Shown one piece after another: positions 1-64,000 of a stretch of 64,000 nt of DNA. How positions within the stretch are numbered: the first letter of the stretch is position 1; each line of letters opens with the position of its first letter. The notes beneath the pieces were generated by a model, which ran no database searches, was not told the origin of the DNA, and saw only the letters and a program-made list of their open reading frames with translations. The translations under genes were made by a program, and so were the position numbers. Source of the stretch: Gemmatimonadota bacterium (GTDB taxonomy: Bacteria > Gemmatimonadota > Gemmatimonadetes > Gemmatimonadales > GWC2-71-9); NCBI GenBank assembly GCA_036679605.1, contig JAZDCZ010000091.1:8521-72520 (forward strand). Direction: 5' to 3'.

Positions 1-28
1 CGAGCGCGTGGATGCCGCTGACTGGTAG
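1..28 (+). CDS. 3' end of probable antitoxin preceding VapC (truncated by window edge)
   Basis: Frame 2 reads ERVDAADW* and overlaps the vapC start, as expected for a TA operon. Confidence 0.4.
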
Positions 29-413
29 TTATCTCCTTGACACCAACATCGTCATCGGACTACTGGCGGGCGACGCCGACATCAGGGAACACGTGTCAGC
101 GGCGGGGCGGGTGTACGTCCCAAGCATCGTGCTGGGTGAACTCTACTACGGTGTACAGAAGTCCGGCCGCCCGACCGAGAATGCGAAGCGCATCGATGCG
201 CTCGCTCAGTCCGCGGCCGTGCTGGCGTGCGATGCCGCTACCGCCACGGTGTACGGGGAGCTGAAAGCCCGTCTGCGCGAGCGGGGGACGCCAATTCCCG
301 AGAATGATTTGTGGATCGCCGCGCTCGCGGTCCAACATGACCTCACGCTCGTCACGCGTGACGCGCACTTCGACGCTGTTCCGGTCCTCTCCACCGTAGC
401 CTGGGGGCGCTGA
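12..413 (+). CDS. vapC: PIN-domain toxin, VapC family
   Basis: Motifs YLLDTN, VLGELYYG, ENDLWIAA, LVTRDAHF; 133 aa. Confidence 0.93.
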   Translation: MPLTGSYLLDTNIVIGLLAGDADIREHVSAAGRVYVPSIVLGELYYGVQKSGRPTENAKRIDALAQSAAVLACDAATATVYGELKARLRERGTPIPENDLWIAALAVQHDLTLVTRDAHFDAVPVLSTVAWGR

Positions 414-420
414 CTCCGCC

Positions 421-653
421 CCACTCCCCCCCAAAAGTGCACGTCGGCGATTTTTAGTGCATATTACGATCAAAATCCGAGTGAGGTGAGCGGCTAAAGG
501 AAGCAAGCGCAACGGATTGCGGCGCTCTGGTCGTAGCCGAAAGCGTCGATCAGGACAGTTACGCAGGAAGACCCGATTGGGCTGGCCGGCGGGCTCAACC
601 TGTACGGGTTTGCCAATGGGGATCCGATCAATTTCAGTGATCCGTTTGGATTG
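421..653 (+). repeat. Array repeat copy 1: C-tract + conserved site + linker + Rhs core stub
   Basis: CCACT-Cn-AAAGTGCACGTCGGCGATTTTTAGTGCATATTACGATCAAAAT...TQEDPIGLAGGLNLYGFANGDPINFSDPFGL; near-identical copies downstream. Confidence 0.95.
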
Positions 654-1091
654 TGTGTCTGGGATGCATGTGCGATTGAGGGAGCCAGTATCGGGGTGGT
701 TGGCGTCGCAGCCATCGGCACCGGTATCGCTGTCGCCGCGGTTGCCGTAGCGAACGGTGAGCAGATCGGCAACGCGCTGGACGCCGGACTTGAGGCCGGG
801 AAGAAACTTGTGACCGGTATCTTTGCAGCAGTATCGACGAAGATCCACGAGAAAAAACTTGCTGGTCTGGAACGAAATGCCAACCTCCATTTTGGGTTTA
901 TTGGTGGAAACGGTCCTTCAGGAAAAGATCCGAACAAATGGACCAACAAGTGGAAGAAGGATATTCAAAAGGCGATTCGCGGGATGCGAAAACGACTGAA
1001 TCGCCTCAAAGGAGATAAGAAGATCGAGAAGTGGAGAAACCGCATCGAGCAGCTGGAGCGGCGGCTTCAGGACCTCGAAGGAGGACCATAG
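561..1091 (+). CDS. Orphan Rhs C-terminal toxin module 1 (no proper start; unknown basic domain after a hydrophobic helix)
   Basis: Rhs core end DPIG...DPFGL in frame with ORF 651..1091; in-frame TAG at 534 upstream. Confidence 0.8.
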   Translation, partial: TQEDPIGLAGGLNLYGFANGDPINFSDPFGLCVWDACAIEGASIGVVGVAAIGTGIAVAAVAVANGEQIGNALDAGLEAGKKLVTGIFAAVSTKIHEKKLAGLERNANLHFGFIGGNGPSGKDPNKWTNKWKKDIQKAIRGMRKRLNRLKGDKKIEKWRNRIEQLERRLQDLEGGP

Positions 1092-1424
1092 ATGAGTGGG
1101 ACACCTTCAGAACATCTTGAATTCACTCGGTCAATCGATGCGTTCTTGAGTGGTATTGGCGTTGGTTCGGCAGATGAGCGCGCGGATTTGGCGGTCGACT
1201 TGGCGGATACACTCTACGCCGCTCGTGATGTGGAGAGGATGCTTGGCGAGCTTCTGGATCTGGATCTGGACAGCCCGTCGCAAGTGGACCGTGCCTTAGA
1301 ACTGACCGCCAACATTGAAGTGCAGTTGTTCACGGAGCTGAAGGACCATCTCTTGGATCTTCAGCGGAGCTGGCCCATTCTGTTCCAGAAGCTTGGGGCT
1401 CTCGCTGAGCAGGCAGACACCTAG
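1092..1424 (+). CDS. Putative immunity protein for toxin 1 (acidic, cytoplasmic)
   Basis: Abuts the toxin stop; GGAGG RBS; 110 aa. Confidence 0.7.
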   Translation: MSGTPSEHLEFTRSIDAFLSGIGVGSADERADLAVDLADTLYAARDVERMLGELLDLDLDSPSQVDRALELTANIEVQLFTELKDHLLDLQRSWPILFQKLGALAEQADT

Positions 1425-1516
1425 GCTTCGGGTGGCGCCGGCCTTTGCCGAGGCTTAGTAGTTCGCGTGCTTCGCCGTTGCGGCCGCGTCGTCTTGCGGT
1501 TCTTGGGTAGCAGCGC

Positions 1517-1717
1517 TTATGCCGAGCGCCGTCGTGACTTGACGAGTGCGTCGACGAACTTGAGGACCGCTCGTTGATCGGCGGGTGGTAGCGACTCGAT
1601 TCTTGCGAGCCGTTTCATGAGCCTCGCCTTTTTGGGCGAGGCTTTTGTTTTGACGCGTTTCAATCCAAGTAGTTCGTCGGCGCTCACCTTGAGCGCGATC
1701 GCCAGGTCGGCGAGCAA
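1517..1717 (-). pseudogene. 3' half of XRE-family HTH regulator
   Basis: LADLAIALKVSADELLG...LPPADQRAVLKFVDALV matches the intact copy at 12714-13085; N-terminus missing. Confidence 0.8.
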
Positions 1718-1890
1718 CGCTCCGCCTGGACGATGGTATCGAACTGGAGGCGGTGGTCGGTTGGCACCGCGGACACGAGCGACCTGCTAGCGGTCGACTT
1801 GGAACGGGGCGAGCCGGCTCGGGCGCCCGAAGGCTAACCCAGCCCGTCATTGGCGCCGGCTCCCCGAGTCCCTGCACCCGGCACGCTACC

Positions 1891-1919
1891 TTGCGTGGTG
1901 ATGCTCAAACGGGCATATT
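1891..1919 (+). promoter_or_regulatory. Putative higBA promoter/operator
   Basis: TTGCGT-17-CATATT overlapped by imperfect palindrome ATGCTC-AAAC-GGGCAT. Confidence 0.5.
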
Positions 1920-1921
1920 AG

Positions 1922-2311
1922 ATGGTGACACGGAACGATCATGAGGTTCTCACCCCAGTCGAGTGGATCGGCTCGTCGCGCGAGGAGCTACGGACCATGC
2001 CGCAGGACGTTCGAGACACGTTTGGCTACGCGCTCTATGAAGCGCAGCGCGGCAAACAGCACCGGCGGGCGAAGCGCTTGAAGGGCGACCTAGCGGGGCT
2101 GGTCGAGCTAGTCGATGATTTCAATCGCAACACCTACCGTGCGATCTACACGGTGAAAATGGCTGGCGTCGTCTACGTACTGCACGTGTTCCAGAAAAAA
2201 TCGACGCGGGGAATTGCGACTCCGAAACGCGAGCTCGCGGTGATCAAGGAGCGGTGGAAACGAGCGAAAGCGCACTATGCGGCACATTACGGAGGTACAG
2301 AGGATGGCTAA
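1922..2311 (+). CDS. higB: RelE/HigB-like toxin (phage Gp49-like), toxin-first TA
   Basis: WIGSSREEL, TYRAIYTV, VYVLHVFQKKS..GIATP motifs. Confidence 0.88.
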   Translation: MVTRNDHEVLTPVEWIGSSREELRTMPQDVRDTFGYALYEAQRGKQHRRAKRLKGDLAGLVELVDDFNRNTYRAIYTVKMAGVVYVLHVFQKKSTRGIATPKRELAVIKERWKRAKAHYAAHYGGTEDG

Positions 2312-2663
2312 GCGCAAGATCGGGGCGGCTCCCCACGACATCCCGGTGACCCGGGGCAGCGGCAATGTGTTCTCCGATCTCGGGCTGCCAAAGCCACAGG
2401 AACGACTTGCGAAGGCACAGTTGGCGTCGCTGATCGACGATGCCATTCGGGAACGGAAGCTGACGCAACGGCAAGCTGCTGCGTTGTTGGGCATCGACCA
2501 GCCGAAGATCTCGCGGTTGCTCAGCGGCCGCCTCAGCGGTTTCTCTACGCAACGGCTCCTCGATTTCCTCACCGCACTTGGGCGGGACGTGAACATCGTA
2601 GTGCGCGCGCCACGGCGCCGTCGGCAGGGCCGCCTGCGCGTGCGCATGCTTGCGCCCCGCTGA
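2304..2663 (+). CDS. higA: HigA-like XRE antitoxin
   Basis: GSGNVFSDLG...LTQRQAAALLGIDQPKISRL; overlaps toxin stop. Confidence 0.88.
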   Translation: MAKRKIGAAPHDIPVTRGSGNVFSDLGLPKPQERLAKAQLASLIDDAIRERKLTQRQAAALLGIDQPKISRLLSGRLSGFSTQRLLDFLTALGRDVNIVVRAPRRRRQGRLRVRMLAPR

Positions 2664-2671
2664 CTCGTCTG

Positions 2672-2904
2672 CCACTCCCCCCTGAGAATGCACGTCGGCG
2701 ATTTTTAGTGCATATTACGATCAAAATTCAGGTGAGGTGAGCGGCTAAGAAAAAGAAGCACAACGGATTGCGGCGTCGCGGTCGTACCAGAACGCGTCGA
2801 CCAGGACATATACGCAGGAAGACCCGATCGGGCTGGCCGGTGGGCTCAACCTGTATGGGTTTGCCAACGGGGATCCGGTTAATTTCAGTGATCCGTTTGG
2901 GTTG
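2672..2904 (+). repeat. Array repeat copy 2
   Basis: Same site, linker and Rhs stub as 421-653. Confidence 0.95.
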
Positions 2905-3372
2905 TGTCCTGACCCGCCTTGCTTCAAGGTGGAAGGGAGCGAAGAGTTTAAACGCTTGTGGCGATCGCTGGTGAAAGAGTCGTCGCGGTTAGCCGGGTTC
3001 GTGAAGGAAGCGAGCGCCGCAGATAAACCTGATTTCATTTTGCGGGAAACTGAAGCCTCGACCTTGGACACGTTTGGCAAGCCAGGTGGTATCACCTTCT
3101 TCTTTGATGCGGAGGGAAGATCTGTGGAGGCGGGCTCTGGGGCTGGGATCACAAAGATCGACTCTCGGGTTAGCTCTACAGATCTGGGTAATGCCAGTAC
3201 ACGCGCGATGATAGCCAAGCGTGGGGGGGTGCCAACTCTCGGAAATGTTATGGTGCACGAGTTCTCTCACGGGATTTTGGCTATACAGGGCTTTAGATCA
3301 ACTGAGAAGCAAGCAGGGCTGTCAGAGTGTGCGATCATCAAGCAGGTTGCCGGAGGTCGCTGTAAGCCATGA
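2812..3372 (+). CDS. Orphan Rhs C-terminal toxin module 2, HExxH metallopeptidase-like
   Basis: Rhs stub in frame; VMVHEFSHG motif; in-frame TAA at 2746 and no start before the stub. Confidence 0.75.
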   Translation, partial: TQEDPIGLAGGLNLYGFANGDPVNFSDPFGLCPDPPCFKVEGSEEFKRLWRSLVKESSRLAGFVKEASAADKPDFILRETEASTLDTFGKPGGITFFFDAEGRSVEAGSGAGITKIDSRVSSTDLGNASTRAMIAKRGGVPTLGNVMVHEFSHGILAIQGFRSTEKQAGLSECAIIKQVAGGRCKP

Positions 3373-4094
3373 TGGTGCAGAAGCTAACAGTGGCAGCGAT
3401 GGTTGTTGGCTTCGCGTTCATTACCTATCGCGACGGCCCAAAGGTTCAACTAGTGCAGTCATGCCCTCAGGGGATATCGGCAGGCGTCCTGATGCGCGAA
3501 AAGCTCGGGCTTGGCTCACCAACAGGTTTCGTTCGAGGAGAGCTTAAGGAACTGGGACGGGAACATTCACGTACAGCAGCGCCTCAGGTTGGGTTCTATT
3601 CCGTGAACCGTCGCCATGCGCCTGAACGTGAATGGTTGCGTTTTGCGATAGACTCGGCGGGTATGGGGTACCGCATTTCAGGGTTTCCGACTCTGGACCT
3701 CGAGGCTCTTGCCTGTCGAATGACCGTAAGTCGTGTAACATCACCCGGTGATGTATGGCGCGCGCTGCAAGCCTTTGCTGAGGTTTTAGCCCCCTTCCGC
3801 GGGCCGACCTATCTACTTGGGGTTTCCGAAGAAGGAGTTGAGGACCACCCCGAGAGCTGGCGATTGCTCGGAGACTCCACAGACTTTCCCAGTCCGCAAA
3901 TTGAGTGGTCAGAAGAACGACGTGCCTATCTAGGTGTCGTAAGCGTGCTGTGGTCTTATGAAGCGCGAGATCACCTGGTCGAGTGGCGCTTTGTCGTGGC
4001 ACAAACAGGGCAGATCCTGGCTCTTAACGAGCGCCTACTTGCTGGGCAGAGGGGAATCCGGACATTGAGTTTCTCACGTGAATCATTAAGGTAA
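3369..4094 (+). CDS. Putative exported immunity protein for toxin 2
   Basis: ATGA overlap with toxin stop; hydrophobic N-terminus. Confidence 0.65.
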   Translation: MMVQKLTVAAMVVGFAFITYRDGPKVQLVQSCPQGISAGVLMREKLGLGSPTGFVRGELKELGREHSRTAAPQVGFYSVNRRHAPEREWLRFAIDSAGMGYRISGFPTLDLEALACRMTVSRVTSPGDVWRALQAFAEVLAPFRGPTYLLGVSEEGVEDHPESWRLLGDSTDFPSPQIEWSEERRAYLGVVSVLWSYEARDHLVEWRFVVAQTGQILALNERLLAGQRGIRTLSFSRESLR

Positions 4095-4122
4095 CTAGGC
4101 AGTCGCTTGATCCTCCACATTC

Positions 4123-4150
4123 AGCCCGGTTTCGGCCGGGCTTTTCTTTA
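4123..4150 (+). terminator. Rho-independent terminator
   Basis: AGCCCGGT-TTCG-GCCGGGCT followed by TTTCTTT. Confidence 0.7.
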
Positions 4151-4320
4151 TTCTGAGGTAATCCAGCGTCGGCTTGGTGCTTGAGCATGAGGGAGTCGAG
4201 TAGGGCGTTGGTGATCTTCTTCTCGTCGGCGTTGAACTGACCGAGACCTTCGAATTGCAGGCGGAAGTCGTCGTCGGGTCCGCGCCGGCCGTCTTCGAAC
4301 ACCAACGCATTCGCACCGAC
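4150..4320 (-). pseudogene. C-terminal remnant of XRE-type repressor (second subfamily)
   Basis: ALVFEDGRRGPDDDFRLQFEGLGQFNADEKKITNALLDSLMLKHQA; same position and orientation as the other XRE remnants. Confidence 0.6.
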
Positions 4321-4368
4321 ACCTACCCCTTGGCCAATGTCTCGTGGCCAGTGTAAGTTATTCGTGCC

Positions 4369-4659
4369 ATGGGAGTTCAAGACCGCCTCACCAAGCTACG
4401 GGATATTATCCATGCCACCGCCGCCGCGCATGGCGCTCGGGACGTACGGGTTTTCGGGTCTGTGGCGCGGGGCGAGGAGGCGGAAAACAGTGACATTGAC
4501 TTCCTCGTTACGTTGGAACCGGGTAGGACGCTGCTCGACGTGGCGCGGCTGGAGATGCGCCTTGAGAGCTTACTCGGGCGGCACGTGGATGTCGTGACTG
4601 AAAGTGGACTGCGCGAGCCCCTTCGCACGGATGCCCTGCGCGAAGCCGTTCGTGTCTGA
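4369..4659 (+). CDS. Minimal nucleotidyltransferase (MNT) antitoxin
   Basis: VFGSVARGE...SDIDFLV, VDVVT motifs; 96 aa. Confidence 0.92.
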   Translation: MGVQDRLTKLRDIIHATAAAHGARDVRVFGSVARGEEAENSDIDFLVTLEPGRTLLDVARLEMRLESLLGRHVDVVTESGLREPLRTDALREAVRV

Positions 4660-5008
4660 GGGCCGTCGTGCGGCCCTGGCTCGCCTGCGCCACATGGTGG
4701 AGGCTGCCGACGCCATCATCGGGTATACGGCTCGCGGCCGGGAGGTGTTTGACAGCGACTCCGCCGTGCGCGAGGCGATTCTGTATCAAGTGGTCGTGCT
4801 TGGCGAGGCGGCGAAGGCGGTACTTGCCGCCGACCCGTCGCTTGAGAATGCGCTGCCGGAAGTGGAATGGTCGCCGATTGCTCGTATGCGAGACCGGGTG
4901 GCGCACCACTACTGGGCAACGGACCGTGATGTCGTGTGGGCCACGGCTACGGTTGCCGTGCCCGAACTCCGTGCAGCCCTTGCTGGGGCGCTTGAGCGCC
5001 TTGGGTAG
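4652..5008 (+). CDS. HEPN (DUF86) RNase toxin
   Basis: VLGEAAK, PEVEW, MRDRVAHHY (Rx4H) motifs; overlaps MNT; GTG start inferred. Confidence 0.9.
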   Translation: MSEGRRAALARLRHMVEAADAIIGYTARGREVFDSDSAVREAILYQVVVLGEAAKAVLAADPSLENALPEVEWSPIARMRDRVAHHYWATDRDVVWATATVAVPELRAALAGALERLG

Positions 5009-5068
5009 TCGCTCAGCGGTCTGCGCGCCCACCGGCCGATGGTCTCTCCCGTACCCGTCTATCTCACC

Positions 5069-5301
5069 TCACCCCCTCCCCAAAGTGCACGTCGGCGATT
5101 TTTAGTGCATATTACGATCAAAATTAGAGTGAGGTGAGCGGCTAAAGGAAGCAAGCGCAACTGATTGCGGCGCCCTGGTCGTAGCCGAAAGCGTCGATCA
5201 GGACAGTTACGCAGGAAGACCCGATCGGGCTGGCGGGCGGGCTCAACCTATACGGATTCGCCAACGGGGATCCGATCAACTTCAGTGATCCGTTCGGGCT
5301 G
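5069..5301 (+). repeat. Array repeat copy 3
   Basis: Same site, linker and Rhs stub. Confidence 0.95.
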
Positions 5302-5757
5302 TGTCCGCCGTGCAGTGTAGGAGAGCAGGGGATTGTATTCATCAAGCGCCACGAAGGGTTCAGGGCGAACGTTTATGATGACCTCGGTGGCCGAGGCACG
5401 ATCGGATACGGCCACCTCATCCTGCGAGGTGAGACCATCCAAGGCCCGCTAACTCGCGGACAGGGAGATGCACTGCTCCGGCAAGACCTCATAGTAAGGG
5501 TGCAGCCTGGACTTGATCTGATCACCGGTGACCTTAATCAAAACCAAGTCGACGCGGTCGGTAGTCTCATCTTCAACGTAGGCGTTTCCAACTTCGCTGG
5601 TTCGAGGGCACTCCAGAAACTGAACGCCGGCGACTTTGAAGGAGCGAAGGATGAGATGGCAGAATTCAGGCTCGTGAACGGCAAGGTTGAGCCAAGCTTG
5701 GTCCGTCGGCGCGCGGATGAGCGTCGTTTGTTTGACAAGAACGAGGGGGGGCGATGA
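5209..5757 (+). CDS. Orphan Rhs C-terminal toxin module 3: GH24 phage-type lysozyme
   Basis: Manual translation past DPFGL gives HEGFRANVYDDLGGRGTIGYGH (E-x8-D-x5-T), then FNVG and LVRRRADERRLF. Confidence 0.92.
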   Translation, partial: TQEDPIGLAGGLNLYGFANGDPINFSDPFGLCPPCSVGEQGIVFIKRHEGFRANVYDDLGGRGTIGYGHLILRGETIQGPLTRGQGDALLRQDLIVRVQPGLDLITGDLNQNQVDAVGSLIFNVGVSNFAGSRALQKLNAGDFEGAKDEMAEFRLVNGKVEPSLVRRRADERRLFDKNEGGR

Positions 5758-6095
5758 ACATGCTGATTCTGATGCTAACGCTGCAACTCGTGACCGTGTC
5801 CCGGCAATGCGACAATGCGCAAAACACAGTCGAATTGGAGGACTGTCTCAGACGAGAGCTAGATTCCCTCAATCTCGAAATCAGAGAGCGGGTATCTGAA
5901 ATTGAGGAACGTTTTCCGTCTCGGAAGCGTGTGCTTTTCGATCGCGCACAGCGGACGTGGTCACTTTATCGCGATCTCCAATGCGAGAGTGAGGCCGCCC
6001 AATTTGAAGGGGGAAGTATCGCGGGTGTATCAACGCTCCGCTGTCATATGCGCATTGCGGATGCACGGTTAACCGAGTTGAATGAGGTCTACTGA
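5754..6095 (+). CDS. Lysozyme inhibitor LprI (DUF1311)-like immunity protein
   Basis: C..AQNTVELEDC, AQRTWSLYRDLQC, GGSIAG...C motifs; signal-like N-terminus; overlaps toxin stop. Confidence 0.88.
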   Translation: MNMLILMLTLQLVTVSRQCDNAQNTVELEDCLRRELDSLNLEIRERVSEIEERFPSRKRVLFDRAQRTWSLYRDLQCESEAAQFEGGSIAGVSTLRCHMRIADARLTELNEVY

Positions 6096-6245
6096 AGGGA
6101 AACCGCTCCGCCCAGTGGCGCAACGGCCACGCCCCTCGAAGAGCAGTATGGCTAGCGGTACCGTCCGTCGGGTGAGTACGGTGATTCTATCTATGCAGTT
6201 TCGGACCATGGCAGCTTTTCATGTCCGCAAGACTTTGTTCGTAGG

Positions 6246-6560
6246 CTAGGTGCTCCATCGCCGTGACTCGACCAGTGCATCCACAAACTTGAGGACAGCC
6301 CGCTGATCTGATTGGGGTAGTTTTTCGACCTGCTGGAGCCTTTTGAGGAGCCTTGCCCTTTTGGGCGAGGCTTTCTCTTTCACAGGCTTGAGCCCTAGCA
6401 GTTCGTCGGCACTCACCTTGAGCGCTTTCGCGAGGTCAACGAGCAGCGTGCCGGGTGGCTGGGCGTCGTCCTGCTTATAATAAGGCGCCATCCCTCATGT
6501 CTTGCTGGGTGAGGTCGCGGCTCTTGCGGAGCCGATCGAGGCGGGGTCGGATAACTTCTT
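6246..6560 (-). pseudogene. Frameshifted/internally deleted XRE regulator
   Basis: RLDRLRKSRDLTQQ in one frame and YYKQDDAQPPG...LPQSDQRAVLKFVDALVESRR in another. Confidence 0.8.
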
Positions 6561-6645
6561 GTTCCGTACTCTCGGCGTGCCTCTTGGCCAAGGCGGTCGC
6601 CCATTCGGTGAAGTTTCGCCGAACGCACCCGTTTCGGACATCACC

Positions 6646-6685
6646 TTGACTGTGGCCATAAGTGTATGTACAGTAATGCTGTACA
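6646..6685 (+). promoter_or_regulatory. yefM-yoeB promoter with paired TGTACA operators
   Basis: TTGACT(6646)-17-TACAGT(6669); TGTACA at 6667 and 6680, the known YefM operator core. Confidence 0.75.
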
Positions 6686-6703
6686 GTTAATCAGGGTGTG
6701 CCG

Positions 6704-6994
6704 ATGGCCATTCGTACTACTTATACAGACGCCAGGCAGCGACTCGCCGAACTGTGGCGACGCGTTGAAGAAGACCGTGAACCGGTGATAATCACACGCC
6801 GTGGACACCAGGAGGTAGCCCTCGTGGCTGCCGACGAACTCGCAAGCCTGCAAGAGACCGCCCACCTGCTGCGGTCGCCGGCGAATGCGCGCCGCTTGTT
6901 GCGGGCGCTCGACCGTGCACTGGCGGGTGGCGGCAGACGTCGCTCGATGGAGGAATTGCAGCGGGAGTTGGACCTTGGGCCAGCGGCGGGGTAG
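6704..6994 (+). CDS. yefM: Phd/YefM antitoxin
   Basis: TYTDARQRLA, PVIITRRG, LQETAHLLRSPANARRL. Confidence 0.93.
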   Translation: MAIRTTYTDARQRLAELWRRVEEDREPVIITRRGHQEVALVAADELASLQETAHLLRSPANARRLLRALDRALAGGGRRRSMEELQRELDLGPAAG

Positions 6995-7253
6995 AGCCCG
7001 CAAGGCGATCTTCCAGAAGGAGTTTCTCGAGGATCTGCGATTTTGGGTAGGAAACGACCGCAAGACCGCGTTGCGGTGCCTGGATCTGGTGCAAGCGGCG
7101 TTGCGCGACCCGTTCACCGGTATTGGCAAACCTGAGCGATTGAGATATCTGGGTGGCAGCATGTGGTCTCGGCGATTGACACAGGAGCATCGCGTGGTGT
7201 ATCTGGTTCGGCACGATCGCATCGATTTTCTGCAGGCACGCTACCACTACTGA
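6975..7253 (+). CDS. yoeB: Txe/YoeB toxin
   Basis: PFTGIGKPERL, WSRRLTQEHRVVY, QARYHY; TTG start inferred from GGGAG RBS. Confidence 0.93.
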   Translation: MGQRRGRARKAIFQKEFLEDLRFWVGNDRKTALRCLDLVQAALRDPFTGIGKPERLRYLGGSMWSRRLTQEHRVVYLVRHDRIDFLQARYHY

Positions 7254-7275
7254 TCTTTCGGGAACCGCCTCGACC

Positions 7276-7509
7276 CCACTCCCCCCCCCAAAGTGCACGT
7301 CGGCGATTTTCAGTGCATATGACGATCAAGATTAGAGTGAGGTGAGCGGCTAAAGGAAGCAAGCGCAACTGATTGCGGCGCCCTGGTCGTACCCGAACGC
7401 GTCGATCAGGACAGTTACGCAGGAAGACCCGATTGGATTAGCCGGTGGGCTCAACCTGTATGGGTTTGCCAATGGGGATCCGGTCAATTTCTCGGATCCG
7501 TTTGGGCTG
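7276..7509 (+). repeat. Array repeat copy 4
   Basis: Same site, linker and Rhs stub. Confidence 0.95.
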
Positions 7510-7971
7510 TGTGTAGACAAGGACGCGACCTGTGACGATCTGGTTCGGCAACTGCGACTTCAAGAGGGCGGTGAGTTTCAGAAAGCTGCTGACTTGTTTG
7601 ACGGTTACCGGGGTGGTCAAGTCAGTTGGGTCACTGGTGACAACGCTTTACTGAATGTCAACTTTGCTAATCGAGATGGGAATGCCGAGACTTGGGTTGG
7701 AGGCATCTTCAACCCAGACAATGGCGACATTCTCCTGAACGCTGAGTTTTCGGGAGGTGACCGGTTGATCACCGCGGTACACGAATCACTTCACATAGCC
7801 GGTCTCGGCGATCAGCAGGATAGAGCGCAGATCTTGGGAGTCGAGCAGCGCGCGTACAACCAACTCTCTCCTGCAGCACAGGCCTCAGCAGTTCGACATT
7901 CAGATAGGTTCTTCCACGCATTTGGACCTCAGGCTGGAGTGCATCCCGTACCTGTTCGGGAGCGTAGGTGA
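7417..7971 (+). CDS. Orphan Rhs C-terminal toxin module 4, HExxH metallopeptidase-like
   Basis: Rhs stub in frame with ORF 7594..7971; TAVHESLHI motif. Confidence 0.75.
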   Translation, partial: TQEDPIGLAGGLNLYGFANGDPVNFSDPFGLCVDKDATCDDLVRQLRLQEGGEFQKAADLFDGYRGGQVSWVTGDNALLNVNFANRDGNAETWVGGIFNPDNGDILLNAEFSGGDRLITAVHESLHIAGLGDQQDRAQILGVEQRAYNQLSPAAQASAVRHSDRFFHAFGPQAGVHPVPVRERR

Positions 7972-8546
7972 TGATAGGACCTCGCGTAACTCCCGGCTTC
8001 GCGCTGCTGATGGGAGCTGTCCTTGCGGTATCATGCACTACAGAACCTTCCCGGAGGTTTGATAAAGGGGGGCCACTTCACTTGGACCCCACTAGTTGGC
8101 CGGCTGGGCTCTCTCTCGTGGTCGTCACTGTCGATGATACCGTTCGCGAGGGTGACCGCGTCCAGATTGGTTACGCAATTCGGAATAGGGGATCCGCAAT
8201 GCGCTTCCGAAATGATCCGTTGGATTTTGGTTTGGAAGTTTCCGGGCCGCGTGGAGAGATCCGTCCACAGCAGCAGTTGGAATTTCCGTCACTAGGCGAC
8301 TTGCCGGATCTCTATCTGCCGGATGGCAGTATGCTGGTCAACATCATTGATATCACCTGCATTAACGGTCAATACTTCTTGAAGAGTCGCTCCGACTGCA
8401 TTGCCAGTTTTCCTCTTGGTCTCGGCGAATTTCGGGTGATAATTACTTATCGCGGAACGGTCGTCTCGGACTCCGTCGATACCAGGGCGCAAGCCACAGG
8501 ACCTCGACTAGTCGACACTACCACTGTCGTGATTGTTCCGGAGTAG
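7968..8546 (+). CDS. Putative lipoprotein immunity protein for toxin 4
   Basis: GTGA overlap; lipobox-like LAVSC. Confidence 0.7.
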   Translation: MMIGPRVTPGFALLMGAVLAVSCTTEPSRRFDKGGPLHLDPTSWPAGLSLVVVTVDDTVREGDRVQIGYAIRNRGSAMRFRNDPLDFGLEVSGPRGEIRPQQQLEFPSLGDLPDLYLPDGSMLVNIIDITCINGQYFLKSRSDCIASFPLGLGEFRVIITYRGTVVSDSVDTRAQATGPRLVDTTTVVIVPE

Positions 8547-8649
8547 TCCCGTCCTGGTTTCTCAAGGTGAACAAGCGCTTGCCTAGTCGGCCCGCTGGTG
8601 ACTCGCCCTGAAGTTGAGTCGGCGCTACCTTGTAAGCGAGGAGGCGGAG

Positions 8650-8856
8650 ATGAGTGAATTGGTCTTTGTGGTAGAGGAAGCAGCCGAAGGGGGCTACATC
8701 GCGCGGGCGGTGGGTGCCTCGATCGTGACGGAATCCGATGACCTCGATGGACTGCGGGCTCAGGTGCGGGACGCGGTTCAATGTCACTTCGATGAGGGCG
8801 CGCGTCCCAAGCTGATCCGCTTGCACCACGTGCGCGACGAAGTCATAGCGGCGTGA
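8650..8856 (+). CDS. HicB-like antitoxin (short)
   Basis: FVVEEAAEGGYIARA...IVTESD...VRDAVQCHF; paired with HicA. Confidence 0.8.
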   Translation: MSELVFVVEEAAEGGYIARAVGASIVTESDDLDGLRAQVRDAVQCHFDEGARPKLIRLHHVRDEVIAA

Positions 8857-9101
8857 GGCTGGCGCGGGATCTCTCGGGCCGCGCGTTGGCGAAGGCCCTG
8901 GAGACGCTGGGATACCAGATCACGCGGCAGACGGGTAGCCACCTGCGTCTCACAACCCGAGAACGCGGGGAGCACCACGTGACGATCCCCAACCACAAGG
9001 CCCTGCGCGTGGGCACGCTCGCCAGCATCCTTGACGAGGTCGCTATCCACTTTAGCCTTGAGCGTGCCTCCGTTGTCGAGCGCCTCTTCGGCCACCGCTG
9101 A
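8853..9101 (+). CDS. hicA: HicA toxin
   Basis: LGYQITRQTGSHLRL, VTIPNH, GTLASIL. Confidence 0.92.
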   Translation: MRLARDLSGRALAKALETLGYQITRQTGSHLRLTTRERGEHHVTIPNHKALRVGTLASILDEVAIHFSLERASVVERLFGHR

Positions 9102-9138
9102 GCACCGTCTGGCCCGGTCCCCTTCAGCGATCCCACCG

Positions 9139-9194
9139 CACTCCCCCCCCGAAAGTCCACGTCGGCGATTTTGAGTACATATTACGATCAAAAT
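9139..9194 (+). repeat. Conserved site only (copy 5a), followed directly by a CGCGGAT-element end
   Basis: CACT-C8-GAAAGTCCACGTCGGCGATTTTGAGTACATATTACGATCAAAAT. Confidence 0.9.
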
Positions 9195-9195
9195 T

Positions 9196-9388
9196 GTGCC
9201 GCGGATACTAACGCGGATTGACGCGGGTGGGCCCGCGGATGATTACACTGATGGCCGCAGATAGGAACGCGGATTAACACGGATGGGGCCGCGGATGATT
9301 ATGCCGATAGCCGCGCATGTAGGTGAGGTCTTGTCTCAGGTGCGCCGCGAGCTGTCACTCAGGATGAACCTCCTGAACTGAAGCCGTT
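9196..9388 (+). mobile_element. Truncated, internally duplicated end of triple-CGCGGAT element
   Basis: Two tandem GCCGCGGAT-N4-ACGCGGAT-N2-ACGCGG units; ends with DEPPELKP, resembling the GxxExxY N-terminus NEPPTLHP. Confidence 0.6.
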
Positions 9389-9389
9389 C

Positions 9390-9622
9390 CCACTCCCCCC
9401 CGAAAGTGCACGTCGGCGATTTTCAGTGCATATTACGATCAATATTCGAGTGAGGTGAGCGGCTAAAGGAAGCAAGCGCAACTGATTGCGCCGCTCTGAT
9501 CGTAGCCGAAAGCGTCGACCAGGACAGTTACGCAGGAAGACCCGATCGGGCTGGCCGGTGGGCTCAATCTCTACGGGTTTGCCAACGGGGATCCGATTAA
9601 TTTCAGTGACCCGTTTGGGTTG
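9390..9622 (+). repeat. Array repeat copy 5b
   Basis: Same site, linker and Rhs stub. Confidence 0.95.
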
Positions 9623-10108
9623 TGTCCAGTGTGGCTCGATGGTATTCCGTGCGTAGCTCCGGTTGCCAACTTCATGACGCCAGCGCGGGCACCGGGTCAG
9701 CGGAGTGGAGTCGGCGGTAGTGAATTTGGCTTTACGCGTAGCGGTGGTGCTCTATTCCACAACGGTTTTGACCAGGATGCGCCTGTTCTGACCTCAATTG
9801 CAGCTCCAGGTGACGGTACACTGACCGTCGGATTCAACGACAAGTCCGGGCTCAACGTCACACTTGATCTTGGGAATGGAGCGTCCGTGAGTTTCTCTCA
9901 TCTGTCAAAAGCCCCTGCTGGGCTCGCTGTTGGCGAAGGCCTCCAAGTACAGGCTGGTCAGACGATCGGTTACGCGGGTACAAGTGGAAACTCTGCGGGA
10001 TCCGGACGCGATCCTCATGCCCACATCGTAACACGCGTGAAGCAACGAACGTGTAATCCACGCGACTTCTTTTCTGAAAGTGGTGGGGGTGGCAGTTGTG
10101 GGAACTAA
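9530..10108 (+). CDS. Orphan Rhs C-terminal toxin module 5: M23 metallopeptidase
   Basis: FHNGFD (HxxxD), FSHL, VQAGQTIGYAGTSGN, PHAH (HxH). Confidence 0.9.
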   Translation, partial: TQEDPIGLAGGLNLYGFANGDPINFSDPFGLCPVWLDGIPCVAPVANFMTPARAPGQRSGVGGSEFGFTRSGGALFHNGFDQDAPVLTSIAAPGDGTLTVGFNDKSGLNVTLDLGNGASVSFSHLSKAPAGLAVGEGLQVQAGQTIGYAGTSGNSAGSGRDPHAHIVTRVKQRTCNPRDFFSESGGGGSCGN

Positions 10109-10797
10109 TGTGCTCTAGGAATGCGGTCATTGTGCGTGCTAGTGGGCTATTGAGAACCGGCAGCATCGTCCTTCTGGTTCTACAGTTCGCAGCGTGCCGA
10201 AGTGCAAAGAAACAGGACGATGCCACTCCGCATACTTCTCGCGACCTGGCCTGCGATCCTGCAGAAGTGGTCGCGGTGAGTTCCGGAGACAAACAGGTCG
10301 CGGTTGTAGATCTAGATTGCGACGGTGTAAGTGACAGCGTGACAGTTACGTGGAAGATACACGAGACTGGGCGCCGTCCGACTCTTACCGTGCACGGCTC
10401 TTTAGGTGGTGAGATATCGACGGAAGGAGATTTTCTTCCAGAGCTTGTTTCCTTCGGCGACCTCGACAGTGACGGAATGCGAGACATACTCGTTGTTAGC
10501 GTCACTGAGTCGAGTGTGTTCGCTGAAGTCGTCATGGTTCACCGTGACGGGGATCTCAGTCTAGTGACTTTTCCTAGCCTTTCGTTGCGCCGAGCAATGC
10601 AATACCGGTTCCACGACGTAGGGTGGAGTTCGGGGTGCCTTGGCACTCTCATGCCTCGGCTGGAGCGATTAGGTACGGGAGGTCTTGCAGTGTCGTTGGC
10701 TACTGGAGACTACCGTCGGGAGGGTGACTGTGCACGCGCTCGTCGTCAGATATTGCGCGTCGTAGACCAGCGCTTTGAACCGGTTGAGGAACGCTGA
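10108..10797 (+). CDS. Putative lipoprotein immunity protein for toxin 5
   Basis: TAATG overlap; lipobox FAAC; DLDCDG and GDLDSDGMRD (FG-GAP-like) loops. Confidence 0.7.
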   Translation: MCSRNAVIVRASGLLRTGSIVLLVLQFAACRSAKKQDDATPHTSRDLACDPAEVVAVSSGDKQVAVVDLDCDGVSDSVTVTWKIHETGRRPTLTVHGSLGGEISTEGDFLPELVSFGDLDSDGMRDILVVSVTESSVFAEVVMVHRDGDLSLVTFPSLSLRRAMQYRFHDVGWSSGCLGTLMPRLERLGTGGLAVSLATGDYRREGDCARARRQILRVVDQRFEPVEER

Positions 10798-10857
10798 GTT
10801 CGATGCCGGAGCTATGTGAGCACATCCCGGCTTCGCTGGGCTGTGTGTTTTTGGTAG

Positions 10858-10923
10858 CTACGCCGTGCGCCGTCGTGACTCGACGAGTGCGTCGACGAAC
10901 TTGAGGACAGCTCGCTGATCTGA
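10858..10923 (-). pseudogene. Last ~21 codons of XRE regulator, cut by CGCGGAT element
   Basis: Reverse strand reads SDQRAVLKFVDALVESRRRTA*. Confidence 0.8.
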
Positions 10924-11587
10924 GAGCCGCGGATAAGAACGCGGATAGACGCGGATCTTTCGTACCTGCCCGTGGGTTGCACGACATTACCAGCCTCTGG
11001 AACTCTGCGCGTCTCCCAAAATTGAGCCGCAGATAATTACGCTGATGCACGCGGATGTTTCGTACCTGGCTGCGGGTTGCGCGACATTACCAGCCTCCGG
11101 AACTCTGCACGTCTCCCAAAATTGAGCAATAAGCCAACTTCGAGTTTCGTGGCGCGCAAATAGTTGAGCACTTGCGCCGTGTGGGAAGGCTCTAGCTGTG
11201 CGAGCGCTTTGATCTCGACCAGTACCTTGTGTTCCACAATGAGGTCTGTGCGAAATCGAGCGATTGGAAGGCCGCGATAACGGACTTCGGCTGGGGTTTC
11301 GGTGTCGACGAGAAGACTGGAGGCCCGGAGATCGTGTGCGAGGGCCCGCTGATAGACTCGCTCGGCGAAGCCTCGGCCGAGTGTGTTGAAGACCTCATAG
11401 AATGATCCGATTATATTGTGGGTGATGGCGGCGTGGGGCAAGTTGGGGTGCAGGGTTGGCGGTTCGTTCATGGACCGAATATGGTGCCCTCTGCGCGAAT
11501 TGCGGTATCGATTTTTTGCGCAGTGAAGCCTTTTCCCGCATTGGAGTGCGGTTAATCCGCGTTAATCCGCGCACCAATCCGTGGCCC
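10924..11587. mobile_element. Triple-CGCGGAT inverted-end element carrying GxxExxY (nested: outer end 10924, inner end 11024)
   Basis: Left ends GAGCCGCGGAT-N4-ACGCGGAT-N2-ACGCGGAT; right end is the inverted equivalent ending ATCCGTGGCCC, followed by GGAAGAC of the Rhs core. Confidence 0.7.
11037..11471 (-). CDS. GxxExxY protein (PD-(D/E)xK nuclease-like)
   Basis: LGRGFAERVY, RTDLIVE, LVEIKA, QVLNYL, GLLLNFG. Confidence 0.93.
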   Translation of the reverse strand: MNEPPTLHPNLPHAAITHNIIGSFYEVFNTLGRGFAERVYQRALAHDLRASSLLVDTETPAEVRYRGLPIARFRTDLIVEHKVLVEIKALAQLEPSHTAQVLNYLRATKLEVGLLLNFGRRAEFRRLVMSRNPQPGTKHPRASA

Positions 11588-11588
11588 G

Positions 11589-12152
11589 GAAGACCCGATC
11601 GGGCTGGCCGGTGGGCTCAACCTGTATGGGTTTGCAAATGGGGATCCGGTTAATTTCAGTGATCCGTTTGGGTTGTGTAAGGACAAGGACGGTGAAGAGC
11701 TGCCGGCGGATCAGTGTCGAGACGCAACCAAGCAGGAAGGCAAAGCGACCTACACAGCTGCGGTCGCAATGGGTTCGTGGACGTGGACGATGGGGAGAGA
11801 GGGTGAGCCGGCAAAGGACGTGGCGAACCAGGTTGGCGACTGCACCGACTACTGCGAGTCTGCTCACCGAGGCGCGGGACTTCCCGGCTTGGATCCGCGG
11901 CCAGCGACATCCGGGTTCGCCTCTTCCTCGGACTACCGCGCTTTGGGATCGGAAGCCCCCCAAGCTGGCGATGTGATCGTTCAGGGTGGGCATGCCGGCA
12001 TTTTCAGCGGGCAGTACGATAGTCAGGACAGACCACTCGGAATCCAGAACGGCGGCAGTGGAACGAAGGTGATTCCCTGGGGCCCCAATGTCTCTGGACT
12101 CGCCAAGGTGAACCCCGTGTTCTACCGGCGCCAGGTTCCAAAGAACCCCTAG
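11589..12152 (+). CDS. Orphan Rhs C-terminal toxin module 6: NlpC/P60-like (papain-fold) hydrolase
   Basis: Stub EDPIG...DPFGL; GDCTDYC, PQAGDVIV, GHAGIF motifs. Confidence 0.78.
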   Translation, partial: EDPIGLAGGLNLYGFANGDPVNFSDPFGLCKDKDGEELPADQCRDATKQEGKATYTAAVAMGSWTWTMGREGEPAKDVANQVGDCTDYCESAHRGAGLPGLDPRPATSGFASSSDYRALGSEAPQAGDVIVQGGHAGIFSGQYDSQDRPLGIQNGGSGTKVIPWGPNVSGLAKVNPVFYRRQVPKNP

Positions 12153-12167
12153 CCGCACGGAGCAAGC

Positions 12168-12692
12168 ATGAAGACGAAATCGACACTAGCGGCAGTGATA
12201 CTTATACTTACAGCTTGCAGTTCTGCAGGAGAGAGCCAGATGCGGGCGGAAGCTGCGAGAAGTCTAGTCAAACAATTCGTAGACGCCGAGATGGATGGTG
12301 ATTCAGAAACGGCGTGGGCACTCCTGACGGGATGTGACGTCTTGCCAACGGCCGACTACATCGAGCCGACGCTCTCATACGAGATTCTGGATGCTATCGA
12401 ACAGAATGGGCGAGTCACGATCCCAGTACGGTACGTAGTTCTAGGGAAGGCATGGTCGTATGACGTCCGGCAGGTCGGGCAGCACAACTGGCGATTTGTG
12501 CCCGACGTCCGCGTCGATACCGTTGAATTCTCCATCGACGATGATCGCGAGGGGCCATTGAGGATAGTCTGCGCCTACCTCCCGCCGATACATGATGCGG
12601 CTATGCAGATGGCAGGAACGATTGAGCGGTTTGATGAAGAATCACGGGCGGCTTGGGAGGATGCGATGCGAAAAGCGCGGGAGCTACGGTAA
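12168..12692 (+). CDS. Putative lipoprotein immunity protein for toxin 6
   Basis: MKTKSTLAAVILILTAC lipobox; directly after toxin. Confidence 0.75.
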   Translation: MKTKSTLAAVILILTACSSAGESQMRAEAARSLVKQFVDAEMDGDSETAWALLTGCDVLPTADYIEPTLSYEILDAIEQNGRVTIPVRYVVLGKAWSYDVRQVGQHNWRFVPDVRVDTVEFSIDDDREGPLRIVCAYLPPIHDAAMQMAGTIERFDEESRAAWEDAMRKARELR

Positions 12693-12713
12693 CCTGCGCT
12701 GGTGCGACTGCTG

Positions 12714-13085
12714 CTACGCAGAGCGCCGTCGTGATTCGACGAGGGCGTCGACGAACTTGAGGACGGCGCGTTGATCTGACTGGGGCAGTTTTTCTACCTG
12801 CTGGATCCGTTTCATGAGCCTCGCCTTTTTCGGTGAGGCTTTTGGTTTCATGGGTTTCAATCCAAGTAGCCCGTCGGCGGAAACCTTGAGCGCGATTGCC
12901 AGGTCGGCGAGCAACGCGCCGGGCGGTTGAGCATCCTGTGTTTCGTAGTAGGCGATGACCCGCTGTGACACATCGACCATGTGACCCAACTCGGCCTGTG
13001 TAACGTCCCGGGTCCGCCGGAGGTCTGCCAACCGCGGGCCAAAGCCTTCGATGGTCCGCTGCTTCATCTGCAACACCTCGCTCAT
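12714..13085 (-). CDS. XRE-family HTH regulator (only apparently intact copy)
   Basis: FGPRLADLRRTRDVTQAELG...VSQRVIAYYE; GGAGG RBS. Confidence 0.88.
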   Translation of the reverse strand: MSEVLQMKQRTIEGFGPRLADLRRTRDVTQAELGHMVDVSQRVIAYYETQDAQPPGALLADLAIALKVSADGLLGLKPMKPKASPKKARLMKRIQQVEKLPQSDQRAVLKFVDALVESRRRSA

Positions 13086-13200
13086 GTCGTGACCTCCGAA
13101 GGGTAAGGGTGGTATCCGGTAACGGTGCGTCTGACTTGGACAGTTGGCGATACAGCCTGCGTGCCTTGGCAATGGAGGGAGCCGAGCTTAGACTGATACC

Positions 13201-13437
13201 ATGCCGACGGTCCTCCGGACTGGCCCTTACCGATTCTTCTTCTATTCCGCCGATCGGGAGGAGCCGCCGCATGTGCACGTCGAGCGCGACGACTGCCGGG
13301 CGAAATTCTGGCTTGACACGGTCCGGCTGCACGACAGTACGGCGTTCCAACGCCCCGAACTTGGGCGCCTGGAGGGGATAGTGCAGAGGCATCACGACGA
13401 GTTGCTGAGAGCATGGCATGACTTCTTCGCCGCTTGA
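13201..13437 (+). CDS. DUF4160-family protein (putative TA partner)
   Basis: MPTVLR.GPYRFFFYS.D..EPPHVHV...AKFWL. Confidence 0.88.
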   Translation: MPTVLRTGPYRFFFYSADREEPPHVHVERDDCRAKFWLDTVRLHDSTAFQRPELGRLEGIVQRHHDELLRAWHDFFAA

Positions 13438-13723
13438 ACTCCGGTCAGGGGTGGCTCAGACCGTCACGGTGACCGACGAGGCCCTGGTCGTCGACTTGGT
13501 GGATGGGCGAACTGTCTCTGTGCCGCTCATGTGGTTCCCCCGCCTCCTGCATGGCACACCTGCCGAGCGCGGCGAGTGGCGCTTGATCGGGCGCGGCGAG
13601 GGCATTCACTGGCAACGACTCGACGAGGATATCAGCGTCGACAGTCTGCTGGCGGGGCGCGCGTCTGGCGAGGCTCAGGCTTCGCTTCAACGTTGGCTCG
13701 AGAACCGCAAGGCTGCTGGCTGA
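13418..13723 (+). CDS. DUF2442-family protein (putative TA partner)
   Basis: LVDGRTVSVPLMWFPRL, GIHWQRLDEDISV. Confidence 0.88.
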   Translation: MTSSPLELRSGVAQTVTVTDEALVVDLVDGRTVSVPLMWFPRLLHGTPAERGEWRLIGRGEGIHWQRLDEDISVDSLLAGRASGEAQASLQRWLENRKAAG

Positions 13724-13937
13724 AGTTACGTTAACTGGGGCCGCGGATGATCGATCTGGGGCCTGGGGGCACCGAACGACGACTCGGTGCGTGACTGACT
13801 GCGTTTGGGCATTGCGGTGGGGTGCCGGTGGCCAGAGTGAACTCAAGTAGAGCGCTCTCGCAAGTGCAGCTGGTGGATCGCGGCTAAAGCCGCACGAGCA
13901 AGAGAAGATTCCGTCCCCACCACCCGCGAAGCGCGCC

Positions 13938-13994
13938 CCACTCCCCCTCAAGAGTGCACGTCGGCGATTTTCAGTGCATATTACGATCAAAACT
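13938..13994 (+). repeat. Conserved site only (copy 7), followed directly by a CGCGGAT element
   Basis: CCACT-C5-TCAAGAGTGCACGTCGGCGATTTTCAGTGCATATTACGATCAAAACT. Confidence 0.9.
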
Positions 13995-14147
13995 GTGCCG
14001 CGGATAAGAACGCGGATAGACGCGGACAACAGCTCTGGTCGACCGTAGGCTCCGCCCTGGCGGCCTGGCTTGCTGTAGGCCTGCTGCATGCACGTAGCAG
14101 GTTTACGGAGTCGATTCGCGTTAAATCCGCGCAACAATCCGCGGCCT
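13995..14147. mobile_element. Gene-less (MITE-like) triple-CGCGGAT element A
   Basis: Inverted triple-repeat ends; first ~105 bp homologous to element B. Confidence 0.7.
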
Positions 14148-14148
14148 G

Positions 14149-14187
14149 TATTATGATCCGGCTACCGGTAGATTTACGCAGGAAGAC
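14149..14187 (+). pseudogene. Rhs core fragment YYDPATGRFTQED between two MITE-like elements
   Basis: Direct translation; continues at 14422 after the insertion. Confidence 0.85.
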
Positions 14188-14421
14188 GAGCCGCGGATAG
14201 CAACGCGGATAGACGCGGATAACAACTCTGGTCGGCCGAAGACTCCGCCCTGGCGGCCTGGATTGTTGTAGTTCTGCGGCATGCACGTAGCAGCCACGGA
14301 TGATGGCGCGGATTGACAGGGCAGCGCGAGGACTTTCGTTCAGTTGTACTGGGAGCCGTGTGCTTTTCGCGTGCGAGATGGCCCGAAATCCGCGTTCATC
14401 CGCGCAACAGATCCGCGGCCC
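14188..14421. mobile_element. Gene-less (MITE-like) triple-CGCGGAT element B with 7-bp flanking direct repeat
   Basis: GGAAGAC at 14181-14187 and 14422-14428; ends GAGCCGCGGAT / ATCCGCGGCCC. Confidence 0.78.
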
Positions 14422-14422
14422 G

Positions 14423-14989
14423 GAAGACCCGATCGGGCTGGCCGGCGGGCTCAACCTGTATGGGTTTGCCAACGGGGATCCGGTTAATTTCAGTGATCCG
14501 TTTGGGCTGAAAGCGTGTGATCCGCCGGACGATCCAAGCTGCACGGGTGGTGAGGCTTCGACGGCTTCCGAAGCAGCTGGTAAGGTCGTCGACTTCCTTG
14601 AATCCCTTCCTGGAAAGGCCGTTTCACTCCTTGCTGAAGGGGTGGGTGCGTTCGGCCGGATTCTAAGCTCGGTGGTTCCTGGGGTTGGGAACGCGGCGGC
14701 TGCGGCGACTGGCATCGATCCTGAAGGGAACCGCCTAGGTAATCTAGCCCGAGCAGCAGCTGTGGGAGCTGCTGTCACGGAGGTCGTACTTACTAGACCC
14801 ACGCCCGGCGGCGACGGAGGGATTTCTCGACATGTCCTAGAAAAGGTGGGAGGTCGAACTAACCGCGTTATCCATCAGGTCGAACGAGCTGGAGGGATCG
14901 TGCACCAACATACGACTCACGTCGGTAAGTATGGGGGATTAAGGCGCTTTCCAGACAAGTGGACGGGAATACCAACCATCAAGAGGTGA
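14423..14989 (+). CDS. Orphan Rhs C-terminal toxin module 7 (His-rich basic tip, possibly a nuclease)
   Basis: Stub EDPIG...DPFGL; C-terminal RHVLEK...VIHQV...IVHQHTTHVGK. Confidence 0.75.
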   Translation, partial: EDPIGLAGGLNLYGFANGDPVNFSDPFGLKACDPPDDPSCTGGEASTASEAAGKVVDFLESLPGKAVSLLAEGVGAFGRILSSVVPGVGNAAAAATGIDPEGNRLGNLARAAAVGAAVTEVVLTRPTPGGDGGISRHVLEKVGGRTNRVIHQVERAGGIVHQHTTHVGKYGGLRRFPDKWTGIPTIKR

Positions 14990-14993
14990 CGAT

Positions 14994-15290
14994 ATGGGAT
15001 CGGATCTCGAACCGTTCATCGTCGACGTCATAGAGATGAGCCAGCGAGTGATTAGTGAATTCCGATCAACGCTGGCAGCACTCGGTTTGGACGCAGACGT
15101 GCCTCAAGTGAGCCGTTCTCCCCATGGCGTAGAGATCGTCTCCTATGTGCGCCGCCAGGGAGATATTGAGGATGCCATTGAGTTTGCGGCGGTCGAGAAT
15201 GACCGGGTCACTTACTCCGTGAGAGAACTAGAGAAGTGGCTTCGTAACGCGCTGGACGATGTCGTCCGCAGAGCGGTTGAGGGAGCGTGA
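14994..15290 (+). CDS. Putative immunity protein for toxin 7 (acidic, cytoplasmic)
   Basis: Starts 4 bp after toxin stop; GAGG RBS. Confidence 0.7.
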   Translation: MGSDLEPFIVDVIEMSQRVISEFRSTLAALGLDADVPQVSRSPHGVEIVSYVRRQGDIEDAIEFAAVENDRVTYSVRELEKWLRNALDDVVRRAVEGA

Positions 15291-15313
15291 GGATTGTCGT
15301 CGGCTACTGGAGA

Positions 15314-15389
15314 GGCTCTGGGCCTGGGATCACAAAGATCGACTCTCGGGTTAGCTCTACTAATCTGGGCAATCCCAGTACACGCGCGA
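15314..15389 (+). repeat. 76-bp remnant of toxin module 2 (matches 3133-3208)
   Basis: 71/76 identical by manual alignment. Confidence 0.85.
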
Positions 15390-15627
15390 AGGCCGCAGTG
15401 CGATAGCCACCGAGCGGTCTGCCAGCGCCAGTTTCTATGGGGCGGATGAGAAGCTGATGTTTCAGCAGTCGAATAACGACTCACTGGACGTGTAGGGTAC
15501 TCCTCAGCAGGCGGCGTGGTGCGTATCAGGAGTACTAGTACGAGGCGAGCCGCGGGGCCCGAAGCCTTCCTCGCGCTTCATCGTTCGTCGGCTAGCCCAG
15601 TCGCCCCGTTGCTTTGATGAACCGGAC

Positions 15628-15666
15628 TTGACCACGTCGCCTCCCCATGTGATCTTACCAGTAAGA
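15628..15666 (+). promoter_or_regulatory. Putative AbrB-PIN promoter/operator
   Basis: TTGACC-17-GATCTT overlapped by perfect palindrome TCTTAC-CA-GTAAGA. Confidence 0.6.
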
Positions 15667-15687
15667 ATACGAACGAGGAAACCGGCT

Positions 15688-15951
15688 ATGGCATCGGTAG
15701 CGACGACAAGACTGTCCTCCAAGGGACAGGTGGTCATCCCTGAGGAGATCCGGCGGCGTCTGGGCCTGGAGACCGGTGCCCAGTTCGTCGTAGTGGGGGA
15801 GGGGGACGTTGTGGTACTGAAGGCGGTGCAGCCGCCGTCGATGCGGCAGTTCGACGACGTGATGCGGGCGGCGCGTAAGGCGGCCCGCCGCGCGTGTATG
15901 AAGCGTCGCGATGTTGCCGATGCGGTTCGCAAGGCGCGACGCTCGACGTGA
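15688..15951 (+). CDS. AbrB/MazE-type antitoxin
   Basis: TRLSSKGQVVIPEEIRRRLGL. Confidence 0.9.
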   Translation: MASVATTRLSSKGQVVIPEEIRRRLGLETGAQFVVVGEGDVVVLKAVQPPSMRQFDDVMRAARKAARRACMKRRDVADAVRKARRST

Positions 15952-16352
15952 GGGTAGTAATCGACACCAACGTACTGGTGTCGGGCGTTTTCTTCGGAGG
16001 TGTGCCGGGTCGGATTCTCGAAGCGTGGCGAGACGGGAAACTCGCACTCGTTGTGTCGCCTGCGATCCTCGAGGAATACGAGCGTGTGGGCGCTGTGCTT
16101 GCCGTGCAGTATGAAGGAGCGGAACTGGAGCCGTTTCTCGCGCTTGTCGCTGTGCACGCGGATGTCGTCCAAGCCGCTCCTCTGGCGGAGGGTCTCTGCG
16201 CCGATCCCGATGACGACATGTTTATGGCGTGTGCCCTAGCCGGTGCGGCGACCGTTGTGGTGTCGGGGGATAAGGCGCTTCGGAGGGTATCTGGCTGGAA
16301 CGGGATCGAGGTGCTTGCTCCGAGAGCATTCGCCGACCGCTACCTGAGCTGA
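15948..16352 (+). CDS. PIN-domain toxin (PIN_3 type)
   Basis: VVIDTNVLVS, CADPDDDMF, VVSGDKAL; GTGA overlap. Confidence 0.9.
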   Translation: MRVVIDTNVLVSGVFFGGVPGRILEAWRDGKLALVVSPAILEEYERVGAVLAVQYEGAELEPFLALVAVHADVVQAAPLAEGLCADPDDDMFMACALAGAATVVVSGDKALRRVSGWNGIEVLAPRAFADRYLS

Positions 16353-16431
16353 TGGGTCAGCTAGGCAGCACCTCAATCCGTCGAGCACCATTGCGAAGCG
16401 GCCGCAACGGCGGGCTGGACCTATATGGGTT

Positions 16432-16461
16432 GGTGGGTTCGATTCCCACACGCTCCCGCCA
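16432..16461 (+). repeat. 3' fragment of tRNA-Sec (selC), probable attR of the island
   Basis: GGTGGGTTCGATTCCCAC T-arm + 8-nt acceptor strand ACGCTCCC + G-CCA; no matching 5' half nearby. Confidence 0.7.
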
Positions 16462-16488
16462 CAACGACGATTTCGCAGTATCTTTGCC

Positions 16489-17028
16489 GTGATGAGGCAG
16501 CTCAGTTTCTTGCGCGTTGTGGCGATCGCGATCTTCCTGACAATGGCCCTCTGGTCTAGTGCGCTAGCCCAGGTACGGACCAATCTGCCACCGCAACAGA
16601 GACGTCCGGATCCCCGGGACACGATTCCCGTTCCAGCCTTCAGGTTTGAGCCGCCGGTCGCTCCGCTCGCTGCGCTCGGGCGCTCCATGTTGTTGCCTGG
16701 GTGGGGGCAGGCGGTGCTCGGCAGGAGAGTTACCGGAGCGGTCTTCGTGTTCTGGGAGGGGCTTACTCTCACCATGACTCTCAAAGCAGCACACCAGCTC
16801 AACTTTCAAGAGGACACCGACGCGGAAACGGTCGATGACAAACGGGATGAGGTGCAGGATTGGTTGGTCCTACTGGTATTCAACCACCTCATGTCCGGCA
16901 TGGAGGCGTTTGTGGCCGCCCATCTGTGGGATTTCCCGACGGAGCTGGAGGCGCGGGCGCTGCCGGGGGGCCGCGTAGGGATGGGGCTCTCACTCTATTG
17001 GTCGGCCCCTGGCCTCAAGGTCAATTGA
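16489..17028 (+). CDS. Hypothetical exported/membrane protein (DUF5683-like)
   Basis: Signal peptide; RSMLLPGWGQ and EAFVAAHLWDF motifs. Confidence 0.65.
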   Translation: MMRQLSFLRVVAIAIFLTMALWSSALAQVRTNLPPQQRRPDPRDTIPVPAFRFEPPVAPLAALGRSMLLPGWGQAVLGRRVTGAVFVFWEGLTLTMTLKAAHQLNFQEDTDAETVDDKRDEVQDWLVLLVFNHLMSGMEAFVAAHLWDFPTELEARALPGGRVGMGLSLYWSAPGLKVN

Positions 17029-17755
17029 ACGAACGCAACTCCGGGCCGTCCCGCGAGATCACGGCATACCGGTAGCCGTCCATCCACGCGCCGGGATTTA
17101 GATACCAACGCCGCTCTCCACAGAGTTCTAGCACCGGTCGGTGGGTGTGACCTAAGACTATAACGTCCAGTTCCGGTCGCTCCTCCATGATCCTGGCAGC
17201 ATATTGGGCCTGTGCAGCAACGGCTCGCCTAGCTGTCTCTTCGTCATCTCGCCTCGACCCTAACCGCCCGGACATGCGCCTTACTAGGGCGAAACCCAGG
17301 TCAGGGTGAAGCCATCTGAAGACCGCCGCCGTCGCAGGGTGACCCACCACTCGATGGATGATCCTCCCGCCCAAGTCGGACTCAGCCACCCCGTCTCCGT
17401 GGCTTACCAACGCCTGCCAGCCCGCCAGCTCGATTTCGCCGTTCCTTCGGAAGAACGTTGCCCCGAGTTCCTCCTGCCAGAATCGGCTTCCCCAGCGGTC
17501 GTGATTCCCACCGACCACCGTTAGAGCGATCCCCTCGCGGCGTACGCCGGCTAGGGCCTCCAACGTTCCGAAGTGCGCTCTGGGGATGACGTGGCGGTAC
17601 TCAAACCAGAAATCGAAGAGATCTCCGTTGATGATCAGGTGGTCACCCAATTCCGGAACCACGGCTAGAAAGCGGCGGAAAGCCTCAGAAACCTCGTTTG
17701 GCGCCGCCCCGAGATGAGCATCGGACACCACGACCGCAGTTGAGTGAGTGGGCAC
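17021..17755 (-). CDS. lpxH: UDP-2,3-diacylglucosamine diphosphatase-like metallophosphoesterase
   Basis: SDAHLG, GDLFDFW, GNHD, HGD, GHTH, NPGAW; start approximate. Confidence 0.82.
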   Translation of the reverse strand: MPTHSTAVVVSDAHLGAAPNEVSEAFRRFLAVVPELGDHLIINGDLFDFWFEYRHVIPRAHFGTLEALAGVRREGIALTVVGGNHDRWGSRFWQEELGATFFRRNGEIELAGWQALVSHGDGVAESDLGGRIIHRVVGHPATAAVFRWLHPDLGFALVRRMSGRLGSRRDDEETARRAVAAQAQYAARIMEERPELDVIVLGHTHRPVLELCGERRWYLNPGAWMDGYRYAVISRDGPELRSFN

Positions 17756-17892
17756 GGCGGGAGTATATCTGGAGCGGCCCAGCAGCCGCAACCTCCTGTC
17801 GCAATTGACTTTTCGCTCGGGAGCATCTTATCTTGCTCCCACGAGTCGATCTCGTGCTCCCAATATGCTCCCATCGGAGGGTAACCGAACCA

Positions 17893-18183
17893 ATGACGTC
17901 GGAAAGCGCTTTAGGCCTGATTGAGACCCGTGGCCTTGTAGGGTCGATTGAGGCGGCTGATGCGATGGTCAAGGCCGCACCTGTGAGCTTGCTAGGGAAG
18001 GAAAAGGTCGGCGGCGGATACGTCACGATCATGGTGCGCGGTGACGTTGGTGCTGTAAAGGCCGCGACCGATGCCGGGGCTGCGGCCGCCGAACGCGTCG
18101 GGGAGCTGGTCTCCGTGCATGTGATACCGCGGCCACATCAGGAACTCGAACTCATCCTCCCGAACCGCTCCGACGGGGCGTAG
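17893..18183 (+). CDS. BMC-H microcompartment shell protein (EutM/PduA-like)
   Basis: ALGLIETRG...AADAMVKAA...GDVGAVKAA...HVIPRPH. Confidence 0.95.
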
Positions 18184-18186
18184 GCC

Positions 18187-18654
18187 ATGGGTTGGTCCGG
18201 CCGGGCGCTCGGGCTTATCGAGACCCGCGGACTGGTCGGTGCGATCGAGGCGGCTGACGCCGGGATAAAAGCCGCACCCGTCGAGTCCGCGGGGTCCGAA
18301 TATGCCGACGCGGGTCTGGTTACTATTTTTTTCCGTGGCGACGTGGCCGCCGTAAAGGCCGCTGTGGACGCGGGAGCTGCCGCCGCAGAACGCGTGGGTG
18401 AATTGGTTTCGGTTCACGTTATCCCTCGGCCGCACGACGATCTCGACGTGTTGGCCGGTGACGGGCGCTCTCCCCCCGTAAGGTCAGAGGCCGACGGGCC
18501 TGGCAGCTCCTCTAACGATCTCCCTGGCATGAAGGTTGTGGAACTGCGTCGTGCTGCTCGCGCAGTCGAGAATTTTCCCATCAAAGGGCGAAACTTGGCG
18601 CGCGCCGGTAGGGAGGAGATCCTGGACGCCTTCCGATCCATGGGCCTCCTCTAA
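18187..18654 (+). CDS. BMC-H shell protein with C-terminal extension
   Basis: Same BMC domain plus ~60-aa tail (MKVVELRRAAR). Confidence 0.92.
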   Translation: MGWSGRALGLIETRGLVGAIEAADAGIKAAPVESAGSEYADAGLVTIFFRGDVAAVKAAVDAGAAAAERVGELVSVHVIPRPHDDLDVLAGDGRSPPVRSEADGPGSSSNDLPGMKVVELRRAARAVENFPIKGRNLARAGREEILDAFRSMGLL

Positions 18655-18681
18655 TCGACCCGCCAGCCCACTCGTACTGAA

Positions 18682-20169
18682 ATGGACCGCGATCTCACAT
18701 CTGTTCAAGAAGCTCGAGATCTCCTTGTTCGTGCCCATCGGGCGGGGAAGCAGTTCGCCCACGCTAGTCAGGAAGAAGTCGACAGGATTGTTCGGGCGGT
18801 CGGCGAGGCCTGCGAACTGAAGGCTGCTCAACTCGCTCGCTCAGCTGTTGATGAGACTCGGATAGGACGATACGAAGACAAGGTGACGAAGAACCTGTTT
18901 TCATCGATCGATGTGCGAAACTACATACTGCCGCTCAAAACCTGCGGCATCATCCGAGAGGATCCGGATCGAAGAGTGCAGGAGCGAGCCGTGCCCATGG
19001 GGACGATTGCCGCTCTGGTGCCAACGACGAACCCGACTTCCACGGTGATCTACAAGGCGTTGATCGCGATTAAGGCAAGAGATTCGATCGTCTTCTCTCC
19101 ACACCCCCGGGCCACGCGCTGTATTGCCGATACCGTACAGGTCGTCGATGAGGCAGCACGCAGCGCTGGTGCGCCGGAGGATCTAGTCCTGTCCATGATG
19201 ACGCCCACCCTCGATGGCACCAGCGAACTGATGCGGCATGAACTCACGGACATGATATTGGCGACCGGCGGATCGGCCATGGTCCGTGCTGCGTATAGCT
19301 CAGGGAAACCTGCCTATGGTGTGGGACCGGGGAACGTTCCAGCGATTGTCGAACGGACCGCCCATGTGGGTAAGGCCGTAGCCGACATAATTGCGGGGAA
19401 AAACTTCGACTACGGGCTGCTGTGTTCGGCCGAGAATTCTCTCATCTGTGACGCCCCAATCGAAGCAGACGTGCGCAACGAACTCAGGCGTCAACGTGCA
19501 GTCTTCGTGACCGGTGCCGAACGAGACCGGTTGCAGCGAGCGATGCAAGACCCACGGACCGGTGGAATCAATAGCGAGATCGTCGGCCTCCCTGCTACGG
19601 AGATCGCACAGCGGGCCGGTATATCGGTGGCAGGTGATACGAGGGTCCTCGTCTGTGAGTGCGAATCGGTCGGACAACAGGAGTTTTTCTCGCGGGAGAA
19701 GCTCTCGCCGGTACTGGCCTTTTACGTCGAGAACGGTTGGGAGAAGTGTTGCGAGCGAAGCATAGAACTGCTTGAGTTCGGAGGGGTCGGTCACTCGCTG
19801 GTTATTCACAGCAACGATGAGAACGTTATCCAGCGATTCTTTGAAGAGAAACCTGCGTTCAGAATCGTGGTAAACACGGTTTGCGCTCTCGGGGCTGTCG
19901 GAAGCACCACTGGACTGGCTCCGGCAATGACCCTCGGCCCGGGGGCGTGGGGTGGGTCGTCTACGAGTGACAACATCACGCCGTTACACTTGATCAACAT
20001 CAAGAGACTGGCCCGAGAGACCAAACCGTTCGTGGCAGTCGACGCCCCTGAAGGTGCCTCTGCGGGCATCGCACCTCTCGCTAAGGCCAACAGAAGCTCG
20101 CCGGAAAAAGAGATCGCACAGGCGGTTGAGTCGTTCCTAGCGGAACGGCGTGCCAGGAGAAGTTCATGA
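18682..20169 (+). CDS. Acylating aldehyde dehydrogenase (EutE/PduP/AdhE-N-like)
   Basis: PTTNPTST, ATGG, GVGPGN, LCSAEN, EKLSPVL. Confidence 0.92.
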   Translation: MDRDLTSVQEARDLLVRAHRAGKQFAHASQEEVDRIVRAVGEACELKAAQLARSAVDETRIGRYEDKVTKNLFSSIDVRNYILPLKTCGIIREDPDRRVQERAVPMGTIAALVPTTNPTSTVIYKALIAIKARDSIVFSPHPRATRCIADTVQVVDEAARSAGAPEDLVLSMMTPTLDGTSELMRHELTDMILATGGSAMVRAAYSSGKPAYGVGPGNVPAIVERTAHVGKAVADIIAGKNFDYGLLCSAENSLICDAPIEADVRNELRRQRAVFVTGAERDRLQRAMQDPRTGGINSEIVGLPATEIAQRAGISVAGDTRVLVCECESVGQQEFFSREKLSPVLAFYVENGWEKCCERSIELLEFGGVGHSLVIHSNDENVIQRFFEEKPAFRIVVNTVCALGAVGSTTGLAPAMTLGPGAWGGSSTSDNITPLHLINIKRLARETKPFVAVDAPEGASAGIAPLAKANRSSPEKEIAQAVESFLAERRARRSS

Positions 20170-21218
20170 CTCCGCAGGAAATCCAGGAACTCGCCGCCCG
20201 CATCGCCGATGTGCTTGGCAAGCGCGAGTGGCTTCCAGGAACGGTCCGGCCAGATCCTCCAGCGCGACCTACTCCCGGGGCACTTCCCGCATGGGCGGGG
20301 GCCGCTCAGCAACTGAGTGATGTTGCTCCTGTCACCGGCCGCCGAACGCGTTCCGGCCGGCACCGACCCTCGTATGATGGCATCACGGTGGCGGCCCGCG
20401 GGGCTGCGGCCGGGACAGCACCGGCTCCAATGCCGGGTGGTGGAGAGGACGATGTGGAGAGCGCCGCGAGTGGACGTATCGTGCCGATAGCTATCTCGAA
20501 TCGCCATATCCACGTGTCTGCCAGTGATTTTCAAACACTGTTCGGAGCCACCAAGGAGCCGACGCCCGATCGACCGATCACCCAGCCGGGCCAGTTCGCT
20601 GCCAACGAGAAGGTGCGTGTTGTGGGTCCTGCCTCGGCGATCGACAATGTGCGGATAGTTGGGCCGACACGCAGCACCACCCAGGTGGAGCTTTCTTTCA
20701 GTGACTGTCGTGCCCTAGGCCTCGAAGTGCCAGTCCGCCGATCGGGCGATACAACGGGAAGCGCACCGGTGCAGCTGGAGGGCCCAGTCGGGAGCCTGGA
20801 GTTGCGAGAAGGTGCCATAATTGCTGCACGTCACCTTCATCTGTCAGAGGCAGATGCCTCCAGACTCGGTATGGCCGATGGTGACAGGGTAACAGTGGTG
20901 CTGGGTCAGGGGGACCGGCGTGCCAGGCTCTCCGACGTGCTGGTGAGGTCTGGCAAGGAACACGCGACGGAACTGCATCTCGACACCGACGAGGCACGGG
21001 CATTCAACGTGCGGCAGGGCGATTCGGCAACGATATTGGGCCGCCCGCGTCGCATGGCTGAGGCGCGTGGTGGCGGCAAGCGAAAATTAATCACCGAACG
21101 TGACATAAGCCGAATAGCAGCGGCTGGTCGAACCTTGGGGAATTCGTGCCCGTACATAATTACGCCGGCGGCCAAGGATCGCGCGAAGGCCCTTGGGATT
21201 TGGCGGGAGAGTCGGTGA
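20166..21218 (+). CDS. pduL: Phosphate propanoyltransferase with N- and C-terminal extensions
   Basis: ISNRHIH, QPGQFAA, RRSGD, ARHLH, LHLDTDEA. Confidence 0.92.
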   Translation: MTPQEIQELAARIADVLGKREWLPGTVRPDPPARPTPGALPAWAGAAQQLSDVAPVTGRRTRSGRHRPSYDGITVAARGAAAGTAPAPMPGGGEDDVESAASGRIVPIAISNRHIHVSASDFQTLFGATKEPTPDRPITQPGQFAANEKVRVVGPASAIDNVRIVGPTRSTTQVELSFSDCRALGLEVPVRRSGDTTGSAPVQLEGPVGSLELREGAIIAARHLHLSEADASRLGMADGDRVTVVLGQGDRRARLSDVLVRSGKEHATELHLDTDEARAFNVRQGDSATILGRPRRMAEARGGGKRKLITERDISRIAAAGRTLGNSCPYIITPAAKDRAKALGIWRESR

Positions 21219-21643
21219 CGGGACCGGATATCACGGTGAGTCCACTGCGAGTGCGATACGCCGAGACCGATCAGATGGGCATTGTACACCACGCGGTTTA
21301 TCTGATCTGGTGTGAACTGGCACGTACCGATCACATGCGCGAGAAAGGCATCAATTACAGCAACCTGGAGGCGCAAGGCCTCAAACTCCCTGTCGTGGAT
21401 GCTCGTCTGCGGTACCGAGCGCCGGCGAGGTATGACGAAGTGTTGGAAGTCCGTTGTTGGGTTCGTGATGTATCGAGCCGAAGAGTGATCTTCGGCTATG
21501 CGGTAGATCGCGTTGATGACGGCCGGCTGCTTGCGACGGCGCAAACGTCGCTGATCGCGGTAGATTCTAACCATGAAATCACTTCTCTGCCTCCGTCGGT
21601 TCGAACAAAGCTCGTTTCTGTCGCTGACCCGGTTCGCGTTTAG
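21215..21643 (+). CDS. Acyl-CoA thioesterase (YbgC/4HBT family)
   Basis: RVRYAETDQMGIVHHAVY. Confidence 0.9.
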   Translation: MTGPDITVSPLRVRYAETDQMGIVHHAVYLIWCELARTDHMREKGINYSNLEAQGLKLPVVDARLRYRAPARYDEVLEVRCWVRDVSSRRVIFGYAVDRVDDGRLLATAQTSLIAVDSNHEITSLPPSVRTKLVSVADPVRV

Positions 21644-21694
21644 TCCCGCGGTCGGGTTGCTCCGCTCGGATACCATCGGCACATTGAGGTTGAG

Positions 21695-22381
21695 GTGAGC
21701 CCGATGAGGTCGCTGCTGATTGTCTCCACAGCTGTTTTGGTGGGCACCGCATGCAACAGGCCTCCCCGTCCTCTTGCGCCCCTCGGGATGATACCTATGT
21801 CGCGCGACACAGCACGTGCCTGGGTGGCCGAGCTGGCCCCCACCGAGTTGAGGCGCTACGACCTGCGGTGGAGATTCCAAAACCAACAGGCCTCAGTGGC
21901 TGGCCGCGGGGCAGTGCGATTGGCTCCACCTGACTCTCTCCGGTTCGACTATCGAGCCCCGTTCGGGAGGTCTGGCGCGGCGGTCGTCGTCGATGATGAG
22001 GTGATCTGGCGCGAGCCTGAGGACGGAGTCCAGCTTATCCCAGTAGTAGCGCTTTTTTGGGCCGCACTCGGCATTCCCCGACTGCCGCCGGTTGGCTCAA
22101 AGGTGATGGGGCTCGCAGATGGAGATAGGCGTATCTGGCAATATTTGGTAGACGGAGACACTCTAACCTATGTGGTTAGGAGTGGATCTCTTAGATTGCA
22201 GGCAGAGATCAGACAGCCGGGGAGGCTAGTCGGGACAGTAGATGTCAGGTTTGACCCGGAGACGCATTTGCCGACCCAGGCGACGCTAACGTTTCCTGAG
22301 AAGGCGGCGATCCTGCGATTCACTGTGGAGGAAATTGAAGAACTTGCATCACTGGATGCGGATATTTGGAAGAGGCCTTAG
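21695..22381 (+). CDS. Hypothetical lipoprotein
   Basis: Lipobox VGTAC; operonic position. Confidence 0.65.
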   Translation: MSPMRSLLIVSTAVLVGTACNRPPRPLAPLGMIPMSRDTARAWVAELAPTELRRYDLRWRFQNQQASVAGRGAVRLAPPDSLRFDYRAPFGRSGAAVVVDDEVIWREPEDGVQLIPVVALFWAALGIPRLPPVGSKVMGLADGDRRIWQYLVDGDTLTYVVRSGSLRLQAEIRQPGRLVGTVDVRFDPETHLPTQATLTFPEKAAILRFTVEEIEELASLDADIWKRP

Positions 22382-22865
22382 CCGCTTGGTACTGGCAGGT
22401 GGTCTCCTTGCGATCAGCGCCTGCTTTTATGGATTTTCCGGTGGCGGACTACCGAGTCACATAAGGACGGTGGCGATATTGCCGTTTGACAACGAGACAC
22501 CCGAGCCGAGCCTCACGCAAGAGGTCTCGGAAGCGATCAGAACGGCCATGGAAAACAGGTTGGGTCTCAGGCTTGCCGCTGAGGCCACTGCGGATGCGGT
22601 GGTGAGGGGTTCAATCACGCGCTACGCAGCCGATATTCCGCTTTCCTTTCAAGCCACCGGCGGTAATGTAAACGTAACGCGCAGACGTGTTCAACTCTCT
22701 CTCAGAGTAGAGATATTTGATCAACTCGAGCAGCGAGTGCTTTGGGAAAGGACCGGTATTCGAGTGGACGGCGAGTACGAACCGCCCAACGAGGAGAAGG
22801 GCAGGGAAGTCGCACTAGAGAAGCTGGTAGACGACATTGTGGATGGAGCCCAATCTCAGTGGTAA
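22356..22865 (+). CDS. lptE: LPS assembly lipoprotein LptE-like
   Basis: C-FYGFSGG.LPSHIRTVAILPFDNET...ADAVVRGSI, ends SQW. Confidence 0.78.
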   Translation: MRIFGRGLSRLVLAGGLLAISACFYGFSGGGLPSHIRTVAILPFDNETPEPSLTQEVSEAIRTAMENRLGLRLAAEATADAVVRGSITRYAADIPLSFQATGGNVNVTRRRVQLSLRVEIFDQLEQRVLWERTGIRVDGEYEPPNEEKGREVALEKLVDDIVDGAQSQW

Positions 22866-23239
22866 GAAGACATACGGCGATCGTGCGCAACACCAGCGGC
22901 AAGGGCAGGCTCGGAACACTCTTCGTTCTGATGCTATTTGCAGTGGGAGCCTACTACGGAGTGACCGTCGGAAAATCGTATGTGCAATTTTGGAGACTTG
23001 AACAAGCGGTTCGAACTGAGGTTCGGCTGGCCCCGGGTATCACAGACGACACGATTCGGCGGCGGCTAAGAGCCAAGGTAGCCGAACTCGGCTTGCCGGA
23101 TCAAGCATACAACATTCAGATTCAGCGACGAGAGCGCCCCAAAGAGATTATTGTGAAGGCATCTTACCAGGTGCTTCTCGAACTGCCGTTCGTGGACCGG
23201 CTCCATACGTTCAAGATCGAGATTAGAAATCCTCTCTAG
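22859..23239 (+). CDS. Hypothetical single-TM protein (DUF4845-like)
   Basis: GKGRLG + TM helix; start approximate. Confidence 0.55.
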   Translation: MVRRHTAIVRNTSGKGRLGTLFVLMLFAVGAYYGVTVGKSYVQFWRLEQAVRTEVRLAPGITDDTIRRRLRAKVAELGLPDQAYNIQIQRRERPKEIIVKASYQVLLELPFVDRLHTFKIEIRNPL

Positions 23240-23264
23240 CGCACGAACTAGGCTGGCGGTCAGT

Positions 23265-24614
23265 GTGGTAGGAGTGGTCGTGCTACTTTCGTGGGTCCCA
23301 GCAACCTTACACGCTGCCGTCTCAGCCAGTGCCGGCGATCTGGACGTGGCTCAGCTTTTCCTCCTACTCGGCCTCTTGCTTCTCGTGGGTAAATTTTCCG
23401 GCGAGTTGAGTGAACGAATCGGCCAGCCCGCAGTACTGGGTGAACTTGTCGCCGGCGCTCTTCTGGGCGGGGGTGCCCTTGGCATCATTCCGACGTCACC
23501 CGACAATCCGACAACCGAAATAATCAAAGTGTTGGCTGAGGTGGGCGTAGTGATCCTGCTATTTGAGATCGGCCTGGAAACCGACCTCAAAGCGTTGTTT
23601 CGGGTTGGGCGAGGGGCGCTCGCCGTTGCTTTCGTTGGCGTGGCATTGCCGATGGCGGGCGGTGTCCTGTTCTGGATGTCACCTCTGGCCAATCGAGAGT
23701 TCGCGCCCGCCAGCGTCGAGCACACCGCCATCTTTATCGGGGCGGCGCTTACCGCTACATCAGTGGGTATTACGGCCCGAGTCCTACAGGATCTCCGGGT
23801 CATGCACAGCATTGAAGCGCGTCTCATCATCGGGGCTGCGGTGATCGACGATGTGATCGGACTGATAATGTTGGGCTTGGTGTCATCACTCGCCGCGGGC
23901 CAATCGATAACTGCGCTTGGTGTTGGTCGATCCATCGCCGCGGCTGTCGGATTCTTGGTTGTTGCCGTGGGTATCGGACTGATCAGTGCACCGAAGATCT
24001 TCGATCTGTTCAACCGCATGCGCGTTCGAGGAGTTCTGCTTGTCGCAGCCATCGCATTCACACTCATAGTCGCTGCCCTTGCGGATAAGCTGGGATCTGC
24101 GATGATCATCGGGGCCTTTGCGGCGGGGTTGATACTTTCCGGAACCAATCAGTTCGATCTCATTGCAGACCGCACAAAGCCGGTGGCCGACATATTCACA
24201 CCCATATTTTTTCTCAGCATCGGCGCCGAGTTCGATATTCGTCTTCTCAATCCGTTCCAGCCCGAGAACATTCCCGTGCTGCAACTTGGCGGCATCCTGC
24301 TCGTGATTGCGATCCTTGGCAAGCTGGCGGCAGGTTGGGCCGTGCCGTGGAGGCGGTACAATCGACTCGCGGTGGGTGTAGGCATGATGCCGCGCGGTGA
24401 GGTAGGTCTCATCTTTGCGGGCCTCGGCTTAGCAACCGGAGTTCTGAGTCACGAGTTGTTCGGCTCAATAATCATCATGGTGATAGGAACTACGTTTATT
24501 GCACCGCCGATTCTAAAATTGGCCTTCAACCGGTTCGGAGTGACGCACCCCGATCAAGACGGACCGACAGTGTTGATCAAGGACGGGAAGGGGAGTTCAC
24601 ATGCCGCGACCTGA
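23265..24614 (+). CDS. Cation:proton antiporter (CPA2/NapA-like)
   Basis: [42 protein letters not shown]. Confidence 0.93.
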
Positions 24615-25311
24615 CGGCCGCAAACCTGATGAGCTTCGCGCAATAAGGCTGGAGCGGGACTCCAGTCCCTATGCCGAGGGATCGTGCCTTACTCACTTTG
24701 GCGACACTGTCGTACTTTGCACCGCCAGCGTGGTTGAGAGCGTGCCGCGATGGCGACGCGGAAGCGGGCAAGGATGGCTGACCGCAGAGTATTCGATGCT
24801 TCCTAGGGCTACGCTGGAGCGTACTTCGAGAGAACGACGGGGACCGGGCGGTCGCACGTCGGAAATCCAGAGGCTGATAGGCCGGAGCCTGAGAGCGGCT
24901 CTCACAGGGTTCGATTTCGGCGAGCGCACTATCCAGATCGATTGTGATGTACTGCAGGCGGACGGTGGCACCAGGACCGCAGCGATTACGGGGGCAACGG
25001 TGGCACTGGCTGACGCCTGTGCGTGGATCGCCAAGAAGCGAAAAGTTGCCAACCCTTTCGCACGCCTTGTGGCGGCCGTCTCAGTCGGCATCGTGGATGG
25101 TCAGGCGGTTCTCGATCTTCCGTACGCCGAGGACAAAACCGCCCAAGTAGATGCGAACATCGTAATGGCCGAGCCGGACGAATATGTTGAGGTGCAGAGT
25201 ACCGCCGAACGAGAACCTTTCACGCGAAATGAGTTCGACCAAATGCTGGCACTGGCATCGGGCGGTACCATCCGGCTGTTTGAGGAGCAACACAGCGTAC
25301 TGGGGTGGTGA
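24601..25311 (+). CDS. rph: Ribonuclease PH
   Basis: [40 protein letters not shown]. Confidence 0.97.
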
Positions 25312-25925
25312 ATAAGCGGCTTCTGTTTGCCACTCGGAACGTGGGCAAAGCGCGCGAAATCAAGCGGATCTTGAGCGATCTACCCTACGAAATAGTCTTC
25401 CCCGACGACATCGGTATCTACGAGCAGCCGGACGAGACATTGGTGGAAGATGCTGCGACGTTCTCGGGCAACGCTCACAGAAAGGCCGAGTACTTCGCGC
25501 AACGAGCGGGCACTCCAACCGTAGCAGAAGATTCGGGGCTGGAGGTTTTTTCCCTGGGGGGTGCACCCGGTGTGCGCTCCCGTCGTTTTGCGTTGCCCAC
25601 GGCCGACCAAGACAAGGCAAATAATGCGGAACTGCTGCGACGTCTGGCGGGGGCGTCGTCCCAGCGTCGGCACGCGCGGTATTGTTGCAGTGTGGTCTTC
25701 TTGGGGAGCCCTGCCGACCTACCCGCGGTCTTCGACGGCGAGTGCAGTGGTATGATCCTAGAGGAGGCTCGCGGCGATGGCGGATTCGGGTACGACCCGC
25801 TGTTCTTTTCCGACGATCTTTGCAAGAGTTTTGGGGAGGCCGGAGTGGCGGAGAAAGACGCCGTTAGCCATCGGGGCAGGGCGTTGCGGGCGTTTGCAGA
25901 GTGGTTGTTGGAGCATCCTCTGTAG
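25305..25925 (+). CDS. rdgB: Non-canonical purine NTP pyrophosphatase
   Basis: ATRNVGK, EDSGL, PGVRS, GFGYDP, SHRGRA; follows rph. Confidence 0.95.
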
Positions 25926-25927
25926 CT

Positions 25928-26128
25928 TCATCTCCGCAGTATCAGGTACCCCGGGTCACACCTCAGGGCACGGGCCAATCCCTCCAAATTCGGAAAGTTG
26001 ATGGAGCTAACCTCTCCACTCTCCAACCTAGAGATGATGGCTTGGTTAACGCCTGATCGCCGAGCCAGTTCCGCCTGGGACCAGCCGTTCACCCTCCGCA
26101 GTTCCTGAATCCGAAGAACGATTGCCAT
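25928..26128 (-). CDS. Small XRE-family HTH regulator
   Basis: WSQAELARRSGVNQAIISRLE. Confidence 0.85.
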   Translation of the reverse strand: MAIVLRIQELRRVNGWSQAELARRSGVNQAIISRLESGEVSSINFPNLEGLARALRCDPGYLILRR

Positions 26129-26129
26129 G

Positions 26130-26207
26130 AGCTATGTGATATCACATCGCAAAAAAAGGGCCGCTAGAGTAACACTCTCTTGACATCTATGCAAGATCAC
26201 ATAGCTT
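26130..26207. promoter_or_regulatory. Divergent promoter region with ATGTGAT/ATCACAT operators
   Basis: Palindrome ATGTGATATCACAT (26134-26147), TTGACA at 26180, ATCACATAGCT at 26196. Confidence 0.5.
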
Positions 26208-26265
26208 GTATCCGCCATATGAGACATCCCCACTGCTATAGCCGGGCCCTATCTGGAGGTAAGAC

Positions 26266-26658
26266 ATGGAGTTAGAGATTCCCTTCGAAGGCCGTCTGCA
26301 TGCCGAACTGAACGATCGTTATGCGCGACTCTGCCTACAATTCGGGGCGAGAAGGGTAATTTCGCCCGGGCCGGCCCTGATCATCTCCTTTTCCGAGGTG
26401 ACCAGAGAGATGAGGACTCAGGGCAGTGAAGACGTTATTGCTGAGTGCATCCAGTACGCTGGAGATACCTACGAATACATAGTCACCCGATGGCAGGACC
26501 CACGCTGGCGGGTGATCCTGGCCATAGCCCTCGAGATGGGGCTACAGCAAGAAGACTCGGGGGTCAACGAGGGGCCTGTTGTGGTACCGGCGCAACATCG
26601 ATCGGAGGCCTTCTTCTTCCAGGATATGGCCCTAGCAGGGTCCGGGGTGGACGGCTAG
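26266..26658 (+). CDS. Hypothetical protein
   Basis: GGAGGT RBS; divergent from XRE. Confidence 0.55.
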   Translation: MELEIPFEGRLHAELNDRYARLCLQFGARRVISPGPALIISFSEVTREMRTQGSEDVIAECIQYAGDTYEYIVTRWQDPRWRVILAIALEMGLQQEDSGVNEGPVVVPAQHRSEAFFFQDMALAGSGVDG

Positions 26659-26882
26659 CACCCAGGCAGGTCAACCTCAACAGCTTCGCCCCTACGCAGC
26701 TGTGCCGCGGAGTTGCCTCTCAGGTCTACTTCCCGCGATTCGGGGCTCGGGGCGCCCCGTTGCCGGCTTACAAACCCATTCCGGCGGGGCTCACTTGTGG
26801 CCGAGTCCAATTGGTACCAGCTTTGACACCTCCTACGTGATGACAAGCGGCCATTGCTATGCTTCGGGAGGAGGTGAAGGTC

Positions 26883-27278
26883 ATGCACCGAGATCGAGAA
26901 GGCTTCACGTTGATAGAGATTCTCATCGTGGTAGTCATCATTGGGATCCTTGCGGCAGTTGCCATACCAAAGTACACCAGAGTGAAGTCACAGGGATATG
27001 TTGCCACGGTTAAGAGCGACCTCAAGAACCTCTCGACCGCAGAAGAATCGTACTTTGCCGCATCCAACACCTACGCGACCTCGGCGCAACTTGCGGTTGA
27101 GAATTACTTCGCACCGTCACGCGGGGTTAATGTCACTATCTCCTCGATCACTTCCACCGGTTGGTCGGCTACTGCTACTCACGGTGGGTTCAGCGGTATG
27201 ACGGCGTGCGGAGTTTACGTTGGCACGGCGACGTCACCGGACGCGAGCTTGAATCTTGGCCAGGTGGGTTGCTGGTAG
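26883..27278 (+). CDS. Type IV pilin-like protein
   Basis: Prepilin cleavage motif G|FTLIE + hydrophobic helix; C-terminal Cys pair. Confidence 0.92.
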   Translation: MHRDREGFTLIEILIVVVIIGILAAVAIPKYTRVKSQGYVATVKSDLKNLSTAEESYFAASNTYATSAQLAVENYFAPSRGVNVTISSITSTGWSATATHGGFSGMTACGVYVGTATSPDASLNLGQVGCW

Positions 27279-27373
27279 ACGGACAGGATAGCTAGTCCCG
27301 AAAAAACCGCGCCTAGACAAACCACCCCTACGGAACGCCGCTAGCAGTCGTTAATTTATCCTGGACCGAGAAA

Positions 27374-27447
27374 CGGGGCGTGGCGCAGTCCGGTAGCGCG
27401 CCTGCTTTGGGAGCAGGAAGTCGTCGGTTCAAATCCGGCCGCCCCGA
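27374..27447 (+). tRNA. tRNA-Pro(TGG)
   Basis: Full cloverleaf; anticodon arm CCTGC-TTTGGGA-GCAGG; CCA not encoded. Confidence 0.96.
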
Positions 27448-27511
27448 CTATGCCTAACCGTTCGCATAACAACACGTTGCACGGTTGGGCGTTTTTCATG
27501 AAGATGGCCGA

Positions 27512-27534
27512 CTCAGTGAAAACCTCAGTGAAAA
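27512..27534 (+). promoter_or_regulatory. Tandem CTCAGTGAAAA, probable integrase arm sites (left)
   Basis: Two copies; same pair at 34150-34172. Confidence 0.65.
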
Positions 27535-27541
27535 TGTTCAC

Positions 27542-28759
27542 CTACTTGGCCTCTCGTAGTTCCATCGGCTCGGTCATCACCTTGTAGAGAGTGGCACCGT
27601 CCACCTGTTGATAGCACGCCCTGAGGCATGAGAGGTCGGACCAGCCACCGCCGGCCGCTACGTCGCGATCGGGTAGGTGCTTTCTTTCGGTTACCCACTT
27701 ACGGCGATACGGATGCCAGCAGCCGCCGTCCAGGTGTGGGACCTTCGCCAACTCTTCTGCTTTTTGAAGCCAGCGGGACGCCTTGTCCTTTGAGATCGGC
27801 CGCCGAGCATTACGTGGGGAAGGGAACAGGTACGCTGTCCCGAGGCCCGGCCGTACCGCTTTGATCCGGTCGATCACTGCACGCATCCGCGGGCTCATCG
27901 GTGTCAGCCACTCTTTACCCTGCTTGTCGGTATCCTGGCGCCAGTGTAGCGACCCGTGCGGTCCTTCACTCAGTCGCACGTCGGCGTATTGCAGCGAAAG
28001 CACAGCCGAGATACGGCGACCGCTGTCGTTCACAAGGTCCAATATTTCACGCAAGTAGGACGCGACCTTGAACCGGCGACCGTCCCGCCGTATCTCCATC
28101 GTCACCTCGTCGGCCTTCGCGATGACCGCCTCGTAGCGGTCCGCTGTCGCGAGCGGCCGCTTGGGGTTCTGCTCTCGCATTATCGCGTAACCGCGCATCG
28201 GGTTCTCGCGCATGAGGTAGCGGCCCTCGTCGTCCTGCCAGGTTATCGCCCAGCGAATGACACCGCGGAGCCATTCCTGGTCGCCCCCGACAGTGCGCCC
28301 CCGCACTTTATGGCGCTTAGTTGCTGTGACCGGCCGCCCTTTGGCGTCGATCGCTCCGGCCAGGCGGTCACGGGCGAACCGCTCCCACTCGCCGCGCGTC
28401 AGCTTGTGCAGGTCCTTGCCGGATCTGAGCACGCGCTCCCACATCTCACGCCGTCGCCGGTCCTCGCCTTGGGTTCGTGTGGTCCGGGTCGGGCTGTGGT
28501 GCTCCAGGTAGGCATCGAACACGCGGGCTGCATTTGGTGTGGGGGTGCCGAGCGCCTCGATCCCGAGCGCGAGCTTCGCCTGGCGATCGCGCGCCCACGC
28601 CTTTGCTCGATCGCGGCTACGGTGATTGAGGCTGTACGGTTTCCGGCCCGTCTCACGGGCGTAGATCATGCCGTTCAGCTCCTCGTACACCGTCACCCGA
28701 CAGCCGTAGGGGCCTGTCGAGTAACTCCACCGTTCTCCTCGTTTCTTCTTTCTAGCCAT
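27542..28759 (-). CDS. int: Tyrosine recombinase / integrase
   Basis: SGRRIS (R), DKQG (K), HPYRR (HxxR), GGW, CY; AGGAGGT RBS. Confidence 0.92.
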   Translation of the reverse strand: MARKKKRGERWSYSTGPYGCRVTVYEELNGMIYARETGRKPYSLNHRSRDRAKAWARDRQAKLALGIEALGTPTPNAARVFDAYLEHHSPTRTTRTQGEDRRRREMWERVLRSGKDLHKLTRGEWERFARDRLAGAIDAKGRPVTATKRHKVRGRTVGGDQEWLRGVIRWAITWQDDEGRYLMRENPMRGYAIMREQNPKRPLATADRYEAVIAKADEVTMEIRRDGRRFKVASYLREILDLVNDSGRRISAVLSLQYADVRLSEGPHGSLHWRQDTDKQGKEWLTPMSPRMRAVIDRIKAVRPGLGTAYLFPSPRNARRPISKDKASRWLQKAEELAKVPHLDGGCWHPYRRKWVTERKHLPDRDVAAGGGWSDLSCLRACYQQVDGATLYKVMTEPMELREAK

Positions 28760-28772
28760 TGCGTACCTCCTG

Positions 28773-28988
28773 CTAACTGTCCCGCTCTGCGCTTCGCTCC
28801 AGGCGCTCGGCCAGTTTAACCAGTCGCTTGGCGTGCCTTCGAAAGGCCGTGGCAAGCCGCTTCCTCGCCGCCGGGTTCGGGCTGCGCCGTTCCAGCCGCC
28901 AGCTACGTGCGGTCTCATAGGACGCTCCCGCCCACTTCGCCAGCGTGCGAAGGTTCACCGTCGCTGTGTCTAGCACTTGTCGCATCAT
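28773..28988 (-). CDS. Small HTH-like protein
   Basis: LRTLAKWAGASYETARSW...RRSP. Confidence 0.55.
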   Translation of the reverse strand: MMRQVLDTATVNLRTLAKWAGASYETARSWRLERRSPNPAARKRLATAFRRHAKRLVKLAERLERSAERDS

Positions 28989-29027
28989 CGCAGAGCCCTC
29001 GGTGTATGTACGCAATATACGGTACAG

Positions 29028-29342
29028 TTATGCTGTACGCAATGGGCGGTACACTGTGTGGCCCGGTTTGCGGGGCAGGTCACCCATCCGGACGCGGGTC
29101 GCCCCCGTCTGGGCTATGTCTCTTAACCTACCCTGCGCGATCAGGCGGCGGAGATGTTTCTCGCTGTAGCCGCTCACTTCGTGTGCCTCGCTCAACGTTA
29201 GTTCTTCTCCGTTGCGTTCGGCAAGACACGCGGCCAGCTCATCAGCGCATTTCTCCAGTGTGCCGGCCTGCGCGTCGGCACCGAACTCCCGCAGTGAATC
29301 GGCCATCGAGTGCCAGCGGTCGAGCAGCTCGTCGGGCGTCAT
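29028..29342 (-). CDS. Excisionase-like HTH protein
   Basis: LTLSEAHEVSGYSEKHLRRLI. Confidence 0.7.
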   Translation of the reverse strand: MTPDELLDRWHSMADSLREFGADAQAGTLEKCADELAACLAERNGEELTLSEAHEVSGYSEKHLRRLIAQGRLRDIAQTGATRVRMGDLPRKPGHTVYRPLRTA

Positions 29343-30559
29343 TAGAACTCACGCATTCCGGCCCGCTCGTCTTGCTCGTGTTGCCGGTTCCCGTCACGCT
29401 CTGCCCATAGAGTGCCACGATCCACCATAGAGTGCCGTGCATTTGTTTGGCAGTCTATGAAGTTGTTTGGCACCCTATGGGTTTCGGGAAACTGGAGCCA
29501 CCACCGGCCGCCCGGCCCGAAACCTTCTCGGAACGCACCACCGGCCCTTTGCGTAAGGCCAAGAGACTCCCTGGCCCGGCGATACGTGCGTTTCGAGATC
29601 CCCGCCGCCCGCACCTTCTTCCAGACCTCCTCCTCGGGTCTCTTACCGTCGGCCAGCGCGTCGTCTATCACGTCTTTGGCTTCTTCTATCTGGCTCCGCT
29701 CCTCAGCCGTTATCGCTGTGACCAGTTCGTCCGCCGAAACATCGACCGACCCCTTCCACTCAACGCGGCTGCTACCCTCGGGAGCGTCCGTGATCTGGTA
29801 CGCTAAAGACACTGCTTTCGCGGCGACGTTGCACTTAATCACGGCCAGGACCCGGCGGCTTTCGTCGGTTGGGTCCTCGCTAGCCAACAGGACCACACGA
29901 GCGGCGGCCGTGAACGCGATCGACGCACCGCCCCGATATATCGCCTTGCCACCGCCTTGTTTATTGAGGTGTCGGATACAGAGAATAGTGCAGCGCGTCT
30001 CCTCAGCCAGCCGAGCCAGCTGCTTTAGGGCGCGGCGTATGTCGTGATCTCGGTACGTATCAAACTCACCGCCCAAATAGGCCGTGAATGGGTCTAGGAC
30101 AAGCAGCCTGATGTCGTTCTCTACAATCACTGCTTGCAGGCGTTGCAGATCCTGCGGGACACTTACATCCCGTTCGTGGCCGTCTGACTCTTTGACTGTG
30201 AAAAGAAAGAACCGAGAGGGGTCGCCGTCCATCGCGTCGAAGCGGCGGCGGATTGTGTCTGCAATCCCGTCCTCGGCGGTCAAGTACGCCACAGTTCCTG
30301 GAAACCCCGAGGCATCGTCCGGCCACGTTCGACCTATGGTAAGTCGCGCACACCAGTCTAAACAGAGATGCGACTTTCCTGTGGAGGGATCGCCGTCCAG
30401 CCACACCAGCTTGCCGACCGGGAGCCGGCCGGGCCAAAGCCAAGTAACATCCTCGGGCTCGAATTCCGAGAGTCGGCGGGAAACGATACAACCATCACCA
30501 TTCTTCTTCGGATCATCCATCGCAGCGATGACCCGTTGCAACTCAGCGCGATCTGTCAT
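29342..30559 (-). CDS. RepA/AAA_25-type replicative helicase
   Basis: WLWPGR, Walker A GDPSTGKS, AED, LLVLDP, RHLNK. Confidence 0.9.
   Translation of the reverse strand: MTDRAELQRVIAAMDDPKKNGDGCIVSRRLSEFEPEDVTWLWPGRLPVGKLVWLDGDPSTGKSHLCLDWCARLTIGRTWPDDASGFPGTVAYLTAEDGIADTIRRRFDAMDGDPSRFFLFTVKESDGHERDVSVPQDLQRLQAVIVENDIRLLVLDPFTAYLGGEFDTYRDHDIRRALKQLARLAEETRCTILCIRHLNKQGGGKAIYRGGASIAFTAAARVVLLASEDPTDESRRVLAVIKCNVAAKAVSLAYQITDAPEGSSRVEWKGSVDVSADELVTAITAEERSQIEEAKDVIDDALADGKRPEEEVWKKVRAAGISKRTYRRARESLGLTQRAGGAFREGFGPGGRWWLQFPETHRVPNNFIDCQTNARHSMVDRGTLWAERDGNRQHEQDERAGMREF
29405..29480. repeat. Four 12-bp iteron-like repeats (putative origin)
   Basis: CCATAGAGTGCC at 29405 and 29425; inverted variants at 29449 and 29469. 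Confidence 0.6.
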
Positions 30560-30816
30560 GCAACCCCCTTCAGGGCGCTACGTAGGATGTCGCGTGCCTC
30601 CCGTAGATACTGTTTCGCCGTTTCCGATAAGCCGTTCTGCTCCGCTTCGATCGCGTTCATTTCGGCGCAGGCTGCGCGCCATAGGGCATCAAACCGATAC
30701 CGCCGCTCGTCAGCGTAGCGTCTGCGCCAGGCAGCAAGAGCAGGGTATGACCTCAACTTCCGGCGGCCACCTGCCAATAGGGAGGCTTGCTCGATCGCCA
30801 TCGTGTTGCGCTGCAC
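30556..30816 (-). CDS. Hypothetical protein
   Basis: Overlaps helicase start; operonic. Confidence 0.55.
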   Translation of the reverse strand: MQRNTMAIEQASLLAGGRRKLRSYPALAAWRRRYADERRYRFDALWRAACAEMNAIEAEQNGLSETAKQYLREARDILRSALKGVA

Positions 30817-31020
30817 TCAGCGCCTCAAGCCGGGTTCCAGTTTGACGTGCTCATGGCGAGCTGTAAGGCGCAGAACATCTTCACGTGCAACGTACCAGTG
30901 TCCGTCTAGGCGTTTGCCACACACATCGCCCACCAAGACTTTTCGGAGCAGCACACCGTACGACACCCGAGCTTCTGCCGCCCCGACGGTAAGAGGAATC
31001 CAGACTATTGCCTTTGACAT
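30817..31020 (-). CDS. Small DNA-binding protein (xis/AlpA-like)
   Basis: First gene of the leftward operon; GKRLDGHWYV. Confidence 0.5.
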   Translation of the reverse strand: MSKAIVWIPLTVGAAEARVSYGVLLRKVLVGDVCGKRLDGHWYVAREDVLRLTARHEHVKLEPGLRR

Positions 31021-31097
31021 TTCTTTCTTTCTCTTGCGTTCCCGCAAATCTTAGTCGATGTTGCCTAAGTCATTAAAGTGGCCAAAGGAGATCTCCA

Positions 31098-31865
31098 GTG
31101 ACTAACCGACGGGCTTCCGTAGCTGAGCGAGTGCGGGTAACGCAAGAATTCCGCTCGCTGGTCAAGCGGCTAAGAGATCACTTTGGAAGTGCCAACCGGG
31201 CTGCAGTCGATTTTGCGCAGCACGCCCGGAAACAGGGTTGCTTCCTCGGTGTGATTGACCTTGCCGTATCGCAAGCGACACTGTCGAGAATTGCACGCGG
31301 CGCTGTCCAGGAGGTTCAGTGGCAGACCTTCATGGCCCTGAAGGAGCATGGAAGGCGCTGCGGGATCGGAGAACGGGGCGAGTGGCAGGCCGCTGTGTAC
31401 TCGCCAGCAGCACGAAGAGCATTCGACGATTATTACGAGTGGCTTAACGACGAGCGCTGGCGAATAGAACCAACGGGGACGGACCTGAAGAAGCTGCGCC
31501 AACAGCTACGCGAGTGGGACGACGGCGATAAATCGGCGTGGAGACAAATCCTGGAGTTCCGAGAGTGGCTAGGGCGAACACACCCTACACGAGGTGCGAC
31601 CCGCATTAGACATCGTTTCGCGGAACTGCGTGCACTGGAACCTCTGCTACTAGGGGACCGGGCCGGTGGAATGGAATTGACGGCGGAGGAACTGCAGGCG
31701 TCAGGCAAGCTGAACGCCTTCGTTAAGGCGGCACTGGAGCGGGAGCGGTTGATCTTGGAACGTGAGCGCGACGAGCGGCGGGCACAGACGCTAAACCCAC
31801 ACCCACCCGAGAGCTATGACATACCAACTTACAAAGCGACGAAGCGCAAGCGGCGGAGTATGTAG
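31098..31865 (+). CDS. Hypothetical regulator divergent from the replication operon
   Basis: AGGAG RBS; VSQATLSRIARG HTH-like segment. Confidence 0.6.
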   Translation: MTNRRASVAERVRVTQEFRSLVKRLRDHFGSANRAAVDFAQHARKQGCFLGVIDLAVSQATLSRIARGAVQEVQWQTFMALKEHGRRCGIGERGEWQAAVYSPAARRAFDDYYEWLNDERWRIEPTGTDLKKLRQQLREWDDGDKSAWRQILEFREWLGRTHPTRGATRIRHRFAELRALEPLLLGDRAGGMELTAEELQASGKLNAFVKAALERERLILERERDERRAQTLNPHPPESYDIPTYKATKRKRRSM

Positions 31866-31981
31866 GTCATTGGTGAAACTGCATTCCTGACCTAGCTCCC
31901 ACGCCCAATCTCGGGACAGCCTCCTACTTTCGTACGCCGAGGGGCGAGATCGGTCTTCAAGTAGGAGAATGTTGTTGTGAG

Positions 31982-32632
31982 CTACGGCTCGGTTTCCTCT
32001 TGGCAAGACGCTCCGGCTAAACACAAGAATCTCGCTGCGTTGCCGTCCTGATCGGGCGCGTTCCATGTGACGCGAGTTGGGGCGCTCGAACCAAGCAGGG
32101 TGACTGTCCAGGTCAAAGCACCTGCTTGCTGCCACTGCTGGCCGCCTGAGAAGATGAGGTTACCGAACCCCGGACCCTCGGCGAATGCGGTCACGCTGGA
32201 CTGGTCAATACTGGCACCGCCTCGCAGATCGCCGATTGTGACCACCATGATCTCGGACGACGTGGCGAACCATGAAAGGGCTTGCACCCACGGTGCAAGC
32301 CGCCGCAGTTGAACATCCAACGTTTGGTTGCTGCTTAACTGAACGGACCTCGTGTACAGTTCATATCCGACGGGACCTACAGTGAGCGTGACGGTGCCCT
32401 CGTCGAGCGTCACCGCGTAGCGGCCAAGCGCATCAGTCGTATCGCTCTTGCTGCCAACGGACACCACGACGCCAGCGAGAACCTTGCCGAGCACGGAATC
32501 TTCTACCACGCCGCTGATAGTGTATTGCTGAGGGCTTGTTGGTTCGCTACTGCCGCCGGGGTCGGTAGCGCCGTCGCCACACGCGGAGATGATAAGCATT
32601 ACGGATAGGACGGGCAGGCGTCGCGCAGACAT
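31982..32632 (-). CDS. Lipoprotein with carboxypeptidase-regulatory-like domain
   Basis: Lipobox ISAC; ISGVVED, TTDALGRY. Confidence 0.72.
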   Translation of the reverse strand: MSARRLPVLSVMLIISACGDGATDPGGSSEPTSPQQYTISGVVEDSVLGKVLAGVVVSVGSKSDTTDALGRYAVTLDEGTVTLTVGPVGYELYTRSVQLSSNQTLDVQLRRLAPWVQALSWFATSSEIMVVTIGDLRGGASIDQSSVTAFAEGPGFGNLIFSGGQQWQQAGALTWTVTLLGSSAPTRVTWNAPDQDGNAARFLCLAGASCQEETEP

Positions 32633-32738
32633 GGTTAGCTCTCTTCGGAGATTGTAACGGTTGATCGTGCGGAGCCTCTCCCACGACGCATCAGTTGCGA
32701 GCGTCGAACTCGGCGGCTCGCAGCCTTTCGAGTCGGGT

Positions 32739-33152
32739 TCATCGCCTAGGGTACGCCTTCTTCGTGACAGCCTGACCCGCAACTTCTACAGAGGTGTCGA
32801 GAAACGTGACTACGATTGCGTCTCTAGGGCACCCGTTCCGGCACATGCTGGCGTTGACGGTGAACGCTATCGCTATCTCCTGCCCAACCCGCGCATCGGG
32901 ATAGACGAATAATGTATCTGAGATCCCAATCTTGCGGATACGTAACGTTCCGACACCCCACGTCTCTAGCTCCTTCATTGCTGGCTTGAGCCAAAAGGAG
33001 CCATGTCCCCTCACCCAAATCTCGGCGCGTGCTGCGAGAGGGCGGGAACTTGTTTCGTCCAGAACGACGACTCGCACGGCTTGTGCGGCGGCGACCCGAA
33101 CAGACACAAGAATCAGGATGACGAACGTGAGCAGTGTCTTCGATTTCAGCAT
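32739..33152 (-). CDS. Hypothetical secreted protein
   Basis: Signal peptide ending AAA-Q. Confidence 0.6.
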   Translation of the reverse strand: MLKSKTLLTFVILILVSVRVAAAQAVRVVVLDETSSRPLAARAEIWVRGHGSFWLKPAMKELETWGVGTLRIRKIGISDTLFVYPDARVGQEIAIAFTVNASMCRNGCPRDAIVVTFLDTSVEVAGQAVTKKAYPRR

Positions 33153-33247
33153 GAGACCTTCCGGGCCATATGTTTGAATAACCGCCCACAAGTATCACAC
33201 TCATAGTGTGTAGACGCCAGGGCCGGTGAAGCTTTCCTTCCCGTTCT

Positions 33248-33493
33248 ATGGGCACGCGCTTATGGCTGCGGATTCTCGGGAGCAACGTCCGCCGGTTGCG
33301 GACAAGGAAGGGACTATCGCAGGAGGCTCTCGCCAGCCGATCCAAGTCTCACCGGAATTACATTGGGGGCGTCGAGCGAGGGGAGAGAAATCTCACCGCC
33401 AGCAAGATCGTCGCGATTGCTCTCGCGCTCGACTGCACCGTTGCGCAACTCTTCCGAGGGCTGAACCCGAACGATCTCCGCCGCGATGCCTGA
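33248..33493 (+). CDS. XRE-family HTH regulator
   Basis: GLSQEALA...HRNYIGGVERGERN. Confidence 0.88.
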   Translation: MGTRLWLRILGSNVRRLRTRKGLSQEALASRSKSHRNYIGGVERGERNLTASKIVAIALALDCTVAQLFRGLNPNDLRRDA

Positions 33494-33645
33494 AATTCTA
33501 CTGAACGGAGTGCCTGTCGCACCGCCGATCAACAGGCGCTCGTCCGTACGGATACCGTCGTCCAGGTGGCGTCTTGGATGGCTCAGTCTGAAGCTCAGCT
33601 GAAGCTCAGCTAATGGCTCAGTAATGACGGGAATGGATAAGATTT

Positions 33646-33987
33646 CTAAAGAGAACGATTGTATCCGGCGGGCTCAGTGGTGCCAAGCACCTCCGCGTAG
33701 AACCTCATTGGATCTTCTTTGCACCGTGATTGATAACTGCGAATCCACACCTGGACGGCCCGCACGGACGCGCTTCCCTGATTGGCTGTGAGCAGTCCGC
33801 TGGCGATCCAGACATTGAGCTTGTCCAGCCGCCGCATGGCATCGTCGATGGTTGCCAGCGGTCCTAGCTCCGTCTCAACGCGGGCCAGCGTCAAACGACC
33901 CTTGCCAGCCGCCTCGGCCCTGTGCGCCTGCTCAGGCGTCAGCACGCCAACCCCCTGCGACGCACGCCCCACGCACCACTTTCGCAC
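33646..33987 (-). CDS. Hypothetical protein
   Basis: ORF only; start uncertain. Confidence 0.4.
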   Translation of the reverse strand: MRKWCVGRASQGVGVLTPEQAHRAEAAGKGRLTLARVETELGPLATIDDAMRRLDKLNVWIASGLLTANQGSASVRAVQVWIRSYQSRCKEDPMRFYAEVLGTTEPAGYNRSL

Positions 33988-34149
33988 CAGGATGCACCGA
34001 GATATTGACTGAGCCGACGGACGGCGGCAACTGTAACCGTTGACTGCATAACACCTTGTCTATCCTGACGGCTCCTGCTCAAGTAGCAGACGCCAACACA
34101 AACCACATGCGCGCGGAGCAGGGCAGGGAGGGAAAACATTTTCGGGGGC

Positions 34150-34172
34150 CTCAGTGAAAATCTCAGTGAACA
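34150..34172 (+). promoter_or_regulatory. Tandem CTCAGTGAA(A/C)A, probable integrase arm sites (right)
   Basis: Matches 27512-27534. Confidence 0.65.
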
Positions 34173-34310
34173 ATCACTGCGCAGCATGCGGAAGTGCTTT
34201 TGGGGTGATCTGTGGGAAAGGTTGTGAGCGTCGGCGCAAGTTGAGCCAGCACCAAGAGATAACCGCTCAACCTGTACCCCTACTGCGTCTAGCTTGCTAC
34301 CTGTAAGCGC

Positions 34311-34356
34311 GCTTTGGGAGCAGGAAGTCGTCGGTTCAAATCCGGCCGCCCCGACT
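34311..34356 (+). repeat. attR: 3' 46 bp of tRNA-Pro
   Basis: Identical to 27404-27449. Confidence 0.93.
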
Positions 34357-34410
34357 GCACGAACGCGGATTTTGCCGCGTTCGATTTCGGCGGTACGCCC
34401 GTTCTTGTCG

Positions 34411-34466
34411 CCGCCACTCGCCTTTCGGCTCGTGGCATTACCGTTCCAAATCCGGCCGCCCCGACT
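34411..34466 (+). repeat. Hairpin + tRNA-Pro 3' fragment, repeated at 40257-40312
   Basis: CCGCCACTCGCCTTTCGGCTCGTGGCATTACCGTT-CAAATCCGGCCGCCCCGACT. Confidence 0.85.
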
Positions 34467-34479
34467 CTGTAAGACTAAT

Positions 34480-34512
34480 CCCAGGTGATGGTTACAACGG
34501 CCTGGGTTTTTT
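34480..34512 (+). terminator. Putative terminator
   Basis: CCCAGG...CCTGGG-TTTTTT. Confidence 0.55.
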
Positions 34513-34659
34513 CGTTATGGGGAGTGGGGTGAACACCTTCTGGGGGGGGGTCTCGCAGGATGTGCAGGTACGGTCAGGTGCGGTCATGACCTAGCGAATA
34601 TGCAGCCAGGCTCCGTGGCGTCAAACGCTCAGAACTGTCTCGCGCCATTTAAGGTAGGT

Positions 34660-34741
34660 GCTGGCCACCCGAGCTTCGGCACTGCATCTTAGCTCCATGA
34701 CCGAGATCACGTCCAAGCTCTCGACTGCCCTCGCGGATCGC
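34660..34741 (+). pseudogene. Stub copy of kinase leader + first 15 codons
   Basis: Matches 35489-35570 (MTEITSKLSTALADR). Confidence 0.8.
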
Positions 34742-34835
34742 CCGGATCGAACGCCACGAGGAAGGGGAAGAAAGCAAGTTCCGCTGACGATGCTCAGCTT
34801 CACCCAAGACTGTTGAGAGTTCTGAATAGCTGTTC

Positions 34836-35267
34836 TTGATGAATTCATTTTATTTCAAAACATTCGCCCGCCTCGCCTTGCTGCCTTATATAGGCGGTAC
34901 CGTGATTCATATCCTCCGCCTTATTTACAACCTGCCAATCGATGAAATTCCGTTTGAGGCTGACTGGCTGGTGGTGATAGTCGGAGGCTATGCTGGTTTA
35001 GGACTGATTATTTACGCCAATAGAATACCGTTCCAGAATTTATTCGATAAGATTATTTATGGGTTGCTGATCTTTCATCTCGATGGCTCGGTAATCCTAC
35101 ACGCATATATATTATGGGTAGGAAGCCATGAGGTCCTTAACGTCTTTTCCTACGGGTACAGTTTTTTTGCTGTGGCGTATTTCATGGGATTTGGTTTTTA
35201 CGTACTTAGCCTGAATAAACGCTTGTATCGCAAACAGTGCGATCTGATAAATGATCAAATTCACTAA
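34836..35267 (+). CDS. Hypothetical 4-TM membrane protein, AT-rich
   Basis: Four hydrophobic segments; visibly lower GC than flanks. Confidence 0.7.
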   Translation: MMNSFYFKTFARLALLPYIGGTVIHILRLIYNLPIDEIPFEADWLVVIVGGYAGLGLIIYANRIPFQNLFDKIIYGLLIFHLDGSVILHAYILWVGSHEVLNVFSYGYSFFAVAYFMGFGFYVLSLNKRLYRKQCDLINDQIH

Positions 35268-35525
35268 CGTGAATGTTTTACAGAGCCTTAACCTCAAAAA
35301 GACCGTTCGCTGAAGTGCGTAAGCGAGCGTCCCAGCGGGCAGTCGGGGCTTTCGCTTTCTCGCCGCAACTGCATAGTTGCATAGGTTGATGTCTGTCTCG
35401 TTAGCGAGAGCAACACACTCACATTCTCTGGCTATCGGGCGTTGAAGGACCTCAGCAACCTATGCAACTCGGTACGTATGAGCTGGGAGCTGGCCACTTG
35501 AGCTTCGGCACTGCATCTTAGCCCC

Positions 35526-38204
35526 ATGACCGAGATCACGTCCAAGCTCTCGACCGCCCTCGCTGACCGCTACAAGATCGAACGCCACTTGGGCGAAGGT
35601 GGCATGGCGACCGTCTATCTGGCCGAGGACTTGAAGCACAAGCGGAAGGTGGCGGTCAAGGTACTGCGCCCCGAACTCGCAGCGGTGCTTGGAGCCGAGC
35701 GTTTCGTGCAGGAGATCACGACCACTGCCAATCTTCAGCATCCGCACATCCTGCCATTGTTCGATTCTGGCGAGGCCGACGGCTTTCTCTACTACGTCAT
35801 GCCCTACATCGAAGGGGAGACGCTGCGCGACAAGCTGAACCGTGAATCGCAACTGAGTATCGACGAGGCGGTGAAGATCACGACCGAGGTGGCCGATGCA
35901 CTCGACTACGCACACCGCGCCAGCGTGATCCATCGAGACATCAAGCCGGAGAACATCCTGCTGCACGATGGGCGGGCGATGGTAGCGGACTTTGGGATCG
36001 CGTTGGCGGTGAGTGCCGCCGCAGGTGGCCGGATGACCGAGACGGGACTGAGTCTTGGAACGCCGCACTATATGTCTCCTGAACAGGCGACGGCAGAGAA
36101 AGACCTGACGAATCGTTCCGACATCTATTCGTTGGGAACCGTGCTATACGAGTTACTCGCTGGTGCGCCACCACATCTTGGTGGTTCAGCGCAGCAGATC
36201 ATCATGAAGATCGTGACCGACGAGGCACGACCGATCACGGAGCTACGGAAGTCGGTGCCACCCCATGTTGCGGCCGCGACGGCCAAGTCGTTGGAGAAGT
36301 TGGCGGCGGATCGGTTCGAGAGTGCGGCCAAGTTTGCGGAAGCATTGATGAACCCGGCGTTCACGTTGCCGACGACACAGGCGGCGACGGTGGCAGGTGC
36401 ACCAGCGAGCGAGCCGTGGACTCGTTTGAGTGTTCTTGGATGGAGCGTCGCAGCGGTTGCAATCATCGTTGCTCTGTGGGGTTGGCTGCGGCCCCAACCG
36501 GAAGTACCGAAGCGTGTCTTGCGCTACAGCATTGCTCTGCCCGAAGGCGAGGCACTTGTCAGCAGGTTCGCGAGGCTAGCGATCTCACCCAATGGGTCGC
36601 GGCTGGTTTACATCGGCGAGAGCGACGGAGCCCGTCGCTTGTGGGTGAGACCACGGGACCAGCTACATGCGACTCCGTTAGCGGGAACGGAAGGGGCGGA
36701 TGCACCGTTCCTCTCGCCGGACGGCGACAGAGTGGGATTCTTCATAGGGAGGAGCATCCTGAGGGTCGCCTCGCTTCGCGGTGGTCCTCCCGTGACGGTG
36801 ACTGACTCTCTCGTGGGAGTCGCGGGTGCCTCGTGGGGGCCAGATGGTTTCCTGTACTCCGACGGGAGCGGGTTCGTTCCGCTCGTTCGAGTGGCGGCGA
36901 CCGGAGGCGTGCCGCAGTGGTTCACAACACTCGACAGTGCACAGGGCGAGATCGATCACGTATGGCCCGACGCCCTACCCAACGGTAAGGGCGTGATATT
37001 CACTGTACGCCATGGTCTGAACAGCGAATTGGCCGACATTGCCGTGGCAGAGGTAGCCACGGGCACCCACAAGATACTCGTGCGCGGCGTCTATGCCCGC
37101 TACGCGGCGTCGGGGCACCTCGTGTATGTGACAGCGGACGGAACACTGATGGGCCAACCGTTTGATCAGGATGCGTTGGAGCTCAGAGGTGAAGCGACGG
37201 CCTTGCTTGACGGGGTGGCCCTAAGGAGCACCGGTGGGACGCTCGTTGCGCCCGATCTCACGGTGTCGGTGACGGGAACGTTGATGTACTCGACCGGAGC
37301 CGGGGTAAGAGATTCCGCCGCTGTAGTGTGGGTGACGCGGGACGGGACGGCTGAGGAGGTCGATCCGGGCTGGATTGACAGATTCCAAGAACTCGCTCTC
37401 TCTCGGGATGGCGCCCAATTGGCGGTCAGCATCGCCACAAGCGAGGAATCACAGATTTGGATCAAGCAACTGAATCGCGGGCCGCTGTCCAAGCTCACTT
37501 TCGACGGCGTTGTGAACATTCGGCCCTCGTGGACTCCGGATGGAAGGTCAGTGGCGTTTGTATCGGGTCGCTTTTCCGCTCGTGATCTCTTTGTGAGGCG
37601 GGCGGACGGAACGGCGTTGGCCGAAGTGCTGCGGGACGAGGAGCGGCAACTGCAGGAGGTACGGTACTCTGACGATGGGGAGTGGATGGTGTATCGGATT
37701 GGGGCCGGACCGACCAGCGACCTCCATGCGCTCCGAGTGGGCGTGGACAGCGCCTTGGTAGAACTCGTCGCAACTGAGCACCAAGAAACCGAACCGGCAC
37801 TCTCACCCGATAGCCGATGGTTGGCGTACGTCTCCGACGAGACGGGACGATCAGAGATTTACGTGCGTCCCTTCCCGAATGCGGCAGAGGGAAAGTGGCA
37901 GGTCTCGACGGACGGAGGCACCGAGCCAGCGTGGGCGCACAGTGGGCGGGAGTTGTTCTATCGAAACGGTCGCGACGAGTTAGTACGGGTGGAGGTGTTG
38001 AGAGGTGCGACGTTCGTCACCGGGGACCAGCAGGTGCTTTTCTCGGCACGAGAGTATCTCAGTAGTTTGTTCTACCGAATGTACGACGTGACACCTGACG
38101 ATCAGCGGTTCGTAATGTTGCGGAACCTCGGTGGGGAGGATGCAGGCGAGTTGATCGTGGTCGAGAACTTCTTCGAGGAGTTGAAGGCGAAGGTGGGGAA
38201 TTGA
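35526..38204 (+). CDS. Ser/Thr protein kinase with TM and PD40/TolB-like beta-propeller
   Basis: GEGGMATVY, VAVK, HRDIKPEN, DFG, SPDG repeats. Confidence 0.95.
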   Translation: MTEITSKLSTALADRYKIERHLGEGGMATVYLAEDLKHKRKVAVKVLRPELAAVLGAERFVQEITTTANLQHPHILPLFDSGEADGFLYYVMPYIEGETLRDKLNRESQLSIDEAVKITTEVADALDYAHRASVIHRDIKPENILLHDGRAMVADFGIALAVSAAAGGRMTETGLSLGTPHYMSPEQATAEKDLTNRSDIYSLGTVLYELLAGAPPHLGGSAQQIIMKIVTDEARPITELRKSVPPHVAAATAKSLEKLAADRFESAAKFAEALMNPAFTLPTTQAATVAGAPASEPWTRLSVLGWSVAAVAIIVALWGWLRPQPEVPKRVLRYSIALPEGEALVSRFARLAISPNGSRLVYIGESDGARRLWVRPRDQLHATPLAGTEGADAPFLSPDGDRVGFFIGRSILRVASLRGGPPVTVTDSLVGVAGASWGPDGFLYSDGSGFVPLVRVAATGGVPQWFTTLDSAQGEIDHVWPDALPNGKGVIFTVRHGLNSELADIAVAEVATGTHKILVRGVYARYAASGHLVYVTADGTLMGQPFDQDALELRGEATALLDGVALRSTGGTLVAPDLTVSVTGTLMYSTGAGVRDSAAVVWVTRDGTAEEVDPGWIDRFQELALSRDGAQLAVSIATSEESQIWIKQLNRGPLSKLTFDGVVNIRPSWTPDGRSVAFVSGRFSARDLFVRRADGTALAEVLRDEERQLQEVRYSDDGEWMVYRIGAGPTSDLHALRVGVDSALVELVATEHQETEPALSPDSRWLAYVSDETGRSEIYVRPFPNAAEGKWQVSTDGGTEPAWAHSGRELFYRNGRDELVRVEVLRGATFVTGDQQVLFSAREYLSSLFYRMYDVTPDDQRFVMLRNLGGEDAGELIVVENFFEELKAKVGN

Positions 38205-38249
38205 CCGAGATCACGTCCAAGCTCTCGACCGCGCTCGCTGACCGCTACA

Positions 38250-39326
38250 ATGAAATACACTAGACCGGCCTCCCTGGCGCTCGTCGTAGGGCTCGCCGGT
38301 ATTGGCCGTGCAGAAGCACAGGTAGTCCAGCGCAACGCGCAGTTCCGGCTGCCCGCGAGCTACAACTTCAAGTTTTACAACCAATATCCCGAAGCGGCAC
38401 GGAGTTTCTATGCCGCGCATTTCGCCCACTTTAGTGCGTATGAAGTGTTGCTAAATAGCGGTCCGGACGCCGTGAACGAGATGCAACGGATCGAGGAACA
38501 GATCCGGTACTACGTTGCCAATCCGCCGCGCCTCGAGCCGCCGGCCGAGATCATCGCGCCGAACTGGTCCAAGATTGCCTATCCGACTGGCCAGGCAATG
38601 GACTGGACCCACATGCTACACTCGCAGCTCTACGATATCCTCACTGACGACCAGATCGAGGACAAGAGGGCGGCCGGTGAGCGGGCGATCTCATACTACC
38701 TGAGCAACTTGAGGTCCGCCTTCTCCACCCGAGGCTACGGGCATGCGTTCATGTTGGCCGGAGGGTCGTGGGCCGAAACATTCGCACGCAAGTATCCAGC
38801 GTTCAACGCGATCCTCTGGGCCTACCACTGGCATCACGCAGCTGTATACGAAGCACTGATGGAATCTGATACGACCGCACGACGCGCGGGGCTCAACCGC
38901 GTGATCCGTGTATTCGCCGACTCGGTGCTCGTGAACCCTCCGACGTACATGCCCCTGACAGCACAGTTTGCGCCCAGGTTCGCGGAGCTCTGGCCTGCTG
39001 CCGCGCAGATCTTCGACAATCTGCACATGATGCATGACGTGGTGAACGACATCATGGCTGATGAGCGCATGCCGCGGGAGGCAAAGGGGCGGGAAATTGA
39101 CCGTATGCTCCGACAAATGCTGTATGCCAATCAGGAGTGGGTGATCCCTCCACCGCTCCCACCCGAAGCGCACAGCCAAATGCCGATGGAAGCCATGACG
39201 GTTCCTACACAGTTGCCGGATGGCCGCTGGCTACCGCAGGGTCACCCGGACGCACGTCGGCCAGCGACGGGGCACAAAATGCCGGCCGGGCCCCGTGACA
39301 CCCAACTGCCTGATAAGGCACGGTGA
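38250..39326 (+). CDS. Secreted His/Met-rich protein, possibly metal-binding
   Basis: Signal peptide; DWTHMLH, WAYHWHH, DNLHMMHD. Confidence 0.7.
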   Translation: MKYTRPASLALVVGLAGIGRAEAQVVQRNAQFRLPASYNFKFYNQYPEAARSFYAAHFAHFSAYEVLLNSGPDAVNEMQRIEEQIRYYVANPPRLEPPAEIIAPNWSKIAYPTGQAMDWTHMLHSQLYDILTDDQIEDKRAAGERAISYYLSNLRSAFSTRGYGHAFMLAGGSWAETFARKYPAFNAILWAYHWHHAAVYEALMESDTTARRAGLNRVIRVFADSVLVNPPTYMPLTAQFAPRFAELWPAAAQIFDNLHMMHDVVNDIMADERMPREAKGREIDRMLRQMLYANQEWVIPPPLPPEAHSQMPMEAMTVPTQLPDGRWLPQGHPDARRPATGHKMPAGPRDTQLPDKAR

Positions 39327-39329
39327 CCA

Positions 39330-40145
39330 ATGCGGGATGACACTGCTCTTTGGGTAGTGGCTCTTTCACTCGGAGTCACCGGAGCGATACACGCCCAGGA
39401 GGATTTCCGGGCGGCGGACGCAGACAGACCCATACGGGTTGAGGACGCCTATCCCGTCAAGCTCTACGAGTGGGAATGGGAACTCGGAAGCCGAGGGGAG
39501 TTTGCCGAAGGTGGCGAGTCCATCATCTCGGAAATCTTTGAGTTGAAAACCGGCGTCGCCCGTAACTGGCAACTTGGCCTGGACGTCCATGGGGGTCAGG
39601 AACGCGCGGCGGGTGTGTGGCAGGGCGGCATCGAGGAGTTTAGCGGGCATGTGCTCTACAACCTTAACCAAGAAGGCAGACGCACCCCAGCACTTGCCAT
39701 GCGTGCGGACGTATTCAGCCCCGGCATCGGGGACGGTGGTCGAGAGGAACTCGGCGTTCGGCTGCGAGCGATCCTGACGCGCAGTGTTGGTCGTCTGCGC
39801 CTTCACTTCAACGGAGCCTACGACTGGGCGAGCACCGTCGATGGCGCAGACTTTTGGAGCGGTGGGCTCGCGTTCGATTACCCCATCGGACTATTCAGCA
39901 AGGCTGTCCTCGGCGATATGTATAGTGAGATCCCGGTCAACGGTGGTGACGCTCGTGTATGGGCGGAGCTTGGTACGAGGTTTCAGCTCACCAACTCCAC
40001 AGTGTTGGACCTGGGGGTCACAAGTCGCGTTGACCAATGGAGGGATGGGGTTGCCAACCTTGGACTCGTGGTCGGGTTGTCGCGCGTGTTTGGGATCGCG
40101 GGACTCATCAAGGTCCCGCCGTATCCGAACCCGCGGATCAACTAA
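39330..40145 (+). CDS. Putative outer-membrane beta-barrel protein
   Basis: Signal peptide; alternating beta-strand pattern. Confidence 0.6.
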   Translation: MRDDTALWVVALSLGVTGAIHAQEDFRAADADRPIRVEDAYPVKLYEWEWELGSRGEFAEGGESIISEIFELKTGVARNWQLGLDVHGGQERAAGVWQGGIEEFSGHVLYNLNQEGRRTPALAMRADVFSPGIGDGGREELGVRLRAILTRSVGRLRLHFNGAYDWASTVDGADFWSGGLAFDYPIGLFSKAVLGDMYSEIPVNGGDARVWAELGTRFQLTNSTVLDLGVTSRVDQWRDGVANLGLVVGLSRVFGIAGLIKVPPYPNPRIN

Positions 40146-40223
40146 CGCCCGACCAACTCGGCTGTCACCGGGATCTGCAATTTCAAATTGACAATCGATT
40201 AACAGGTTGCACACCGTCTACGG

Positions 40224-40312
40224 GCTTTGCGAGCAGGAAGTCGTCGGTTCAAATCCCCGCCACTCGCCTTTCGGCTCGTGGCATTACCGTTGCAAATCCG
40301 GCCGCCCAGACT
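40224..40312 (+). repeat. Degenerate tRNA-Pro 3' half interrupted by hairpin (old att site)
   Basis: GCTTTGCGAGCAGGAAGTCGTCGGTTCAAATCC + hairpin + CAAATCCGGCCGCCCAGACT. Confidence 0.85.
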
Positions 40313-40374
40313 GCATCAGCTTGGCCTCTGGCCGCCGCTCCAGCAAGAGTTACCACAATGCCACCACCGCATGG

Positions 40375-41292
40375 TTAATGTCGGAAGAGTACGTCCTCTC
40401 GACCTCGCACATCGCCATCCGAGACAGGGACTTCTTGGCCCTCTCGCCAGAAATAGGGTCTATAGCCCAGCCCGCTCAACAGGCGCTTCACTTCAGGATA
40501 TGTGTTCGGAGCGCGTCGCGAGCCGTCAGGGCCACGCACCTCGATCCATAGCGGTGGGTACGCCGCAGCCTCCAGTGTCCTAGTCATCCCGGATACGGCC
40601 TCTACCTCGTGCCCTTCGACGTCACACTTGATGAGCTGCAACCTGTCGAGGTCAAGATCGAGTTTGGCAAGACAATCGTCGAGCAAGTCGCAGTCCACCT
40701 GGACGGAGTCCCGGTATCGGTCATCTGGGCCCGTGCCCTCAGATACCAACGAACTCGATGCGGGTTTCCATGCCCGGTAAAACTGCGCAGTTCGTTTGGC
40801 GTCAGAAACTGCAACGTTGACGCAGGTAACTGAGGATCCCGTTTGAAACCGCGTGCTGCGTGAAAGAGACTCGTAGGTATCGGGGTCCGGCTCGAACGCG
40901 CCCACGGCACCCTCGCGCCCGAGCAATCCTGCCGCGAAGAACGAGAAAAAACCCAAGTGAGCGCCGATGTCCACGAATACTCCGCCCGGTGACAGTTCCT
41001 GCTGCATGAAACGAGGAAAAGGTTCATTCATCCAATAGTTCCCCCAAGCCGTTGGGAAATAGAAGATCTTCCGCTGATGGGGAATAGAAAGGTTGAGTTC
41101 CAATCGCGGTGCCTTCCCGCACGGTTCGCTGACCATCCAGGGCGGATCGGGAATAGGGAGGATCGCTCCGACTAAGCCAGAGAACTGTGGGGCGAGGCGC
41201 CGCGTGGGGTAATGCTTGGTAAGCGCCCGTACAAATTTATGCGCGGCACCGGCCAGTGATGGCGTAATATCCAACAAAGGATTGTCTATCAT
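40375..41292 (-). CDS. FkbM-family SAM methyltransferase
   Basis: VDIGAHLG, AFEP, IKCDVEGHE. Confidence 0.9.
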   Translation of the reverse strand: MIDNPLLDITPSLAGAAHKFVRALTKHYPTRRLAPQFSGLVGAILPIPDPPWMVSEPCGKAPRLELNLSIPHQRKIFYFPTAWGNYWMNEPFPRFMQQELSPGGVFVDIGAHLGFFSFFAAGLLGREGAVGAFEPDPDTYESLSRSTRFQTGSSVTCVNVAVSDAKRTAQFYRAWKPASSSLVSEGTGPDDRYRDSVQVDCDLLDDCLAKLDLDLDRLQLIKCDVEGHEVEAVSGMTRTLEAAAYPPLWIEVRGPDGSRRAPNTYPEVKRLLSGLGYRPYFWREGQEVPVSDGDVRGREDVLFRH

Positions 41293-41327
41293 CAGGAGAG
41301 AGACCCTAGGCCCCTAGGTTTTCACAA

Positions 41328-42521
41328 CTAATTCCCGGACGCCATTTCGGCCGGCGCCACAGTGTAGAGGGAGGACATGCCGCCCTGGAGGTGCGGGCCG
41401 ACGTGGCAGTGGAACATCCATACACCGGGGTTATCGGGGACCATGTCCGCAACCAGCATGCCCATCGTCAGCAGCGTGCTGACATCGGTACGCATGTTCT
41501 GAGTGACCACCGTGTTGCCGTGCCAGTGAGGTGCGTGGACCTCGAAGTTGGTCGATGCCATGAGGTACCAACGGACATGCTCGCCCACCTTCATCTCGAG
41601 ACCGGGTAGGTTGCCGAATACGAATCCGTTCAGCGATTCCATCAAATTGTAGTCGCCCAGATAGTCAGAATCCGGCGCCATGATGATTGGACCGCCGAAC
41701 GGGTCCTTTAGGATCTTCTGGCCATCGGGGTCGCTCGTGTAGGTCCGGATATTCTCCTCTAGATACCAGCTCTCGTTCTCGAAGACTTCGTGGAACGAGA
41801 CGATCAACTCTCGGTCGACTCCCTTTGGCGTGCCATCTTCCTTCGTCGTACCCGCAGCACTGATGATCATCGGTCCCATAAGACCGGAGTTCACATCTGG
41901 TACGTCGTTCTTATGAGAGTGATACATCCACATGATAGAACTCGGATCACCTTCGGCCGGCCCGGCACGCTCTGGAACAGGCCATACGTAGGTGTGCGTA
42001 CCTCCCTGAGGAACCCCGTCGTCTGCCTTGTCCGGACCGCTGGTACCATCTTCGTAAGGCGCGCCTTCGGAATCCTTATCGTAAATGACGCCGTGCGGGT
42101 GAACGCTAGCCAGAAACCCCGAGTTGTTGCGGAACACGATCCGAACCGTGTCACCCACCTCGGCGCGAACCAGCGGCCCAAGAAGACCGAGGTGTTCCCA
42201 TTCGGGTGGGCGTGGCTTCAGGGTCGTGAAACTGGAGTCGGTGTACTCGCGATAAAGCGCTTTCTTGTACTCCTTGCCGATGCGGTGTGGACCGCTCTCG
42301 ACCCACTGGGCTTCGGCCTCACCGAATGGCTTGCCGGTGATCTTGTTCATGCCGCTCGGCGCGTAATCCCAGACCACCTCGTCCGCCGCGATATAGTAAG
42401 TGCGCGTAACCCCGCTAGGGGTCGAAGAGCGAAAACTGACGAGCGCGAGACCACCAGCGAGTAGCGATATAATGAGAGCGCTGGCTAGAAGAGTGTGTCG
42501 TTTCTTTTGAACGGCGGACAT
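41328..42521 (-). CDS. Two-domain multicopper oxidase
   Basis: HPHG, MYHSH, HAPHWHG, HCHVGPHLQGGM. Confidence 0.92.
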   Translation of the reverse strand: MSAVQKKRHTLLASALIISLLAGGLALVSFRSSTPSGVTRTYYIAADEVVWDYAPSGMNKITGKPFGEAEAQWVESGPHRIGKEYKKALYREYTDSSFTTLKPRPPEWEHLGLLGPLVRAEVGDTVRIVFRNNSGFLASVHPHGVIYDKDSEGAPYEDGTSGPDKADDGVPQGGTHTYVWPVPERAGPAEGDPSSIMWMYHSHKNDVPDVNSGLMGPMIISAAGTTKEDGTPKGVDRELIVSFHEVFENESWYLEENIRTYTSDPDGQKILKDPFGGPIIMAPDSDYLGDYNLMESLNGFVFGNLPGLEMKVGEHVRWYLMASTNFEVHAPHWHGNTVVTQNMRTDVSTLLTMGMLVADMVPDNPGVWMFHCHVGPHLQGGMSSLYTVAPAEMASGN

Positions 42522-42702
42522 TATGCACCTCGTGAGGGTCGTGAATCGGCCCTGAGATTATCCGCGTCTACACCGCGCCCTCTGGAGGGCGTTGTCACGG
42601 TGTCTGCAGGTGGCGGGGTCCCAGGACTGCCAGTGTAGATGTGCTTCGCGGCTAGTATGAAGGTGGTTCCGCTAACAGTCAAGTCGACGGCCAGCTCTAG
42701 CC

Positions 42703-43707
42703 TTATCGCCGCACCTGGAACCGATTGGTGATATTGAACCGTATTTCCATCTTGATGCTACCGAGTTGGCCCTCGCCTCCCAACTGCATATCCATAATCA
42801 GAACAGCCCGTGAACTCCCCGACACGAAGGCGTTCCACCCAGTGGACCATATTACCCTGGTTGCAAAGGCTCCACTCACTGTGGTCGTACCCTCGACTCC
42901 ATCTTCGATCTCTGAGGCGGTTACCGGAGCGAACTGTCCACTCACGCTCATGTAGGCCAAGGTGTCACGCGGAGCGACCACAAAGCTGTCCAGAGTGACG
43001 TTTGCCTGGGCAACGAGGTCTGCCGCCTCGATCAGTGTCGGTGTACTTCCTGCATCCAAGCTCTTGGTTAGATCGAACGGGAAGGTCACTTCCGTCGACC
43101 AGGTGCTGCCCGCAGATACCGGATCCACTGGCAGCCCAAGCTCGATCCCGCCGTGCGGCGCTCGCAAAAAGCCCTGTAACATCTCGCCCACACTGTCCGG
43201 TTTCAGCAGCTCGAATTGAGATATCTCGAGTCTATCGCTGAACACGATTGTTGCCGATGTCGCAGGGAGTCGATCGGTCGGCAACGCTTCCCACGCTTCG
43301 TCCTGGGTACGGGCTCGAGCGCGAATGGAGTCGATCGTACGAAACACAGAATAGCGATCCGACTGCACTTCGAATACGTCTTCAGTCAGGTATTGGCGCA
43401 TCTCCATCTGAATCGTGAGGCTGTCGCTTCCGAACTCGGCCATCGCCGCATCGAGGCTGTCGCGAATCGATACGTCTGCGGTATCGGCGCCAAAAGCGGC
43501 GGCCATGCCCTCACCAAGATCGGCCGCGAGGCCCAGGAGTCCCCCGAGTGGTATCTTCATTTCCGCGTCCGTCCACGAGACGGTGCGGACGACCATGCGT
43601 TTGCTAGGATGGTACCGCAGTAGGATCGTCTCTTGGGCTGCAAGCTCGATCGCAAGGGCAGGCATGAGCCCGCAGAGGGCCACAACGGCTACGATGGGAC
43701 GGCGCAT
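42703..43707 (-). CDS. Hypothetical secreted protein
   Basis: Signal peptide; AGGAGG RBS. Confidence 0.65.
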   Translation of the reverse strand: MRRPIVAVVALCGLMPALAIELAAQETILLRYHPSKRMVVRTVSWTDAEMKIPLGGLLGLAADLGEGMAAAFGADTADVSIRDSLDAAMAEFGSDSLTIQMEMRQYLTEDVFEVQSDRYSVFRTIDSIRARARTQDEAWEALPTDRLPATSATIVFSDRLEISQFELLKPDSVGEMLQGFLRAPHGGIELGLPVDPVSAGSTWSTEVTFPFDLTKSLDAGSTPTLIEAADLVAQANVTLDSFVVAPRDTLAYMSVSGQFAPVTASEIEDGVEGTTTVSGAFATRVIWSTGWNAFVSGSSRAVLIMDMQLGGEGQLGSIKMEIRFNITNRFQVRR

Positions 43708-43928
43708 AACTGAAACCCTCCTTGGGTTCGGAAGGCGATTCTGGAGGAGTCAGTGGAAACTATGCCTCGGACTGCCAGTAGGCAATACGCTAAGACGGCC
43801 TCGAGAACAGCCACCCGCTCACTCTTTTGAACAAGGTCGTAACACGTTGACCAACTTATACTTAGATGGCTTGATCTTTTGTGCTACATGAAGCACTTTC
43901 ACTTTTCCATCAACAAGGACAAGTCGTG

Positions 43929-44903
43929 ATGCTGTCTAGAGTGTCGATGGTGTGTCTAGCTGTCGTAGCCTTTAGCTCTTCGAGTGGGGCACAGTCGACC
44001 GTGCCGACAGGTATCCAGCGCAAGCTGACCGCAATTGGCTACAGCTCACCCTACGCTGAGTCCATGGAGATATATCAACCTCTGCTGGCAGCTGTCCCCA
44101 AGGACGGAGTAGACGTAATCAAAGACATCGGCTACGGCGAGCACCCCCGCAACAAGCTGGACCTTTATCGACCGGCGGACCTCGCCAAGGGTCCCGTTTT
44201 CGTGTTCGTTCATGGCGGCGGTTATAGCAGCGGTGACCGCGATCTCAATAGTGAGGTCTATGGAAATATTCCGACATACTTTGCGCGCCACGGAATGCTG
44301 AGCATCAACGCTACCTATCGCCTTGCTCCCGAGGCGTCATGGCCCTCAGGTGCCCAAGATATCGCGGCGCTTGTGAGCTGGATCCAGGCGAATGCTGCCT
44401 CGTATGGAGGTGATCCGGAACAGATTTTCATGATGGGGCATTCGGCGGGAGCAACCCATGTTGCTACGTACGCATTCGACTCTAGATTCCAACCCGCGGA
44501 CGGGACCGGATTGAGCGGAATCGTGCTGGTTAGCGGACGCTATGATCTTGCGTGGGATCCAGACGATCCGGGTCTCAAGGGGGTTCGGCAATACTTTGGT
44601 AACGACCCTTCGCTCTACGGCCCCCGATCGGTGATCACTCACGTAGCGAACAGCGAGGTGACGGCGATGCTGGTTATCGCAGAGTACGATCAGCGTAATC
44701 TTGTTGCTACTACGGGCCAACTGTTTGTTGCGCTGTGCGAAAGGGATGACGGAAGATGCCCCCGCTTAGTGCAGCTCAAGTACCACAACCACTTCTCGGA
44801 GGTTCTCCATATCAATACGACGGATGATCTCCTGGGGAACGAGATCGTGGACTTCGTGACGGTGGGAGCCCGGCGTCAACGGGAGCGCTCACGCGCCCGC
44901 TGA
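43929..44903 (+). CDS. Alpha/beta hydrolase (HSL-like esterase)
   Basis: HGGG and GHSAG motifs. Confidence 0.9.
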   Translation: MLSRVSMVCLAVVAFSSSSGAQSTVPTGIQRKLTAIGYSSPYAESMEIYQPLLAAVPKDGVDVIKDIGYGEHPRNKLDLYRPADLAKGPVFVFVHGGGYSSGDRDLNSEVYGNIPTYFARHGMLSINATYRLAPEASWPSGAQDIAALVSWIQANAASYGGDPEQIFMMGHSAGATHVATYAFDSRFQPADGTGLSGIVLVSGRYDLAWDPDDPGLKGVRQYFGNDPSLYGPRSVITHVANSEVTAMLVIAEYDQRNLVATTGQLFVALCERDDGRCPRLVQLKYHNHFSEVLHINTTDDLLGNEIVDFVTVGARRQRERSRAR

Positions 44904-44951
44904 TGAAATGGATTCAGTCGGCGAACAAGCAGTTTCCCCAAGCGAGAAGCG

Positions 44952-45260
44952 TTACTTCATATCGGCTGCCTCCCGGCTGCCCTGCATCTCCTGTTTGATC
45001 CGATCGAAATTCCACGCCAGTGCGTGGAGGATCACTACGGTGACGGCACACATGATCGCGAACACGGCCACGATGGTTGCGGCGAACCACAGCACGTTCT
45101 CCAAGGTCAGCTGGGCCAGCATCGGGACCAACAGGAAAAACGCCAGGATCATTAGCGCCAAGCTGTAGCGCTGCATTCGATGGGCCATGACGGCCGGTGG
45201 GATAGTGTGTTTCTTGACCAAAAAGACGCCGGGAGAGGTCTCTATCGTTGGTCTCTTCAT
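44952..45260 (-). CDS. Small 2-TM membrane protein
   Basis: Two hydrophobic helices. Confidence 0.55.
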   Translation of the reverse strand: MKRPTIETSPGVFLVKKHTIPPAVMAHRMQRYSLALMILAFFLLVPMLAQLTLENVLWFAATIVAVFAIMCAVTVVILHALAWNFDRIKQEMQGSREAADMK

Positions 45261-45390
45261 TCCGTACCCCCAATGTTAGACCTTCCAACATTTGAAGAAA
45301 CCGTTGGTAGGTCAAGTATCGTCCTTCCTGGGGAGACTGGCTTGCCGCCTTGGCGAGCAGGGGATCGCGATTAAATTGCGGTCGCAATGG

Positions 45391-45464
<74 letters not shown>

Positions 45465-45475
45465 TACCACTGCGG

Positions 45476-46192
45476 TTAGGATCGGGAAGCCGGCTCCGTT
45501 TCGAGGGCACGAACGAACAACACATTATTTTCCTTGTGAATGTGCTCGTGAGTATCAGCTTCGAGAGTCTCGAGACCGTCCAACATCGCGCGGAACGTGT
45601 TGCACGCGCCCTCAGGCGCGGTGAAATCATCGGTGAGCTTTCGGAGATGTTGCAGAGCCTGCCCAGCGTTCTCGTGCTCCCGCTCCATAACGGAAATCGG
45701 GTTACCGATACCGCCGCAATGAAAGGACCCTGAGTCAACAGCCCGATCCAGCTCCCGTATCATGGGAAACAGGATCTGTTCCTCCTTCATCATGTGCGGC
45801 TCCAACTCCGCCACCAGATCGGCGTAGGTTGACCGGACCGCATCGAGCCATGGATATTTGTCGCCGTGTGCGGCGACGACCTTCTGGATGAGACCACCTA
45901 TCCGTGGGAGTTCGCGACGAAGAAACTCGTGATGAGTACTCTCAATGTGGTTCACCAATTCGGTCATCGTCATTGCTGTGGGGTTCGCCACTGCCGCGAC
46001 GCCTGCTGTCTCTATTGCTTCCAACTCTCTGAGCACCGCTCTTGCATCGAGATCTCTTTCGCGACAAGCCTCCTCAACGCTGCGTTTGCCACCGCAACAG
46101 TAGTCGATGCCGTGACGCTCAAACACACGAGAGCGTGCCGGCTTTTCCGCTACAAGAGCCCCAACCTTCTGATGAATGTCTAGCTTCTCCAT
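45476..46192 (-). CDS. ric: Iron-sulfur cluster repair di-iron protein
   Basis: GIDYCCGG, HMMKEE.ILFP, HIHKENNVLF. Confidence 0.95.
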   Translation of the reverse strand: MEKLDIHQKVGALVAEKPARSRVFERHGIDYCCGGKRSVEEACRERDLDARAVLRELEAIETAGVAAVANPTAMTMTELVNHIESTHHEFLRRELPRIGGLIQKVVAAHGDKYPWLDAVRSTYADLVAELEPHMMKEEQILFPMIRELDRAVDSGSFHCGGIGNPISVMEREHENAGQALQHLRKLTDDFTAPEGACNTFRAMLDGLETLEADTHEHIHKENNVLFVRALETEPASRS

Positions 46193-46319
46193 GGTTTATC
46201 CTTCCCGATAGCGTTGATTCGTCTTAGTGTAGAAGCAAGCTATGCGGGTCCGGTAAAGCCGCGTTAAAGGAATCATGAAGCTTTCATGAAGGCTGCACGA
46301 CAAGACGAAGGAATAGTTG

Positions 46320-47495
46320 ATGTCCAAAATCTCTGACGTTGTAGTCATTGGCGCAGGAGTGATGGGGTGTAGCACCGCATTCCACCTGGCCCAACGAGGC
46401 ATGAAAGTGACGGTGCTCGAGAAGGGCGTAATCGGCGCCGGCAGTACCGGCCGCTCCTCCGCCATCATACGGCAACACTACTCCAACGAACTGACGGCGC
46501 GCATGGCACTTCATAGTCTGCGCGTCTTTCAAAACTTCGACTCCGCGGTGGGAGGAGATTGTGAGTTCCGACAGACTGGATGGGTGGCAATCGCGCCGGC
46601 AGCGGACCGAGCGGGACTCGAGGCAAACGTAGTCATGCAGCAGGGCGTAGGCATTCAGACTCGGTTAATCAATACCGAGGAGCTGCGGGAAGTGTTGCCG
46701 GCAGCCCACAGCGAGGAGGTTGTCGCCGCGGCATATGAACCCGAGAGTGGCTACGCCGATCCACACATGACTGTCAATGGATACGCAGACGCGGCGCGCC
46801 GCCACGGGGCCGACTTTCGGCTAGACACCGAGGTCACCGGGATTCGGTTTAACGGCGATCGAGTGGTGGGCGTTGATACCTCCGACGGAGCGTACGACGC
46901 TCCGAAGTTGGTCAACTGCTCTGGTCCGTGGGCTGCCCGTGTGGCGGCGATGACTGGATACAAGGTCCCGATCAACTCGTGCCGCATACAGGTCGCCACA
47001 TTTCGTCGGCCCGCCGAATACAAAGATCCCCATCCTGTTGTGATGGATTTTGTGTTCGGGAGCTACTTTCGCTCCGAGGTCGGCAATCTGACACTCGTTG
47101 GGTCCATCGACCCCTCAGAAGCTGACGCTGTGGTCGACCCCGACAACTACCCGGAACATGTTGACTCTGAGTTCGTTGCAGACGTCGGTGAACGATTCAT
47201 ACGCCGCTGTCCACCACTCGAGCTGAGTGAGAGCACCGGAGGGTACTCCGGCCTCTACGCCGTAACCCCCGACTGGCATCCTATCGTTGACGAGCTACCG
47301 CCTGGAAGTGGGTGCTTCCTCTGCTCGGGTTTCAGCGGCCATGGGTTCAAGCTCGCTCCAGCAGTGGGTGTGATGATCGCAGATATGGTCTGTGGCGCCA
47401 AAGATCCGCTTTTCTCGCCCGAGTTGTTTCGCTTCGACCGGTTCGCAACCAACGACCTGGTTCGGGGAACCTACGAATACAGCATCACAGGCTGA
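46320..47495 (+). CDS. FAD-dependent oxidoreductase (sarcosine oxidase beta/DAO family)
   Basis: GAGVMG, TPDWHP, GFSGHGFK. Confidence 0.9.
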   Translation: MSKISDVVVIGAGVMGCSTAFHLAQRGMKVTVLEKGVIGAGSTGRSSAIIRQHYSNELTARMALHSLRVFQNFDSAVGGDCEFRQTGWVAIAPAADRAGLEANVVMQQGVGIQTRLINTEELREVLPAAHSEEVVAAAYEPESGYADPHMTVNGYADAARRHGADFRLDTEVTGIRFNGDRVVGVDTSDGAYDAPKLVNCSGPWAARVAAMTGYKVPINSCRIQVATFRRPAEYKDPHPVVMDFVFGSYFRSEVGNLTLVGSIDPSEADAVVDPDNYPEHVDSEFVADVGERFIRRCPPLELSESTGGYSGLYAVTPDWHPIVDELPPGSGCFLCSGFSGHGFKLAPAVGVMIADMVCGAKDPLFSPELFRFDRFATNDLVRGTYEYSITG

Positions 47496-47550
47496 AGTCT
47501 ACCGATTGGATAGTCTTGCGTGGGACACGGGACCCAACCATCATTGTGCC

Positions 47551-48330
47551 GTGCAAGGTCCGACCAAAGAATCGCCCCGCGACCGTAAGAATAGGAAAAT
47601 CAAACCCACTAGGGGACGAGGCAAGGTCGCCTATTACCTGTGGTCGTGGTTCAGCTATGCCTTGACGAATTCTACGGTTGCAGTCTTTTGGGTTTTGTTC
47701 CGCGTTCTGAACAGAACAACCGTCATAGGCAGGGAAAACGTAGGCGAAGATCGCAACACCCTGTTGCTCTCTAATCATCAGTCCATGATCGACAGTTTCC
47801 TTGTGGGAGTGTGCGTCTTTTTCCCTAAGTCTCTCATAAGACCGCACCTCATGCCGTGGAACCCTGCGGCGGAAGAGAATTTCTACGGGCACCCCGTACT
47901 TAGGTGGCTCTCCACCCATTGGCGATGTATTCGAGTCAAGGAAGGTCGTCGCGACCTGCACGCGTTACACCGAATGCTGGAGCTTCTTCCTACTGGAGTA
48001 ATGACATTTTTTCCTGAGGGAACCAGGAGTCGCGATGGTAGCGTTGGTTCCGGCAAGGCGGGCGCTGGGTTAGTGGTTCTTGGCACTCACCCCAAGGTGA
48101 TACCCGTAGCGATCGAGGGAATGAGGGAGGTCCTACCTATCGGCAAGACGTTCCCACGCTTCTTCAAGCGAATCTACGTGTCGTACGGGCCTGCTATCGA
48201 TTACTCAGACTTCCTAGGAAAGAAGCGCTCGCGCGAACTCGCCCAAGGTCTGGTGGACCGCGCCATGGACACGATCCGAAAGCAGCACGAGGAACTCGTG
48301 GCATTGCGCTCGGCTACAGGGGACCCATGA
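47551..48330 (+). CDS. plsC: 1-acyl-sn-glycerol-3-phosphate acyltransferase family
   Basis: NHQSMID, FPEGTRS; start uncertain. Confidence 0.85.
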   Translation: MQGPTKESPRDRKNRKIKPTRGRGKVAYYLWSWFSYALTNSTVAVFWVLFRVLNRTTVIGRENVGEDRNTLLLSNHQSMIDSFLVGVCVFFPKSLIRPHLMPWNPAAEENFYGHPVLRWLSTHWRCIRVKEGRRDLHALHRMLELLPTGVMTFFPEGTRSRDGSVGSGKAGAGLVVLGTHPKVIPVAIEGMREVLPIGKTFPRFFKRIYVSYGPAIDYSDFLGKKRSRELAQGLVDRAMDTIRKQHEELVALRSATGDP

Positions 48331-51300
48331 TCTCCCGCAGACCGGCAACAATTTCGTCCAGCCTCTGCTGCAACTCGGCGTACCGTTTGTAAGCCTCCGA
48401 ACCGGGTCTCTGATCTGCTCTACCGGTCATTCCGGCGAGGTAGGCAAGCTGACTGATCAGCATGGGCGTCTGGTACCTACCCGTGGCCGTCACGAATTTA
48501 TCCTCCAGTGCGCGTAGCCTGTCATCGATCCCACCACCAGAGTCCACTTGCTCGAGTTGCTTCCGAGTTGACACAATACTGGCCATCGTTTTCTTCGCCA
48601 AGCTCGTCAGGTCCCTGATTTTCAAGTTGAGCGCCAGCTGCGCCGCGACATCCTCCTGCGTTAGTCCGTCAGCGATAACACGGGGGTCCATGAGCAGCGT
48701 CAAGTCTCGCATCTGGCTCGATCCGTCTACGGTTAGCCGAATCTGGTATGTACCCGGAGTTACCATGGGACCGTTGCGACCCGAACGCGACGCGTTTTCA
48801 TCCCAAGCTCCGGCGTGTCGCAGGTTCCACCTGAAGCGATGCAGCCCGGCTGACTTCGGCAGTCGACCGGTACCGACACGTTCCGGCGTCACGTCGCGAC
48901 CGTCGCGTGCGGCCAGCGCACTGCTAAACTCCCGGATCAGACGACCCACATCGTCCAACACCTGCAAAGTGACTTCACCGTCCGTCTCATCTTGCAAGTA
49001 GTAGTCGATGACCGCACCAACGGGCGGGAACTCTGGATCATCGCCACGGCGTTGGAAACCGCCACGGTATCTCATTCGGTAGGCCTCGCGCGGCTGAAAC
49101 AGATGTGCCTTAGATGCCATGACCCTATCACCCAACTCATGCAGTGGGGTTACGTCATCGAGAATCCAGAACGAGCGTCCCATTGTCGAGATGACGAGAT
49201 CTTTGCGGTACACCTTTATGTCTGTGATAGGCGTAACAGGAAGATTCATCTGGAATGGTTGCCAGTTGGCGCCGTCATCAAATGACACGAACATTCCGAA
49301 CTCAGTCCCCGCGTAGAGCAGCCCCTCACGATCGGGGTCCTCACGCACGACCCTCGTCGGGAAATCGGCGGGGATGCCGTTCTCGCCCGTGGTCAGCCGA
49401 GTCCATGAGCTACCATAGTTTTCGGTCCGGTAGATGTAAGGCTGCCAATCGTCCAGCAAATACCGATACACCGCTACATATGCCTTACCGGCCCGATGTG
49501 GAGACGGCTCGATGTTCTGCACTCGGCCACCTGTTGGCAAATCCGGCGGTGTTACATCACTCCAGGTCTCTCCGGCGTCTCTTGTCATGTGCACCGGTCC
49601 ATCGTTGGCACCGGTCCAGATCAAGCCCTTTTCGATCGGCGACTCCTCGATGGCATATAGAGTGGAGTAGAACTCTTCGCCCGTGACATCGCGGGTCAGC
49701 GGCGTGCCAGAGATGACCTGTTTGTCGGGCTCAAACGCGGTAAGATCGGGTGAGATCGTCTCCCAGGTAATCCCTCCGTCGGTAGTGCGGTGCAGATATT
49801 GAGAACCGTGGTACACGACATTCGCGTCATGGGGAGAGATTTCGATCGGTGATACCCGTTGGAAGCGGTATTTTAGGTCACGCGGGTTATGTCCGTACAT
49901 GTTTCCTGCGCCCACGTAATACTGCTGCTCTTGACCCGTAGTCTTGTTGTACCTCCCGAACCGACCCTTACAATTGGAAAACACGATGTTCGGATCGCCC
50001 GGCTTGGGGACCGCGGGCCCGGTCTCGCAACCACCGATCGCCCTCCAATACCCGCTGGCACCCGCCGCCATTGAATAGGGTGGGAGACTGGGTACCATGA
50101 TAGTGCTGTTGTCCTGCTGCCCGGCGTAGACCCAATAGGGAAACTGATCGTCCACGTCCACCTGATAGAGTTCCGCGGTAGGCTGATTGAGCAGAGACGA
50201 CCACGTTCTTCCACTGTCCAATGTCACCGTCGCTCCACCATCATTTGCCTGGATGAAAATGCCGGGATCGTTGGGATTGATCCACATGTCGTGGTTGTCA
50301 CCGTGAGGTGTGGATCTTCTGGAGAAGGTCTTGCCACCATCGAGCGATCGATAAAACCGCGTCGCGTTGACGTAGAGCAGGTCGGCGTTGGTAGGATCGA
50401 CGTCGATGTTGGTGTAATAGAAAGGTCTATCGAGCAAACCCGACTCAGTGTTGACCAAACGGAAGCTCTCGCCGCGGTCGTCGGACCGATATACTCCCCC
50501 CTCGCCCTCGGGCGCCTCCATCAAGACATAGAGCCGGTTGGGATCCGCCGGCGAAACTGCCAGGTCGCTCTTTCCGACCAGTCCACTGGGGAGCCCGTCG
50601 GTAAGCTTGGTCCACGAGTCACCGCCATCCCGCGATTTGTATACGCCACCCTCGTAGGCGCCGCTAATGATGGTCCACGGCTTGCGCTCTCCACGCCACA
50701 TGGAGGCGTACACCTCGTCCGGATTGTCGGGGGCGAACTCCAGGTCTACCGCACCGGTACTGTCCGAGACGAACAGAACCTTGGTCCATGACACTCCACC
50801 ATCTCTAGTGCGATAGACACCACGATCCGGATTGGGGCCGAAGGCATGGCCCATCGCGGCGACGAAAGCGACGTCGGGGTCTTGCGGGTTGATCTGAACC
50901 GCTCCGATCTGACCGACGTCTCTCAGCCCAACGAAAGTCCAACTCTTACCCGCGTCGGTCGATTTATAGACCCCGCGGCCCGTTATCACGTTGGAGCGAA
51001 TACCGTCCGAACCGGTGCCGGCGTAAATGATGTCGGGATCGGAGTCCGCTACATCAATGGCACCTATCGAGGCCGTAGCAAAGTACCCGTCAGAGATGTT
51101 CGTCCAACGGCGTCCGTAGTCAGTTGTTTTCCAGACACCACCGCCGGTGCTCCCCATGTAGAATGTTGCGGGCTGGGCTGCGACTCCCGTAACCGTCGTT
51201 ACGCGGCCGCCGCGGGACGGGCCGATCATGCGGTACTTGAAGTGGTCAAACAGGGAGGAATTAACCTGCGCGCATAGCGGTGTCATTCCCGCTCCGAGCG

Positions 51301-51355
51301 CAATACAACAAGTAGAGAGGAACAAAACGGTCTTGAACGGGTTCACCGATCGCAT
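48314..51355 (-). CDS. BNR/VPS10 (sortilin-like) beta-propeller glycosyl hydrolase-like protein
   Basis: GPSRGGR, repeated SxDxGxTW Asp-boxes. Confidence 0.9.
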   Translation of the reverse strand: MRSVNPFKTVLFLSTCCIALGAGMTPLCAQVNSSLFDHFKYRMIGPSRGGRVTTVTGVAAQPATFYMGSTGGGVWKTTDYGRRWTNISDGYFATASIGAIDVADSDPDIIYAGTGSDGIRSNVITGRGVYKSTDAGKSWTFVGLRDVGQIGAVQINPQDPDVAFVAAMGHAFGPNPDRGVYRTRDGGVSWTKVLFVSDSTGAVDLEFAPDNPDEVYASMWRGERKPWTIISGAYEGGVYKSRDGGDSWTKLTDGLPSGLVGKSDLAVSPADPNRLYVLMEAPEGEGGVYRSDDRGESFRLVNTESGLLDRPFYYTNIDVDPTNADLLYVNATRFYRSLDGGKTFSRRSTPHGDNHDMWINPNDPGIFIQANDGGATVTLDSGRTWSSLLNQPTAELYQVDVDDQFPYWVYAGQQDNSTIMVPSLPPYSMAAGASGYWRAIGGCETGPAVPKPGDPNIVFSNCKGRFGRYNKTTGQEQQYYVGAGNMYGHNPRDLKYRFQRVSPIEISPHDANVVYHGSQYLHRTTDGGITWETISPDLTAFEPDKQVISGTPLTRDVTGEEFYSTLYAIEESPIEKGLIWTGANDGPVHMTRDAGETWSDVTPPDLPTGGRVQNIEPSPHRAGKAYVAVYRYLLDDWQPYIYRTENYGSSWTRLTTGENGIPADFPTRVVREDPDREGLLYAGTEFGMFVSFDDGANWQPFQMNLPVTPITDIKVYRKDLVISTMGRSFWILDDVTPLHELGDRVMASKAHLFQPREAYRMRYRGGFQRRGDDPEFPPVGAVIDYYLQDETDGEVTLQVLDDVGRLIREFSSALAARDGRDVTPERVGTGRLPKSAGLHRFRWNLRHAGAWDENASRSGRNGPMVTPGTYQIRLTVDGSSQMRDLTLLMDPRVIADGLTQEDVAAQLALNLKIRDLTSLAKKTMASIVSTRKQLEQVDSGGGIDDRLRALEDKFVTATGRYQTPMLISQLAYLAGMTGRADQRPGSEAYKRYAELQQRLDEIVAGLREIMGPL

Positions 51356-51498
51356 GGAAGCTCCTGTTGGTATTTGCAGTAGGCCCAGTTGGCTGCACTG
51401 GCTGCGTCTCATAACTCAGGCCAATATACCGTGGTGGTAGTACCCTGCCGAGCTTCGGCCTCGCCGTGCCGGACAGGATCGCATATGTTGTTGTCGCA

Positions 51499-54009
51499 AT
51501 GGCCGCCGTCATAGACAAACTCAAAGCCGCCCTAGAGGGTCACTACTCGATCGAGCGAGAACTTGGTGAGGGGGGAATGGCCCTGGTTTTCCTCGCCCAC
51601 GACGATAAGCTCGACAGGGAAGTAGCGATCAAGGTGATGAAACCGGACCTGACCGCAAGCGTCGGGGCCGAGCGTTTTCTGCGCGAGATTCGGATTGCGG
51701 CCAAGCTCAATCACCCGCACATCCTGCCGGTGTTCGATTCCGGTGATGCCGACGGGCTGCTCTACTACGTAATGCCCTTCATACAGGGCGAGTCCTTATC
51801 CGACCTGCTTGCCCGCGAGCAACAGCTGTCGATAGAGGATGCCGTACGCATTACCTGCGAGGTGGCTGAGGCCTTAGCGGAGGCCCACAGCCAAGATATC
51901 ATCCATAGAGACATCAAACCGCAGAACATCATGATGTCGGGCGGCCATGCGATCGTGGCCGATTTCGGAATCGCGAGAGCAGTGAGTTCGGCGGGAGCGG
52001 AGAGCCTGACTCAGACAGGCACGTCCGTGGGTACCCCAGCCTACATGAGTCCCGAACAGTCGGCCGGCGATCCGAATGTGGACGGCCGCGCCGACATCTA
52101 CAGCTTGGGTTGTGTTCTCTACGAACTGCTGGTGGGCCAGATCCCGTTCACCGGGGCCACGCCGCAGCAGATAATGGCACGCCATTCCATCGATATGGTC
52201 CCTCCGCCACACATCATGCGGCAGTCCATTCCGGATGAGCTGGAAGACGTCATCATGTGCGCGCTGGCCAAGGTGCCGGCGGATCGGTTCCGGACCGCGC
52301 AACAATTCGCTGAGGCGCTGACCGCTATAGCCTCAGGACAGGTACCGCACGTACGAACCACAGGGATACAGCGGCGCCACACGCAGCGGAAGCGGCGCTC
52401 GGCCATGCTGTGGCCCGCGACTATAGGTGCGGTCGTGGTGGTCGTGGGAGGAGCGATAGGCTGGCAGGCCATGAGAGGAAATTCCTCACCGGCTCCAACC
52501 GGCGATGGGCTTGATCCAAGTCGTATTGCCGTGCTGTATTTCGAAGATCTCAGTTCGGACGGAGATCTGGGATACATTGCGGATGGACTAACCGAAGGGT
52601 TAATCGACGAACTGTCGGATGTGCGGGGACTCTCGATCATATCCCGAAACGGAGTGGCTCCGTTCAGAGATGAGAACATCGCCCGAGACAGCATAGCTCG
52701 GGCGTTGGGGGTGGGCAGCTTGATCGTCGGAAGTGTGGAGCAGTCTAGGGATCGACTGCGGGTTACGGCGCGACTGGTCGATGGAAACAGTGCCGCTGAT
52801 TTTGCGCGAGCGAGCTTCGAACTCCCAAGTGACCAGCTGTTGGCAGCAAAGGATTCCATAGTCCAAGAGGTCTCTCGGTTGCTGCGCGAGCGTCTGGGCG
52901 AGGAAATTCGCATACGAGCCAGGAAGGCGAGCACCACAAGTGTTCGGGCATGGTCTCTCGTTCAGCTCGGCGAGAAGGCGAAGAAGGATGCGACAGAGTT
53001 GGTGAGCAGGAACGATAGCGACGGTGCGGTAATAAAGTATGCGGAGGCAGATTCATTACTGGCGCTGGCCGAGCAGGAAGATCCGAATTGGACCGAGCCA
53101 ATAGTTCTCCGCGGCTGGATCAGTTCAGGCCAAGCAGAACTCGTACGCGGCCCCGCCGGTCAGCACCATGTAGACGAGGGGTTGGAGCATGCCGCACGCG
53201 CTCTTGATCTCGCCCCGAACGATGCTCCTGCGCTCGAGCTGCGTGGCAGCCTGAGGTACTTATCCTGGGGCCAGAGATTCTCTACAGACCCTGCGGAGCA
53301 GCAACAACTCCTGGCTGACGCCCGTGCAGATCTGGAACAGGCAATCGAGCAGGATCCGACCATTACCCGCGCTCGTGTTGCTTTGACATTCCTGTACTAC
53401 CAGACCGACGACACGCCTGCGGCGCTCCTGATGGCCCAGAGGGCACTTGAGGAAGACGCGTATCTCACCCGGGCCGCAGACGTTTTGGATCGTCTTTTTT
53501 GGGGATCGATCGATCTCGAACAGTTCCGGCAGGCGCGGCGGTGGTGTGGAGACGGTGCGCGCCGGTTCCAGCGCGACTACCGGTTCGTTGCTTGCCAGAT
53601 GTGGGTCATGGTGACGCCGGCGGTTGAGGCAGACGTGGCAAAGGCGTGGCGTTTACTCGCCGCACTGGACACGGTCACACCCGAAATCGGTCGACCGTAT
53701 ATGGCTGCTTTAGGGAGACTGCTCGTTGGAGGCACCTTGGCCCGGGCCGGTCTCGAGGACAGCTCGCGTGCGGTCCTCTTGGAGGGGCGGGGGATGGCTA
53801 CCTTCGAGGTCGATCCGAGCCAGGGACTCCTGGCCCGGGAGGCATACATGCGGACCCTACTCGGCGACTATGACGAGGCAATCGATCTGCTGAAACGCGC
53901 GGTGGCAGCAGAACCCGGGCACGGTTTCGAGCACCAGGCGGGAGATTGGTGGTGGCGCGAACTCCGGGATCATCCCCGTTTCAGCGAACTCACCGGTTCC
54001 GGTGGATAG
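51499..54009 (+). CDS. Ser/Thr protein kinase with TM, TolB-N-like and TPR-like regions
   Basis: GEGGMA, HRDIKPQN, DFG, IAVLYFED. Confidence 0.93.
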   Translation: MAAVIDKLKAALEGHYSIERELGEGGMALVFLAHDDKLDREVAIKVMKPDLTASVGAERFLREIRIAAKLNHPHILPVFDSGDADGLLYYVMPFIQGESLSDLLAREQQLSIEDAVRITCEVAEALAEAHSQDIIHRDIKPQNIMMSGGHAIVADFGIARAVSSAGAESLTQTGTSVGTPAYMSPEQSAGDPNVDGRADIYSLGCVLYELLVGQIPFTGATPQQIMARHSIDMVPPPHIMRQSIPDELEDVIMCALAKVPADRFRTAQQFAEALTAIASGQVPHVRTTGIQRRHTQRKRRSAMLWPATIGAVVVVVGGAIGWQAMRGNSSPAPTGDGLDPSRIAVLYFEDLSSDGDLGYIADGLTEGLIDELSDVRGLSIISRNGVAPFRDENIARDSIARALGVGSLIVGSVEQSRDRLRVTARLVDGNSAADFARASFELPSDQLLAAKDSIVQEVSRLLRERLGEEIRIRARKASTTSVRAWSLVQLGEKAKKDATELVSRNDSDGAVIKYAEADSLLALAEQEDPNWTEPIVLRGWISSGQAELVRGPAGQHHVDEGLEHAARALDLAPNDAPALELRGSLRYLSWGQRFSTDPAEQQQLLADARADLEQAIEQDPTITRARVALTFLYYQTDDTPAALLMAQRALEEDAYLTRAADVLDRLFWGSIDLEQFRQARRWCGDGARRFQRDYRFVACQMWVMVTPAVEADVAKAWRLLAALDTVTPEIGRPYMAALGRLLVGGTLARAGLEDSSRAVLLEGRGMATFEVDPSQGLLAREAYMRTLLGDYDEAIDLLKRAVAAEPGHGFEHQAGDWWWRELRDHPRFSELTGSGG

Positions 54010-54245
54010 CGGCAGAAGAATGACGTGTGTTGCGTTCAGGCGGCTACTGTTGTAGCTCCCCCATTAGGTACCAAATAGAAACACTCCGAGCGGGCCGTTT
54101 TGCCCCAATTGCCGCCACAAAATGGAGCCCTCATGTGGCGCAGCAATTGCTTGACAAGCCCTGTAAGCGTGTGCACTTTCGCCAATCTCAGGGTTCGTCG
54201 TCCGCCTGAGCCGTAATCTGGAGACAATATTAAGGAGTGGTACCA

Positions 54246-56354
54246 ATGAAACGCCTGTTCCTGCTTTCCGCCGTGGCAGTGTTCTTGGCTGCCTGTAACG
54301 ATTCCCAAGTTCCCTCACTTGCAGACCCTGAAGGCCCGAACCTGAACGTAATGGATGGAGCCCACGAGGCCTGTGATTCTGGCCCCTGTGAGCATTTCTT
54401 CTTCATGCCCCCGCTGGTGCCGACGCCGAACCCGACCGGCACGTTCAACTCGGTTCTCAAGCCGCACATAATAGTCACTACGCTTCCGTTCTTGTCAGAC
54501 GGGGTTACCCCCGCCGACACTAGCCTGGCATGCGTCACGACCGGGGCGCAAGTTGCGGAGTTCCTGACATCCGAGATAACTGCAGACGTCACCAACGAGA
54601 TCTACAGTGTCGGCTGGCAGACAGGCGCATCAAACTTGACGGCCGGAACCGGCTACAGGATTTGCGTGAAGCTAGGAAGCATCGACCTTGGCTTCCGCGA
54701 CGTACAGCCCGATGAAAACGGTGCTGACGTACCGCGTAACCCCGAACAGCTGCCGATCTTGGAGTTCAACAACGGTAGTAACCTGCCCATCAAGTTCAGA
54801 ATCGAGAGCGGCATACTGTGCAACAACGATGACGACTGTGGTGAAGGGTCGGTTGGCACCGGTGGTGGCCAGGTCGTGACCAACACACTCCGCGCCGGAA
54901 TAGATGTTTCCGGTGGACTCGTGACTGGTGACGTAAACCTTATCATAGAGCGCGTCAACTGTCCCGTTACGGACGGGCGTGTCACGTTCTTGCCGCTGGA
55001 CATACCGCAGTTTGCAGGGTGCTATGACGTGAGAACCGCCGAGGACAACGTCACTTTTGCCAACCCTGGTACGATCGTAGGCGTGTGTTTGGACATTGCC
55101 GCGGCGACTGCGGCAGGCCTTACGGATGATCAAGTCGACCGGCTCCAACTGCACCATCGGAGGACCAGCGATGAAGTAGTTGAGGCATTGCGCAGCACGG
55201 CGGCTCCGTTCGTTGATTGTTTGAACTTTGTCGGCATGGGCAGCGACAACAAGTTGGTGCGGTTTGCTCGCCGAGGGTTGCGGGCAGTGCAGAGTGTCCT
55301 GGCGCCGTGGTTCAGTCCGCCGCCCGTAGCGGCGTTCGACAACGGGTTCGGCGGTGGCGGTTTCCGACCCGGTAGCCCACTCGTCTGGGCGCTTCCATCC
55401 CAGATGGAGATCGTGGACGGGCTCTCCGATGGTTTTGGCAAGGTCGGAGAAGCAAGTGAACCAGCACCGCAGGTTCTTGTTACTGACGCCGGCGGAGACC
55501 CGGTTCCGGGTGCGACAGTACGGTTCGACATTACCCTTCCCACTAGTGATGCACTTGGGAGTGTAGTGACGGGCACAGACGGCATCGCTACGGTCAACTG
55601 GATTCTCGGCAGCAATCCCAACGCCCTCGACGCCAGCGGCGTCGGTATCGGATTGGGCATCCCGGCGCAGGGCACTCACCTCCAGCGATCACCTCCCGGC
55701 GGTAGCGGTGTCTTTGCCGACCATGTAAACAACTTGGTCGAACTCGGCACCGGAGTGCTCAAGTTCACGGCCACCGCCTGTGATCCATCGACAGTACAAG
55801 TCTCGGTCGATGGCTCGATCGGGGTCTCGGAATACCCCAACGACACCGCATTTATAGCCAACATATCGGGCGGCGACGCACCTGCAACGCTCTATTGGGC
55901 CAACGACTGCGACAATCTCTATCTGGCCGTTGAGGTCGAACGTGACGCGGCGGACAAGATCAACATCTTGAGGTTCGACTTCGACAACGACAATGACGGG
56001 GCGCCCGACGCTGGTGACGACGTCTTGGTCTTCAACGGTGATGTGGGAGGCTTCAGCGACATGTTCCTCACCGCGAATTGCCTCAAGAAGAAGCAGTCGT
56101 CGTGCGGTGAGGAGGATCCGATCTCCAACGGCTCTGGTGAGCAGGTGTTCGATGGAACGAGTCTCAGCGTCTACGAGGTCTCGCATCCCTTGAAGAGTGG
56201 GGACGCCGCGCACGACTTCCAGCTCGACTTCGGCGACACCGTCGGCATGTTCCTGACGTTAAGCCTTGGCAAGGGCGCACAAGGTAATACGCAGGTCCCA
56301 GGGTTCCGCGTATATCTTCCGATCACGATCACCATTCCTGGCGCTACACCGTAG
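54246..56354 (+). CDS. Large surface lipoprotein with Ig-like domain
   Basis: Lipobox LAAC; VTDAGGDPVPGATVRF. Confidence 0.75.
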   Translation: MKRLFLLSAVAVFLAACNDSQVPSLADPEGPNLNVMDGAHEACDSGPCEHFFFMPPLVPTPNPTGTFNSVLKPHIIVTTLPFLSDGVTPADTSLACVTTGAQVAEFLTSEITADVTNEIYSVGWQTGASNLTAGTGYRICVKLGSIDLGFRDVQPDENGADVPRNPEQLPILEFNNGSNLPIKFRIESGILCNNDDDCGEGSVGTGGGQVVTNTLRAGIDVSGGLVTGDVNLIIERVNCPVTDGRVTFLPLDIPQFAGCYDVRTAEDNVTFANPGTIVGVCLDIAAATAAGLTDDQVDRLQLHHRRTSDEVVEALRSTAAPFVDCLNFVGMGSDNKLVRFARRGLRAVQSVLAPWFSPPPVAAFDNGFGGGGFRPGSPLVWALPSQMEIVDGLSDGFGKVGEASEPAPQVLVTDAGGDPVPGATVRFDITLPTSDALGSVVTGTDGIATVNWILGSNPNALDASGVGIGLGIPAQGTHLQRSPPGGSGVFADHVNNLVELGTGVLKFTATACDPSTVQVSVDGSIGVSEYPNDTAFIANISGGDAPATLYWANDCDNLYLAVEVERDAADKINILRFDFDNDNDGAPDAGDDVLVFNGDVGGFSDMFLTANCLKKKQSSCGEEDPISNGSGEQVFDGTSLSVYEVSHPLKSGDAAHDFQLDFGDTVGMFLTLSLGKGAQGNTQVPGFRVYLPITITIPGATP

Positions 56355-56384
56355 CCCCAGGGCGTTCCGCACGCCGCCGTCAAC

Positions 56385-56417
56385 AAGGGCCTCCAGAACC
56401 ATTCTCTTCTGGGGGCC
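56385..56417 (+). terminator. Hairpin after lipoprotein gene
   Basis: GGCCTCCAGAA...TTCTGGGGGCC; no clear U-tract. Confidence 0.4.
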
Positions 56418-56534
56418 TGTGGCGTTCTAGCCGCCACCTCCCCGGCCGGTAGCCTACCTGCTATACTACCGGGCGGTAAATCCCTTCAGGTAAAGCACAA
56501 GAAACAAGTGGGCCCGCGCCCCGGAGGAAACGTC

Positions 56535-59500
56535 ATGCCTCGTAACACCAGTATCAGGGTCGTCCTGCTCGGCGCTCTGGCCGCCGTAGTCGGACTCCTT
56601 CCCGCAGTTCGCGCCGATGCGCAAACCTATTCCTCCGAGTTGTACGACGCTCTGCAGTGGCGGAGCATCGGACCAGCGCGAGGCGGGCGTTCGACCGCCG
56701 TCGCTGGAAGCGCAGCGAGACAGTTGGAATATTATTTCGGAGCAGCCGGTGGCGGCCTGTGGAAAACCACCGACGGGGGTACGACTTGGCGGCCCGTGAC
56801 CGACGGACAAATCAACACTAGCTCGGTAGGTGCCGTGCAAGTCTGCGAGACAAATCCGGACGTAGTCTACATAGGGACGGGCGAGACGGAGCTTCGTGGC
56901 AACGTCCAGCAGGGCGACGGTGTCTACAAGTCGACAGACGCGGGCAAGACCTGGACCCATATGGGCCTCGAAGAGACCCAGAATATTGGTAGGATTAGAA
57001 TTCATCCTACCGATTGCAACACGATCTGGGTGGCTGCGCTCGGCAAGCACTCGGCGGAAAACGAAGAGCGCGGTGTTTTCAAGTCGAGCAACGGCGGTGT
57101 TACATGGCGGAAGGTGCTCTACCGCGGCCCACGCTCCGGTGCCGCGGACCTCACAATTGACCCGACCAATCCGGCAATCATGTATGCCTCAATTTGGGAA
57201 TCGTGGCGCAAGTCATGGGGCATGTCGTCGGGCGGTCCCGGGAGCGGGCTTTTCAAGAGCACGGATTACGGTGAGAACTGGACCGAGATCACGCACAACA
57301 ACGGACTGCCTCAGGGCATGGTCGGCAAGATCGGCGTGGCAATGTCGCCTGCAGCACCCCATCGAGTCTGGGCACTGATCGAGGCCGAGGACGGCGGCGT
57401 TTTTCGTTCGGACGACGCCGGAATGACCTGGAAGCAAACCAACGACAATCGGAACCTACGGCAACGCGCCTTCTACTACACGCGGATCTATGCCGATCCT
57501 ATGGATGCCGACGTGGTCTACGGCTTGAATACCGCGCTCTACAGGTCTTCGGATGGTGGCAAGACGTTCCGCCAAAGAATTCGCGTACCGCATGGTGATA
57601 ATCACGATCTCTGGATAGCGCCTAACGATCCAAAACGCATGATTAACGGCAATGACGGTGGTGCCAACGTCTCGTTCAACGGCGGCGAGACCTGGACGGC
57701 CCAGGATTTCCCGACCGCACAATTTTACCGGGTCATGACGACCAATCATGAACCGTATATGATTTGTGGGGCGCAACAGGACAACAGCACCGCGTGCGTC
57801 CCGAGCAAGGGCTGGAACCACATATCGAACAACGCGGGTGGGCAGAACTTCTTGTTTTCGGTAGGCGGCTGTGAGAGCGGATATATCGCCAACAGCGCGG
57901 CCGATCCAAACATCTTTTTTGCCGGCTGCTATGGAGGCAGTCTGTCTCGCTATAACCACGCAAACGGCCAGACAAGGGCTGTGAACGTGTGGCCTGAGAA
58001 TCCCATGGGCCAGTCATCGCAGGACCTGAAAGAAAGGGTCCAGTGGACCTTCCCGATCGTATTCTCGAACCACGGACCCGGGGTACTCTACACGGGCACT
58101 CAGAAGCTATGGAAGACCACTAATGAAGGATCGAGTTGGGAACAGATAAGTCCCGACCTAACGCGAGCCGACCCTGCCACCATGGTAGCGTCGGGTGGCC
58201 CTCTCACCAAAGATCAGACGGGTGTTGAAACATACGCCACCATCTTCGCCGTTGCCCCGTCTTATCATGACGAGAACGTAATCTGGGTCGGTTCTGATGA
58301 CGGCTACGTGAATGTGACGCGGGACGGCGGGCAGAATTGGACCAACGTTACGCCGAAGGACGCGCCCGACTTCGTGCGAATCAACACGATCGAGGCTTCG
58401 CCCAACACGCCGGGCAAAGCATATGTATCGGGGATCCGTTATCTGGTGGACAACGATCGCAGTCCATATGTCTGGAGGACGGAAGATTACGGGCAGTCGT
58501 GGACCAAGATCGTGAGCGGAATTCCTGGTGATGACTTCGTGAGGGCAGTCCGGGAGGATCCCAAGGCCCCCGGCATTCTTTACGCAGCCTCCGAAAAGAC
58601 CGTGTATATCTCCTGGAACGACGGAGCCGACTGGCAGCCGCTGTCGCTCAACCTACCCATTGTCCAGGTATCCGATCTCGTCGTCGAGGAAAACGACCTC
58701 GTCATTGGTACACACGGTAGATCGTTCTGGGTCATGTCCAACATGGCACCGCTCAGGCAACTGAACGCGGAGATCGCAGAATCCAACATCCACATGTTTG
58801 ATCCGGTCGATCCGATCCGCGGTGTCGACCGCAGTGTGCAGGTGTTCTACTATCTGAAGGACGACGTGGACGAGATCAAGCTGGAGTTCATGGACGCCGA
58901 GGGGCAGGTAATCCAGACCTACGAGGCCTCCAAGGATGACAAGCCCGAGCGACCGCGGCAGCAGCAGTTCTTTGGATTTGGAGGGGGGTCGCGGAAGCCG
59001 TCGCTCAAGGCCGGCTCACGTTCTTTCACTTGGAACTTGCGGTATCCCGGATACACTGATTTCGACGGGCGTATCTTCTGGGCGGCCGGCAATACCGGGC
59101 CCGCCGCCGTACCCGGCAACTACAGCGTAAGGCTGACTGTCGGCGACGACATACAGACGCAGGACTTCGCCGTTAAGCTCGACCCGCGCCTCGAGTCCGT
59201 GACCATTGCTGACCTGCGCCAACGCTTCGATCTTGCCATAAGGATTAGAGACCGTGTCAGCGAGGCCAACGAGGCCGTAGTTCAAATTCGCGGTATCAAG
59301 GGTGACGTCGACGATCGACTGGAGAAGACCGACGACCGCCAGATCCATTCACAGGGCGCCGTAGTCAACGATAAGCTGAGCGCGGTGGAGCGGGAGGTTT
59401 ATCAGGTCAAGAACCAGAGTGGCCAGGATCCCCTAAACTATCCGATCAAACTCAACAATAAGCTTGCGGCTCTTATGGGTGTGGTCGAGCGCGGCGAGTC

Positions 59501-59669
59501 TAGCCCGACCAGCCAATCGTCTGAAGTGTTCGAGCAACTTTCTCAATTGTTGCAGATCGAGCTGATCAGAATGAATACGATTATTGAGCAGGACCTCCAG
59601 AGACTCAACGAGTTGCTGCGTCGCGCCAACCTGGAGCCGATCGAGACGGAGCGTCCAATCGGAGATTGA
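56535..59669 (+). CDS. BNR/VPS10 beta-propeller glycosyl hydrolase-like protein (paralogue)
   Basis: GPARGGR, Asp-box repeats; GGAGG RBS. Confidence 0.9.
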   Translation: MPRNTSIRVVLLGALAAVVGLLPAVRADAQTYSSELYDALQWRSIGPARGGRSTAVAGSAARQLEYYFGAAGGGLWKTTDGGTTWRPVTDGQINTSSVGAVQVCETNPDVVYIGTGETELRGNVQQGDGVYKSTDAGKTWTHMGLEETQNIGRIRIHPTDCNTIWVAALGKHSAENEERGVFKSSNGGVTWRKVLYRGPRSGAADLTIDPTNPAIMYASIWESWRKSWGMSSGGPGSGLFKSTDYGENWTEITHNNGLPQGMVGKIGVAMSPAAPHRVWALIEAEDGGVFRSDDAGMTWKQTNDNRNLRQRAFYYTRIYADPMDADVVYGLNTALYRSSDGGKTFRQRIRVPHGDNHDLWIAPNDPKRMINGNDGGANVSFNGGETWTAQDFPTAQFYRVMTTNHEPYMICGAQQDNSTACVPSKGWNHISNNAGGQNFLFSVGGCESGYIANSAADPNIFFAGCYGGSLSRYNHANGQTRAVNVWPENPMGQSSQDLKERVQWTFPIVFSNHGPGVLYTGTQKLWKTTNEGSSWEQISPDLTRADPATMVASGGPLTKDQTGVETYATIFAVAPSYHDENVIWVGSDDGYVNVTRDGGQNWTNVTPKDAPDFVRINTIEASPNTPGKAYVSGIRYLVDNDRSPYVWRTEDYGQSWTKIVSGIPGDDFVRAVREDPKAPGILYAASEKTVYISWNDGADWQPLSLNLPIVQVSDLVVEENDLVIGTHGRSFWVMSNMAPLRQLNAEIAESNIHMFDPVDPIRGVDRSVQVFYYLKDDVDEIKLEFMDAEGQVIQTYEASKDDKPERPRQQQFFGFGGGSRKPSLKAGSRSFTWNLRYPGYTDFDGRIFWAAGNTGPAAVPGNYSVRLTVGDDIQTQDFAVKLDPRLESVTIADLRQRFDLAIRIRDRVSEANEAVVQIRGIKGDVDDRLEKTDDRQIHSQGAVVNDKLSAVEREVYQVKNQSGQDPLNYPIKLNNKLAALMGVVERGESSPTSQSSEVFEQLSQLLQIELIRMNTIIEQDLQRLNELLRRANLEPIETERPIGD

Positions 59670-59701
59670 CTCGAAGTCGATCAAGGAAAGACACCGGGTA
59701 C

Positions 59702-59731
59702 GAGGGCGGGCGATGGCATGAGCCCGCCCTC
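59702..59731 (+). terminator. GC-rich hairpin
   Basis: GAGGGCGGGC-N10-GCCCGCCCTC. Confidence 0.45.
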
Positions 59732-59805
59732 CACTATAGCTTTAGCACCCGATTACGACTAAAGAGTCACTCTAACCCTAGATGAGGATCACGGGAGACA
59801 GCGTA

Positions 59806-60054
59806 ATGACCGAACCAATTTCCGTCGAGAGGTTCATGGAGGAACTGGAGAAACTCGGTAACGAGATGACCAGCGGCAACCTCAAGCACGGAGAATATGA
59901 CCAAAGACTAGCGCGTATCGTGCACGAACTTCGCGAACGCGGTATAGACGCTGAGCGGACTCAGATCACTAGCGCGCTTGAGGACGCTCTTGAGCGCAAG
60001 ATCATCACCGTCGCCGTCAGGAACCATATCCTAAACCGGCTCGGCCTCGTCTAG
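59806..60054 (+). CDS. Hypothetical protein
   Basis: GGGAG RBS; helical 82-aa ORF. Confidence 0.6.
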   Translation: MTEPISVERFMEELEKLGNEMTSGNLKHGEYDQRLARIVHELRERGIDAERTQITSALEDALERKIITVAVRNHILNRLGLV

Positions 60055-60112
60055 GGTTACTGCCCCCGCCCAAACTCGTCTGCCAGAATAGGCTTGCCAG
60101 GATAATGCGCGC

Positions 60113-62833
60113 ATGAAAAGAAGACCACTCATAGCTATTGCCTTCGCTGTCATTTTTGTGCTGGGGGTGCTGGGTCTACCTGCGTTCGTCAACCTCAGTA
60201 CCGACTGGTACTGGTTCAAAGCGCTTGGTTTCGAGAGTGTTTTTCTTACCTCCTTGATCACACGCCTGGTGTTGAGTGGAGTAATAGGAATCGCTGCGGG
60301 TGTCTTCTTCTACGTCAATTTGCGGGTGGCGCAGAGGGGAATGGTACCAAACCCCGTCGTCCTCCAACTGGCACCAAATCTCCCAAAGATCGACTTCACT
60401 CATCTCTTGCGTCGCCTTGTCTGGCCAACGTCAATTGTCTTAGGTCTTCTTGTTGGCACCTCGGTGTCAGCAGCATGGCTCGTGGTACTGCGGTTTCTGA
60501 ATGCGACTCAGTTTGGGACAACCGACCCGGTATTTGGACGCGATATCGGATACTATTTCTTCACGCTCCCAGCGCTAACCACGGGCATCGGTCTGGTCAT
60601 GGGGCTTACGGTAATTGCGCTCTTTCTCACGATACCGATTTACCTTCTGCGTGGAGATATTGTCGTGTTCGGTCGGCGCGTGACAGTCGAGCCAGCGGCT
60701 GAGACTCACATCGCGCTGCTAATTGCCGCACTGTTGATTACGTCGGCCGCAAACATATTCTTTGTTAAGCTACCGTCATTACTTTATTCCAACACCAGCA
60801 CTCTCGTTGGCGCCAACTACACCGACCTCACCGTTCGCGTGCCTATTATGCACACAGCATGGGTAGTAGCGCTGCTGGGTGCCGTGTATGTCCTCTGGGG
60901 TGCCCGGAGGAAAAAGCTGGTATCCAGCGCAGCGGTGACCGCAATTGCGTACTTCGCGGTGTCCGGCATAATGGGCACGCTCGCTCCGGCAGCCGTTCAG
61001 AAGTTTCTGGTGGCGCCGAATGAACTGGTCCGAGAGAATCCGCAGCTAATAAATCACATCGCAGCCACACGCCGGGCCTGGGGACTAGACGAGGTCGTCG
61101 TCAAGGACTTGACCGGTGCTGCCAGCCTCAGTCTCAGTGATATTCAGCAAAACTCGGGCACCATCAAAAATGTCCGCCTTTGGGATCGAGAGCCACTGCT
61201 ACAAACCTTTGGGCAGTTGCAGGAGATAAGACCGTATTACGATCTCGTTTCGGTGGACGATGACCGATATTGGATCGACGGCGAGTACCGACAAGTCCTT
61301 CTGTCCCCTCGTGAGATGAATACCGCGGCACTACCGACTCCCAATTTCATCAACCGCAGGCTCACCTACACCCACGGGATGGGACTCGCCCTCAGTCCTG
61401 TTAATATGGTGTCTCCCCAAGGGCTCCCTGTGCTCTTTATCAAGGACTTGCCGCCGACCTCCAGCGTTTCGCTGCAGGTGACCCGTCCGGAGATCTACTA
61501 TGGGGAGCTGTCGGACGATTACGCATTCGTAGAAACCGGACAACCGGAATTCGACTATCCGCTCGCGGATTCGAGTGCCTACACGAGTTACGTCGGAGCG
61601 GGCGGAGTAGACGTGAGTTCATTTCTCCGCAGGCTGCTGCTAAGTATGCGGTTCGGGTCGAAAGACATTCTCTTTACGTCATACATCACCGATCAGAGCA
61701 AGATCCTGTATCACCGCGAAATTCGCGGGCGGGCGCAAAAAGCTTTGCCGTTCCTGGATTGGGACGGAGATCCCTATATGGTGATAACTGAAGAAGGCCG
61801 AATGAAATGGATTCTGGACGGATATACCCAAAGCCGACGTTATCCGTATTCCAGACCAATCGCTGACGGCACTAATTACATGAGGAACAGCGTCAAAGTA
61901 GTTATCGACGCCTACGACGGTAACATCGCAGCATATGTTGCCGATTCTCGCGATCCGCTAATCCAAACATACGCCAAGATTTTTGCTAATATCCTCCTGC
62001 CGCTCGATTCAATGCCCTCCGACCTGCGCGCGCACATGAGATACCCGGAAGATCTTTTCAGGGCACAGACTGCCCTGTACACAGTGTATCACATGGACGA
62101 TGCGGAGACGTTCTATTCGCGAGAAGACGAATGGCAAATCCCGGTCGTTGCTCGCGGAGAGCGCAGTGGTGATCCATTTCTACGCCACATCGTCATGAAG
62201 TTGCCTGGCGAATCTCAGGAAGAATTCATCGTCATGACACCGTTCACCCCGCGCCAGAAGGACAACCTTGCCGCATGGATGGTGGCTCGCAACGACGGTG
62301 ACCATTATGGCGAATTGGTCATCTACAAGTTCGGGCGCCAGAGTCTGGTTTTCGGACCGACGCAGGTAGCCAACCGTATCAACCAGAATACCGACATATC
62401 GCAGCAATTGTCTCTATGGGATCAACGAGGGTCAGAGGTGATTCGGGGCAACCTCCTTGTCATTCCGATCAACGAATCGCTCATCTTCGTACAGGCCATC
62501 TATCTGCGCTCTGAAGGCGGACGAATCCCCGAACTGAAACGAGTCGTAGTCGCATATCAAAATGAAGTTGTGATGGAGGAGACTCTCGAGAGAGGACTAG
62601 CGCGGCTGTTCAGCGACGACCCGACGTTAACGCCGGTGCTTGCAACGCAGGAAAGTCAGACGACGCCGTCAACTACTCGAGTAGGTGTTAGCACTGAGGA
62701 GTTGATCAGGCAAGCAACGTCTCATTACGACCGTGCTGTAGCGGCGCAGCAGTCTGGAGACTGGGCTACCTACGGTGCGGAAATGCGGCTAGTCGGGGAA
62801 TTGCTTCGCCGGCTAGGCGGCGGGAATCGATAA
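60113..62833 (+). CDS. UPF0182 family membrane protein
   Basis: DWYWF, NVRLWD, YTHGMG, NYMRNSVKVVIDAYDG, IPELKRV. Confidence 0.95.
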   Translation: MKRRPLIAIAFAVIFVLGVLGLPAFVNLSTDWYWFKALGFESVFLTSLITRLVLSGVIGIAAGVFFYVNLRVAQRGMVPNPVVLQLAPNLPKIDFTHLLRRLVWPTSIVLGLLVGTSVSAAWLVVLRFLNATQFGTTDPVFGRDIGYYFFTLPALTTGIGLVMGLTVIALFLTIPIYLLRGDIVVFGRRVTVEPAAETHIALLIAALLITSAANIFFVKLPSLLYSNTSTLVGANYTDLTVRVPIMHTAWVVALLGAVYVLWGARRKKLVSSAAVTAIAYFAVSGIMGTLAPAAVQKFLVAPNELVRENPQLINHIAATRRAWGLDEVVVKDLTGAASLSLSDIQQNSGTIKNVRLWDREPLLQTFGQLQEIRPYYDLVSVDDDRYWIDGEYRQVLLSPREMNTAALPTPNFINRRLTYTHGMGLALSPVNMVSPQGLPVLFIKDLPPTSSVSLQVTRPEIYYGELSDDYAFVETGQPEFDYPLADSSAYTSYVGAGGVDVSSFLRRLLLSMRFGSKDILFTSYITDQSKILYHREIRGRAQKALPFLDWDGDPYMVITEEGRMKWILDGYTQSRRYPYSRPIADGTNYMRNSVKVVIDAYDGNIAAYVADSRDPLIQTYAKIFANILLPLDSMPSDLRAHMRYPEDLFRAQTALYTVYHMDDAETFYSREDEWQIPVVARGERSGDPFLRHIVMKLPGESQEEFIVMTPFTPRQKDNLAAWMVARNDGDHYGELVIYKFGRQSLVFGPTQVANRINQNTDISQQLSLWDQRGSEVIRGNLLVIPINESLIFVQAIYLRSEGGRIPELKRVVVAYQNEVVMEETLERGLARLFSDDPTLTPVLATQESQTTPSTTRVGVSTEELIRQATSHYDRAVAAQQSGDWATYGAEMRLVGELLRRLGGGNR

Positions 62834-62855
62834 CTTCGAGCATTACACGGTCGCT

Positions 62856-63614
62856 CTAAATGTATTGCTGCAAGAACGTCATTGCGACCAGCGTCACACT
62901 CACGATAATTCCAACCATCGGCCTTCGCGCGCCACTGAACGCCTCTGGCAGTAGGTCAAGAAACACCATAAGAACCATGGCTCCGGCCGCGAAGCCGATA
63001 CTATATGACAGGAGCGGCTGGAAAGCGGAGACGAATAGAAAAGCGGGAACAGCCATCAGAGGCTGCGGCAACGAGGAAAAAATACTCCAGCCCACGCACG
63101 CTGCCACACTAGACCCTTGAGGACGTAACACCGCGCTTATTGCCAGGCCTTCGGGAATGTTGTGCACGGCAATTGCCACGGTGATCAAGACCGCAAGGCT
63201 CAATCCCCCGGCGAACGAAGCCCCAACTGCAATACCTTCTGAGAACGAGTGCATGGTCATGACGACAAGCATCAACAGGGTGCGACGCAAACCACCTCCG
63301 CCGGCAGACCCGAGGCTGACATCATGTTTCTTGATTGCTTGGTGCGTCAGGAGAATGAAAAGTACCCCAACATTCGCCCCGACAATCGTCTGCCAGCTTC
63401 CATGCGCAGTGCCTTGCAGCATGAGACCGAAACTGGCGCCCAACATGAGGCCGGACGCTACTGCATACGATATCGCGACTCCCAAACGCGACACAGAACG
63501 CACGAATGCAAATGGAATAGCGCCTAAGCCGGTCGCCAGCGCAGTGATAAGTCCGTAAACAAAAACCAGCACGACCGGTGGCAAGCGAGCAGCGAATTCC
63601 ACCCAGTCTTTCAT
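62856..63614 (-). CDS. ZIP-family metal transporter
   Basis: HSFSEG and HNIPEG motifs. Confidence 0.9.
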   Translation of the reverse strand: MKDWVEFAARLPPVVLVFVYGLITALATGLGAIPFAFVRSVSRLGVAISYAVASGLMLGASFGLMLQGTAHGSWQTIVGANVGVLFILLTHQAIKKHDVSLGSAGGGGLRRTLLMLVVMTMHSFSEGIAVGASFAGGLSLAVLITVAIAVHNIPEGLAISAVLRPQGSSVAACVGWSIFSSLPQPLMAVPAFLFVSAFQPLLSYSIGFAAGAMVLMVFLDLLPEAFSGARRPMVGIIVSVTLVAMTFLQQYI

Positions 63615-64000
63615 CTGACAAAAGAACTATTGAGAAGAACTACGAGACCCATTGATACGCTGGTAACCAGCGCAATGCTCATCTGCCCGGCCTCACGATA
63701 TGAGTCCGGCAGCAGCTCCACCATCACTAGATACAGCAGTGCGCCTGCCGCAAAACCCAGTGACCAGGGAAGAAGGAAAGGGAATAACACCGTGGCCGCA
63801 AACGTAACCACAGCCATAATCACCTGACCCAGGTTAGTCACGATCGCGAGGCCGGCAGTCTCACCAAGTCGGTATTTGCGCCTGCGAAGTACGGAACACA
63901 ATACGGCTCCCTCGGGAACATTGTGCGCAGCTAGGGCGACCACCGTAAAGATCCCGAGCCCCAGACTAACTGCCATCGCGGCCCCTATTGCCACTCCCTC
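63611..64000 (-). CDS. ZIP-family metal transporter (partial, 5' end outside window)
   Basis: HNVPEG, FAAGALLYL.MVELLP. Confidence 0.85.
   Translation of the reverse strand, partial: EGVAIGAAMAVSLGLGIFTVVALAAHNVPEGAVLCSVLRRRKYRLGETAGLAIVTNLGQVIMAVVTFAATVLFPFLLPWSLGFAAGALLYLVMVELLPDSYREAGQMSIALVTSVSMGLVVLLNSSFVR

What the first reader, a model, noticed from the sequence alone, without database searches (positions are those of the whole stretch)
1..16461. TA-guarded cassette array of silent Rhs toxin tips, punctuated by a conserved site
Seen: seven tandem units share one grammar. Each runs site + linker + start-less Rhs stub (TQEDPIG...DPFGL) -> unique toxin tip -> tightly coupled immunity gene -> convergent XRE remnant (units 1,2,3,5,6) -> type II TA operon -> next site. 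Established: orphan rhs-CT/immunity pairs are known reservoirs that recombine onto a full-length rhs, and TA cassettes stabilise large integron arrays. Inference: this is an integron-like polymorphic-toxin library built by site-specific recombination, with an addiction module attached to almost every cassette. I do not recognise this one-TA-per-warhead architecture as a described system. The parental rhs and any recombinase must lie outside the window.
Basis: partly seen in the sequence, partly recalled or inferred. Interest (0 to 1): 0.95.

Follow-up and report, generated by a model that had tools for sequence, protein, structure and literature searches.

The report
Stacked toxin-tip-swapping integrative elements
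The array is a stack of mostly gutted copies of a small mobile DNA element that inserts at one fixed spot near the end of a bacterial toxin gene, brings a new toxin tip, its antidote and often a toxin-antitoxin pair, and pushes the old tip aside; this offers a site-specific mechanism for toxin swapping that is usually put down to homologous recombination, but the enzyme activity has not been shown.

Summary
The array is real: seven intact Rhs tip/immunity pairs, six followed by a toxin-antitoxin-like pair. The shared grammar is complete in only five units. It is not an integron.

That 140-bp block is the element's right arm. The crossover lies at the rhs TQ codons; six copies break within 1 nt of each other.

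The window's units read as stacked copies that lost the primase-recombinase core but kept tip, immunity, TA pair and arm, inside an island at selC.

The element recurs in several phyla with sharp, lineage-specific junctions. It sits at the cdiA VENN codons in Enterobacter and E. coli, with only about 14 nt shared. Two small circular records consist only of such elements. TA genes sit directly before the arm at 22 of 56 metagenomic junctions (background 3 of 1200), so a TA pair is an optional cargo, not one per tip.

Ten literature searches found no description of the element. Recombination, excision and tip activation are inferred, not observed.

The parts
12..413 (+). VapC (PIN) toxin: TA cargo of the almost complete element, whose tip, XRE, primase-helicase, recombinase, two palindromes and antitoxin lie upstream of the window (C426:1577-8548, locus L001)
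   Evidence: Pfam PIN E 3.5e-20; upstream map
420..560 (+).
561..1091 (+). Stub + tip 1 (start-less; weak Ntox16-like lead only)
1092..1424 (+). Predicted immunity gene 1 (by position)
   Evidence: no Pfam or NCBIfam hit
1517..1735 (-). 3' remnant of the element's XRE repressor (71% identity)
1922..2663 (+). HigB(Gp49)/HigA pair
2671..2811 (+). Right arm 2
2812..4094 (+). Stub + tip 2 (HExxH motif seen in the sequence) and predicted immunity gene 2 (3369-4094)
4095..4322 (-). Small HTH-like ORF, not detectably related to the element's XRE
4369..5008 (+). MNT/HEPN pair
5068..5208 (+). Right arm 3
5209..6095 (+). Stub + tip 3 (phage-type lysozyme) and LprI lysozyme inhibitor (5754-6095)
   Evidence: Pfam PF00959 E 6e-31 and PF07007 E 2e-12
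6246..6491 (-). XRE remnant (62% identity)
6698..7253 (+). YefM/YoeB pair
7276..7416 (+). Right arm 4
7417..8546 (+). Stub + tip 4 (HExxH; weak DUF6782 metallopeptidase hit) and predicted immunity gene 4 (7968-8546)
8650..9101 (+). HicB-like (named by context) / HicA pair
   Evidence: HicA only
9139..9388 (+). Truncated arm (9139-9194) followed by CCGCGGAT-type repeats
9389..9529 (+). Right arm 5
9530..10797 (+). Stub + tip 5 (M23 peptidase) and predicted immunity gene 5
10858..10923 (-). XRE remnant, last 21 codons
10924..11587 (-). Separate insertion: GxxExxY gene (11037-11471) between CCGCGGAT-type repeats, in place of the TA pair and arm
11589..12692 (+). Stub (starts at EDP) + tip 6 (Cys/His motif seen in the sequence; no significant database hit) and predicted immunity gene 6 (12168-12692)
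12714..13172 (-). Nearly complete XRE copy (55% identity)
13201..13723 (+). DUF4160/DUF2442 putative TA pair
13723..13772 (+). Copy of the palindrome that follows the recombinase in the upstream element (94% over 50 nt)
13937..14421 (+). Truncated arm (13937-13992), CCGCGGAT repeats and a longer rhs fragment (14140-14187)
14423..15290 (+). Stub + tip 7 and predicted immunity gene 7 (14994-15290)
15688..16352 (+). AbrB/MazE-type antitoxin + PIN toxin
16431..16468 (+). 38-nt duplicate of the selC 3' end: right end of the island that holds the rhs locus
   Evidence: identical to C65:37670-37707; tRNA-Sec; no island at this site in G001

Best explanation
The array records repeated site-specific insertions of one family of small integrative elements into the 3' end of an rhs gene. 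The complete element reads: crossover - replacement rhs end + toxin tip - immunity - XRE (convergent) - primase-helicase - Xer-like recombinase - two palindromes - optional TA pair - 140-bp right arm - crossover.

As a circle, its attachment site would be arm + stub; its target is a few codons (F/YTQ here) just before the conserved end of the Rhs core. Integration fuses the incoming tip in frame to the full-length rhs and leaves the former tip behind the arm, without a start codon. Repeated events stack units. Later deletions remove the primase-recombinase core, while tip, immunity, TA pair and arm persist. Core-less units may still be moved by a recombinase supplied in trans.

Shown by sequence: the anatomy, the fixed junctions, element-length duplications bounded by the junction, the exchange of tips between genomes, and the TA slot. 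Inferred: recombinase activity on these sites, excision, replication, addiction as the reason TA pairs persist, and re-activation of stored tips.
For: (1) The complete core lies upstream in the same orientation and ends in the same arm. The catalytic R-K-H-R-H-Y residues align with XerD.
(2) Six arm-stub junctions in this genome lose identity to the rhs core 6-7 nt before GGAAGAC.
(3) Of 88 recombinase copies in 77 loci, 43 have an Rhs end within 4 kb downstream (32 of the 45 with at least 2.5 kb of room). 72 of 78 with room upstream follow a primase.
(4) In 10 of 10 hand-picked loci that hold both a parent-type end and a post-arm stub, identity starts abruptly at a lineage-specific codon.
(5) At Enterobacter cdiA, the parent and the post-arm tip share about 14 nt at VENN. 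In E. coli ZYB39, a 7,797-nt repeat at 99.99% runs from VENN to VENN.
(6) In G045, four of the duplicated segments that start near a junction start 3-12 nt before TQ. The parent's own tip is repeated at 99.8% behind an arm. A 6.8-kb whole element sits once behind an arm and once behind an rhs core fragment, with private stub variants shared from stub position 16.
(7) In L007 the arm ends at the same TTTCAC but abuts a non-rhs gene.
(8) Twelve stubs in this genome vary only synonymously at 21 codon columns and change the residue at 2, as expected for former gene ends.
(9) TA genes lie before the arm at 22 of 56 metagenomic junctions, all on the same strand, against 3 of 1200 random windows. They also lie after the recombinase in 11 of 31 loci.
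(10) Circular records of 11.3 kb (Lonsdalea) and 8.8 kb (Shigella) show only element parts, with arm joined to stub.
Against: No circle or alternative fusion was seen in the source run; the joints found can be explained by other copies or other organisms. The local primase is split by a frameshift near L001:4455-4480, supported by the run's contig, so this copy probably cannot replicate.

Arm models built from one lineage did not find the arms of the other lineages; cross-phylum arm homology rests on position and a short motif seen by eye. Eight of 23 junctions in G045 and a second stub on C393 have longer rhs homology and no arm. One same-tip pair has differing stubs, and the parent/orphan pair differs at stub position 18, so homologous recombination also acts here. 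For Rhs, the 93-nt stub is long enough that homologous recombination could give the same end product.

The small circular records could be assembly products of tandem repeats. The Xer-like palindrome was found after only 23 of 68 recombinases with my pattern (background 4 of 3000).
Confidence: 0.76

Rival explanations
1. Ordinary C-terminal displacement by homologous recombination. The element inserted once, and the arm+stub repeat then spread as a passive homology block.
For: This is the published model. Long-homology stubs and mosaic stubs exist in this genome and in G045. The stub is 93 nt at 82-95% identity.
Against: About 14 nt are shared at VENN. The arm ends at the same base on a non-rhs gene. 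The junction codon differs between lineages but is fixed relative to the arm. The arms are as diverged as the stubs (81-96%), unlike recent copies.
Confidence: 0.13
2. An integron-like library: a sedentary integrase moves [site-stub-tip-immunity-TA] cassettes bounded by attC-like sites.
For: Tandem same-strand units with a TA pair after most tips. Lone-recombinase arrays without primase exist in relatives, so a sedentary form of the same chemistry is plausible.
Against: The recombinase is below the integron-integrase cut-off. There is no hairpin. The recombinase is embedded in a repeated mobile unit with a primase. The TA pair stays with the downstream arm, not with a tip.
Confidence: 0.06
3. 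The units are real, but their order and tandem arrangement are a repeat-driven assembly or strain-mixing artefact.
For: Short-read metagenome assembly, 434 contigs, contamination 6.3%. The run's contigs break in every repeat. Five contigs begin inside the same rhs repeat.
Against: Even depth of 12.6-17 across the units. The same architecture is present in a 3-contig genome and in complete isolate records. The selC duplicate and the flanks are collinear with G001.
Confidence: 0.05

Closest known systems
Rhs C-terminal displacement arrays (Jackson et al. 2009, PMC2935791; passages read) and orphan cdiA-CT/rhs-CT modules (Poole et al. 2011, PMC3150448; passages)
   Same: Start-less tip + immunity pairs stacked behind a full gene; the new tip shunts the old one downstream; a circular intermediate is proposed; Poole notes a module conserved precisely from VENN to VENN.
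   Different: [quoted passage not shown] Here a recombinase-primase element, a fixed crossover and a dedicated arm are present.
SymE / cHTH / Prim-Hel neighbourhoods next to RHS and haemagglutinin genes (Kawano et al. 2007, PMC1891008; passages and figure legend) and NCBIfam PRK01287 'XerC'
   Same: The same gene kit (HTH, primase-helicase, TA-type gene beside RHS or haemagglutinin genes); this recombinase passes the PRK01287 cut-off.
   Different: In the passages read there is no recombinase, no attachment site and no link to tip exchange. This locus has type II-like TA pairs and no SymE was seen.
Integrons (IntI, attC; defining features recalled)
   Same: Tandem cassette-like units, tyrosine recombinase, TA pairs in the array.
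   Different: No IntI, no attC-like fold, crossover inside a coding sequence, recombinase carried by the mobile unit.
Integrative elements that carry a replacement end of their target gene, and Xer-exploiting elements such as CTX/RS1 (recalled, not tested)
   Same: Integration restores a reading frame with an element-borne gene end. The XRE has a sub-threshold hit to RstR (65 vs 80 bits). dif-like palindromes follow the recombinase.
   Different: The replacement end here carries a different toxin domain, so integration changes the gene's function. The element encodes its own recombinase.
Recombinase-associated immunity arrays (poly-immunity loci next to XerC/D, Zhang et al. 2012, PMC3482391, passage; Bacteroidales rAID recalled, seen only as cited)
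   Same: A Xer-type recombinase beside arrays from polymorphic toxin systems.
   Different: Those hold immunity genes only; there is no toxin tip, primase or in-gene crossover.

Membership tests
Orphan rhs-CT/immunity array | Start-less Rhs core end followed by unrelated C-terminal domains, each with a coupled downstream gene | tested here: met
   6 of 7 stubs have no in-frame start
Orphan rhs-CT/immunity array | Full-length parent rhs upstream in the same locus | tested here: inconclusive
   The 5' 927 codons are on C65 behind selC; the link to the array runs through the selC duplicate and collinear flanks, not through one contig
Orphan rhs-CT/immunity array | Tips toxic and neutralised by the adjacent gene | not testable with these tools
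   Only the lysozyme/LprI pair is recognisably cognate
Integron | Integron integrase (TIGR02249) | tested here: not met
   112 bits vs cut-off 265
Integron | attC-type folded single-strand site between cassettes | tested here: not met
   z from +0.27 to -1.28 for seven folds of the site
Integron | Sedentary integrase with attI at the head of the array | tested here: not met
   The recombinase sits inside a unit between tips, with a primase
Tyrosine-recombinase integrative element | Intact tyrosine recombinase within the element | tested here: met
Tyrosine-recombinase integrative element | Fixed ends with a short shared core at the target | tested here: met
Tyrosine-recombinase integrative element | Excised circular form | tested here: inconclusive
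   None in the source run; two circular isolate records fit but may be assembly products
Tyrosine-recombinase integrative element | Recombinase-dependent integration and excision | not testable with these tools
   needs a bench assay
Shufflon | Alternative ends in inverted orientation to the fixed gene part | tested here: not met
   All stubs in the window are on one strand; inverted geometry occurs only in some relatives
tRNA-anchored genomic island | Intact tRNA at one end, 3' duplicate at the other, empty site in a relative | tested here: met
   no island integrase was seen beside selC

The most novel reading that the evidence does not exclude
A widespread, undescribed family of integrative elements that target the conserved core/tip boundary of polymorphic toxin genes (Rhs and CdiA) and swap warheads by site-specific recombination. 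It has autonomous, core-deleted (mobilisable) and domesticated shufflon-like forms, and a TA slot that helps each copy persist.
Probability: 0.6. Interest if true: 0.93.

Novelty: new variant of a known kind. Interest (0 to 1): 0.83.

Why it matters
How new toxin tips arrive, and how old ones are shunted into silent arrays, has been attributed to homologous recombination or left open in the papers read. This locus and its relatives name a candidate enzyme, its two DNA sites and a vehicle, so the question becomes testable with a plasmid assay. The same element explains precise VENN-bounded modules in CDI loci. It would also supply tyrosine recombinases that target short in-gene sites and differ in target between lineages.

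Tried and rejected
Integron model: rejected.

Misassembly: the unit interiors are supported; the order remains open.

The element's recombinase as the selC integrase: unlikely, since relatives insert in toxin genes and G001 has arm-stub units with an empty selC site.

Strict one-TA-per-tip rule: not general. G045 has adjacent tips 1.2-1.3 kb apart without a TA hit (147 of 190 candidate ORFs scanned).

Cross-lineage arm profile searches: negative beyond Gemmatimonadota-type loci and L008.

Viral collections: no phage record matched the primase, and only distant recombinases were found in viral contigs. An exact 35-nt site pattern found nothing in metagenomes.

Naming tips 1, 6, 7 and the upstream tip gave only weak leads. 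PADLOC added little. No RNA holder was listed, so expression is untested; orphan rhs genes can be expressed from internal promoters (abstract and outline of PMC7043789), so 'silent' is not proven.

Literature: searches with rhs/primase/XerC/SymE/orphan, tyrosine recombinase, cdiA, polymorphic toxin, attP, shufflon and circular-intermediate terms returned nothing that describes the element. Only open-licence papers and bioRxiv are covered. Passages of PMC10210955, PMC13183296, PMC5131962 and one bioRxiv preprint were not relevant. One paper on integrative-element mapping was not held. The main supplement of Zhang 2012 was not available as text and may list such neighbourhoods.

Earlier scan notes held nothing on this locus.
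Full report
**1. Observation.** The window is the last 64 kb of contig C426 of a 434-contig assembly. Bases 1-16468 hold seven Rhs core ends, each followed by an unrelated tip of 146-162 residues and a coupled gene, all with open frames. A 237-bp block recurs five times at 87-93% identity. Six of the seven tips are followed by a TA-like pair from six different families. The grammar is complete in units 1-5 on the site side; units 5-7 are disturbed by insertions of CCGCGGAT-type repeats and a GxxExxY gene. Contigs of run X1 match each unit interior in C426:1-20000 with no differences at depth 12.6-17, but they break in the repeats, so the order is not independently shown.

**2. What lies outside the window.** The 8.5 kb upstream (L001) hold two more tips and a core that the window's units lack. 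It consists of an XRE gene on the opposite strand, a CHC2/Toprim primase with a long C-terminal part, a tyrosine recombinase, two palindromes and the antitoxin of the VapC at window 12-413. The recombinase passes NCBIfam PRK01287 and fails the integron-integrase model; its catalytic residues align with XerD. The primase is one frame in four relatives but split here; the run's contig has the same letters. Contig C65 carries an intact tRNA-Sec, a sigma-54-type activator (named by inspection) and the first 927 codons of an rhs. The last 38 nt of that selC region are repeated at window 16431-16468. In the same-genus genome G001, the genes before selC and those after window 16489 lie on one contig about 1 kb apart, so the rhs locus sits in an island at selC. 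Four short contigs carry five more tips and begin in the same rhs repeat. Which tip is on the parent gene is unresolved. The closest recombinases are in records titled Gemmatimonadota.

**3. Where the units begin.** All six arm-stub junctions lose identity to the rhs core 6-7 nt before GGAAGAC, at the codons for (F/Y/V)TQ. The 140 nt before that point are non-coding and do not fold better than shuffles. In the upstream element they follow the TA pair. Across 12 stubs of this genome, 21 codon columns vary only synonymously and 2 change the residue, which fits former gene ends. Against G001, three TA + arm blocks match at 92-96% while none of the seven tips matches beyond one family-level tip start. 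The TA pair travels with the arm, not with a tip.

**4. The family.** A scan of GTDB genomes kept the best 80 of 526 stretches, giving 77 loci. Of 88 recombinase copies, 43 have an Rhs end within 4 kb downstream, 32 of the 45 with enough room. 72 of 78 follow a primase. Type II TA toxins lie between the recombinase and the next Rhs end in 11 of 31 loci (133 of 188 candidate ORFs scanned). In ten hand-picked loci with both a parent-type end and a post-arm stub, identity starts abruptly at a codon that differs by lineage: FTQ, YNY/YNW, YRA, HFN, YIT, YDG, and VENN in cdiA. At Enterobacter cdiA only about 14 nt are shared. In E. coli ZYB39, a 7,797-nt repeat at 99.99% runs from VENN to VENN and a different tip stands behind the last arm; 4 of 5426 E. 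coli genomes matched that recombinase gene. G045, a 3-contig genome of the same order, has two rhs loci with 23 junctions, 15 of them after an arm end, and three full cores. Its parent tip is repeated at 99.8% behind an arm, and a 6.8-kb element occurs once behind an arm and once behind an rhs fragment. In L007 the arm ends at the same base on a non-rhs gene. An arm-junction pattern with a 62-64 nt spacer occurs in 6 of 401 genomes of the phylum, with none in the reversed control, and in 96 metagenomic stretches. Counting one junction per tip, 22 of 56 with enough upstream DNA have a TA-panel hit within 1.1 kb, all pointing at the arm, against 3 of 1200 random windows of this genome. The panel came from this locus and its relatives, so it may miss other TA families. 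Complete (recombinase-TA-arm) and core-deleted (XRE-TA-arm, truncated primase-arm) forms both occur. Two circular records show only element parts, with arm joined to stub: 11.3 kb in Lonsdalea and 8.8 kb in Shigella.

**5. Mechanism.** The most likely reading (0.76) is an integrative element whose circular form recombines arm+stub with the target codons of rhs. This puts its tip in frame on the full gene and strands the old tip behind the arm. Repeated insertions stack units; deletions then remove the primase-recombinase core. Persistence of TA pairs by addiction, and mobilisation of core-less units in trans, are inferences.

Results against this reading: no circle in the source run; a broken primase here; no statistically detected arm homology across phyla; 8 of 23 junctions in G045 without an arm and some mosaic stubs, which show that homologous recombination also contributes; and circular records that may be assembly products. 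The rivals are pure homologous recombination (0.13), an integron-like library (0.06) and misassembled order (0.05).

**6. Comparison with what is known.** It works like Rhs/CDI C-terminal displacement and is an orphan array by anatomy. [quoted passage not shown] Koskiniemi 2014 and Hagan 2023 keep the homologous model (passages). Poole 2011 reports a module conserved from VENN to VENN and leaves the mechanism of such exchanges open (passages); its main text has no occurrence of integrase, primase or recombinase. Kawano 2007 lists HTH and primase-helicase genes beside RHS and haemagglutinin genes (passages and legend). Zhang 2012 notes XerC/D recombinases beside poly-immunity loci (passages from the first 300,000 characters; its main supplement could not be searched). 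The locus fails the integron tests that could be run. Integron, shufflon, CTX and rAID features are recalled, not read.

**7. Novelty and verdict.** The parts are known and the gene cluster is annotated in many genomes. I found no paper that links them into a tip-swapping element in ten searches of open-licence literature; subscription papers were not covered. I rate it a new variant of a known kind, an integrative element with a replacement gene end, whose variant property is that the replacement changes the toxin. Interest 0.83: the sequence evidence is broad and the open question becomes directly testable, but no recombination was observed.

Noticed in passing
G037:C2:562965-593685 and 235001-247012; G019:C40:69080-89912; G152:C1:57518-71998; G093:C1:548039-549961 (L112, L113, L117, L118, L148-L152): Related recombinases without a primase sit beside Rhs stubs that start at the same TQ codons after a short shared motif. 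In G037 all stubs are inverted relative to the parent rhs; in G019 and G152 both orientations occur, with VapBC, YefM/YoeB, HigBA or HicBA and XRE remnants between tips. This is a shufflon-like geometry for Rhs tips.
   Followed up: partly
L119 (NZ_CP072857.1), L288 (NZ_CP055112.1), L289 (NZ_CP091935.1): Small circular 'plasmids' of 8.8-13.1 kb. Two show only element parts and may be excised circles; the third has primase and recombinase pieces but no detected Rhs end.
   Followed up: partly
window 9195-9388, 10924-11587, 13993-14421: CCGCGGAT-rich repeat insertions, one carrying a GxxExxY gene. GGAAGAC is duplicated around the 14188-14421 piece, and a 32-nt match lies beside another Rhs-like end on C332. 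Possibly a second mobile unit that prefers Rhs ends.
   Followed up: partly
L001:8160-8190 and 8225-8250; window 13723-13772: Two dif-like palindromes follow the recombinase here and in many relatives (23 of 68 by my pattern vs 4 of 3000 background). They are not at the crossover and their role is unexplained.
   Followed up: partly
L001:5222-5263 and about 8028; arms at window 490, 2741, 5138, 7346, 9459: The arm motif GCGGCTAA also occurs in both orientations inside the primase gene, and as a variant at the end of the recombinase gene, here and in relatives. It may be a protein-binding site.
   Followed up: no
L007:11807-11940: The arm abuts a 5'-truncated amidohydrolase-like gene (named by inspection) instead of rhs: a possible off-target insertion.
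   Followed up: partly
L100 (G001:C22:49848-50479): An arm-stub-tip unit lies about 340 nt from a tRNA gene end, so this relative's array may be anchored elsewhere. G001 has a roughly 1-kb gene after selC that was not seen at this place in the window's genome.
   Followed up: partly
window 3133-3208 and 15314-15389; 15390-15560: A 76-nt piece of tip 2 recurs after immunity gene 7, next to a decayed internal rhs fragment that matches contig C236.
   Followed up: no
window 17833-20169: Bacterial microcompartment shell genes and an aldehyde dehydrogenase-like gene (by inspection) begin right of the island; the block is collinear in G001.
   Followed up: no
window 27374-27448 and 45391-45464: tRNA-Pro and tRNA-Arg genes.
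   Followed up: no
G000:C372:306-5540, C406, C81, C288: Other rhs loci in the genome, including a full-length 1744-codon frame with an M23-like tip, lack the arm.
   Followed up: partly

Follow-up and report, generated by a model that had tools for sequence, protein, structure and literature searches.

A conserved 55-bp repeat in a Gemmatimonadota Rhs orphan-tip array as the putative end signal of a primase- and recombinase-encoding element

The 64,000-nucleotide stretch of Gemmatimonadota DNA analysed here (hereafter, the window) carries a series of Rhs toxin tips punctuated by a repeat of about 55 bp, which raises the question of what this repeat marks and which proteins might read it. A preliminary description placed seven copies in the window and took the sequence for a dif-like site at which a tyrosine recombinase acts and that marks cassette boundaries. 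All seven copies were recovered where they had been placed, at positions 421..476, 2672..2727, 5069..5124, 7276..7332, 9139..9194, 9390..9445, and 13938..13993, each on the forward (+) strand, while matches occurred in 0 of 100 shuffled sequences. An eighth copy lies upstream of the window (contig C426:1437-1492), such that 8 of 8 copies are direct, and the repeat was absent from the other 433 contigs of the genome when up to 10 mismatches in 42 bases were allowed. Together with 16 copies from other genomes, these eight form the set of 24 close copies used below; a scan with exact 18-mers was set aside since 47 of its 57 loci were chance matches that agreed at no more than 8 of 22 further bases.

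The repeat within an array of orphan Rhs tips

The repeat was always found within a larger duplicated block. Five window copies continue, as a 237-nt family (D1), into a linker with the family motif GCGGCTAA and then an Rhs core end (EDPIG..DPFG); linker and core end are located at 477..656 (+) and, as the same block, at 2728-2907, 5125-5304, 7333-7512, and 9446-9625. As previously described, the copies at 9139 and 13938 lack this linker, the latter being preceded by its native spacer of ~200 bp. Both run directly into a different small repeat family that has replaced the linker, and the same upstream flanks occur with the linker kept in a same-genus genome; together these observations weaken the earlier view that the repeat is a separable unit. 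Among six of the genome's own copies, identity is 95.5% in the repeat core, 86.9% in the linker, and 89.4% in the Rhs coding end. The alleles switch in mosaic fashion at several places in the 240-bp block and so fix no crossover point. The hexamer said to recur at 20-bp spacing does so, but only 10 of the 24 close copies have both halves intact. Folding of the repeat was no better than that of shuffled sequences (z +0.25, +0.34), and a structured RNA or single-stranded DNA hairpin was therefore rejected; Rfam models matched two tRNAs in the window and nothing else. A small open reading frame across the repeat was also rejected by eye, as the short frame has neither a start nor a conserved length.

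The first 23 kb of the contig contain nine Rhs ends, with tips led by a core-end fragment and a small gene after each. The contig itself begins inside an intact-type Rhs end that is homologous to that of the 477..656 block and passes TIGR03696, and a 913-aa YD-repeat frame runs off contig C65, which belongs to the same tRNA-Sec island and is unjoined in the assembly. Within the window, all on the forward strand, orphan tips with presumed immunity genes occupy 651..1424, 2902..4094, and 7507..8546 (no Pfam family, roles assigned from position); a phage-type lysozyme tip (PF00959) with an LprI lysozyme inhibitor (PF07007) lies at 5299..6095, and an M23 peptidase tip (PF01551) with a presumed immunity gene at 9620..10797. 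Two further sets of Rhs core end and orphan tip, with a presumed immunity lipoprotein (11588..12692) and a presumed immunity gene (14421..15290), have putative roles only. Of the seven window tips, five have no Pfam family or an uninformative one. Toxin-antitoxin (TA) pairs, likewise on the forward strand, precede most copies: a PIN toxin at 12..413, the antitoxin of which lies immediately outside the window on the upstream side, stops 7 bp short of the first copy; a HigBA-like pair (PF05973, PF13744; 1922..2663) ends 8 bp before the second; and MNT-HepT (PF01909, PF01934; 4369..5008), YefM-YoeB (6698..7253), and a HicB-like gene without a Pfam match together with a HicA toxin (8650..9101) lie before the third, fourth, and fifth. 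A presumed TA pair, DUF4160-DUF2442 (13201..13723), ends 2 bp before a XerD-like arm (13726..13736, +), and an AbrB/MazE-PIN pair (15688..16352) lies at the right end of the island, the border of which is a 38-bp duplicate of the tRNA-Sec 3' end (16431..16468, +); the full tRNA-Sec is on contig C65. An XRE repressor is encoded on the reverse strand at 12714..13172, with remnants at 1517-1717, 6246-6491, and 10857-10923. The array thus has the tip and core-end layout of an Rhs orphan-tip array, and the window is a stack of deleted element copies within a tRNA-Sec island.

The element behind the array

A unit of this element is ordered as Rhs tip, immunity gene, XRE repressor (on the strand opposite to the rest), primase-ATPase, recombinase, TA pair, repeat, linker, and next Rhs tip. 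The primase-ATPase gene encodes a DnaG-type primase (CHC2, Toprim) fused to an MCM-like AAA+ domain; in the most complete own copy, the genes of which lie upstream of the window and the right end of which is the repeat at 421..476, it is split over two frames. An MCM-like fold of the C-terminus was recovered by modelling (pLDDT 75.6; Foldseek E 3e-9), while a single-sequence fold was of no use (pLDDT 34.7) and a profile search against PDB sequences gave no match. The repressor has RstR as its best NCBIfam match, below the cut-off. The recombinase belongs to the PRK01287 family (NF002331, above the cut-off) and has the full R-K-H-R-H-Y set, in support of the earlier proposal that a tyrosine recombinase element underlies the array. 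The motif GCWGCTAA is clustered in three places: within the gene for the primase, at the recombinase end, and close to the repeat. In the contigs of the probable source run (X1), no joint that would circularise the complete unit was found and depth was even, at about 13-17 on unique pieces; across the contigs of three runs from one study, neither a circle nor amplification of the element was seen. Joints leading back to position 70 and skipping from 8277 to 8937 match a paralogous copy outside the mapped stretch. A phage origin was rejected, as no relatives were present among viral contigs and phage records.

The unit is found behind rhs and cdiA-like genes in several phyla. Among the best 80 metagenomic primase loci, 75 have the recombinase, 57 the XRE gene, and 28 an Rhs end, the last count coming from short contigs in which Rhs was the only toxin type searched. 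One genome (G040) carries three complete units in tandem with a full-length rhs gene upstream, and seven diverged counterparts of the repeat before its orphan tips. In Escherichia coli MP1 and 06-00048, a full rhs gene, immunity gene, element, and orphan tip follow one another at two different rhs loci, and homology of E. coli carriers with element-less genomes begins at the DPIG codons. Three small circular records of the element (8.8-13.1 kb) may be collapsed tandem repeats, with the Shigella record equal to one tandem unit.

Conservation across these loci is concentrated in the left half of the repeat. A motif built on this half, drawn by eye and loose, was matched in 32 of 50 non-redundant regions behind the recombinase (mean of 6.7 and maximum of 12 in shuffles; reverse strand 0) and in 18 of 31 regions outside its design set (reverse strand 0), although a few of the latter matches look like chance. 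In all 4 E. coli loci, and likewise in both enteric circular records, it is positioned 125-126 bp before DPIG, and the left half of the own repeat is 133-134 bp before EDPIG; a Lonsdalea copy has 14 of 16 bases in common with it. This left half recurs in Enterobacterales elements; the half that had been called dif-like is not conserved. GCWGCTAA precedes the motif in Acidobacteria-like loci and follows it by ~45 bp here, and because this order differs, homology of the layout is presumptive.

What the repeat may be

Within the element's non-coding right end, sequence conservation is highest in the 55-bp repeat, and the earlier designation of the repeat as a mark of cassette boundaries is upheld. 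We consider it reasonably probable that it serves as an end signal in cis, recognised by proteins that the element itself encodes, with tips being swapped by recombination in the Rhs end. According to this model, the element would enter and leave an rhs gene by recombining within the ~100 bp of Rhs core end that the two have in common; entry would fuse its tip to the rhs gene and push the old tip behind the element's right end. Repeated rounds of insertion would build the array, with most copies later shedding primase and recombinase while retaining the end. The repeat and the adjacent GCWGCTAA would then act as a strand-specific cis signal, most likely for loading of the primase-helicase or as its origin, and could allow deleted copies to be mobilised in trans. 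Replication, circle formation, and protein binding of the element are steps that we infer. It should be noted that the first own copy (contig position 1437) directly follows a tip and immunity gene, an arrangement that would be equally compatible with integration at the repeat itself and to that extent counts against the end-signal reading.

Such integration would make the repeat the crossover (att) site of the element's PRK01287 recombinase, with units running from repeat to repeat, a scenario that we judge unlikely. In its favor, the complete unit lies between two direct copies with identical 42-bp cores; upstream flanks switch abruptly at the C-tract, even though alleles are mosaic throughout, and in one other genome (G060) two shared TA flanks are joined to swapped alleles directly after the C-tract; one copy in another genome (L028) begins sharply at the core; and a gene of a TA family directly precedes 6 of the 8 own copies and 11 of the 16 close copies from other genomes. 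However, gene conversion also explains the mosaic alleles, the first E. coli unit begins with a full-length rhs gene and has no repeat on its left, and the repeat has neither a conserved arm-spacer-arm dyad nor, as noted above, a fold beyond that of shuffled sequences. Separate palindromes, in contrast, do have conserved inverted arms that flank an overlap of 6-8 bp. These XerC/XerD-arm palindromes stand just after the upstream tyrosine recombinase and match both host dif arms at 10 of 11 positions; the strict pattern occurs in 17 of 50 clusters (0.9 in shuffles). The XerD-like arm at 13726..13736 also matches the host dif arm at 10 of 11 positions; in the complete element, its counterpart is the right-hand half of the palindrome behind the recombinase. 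Both at window positions 13726-13993 and in one other locus (L136), the repeat lies ~130-200 bp after such an arm with no TA pair between. Palindromes of the enteric forms fold as one long hairpin (z -3.6 and -2.2 versus shuffles), which we take to resemble CTXphi attP. Any Xer-type reaction would be expected to use these palindromes, not the repeat.

That the repeat is a promoter or operator keeping orphan immunity genes expressed appears quite unlikely, despite being consistent with its invariable orientation toward the tip, with retention of a TAYGAY hexamer, similar to a -10 box, in Gemmatimonadota-type counterparts, and with retention of the repeat in dead copies and in two genomes (G059, G060) that have no PRK01287 recombinase above the cut-off. 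E. coli EC93 does express orphan immunity, but the orphan there is read from the upstream promoter, not its own (PMC3150448). Moreover, of nine sigma-70-like sites in window positions 1-16500 (-35/-10 at 16-18 bp), 0 overlap a copy of the repeat, and a sigma-70 promoter was rejected for want of a match; family-wide, the hexamer is not enriched (7 of 50 regions versus 6.2 in shuffles). Still more doubtful is that the repeat is a passive piece of the element's end that was duplicated together with the Rhs end and kept uniform through gene conversion. Its confinement to a larger duplicated block and its mosaic alleles would be accommodated, but conservation of the core exceeds that of the Rhs coding end next to it, and the left half persists across phyla at an almost constant distance from DPIG.

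The reading initially offered, a pdif- or IMEX-like site for host XerCD, is very improbable. Comparison with the host dif, named beforehand as a test capable of refuting it, revealed no resemblance. The host dif is normal, single copy (as in 37 of 41 family genomes), and on a contig other than that of the array. The repeat matches it at 13 of 28 positions at best, a value that 767 of 2000 genome windows of matched GC content also attain; the hexamer plus XerD arm, for which a 12/17 match to E. coli dif had been given, matches the host dif at 9 of 17, a value attained by 984 of 2000, such that the proposed likeness to dif and the XerD arm is at chance level. Of the 24 close copies, 12 retain the proposed central hexamer, which is absent from diverged counterparts. 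The host does encode XerC and XerD, the repeat-flanked TA pairs are reminiscent of pdif modules, and 11 bases of the repeat in another register match the host XerC arm at 8 positions; however, the 25-kb island holds more than 30 further 8/11 matches to this arm, and neither central region nor XerD arm follows the one in the repeat. Further, pdif modules are flanked by inversely oriented sites, to judge from a title cited in PMC7315799, whereas none of the copies here is inverted, and the array is away from dif both here and in 4 of 4 relatives, where dif is on another contig. On these sequence comparisons, the repeat is not a dif site and very probably not a host XerCD site.

Relation to known systems

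Primase-helicase satellites and cassette chromosomes include P4, with its alpha protein and ori/crr iterons, PICIs, and SCCmec, with the MCM-like helicase Cch. Like these, the element is a small integrative unit with a repressor, a primase-helicase, and a recombinase, and has multiple copies of a short motif in either orientation, some of them within the replication gene. It differs in its fusion of a DnaG-type primase to an MCM-like domain, in targeting the end of a toxin gene and not a tRNA, and in the absence of packaging genes.

With dif, pdif modules, and IMEX (CTXphi, TLCphi, GGI), as far as the available text of PMC5357621 and PMC7315799 describes them, the element shares near-perfect host XerC/XerD arms in its palindromes. 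Such dif-like arms are an IMEX feature; unlike IMEX, the element encodes its own integrase and is not at the chromosomal dif (E. coli copies are at rhs loci), and the 55-bp repeat is without XerC/XerD arms. The dif label of the repeat is thereby corrected, the real Xer-like sites being the separate palindromes.

No description of a primase-recombinase-Rhs element was found in the literature accessible to the search, nor in PMC10991766, PMC9933511, PMC11481896, and PMC10539506 when these were searched by term. An enteric form may be described by Martinkus et al. (2026, Curr Biol 36:176, as cited in 10.64898/2026.07.13.738213), and loci of this kind may be among those in Additional File 1 of PMC3482391. 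The element also implies that many genes annotated as "XerC" and "DNA primase" beside rhs genes form the backbone of one element family. Poly-immunity arrays, including the rAID of Bacteroidales, similarly have a tyrosine recombinase beside arrays of toxin or immunity genes, and rAID has conserved intergenic motifs, as here; in the text available, these arrays comprise immunity genes and one recombinase, with no mention of a primase-helicase (PMC3482391; 10.1101/2025.05.03.651265).

A close parallel in layout is offered by C-terminal displacement and orphan cdiA-CT/cdiI arrays, in which, according to the portions available, a full-length toxin gene is followed by stacked orphan tips with immunity genes, the tips are led by a short piece of the core end, and recombination there exchanges tips (PMC2935791, PMC3150448, PMC4927057). 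Unlike in those systems, each tip here comes with a repressor, primase-helicase, recombinase, TA slot, and conserved end signal. The displacement model, as given in the accessible text of PMC2935791, needs stable circles and leaves their carrier unnamed, and the element fits that episomal carrier; it may be the long-postulated vehicle that moves antibacterial toxin tips between bacteria. More tentatively, the repeat could be part of the replication or mobilisation signal of a cross-phylum, self-replicating element that is the episomal tip reservoir postulated in 2009, a possibility toward which we do not yet lean. The element would then excise with the resident polymorphic toxin tip, travel as a TA-stabilised circle, and reinsert into another rhs or cdiA-like gene, with deleted copies as non-autonomous cassettes moved in trans. 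Since 56 of 5426 complete E. coli genomes carry the element, the question of a tip carrier is testable in a laboratory strain, and the source of new tips for Rhs and CDI weapons gains a candidate carrier with named proteins and cis sites to set beside the displacement systems.

Copies of the repeat and the array that carries them

A total of seven copies of the ~55-bp non-coding repeat were matched in the window (at 421, 2672, 5069, 7276, 9139, 9390, and 13938), all on the plus strand and with zero matches in 100 shuffles, which bears out the number given in the preliminary description. The window corresponds to C426:8521-72520 of the host genome (G000). An eighth copy was identified on the same contig at C426:1437-1492, and none was detected on the other 433 contigs. 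Five window copies open a longer repeated block of 237 nt whose far end consists of Rhs core-end codons; among the six full copies of this genome, identity was 95.5% in the core, 86.9% in the linker between repeat and Rhs core end, and 89.4% in the Rhs coding end. When 185,579 species genomes were scanned for an exact 18-mer, 57 loci were returned. Ten of these (5 genomes, all labelled Gemmatimonadota) also match at 17-20 of the 22 bases that follow and share the linker, which suggests that the host itself belongs to this phylum; the other 47 were rejected as chance matches. Among 301 genomes of the phylum, the 40-bp pattern was recovered only from G000 (8 copies) and G060 (4 copies), and a further genome, G059, carries two weaker copies.

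Every copy lies between a toxin-antitoxin (TA) pair and an orphan Rhs tip, that is, a presumed toxin C-terminus without a full-length Rhs gene. A Pfam scan of 42 proteins from the surroundings of the array identified PIN, HigBA-like, MNT-HepT, YefM-YoeB, HicA, DUF4160/DUF2442, and AbrB-PIN modules, together with a lysozyme-LprI pair and an M23 peptidase among the tips. With 63 of 76 candidate ORFs scanned and duplicates and overlapping frames dropped, a TA-family gene was found just upstream of 6 of the 8 own copies, 11 of 16 other close copies, and 1 of the 5 distinct flanks scanned in genome G040. Window 12-16352 holds seven distinct TA-type pairs, six of which occupy the same slot directly before a repeat copy. 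Remnants of XRE genes retain an in-coding hairpin (window 1619-1644, 6349-6372, and 12816-12841) with a terminator-like score on the toxin-immunity strand (two of the three appear among the predicted terminators), and this hairpin may explain the persistence of these remnants.

The array belongs to a tRNA-Sec island, whose full tRNA was located on contig C65 (37604-37700). The tRNA is followed by the start of the island, a sigma-54 activator and then a giant YD-repeat ORF that runs off the contig; a duplicate of the last 38 bp (3' end) of the tRNA lies at window 16431-16468. The part of the island that was covered showed no island integrase. Window 17833-21218 encodes what we take to be microcompartment-like genes (two shell-like ORFs, an aldehyde dehydrogenase-like ORF, and a PduL-like ORF). 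Four short contigs (C149, C236, C313, and C393) also start in this Rhs core end and bear different tips, and C149 carries a primase fragment; G000 has further rhs loci or tip variants.

The copies at 9139 and 13938 lack the linker, and the site had been described as a separable unit on that basis. At the identical base, both give way to another repeat family, one whose ends are inverted (window 9195-9330, 10924-11587, 13994-14140, and 14190-14420) and which also breaks up an Rhs end and an XRE remnant. One of its copies encloses a GxxExxY gene (TIGR04256), and one, inside an Rhs core end, has a 7-bp duplication on both sides; the family may be a small mobile unit. Because the linker-less copies run into this family and G060 copies with the same two upstream flanks retain the linker, its loss is probably secondary; two copies without a linker do exist, but they say little for separability.

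Anatomy, families, conservation, and placement of the element

An XRE gene, a CHC2-Toprim primase, and a tyrosine recombinase precede the window on the contig. The recombinase has all catalytic residues and scores above the cut-off for NF002331/PRK01287; members of this family are annotated 'XerC', but it is distinct from both XerC and XerD of the host. The own primase gene is split across two frames; a model of the primase C-terminus built from 43 sequences (pLDDT 75.6) matched MCM helicases best (E 3e-9, TM 0.44-0.51).

A metagenome scan returned at least 566 primase relatives, and for the best 80 of these the fetched DNA encoded the recombinase in 75, XRE in 57, and the Rhs end in 28. Proteobacterial copies of the unit are located after rhs, FG-GAP, and cdiA-like genes. 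The unit was found on 35 plasmid records, Leptospira among them, in 56 of 5426 E. coli genomes (frequently as tandem units), and in only 3 of the 301 phylum genomes; it was absent from the viral and phage sets. Two E. coli strains, MP1 and 06-00048, have it immediately after a full-length rhs and its immunity gene, at two different rhs loci and with an orphan tip behind, and in E189 and JNE120442 one extra tip stands between rhs plus immunity and the unit. Compared with element-less genomes, homology begins at the DPIG codons. Read from sequence, this is the layout predicted by C-terminal displacement, the model for stacked orphan tips. Beyond the anatomy, gene families, conservation, and placement shown here, such units would exchange through the shared Rhs end, most copies would decay into non-autonomous cassettes, and the repeat would be read by the element's own proteins.

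Three circular records (8.8, 11.3, and 13.1 kb) carry the backbone, but the first corresponds to a single tandem unit and could result from assembly collapse. Depth was even in the run from which G000 probably derives, and a circle joint was absent, which counts against activity of the element in this host. In a second run of the same study, the recombinase and its palindromes are connected on one contig to a copy of the repeat that lacks the TA genes (the intervening bases are not known).

Xer-like palindromes and the reading of the repeat

A loose form of the left-half motif of the repeat was detected in 32 of 50 post-recombinase clusters (derived from 67 segments), against a shuffle value of 6.7 and no match on the reverse strand, and in 18 of the 31 clusters outside those used to draw the motif, a few of which appear to be chance hits. 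In five own copies the motif precedes EDPIG by 133-134 bp, and it precedes DPIG by 125-126 bp in both enteric circular records and in four of four E. coli loci; the Lonsdalea copy is identical to the own copy at 14 of 16 bases. Seven diverged counterparts in G040 keep the left-half motif, with TAYGA at a distance of 22 bp and GCGGCTAA roughly 20 bp beyond that. Over 67 loci, GCWGCTAA has 79 matches in one 250-bp bin inside the primase gene, 51 at the recombinase end, and more downstream. A primase-helicase loading or origin signal is the favoured reading, since the conserved part is strand-specific and not a dyad, since the repeat adjoins a motif that also occurs inside the primase gene, and since the recombinase has better candidate sites elsewhere.

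These sites are two palindromes 3' of the recombinase (C426:8162-8250; fold z -2.9), one built from near-perfect XerC-like arms and one from XerD-like arms. XerC-arm matches of 10/11 occur at C426:8162 (29 such matches in the whole genome) and XerD-arm matches of 10/11 at C426:8240 and 22246 (window 13726; 12 in the whole genome), with a half copy of the region at window 13726-13770. The same palindromes lie 3' of the G040 recombinases and were found in 17 of 50 non-redundant relatives, versus 0.9 in shuffles. Two loci (L137 and L203) have the same four arms in different orders, and three (L098, L099, and L145) have them in one long hairpin, presumably CTXphi-attP-like. At a G060 locus (L131, C128, 2480-2670), an IS-like transposase fragment touches the left edge of the XerD-arm palindrome. 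The palindromes, not the 55-bp repeat, are the Xer-like sites, and it is unlikely that the repeat is the crossover site of the element's recombinase. A promoter for orphan immunity is slightly less likely still, and a passive copy is improbable.

Least of all is the repeat expected to be a site for host XerCD, as its proposed likeness to dif and the XerD arm had implied. The classical dif of the host is at C133:40507, and 37 of 41 family genomes, one of these unpublished, contain exactly one match to its pattern. The best match of the repeat to it is 13/28, equalled by 767 of 2000 GC-matched windows, and the 17 bases singled out earlier match at 9/17, equalled by 984 of 2000. The claimed central hexamer is present in 12 of 24 close copies, and neither it nor the 'XerD arm' is conserved in the seven G040 counterparts; AGTGCA does recur at 20-bp spacing, but this direct repeat is kept in only 10 of 24 close copies. 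In another register, 11 bases of the repeat match the XerC arm at 8/11; however, the island has many matches of this quality, and that stretch is not followed by anything dif-like. Additionally, dif and array are on different contigs in four of four relatives checked. The repeat is a real feature, and its dif label is wrong.

Relation to known systems

The arrangement of the repeat and GCWGCTAA that underlies the loading or origin reading is, we presume, similar to that of P4 iterons. Arrays of orphan tips and their recombinational exchange are known (PMC2935791, PMC3150448, PMC4927057, PMC10539506), and earlier work has pointed to Xer-like genes next to them (PMC3482391; Martinkus et al. 2026 as cited; rAID). 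PMC2935791 proposes episomal circles but does not settle where they come from. A published description of the primase-helicase-recombinase backbone or of an end signal was not found in the literature covered, which is incomplete, and Martinkus et al. 2026 may overlap with the element described here. The repeat is part of an element family that is probably under-described.
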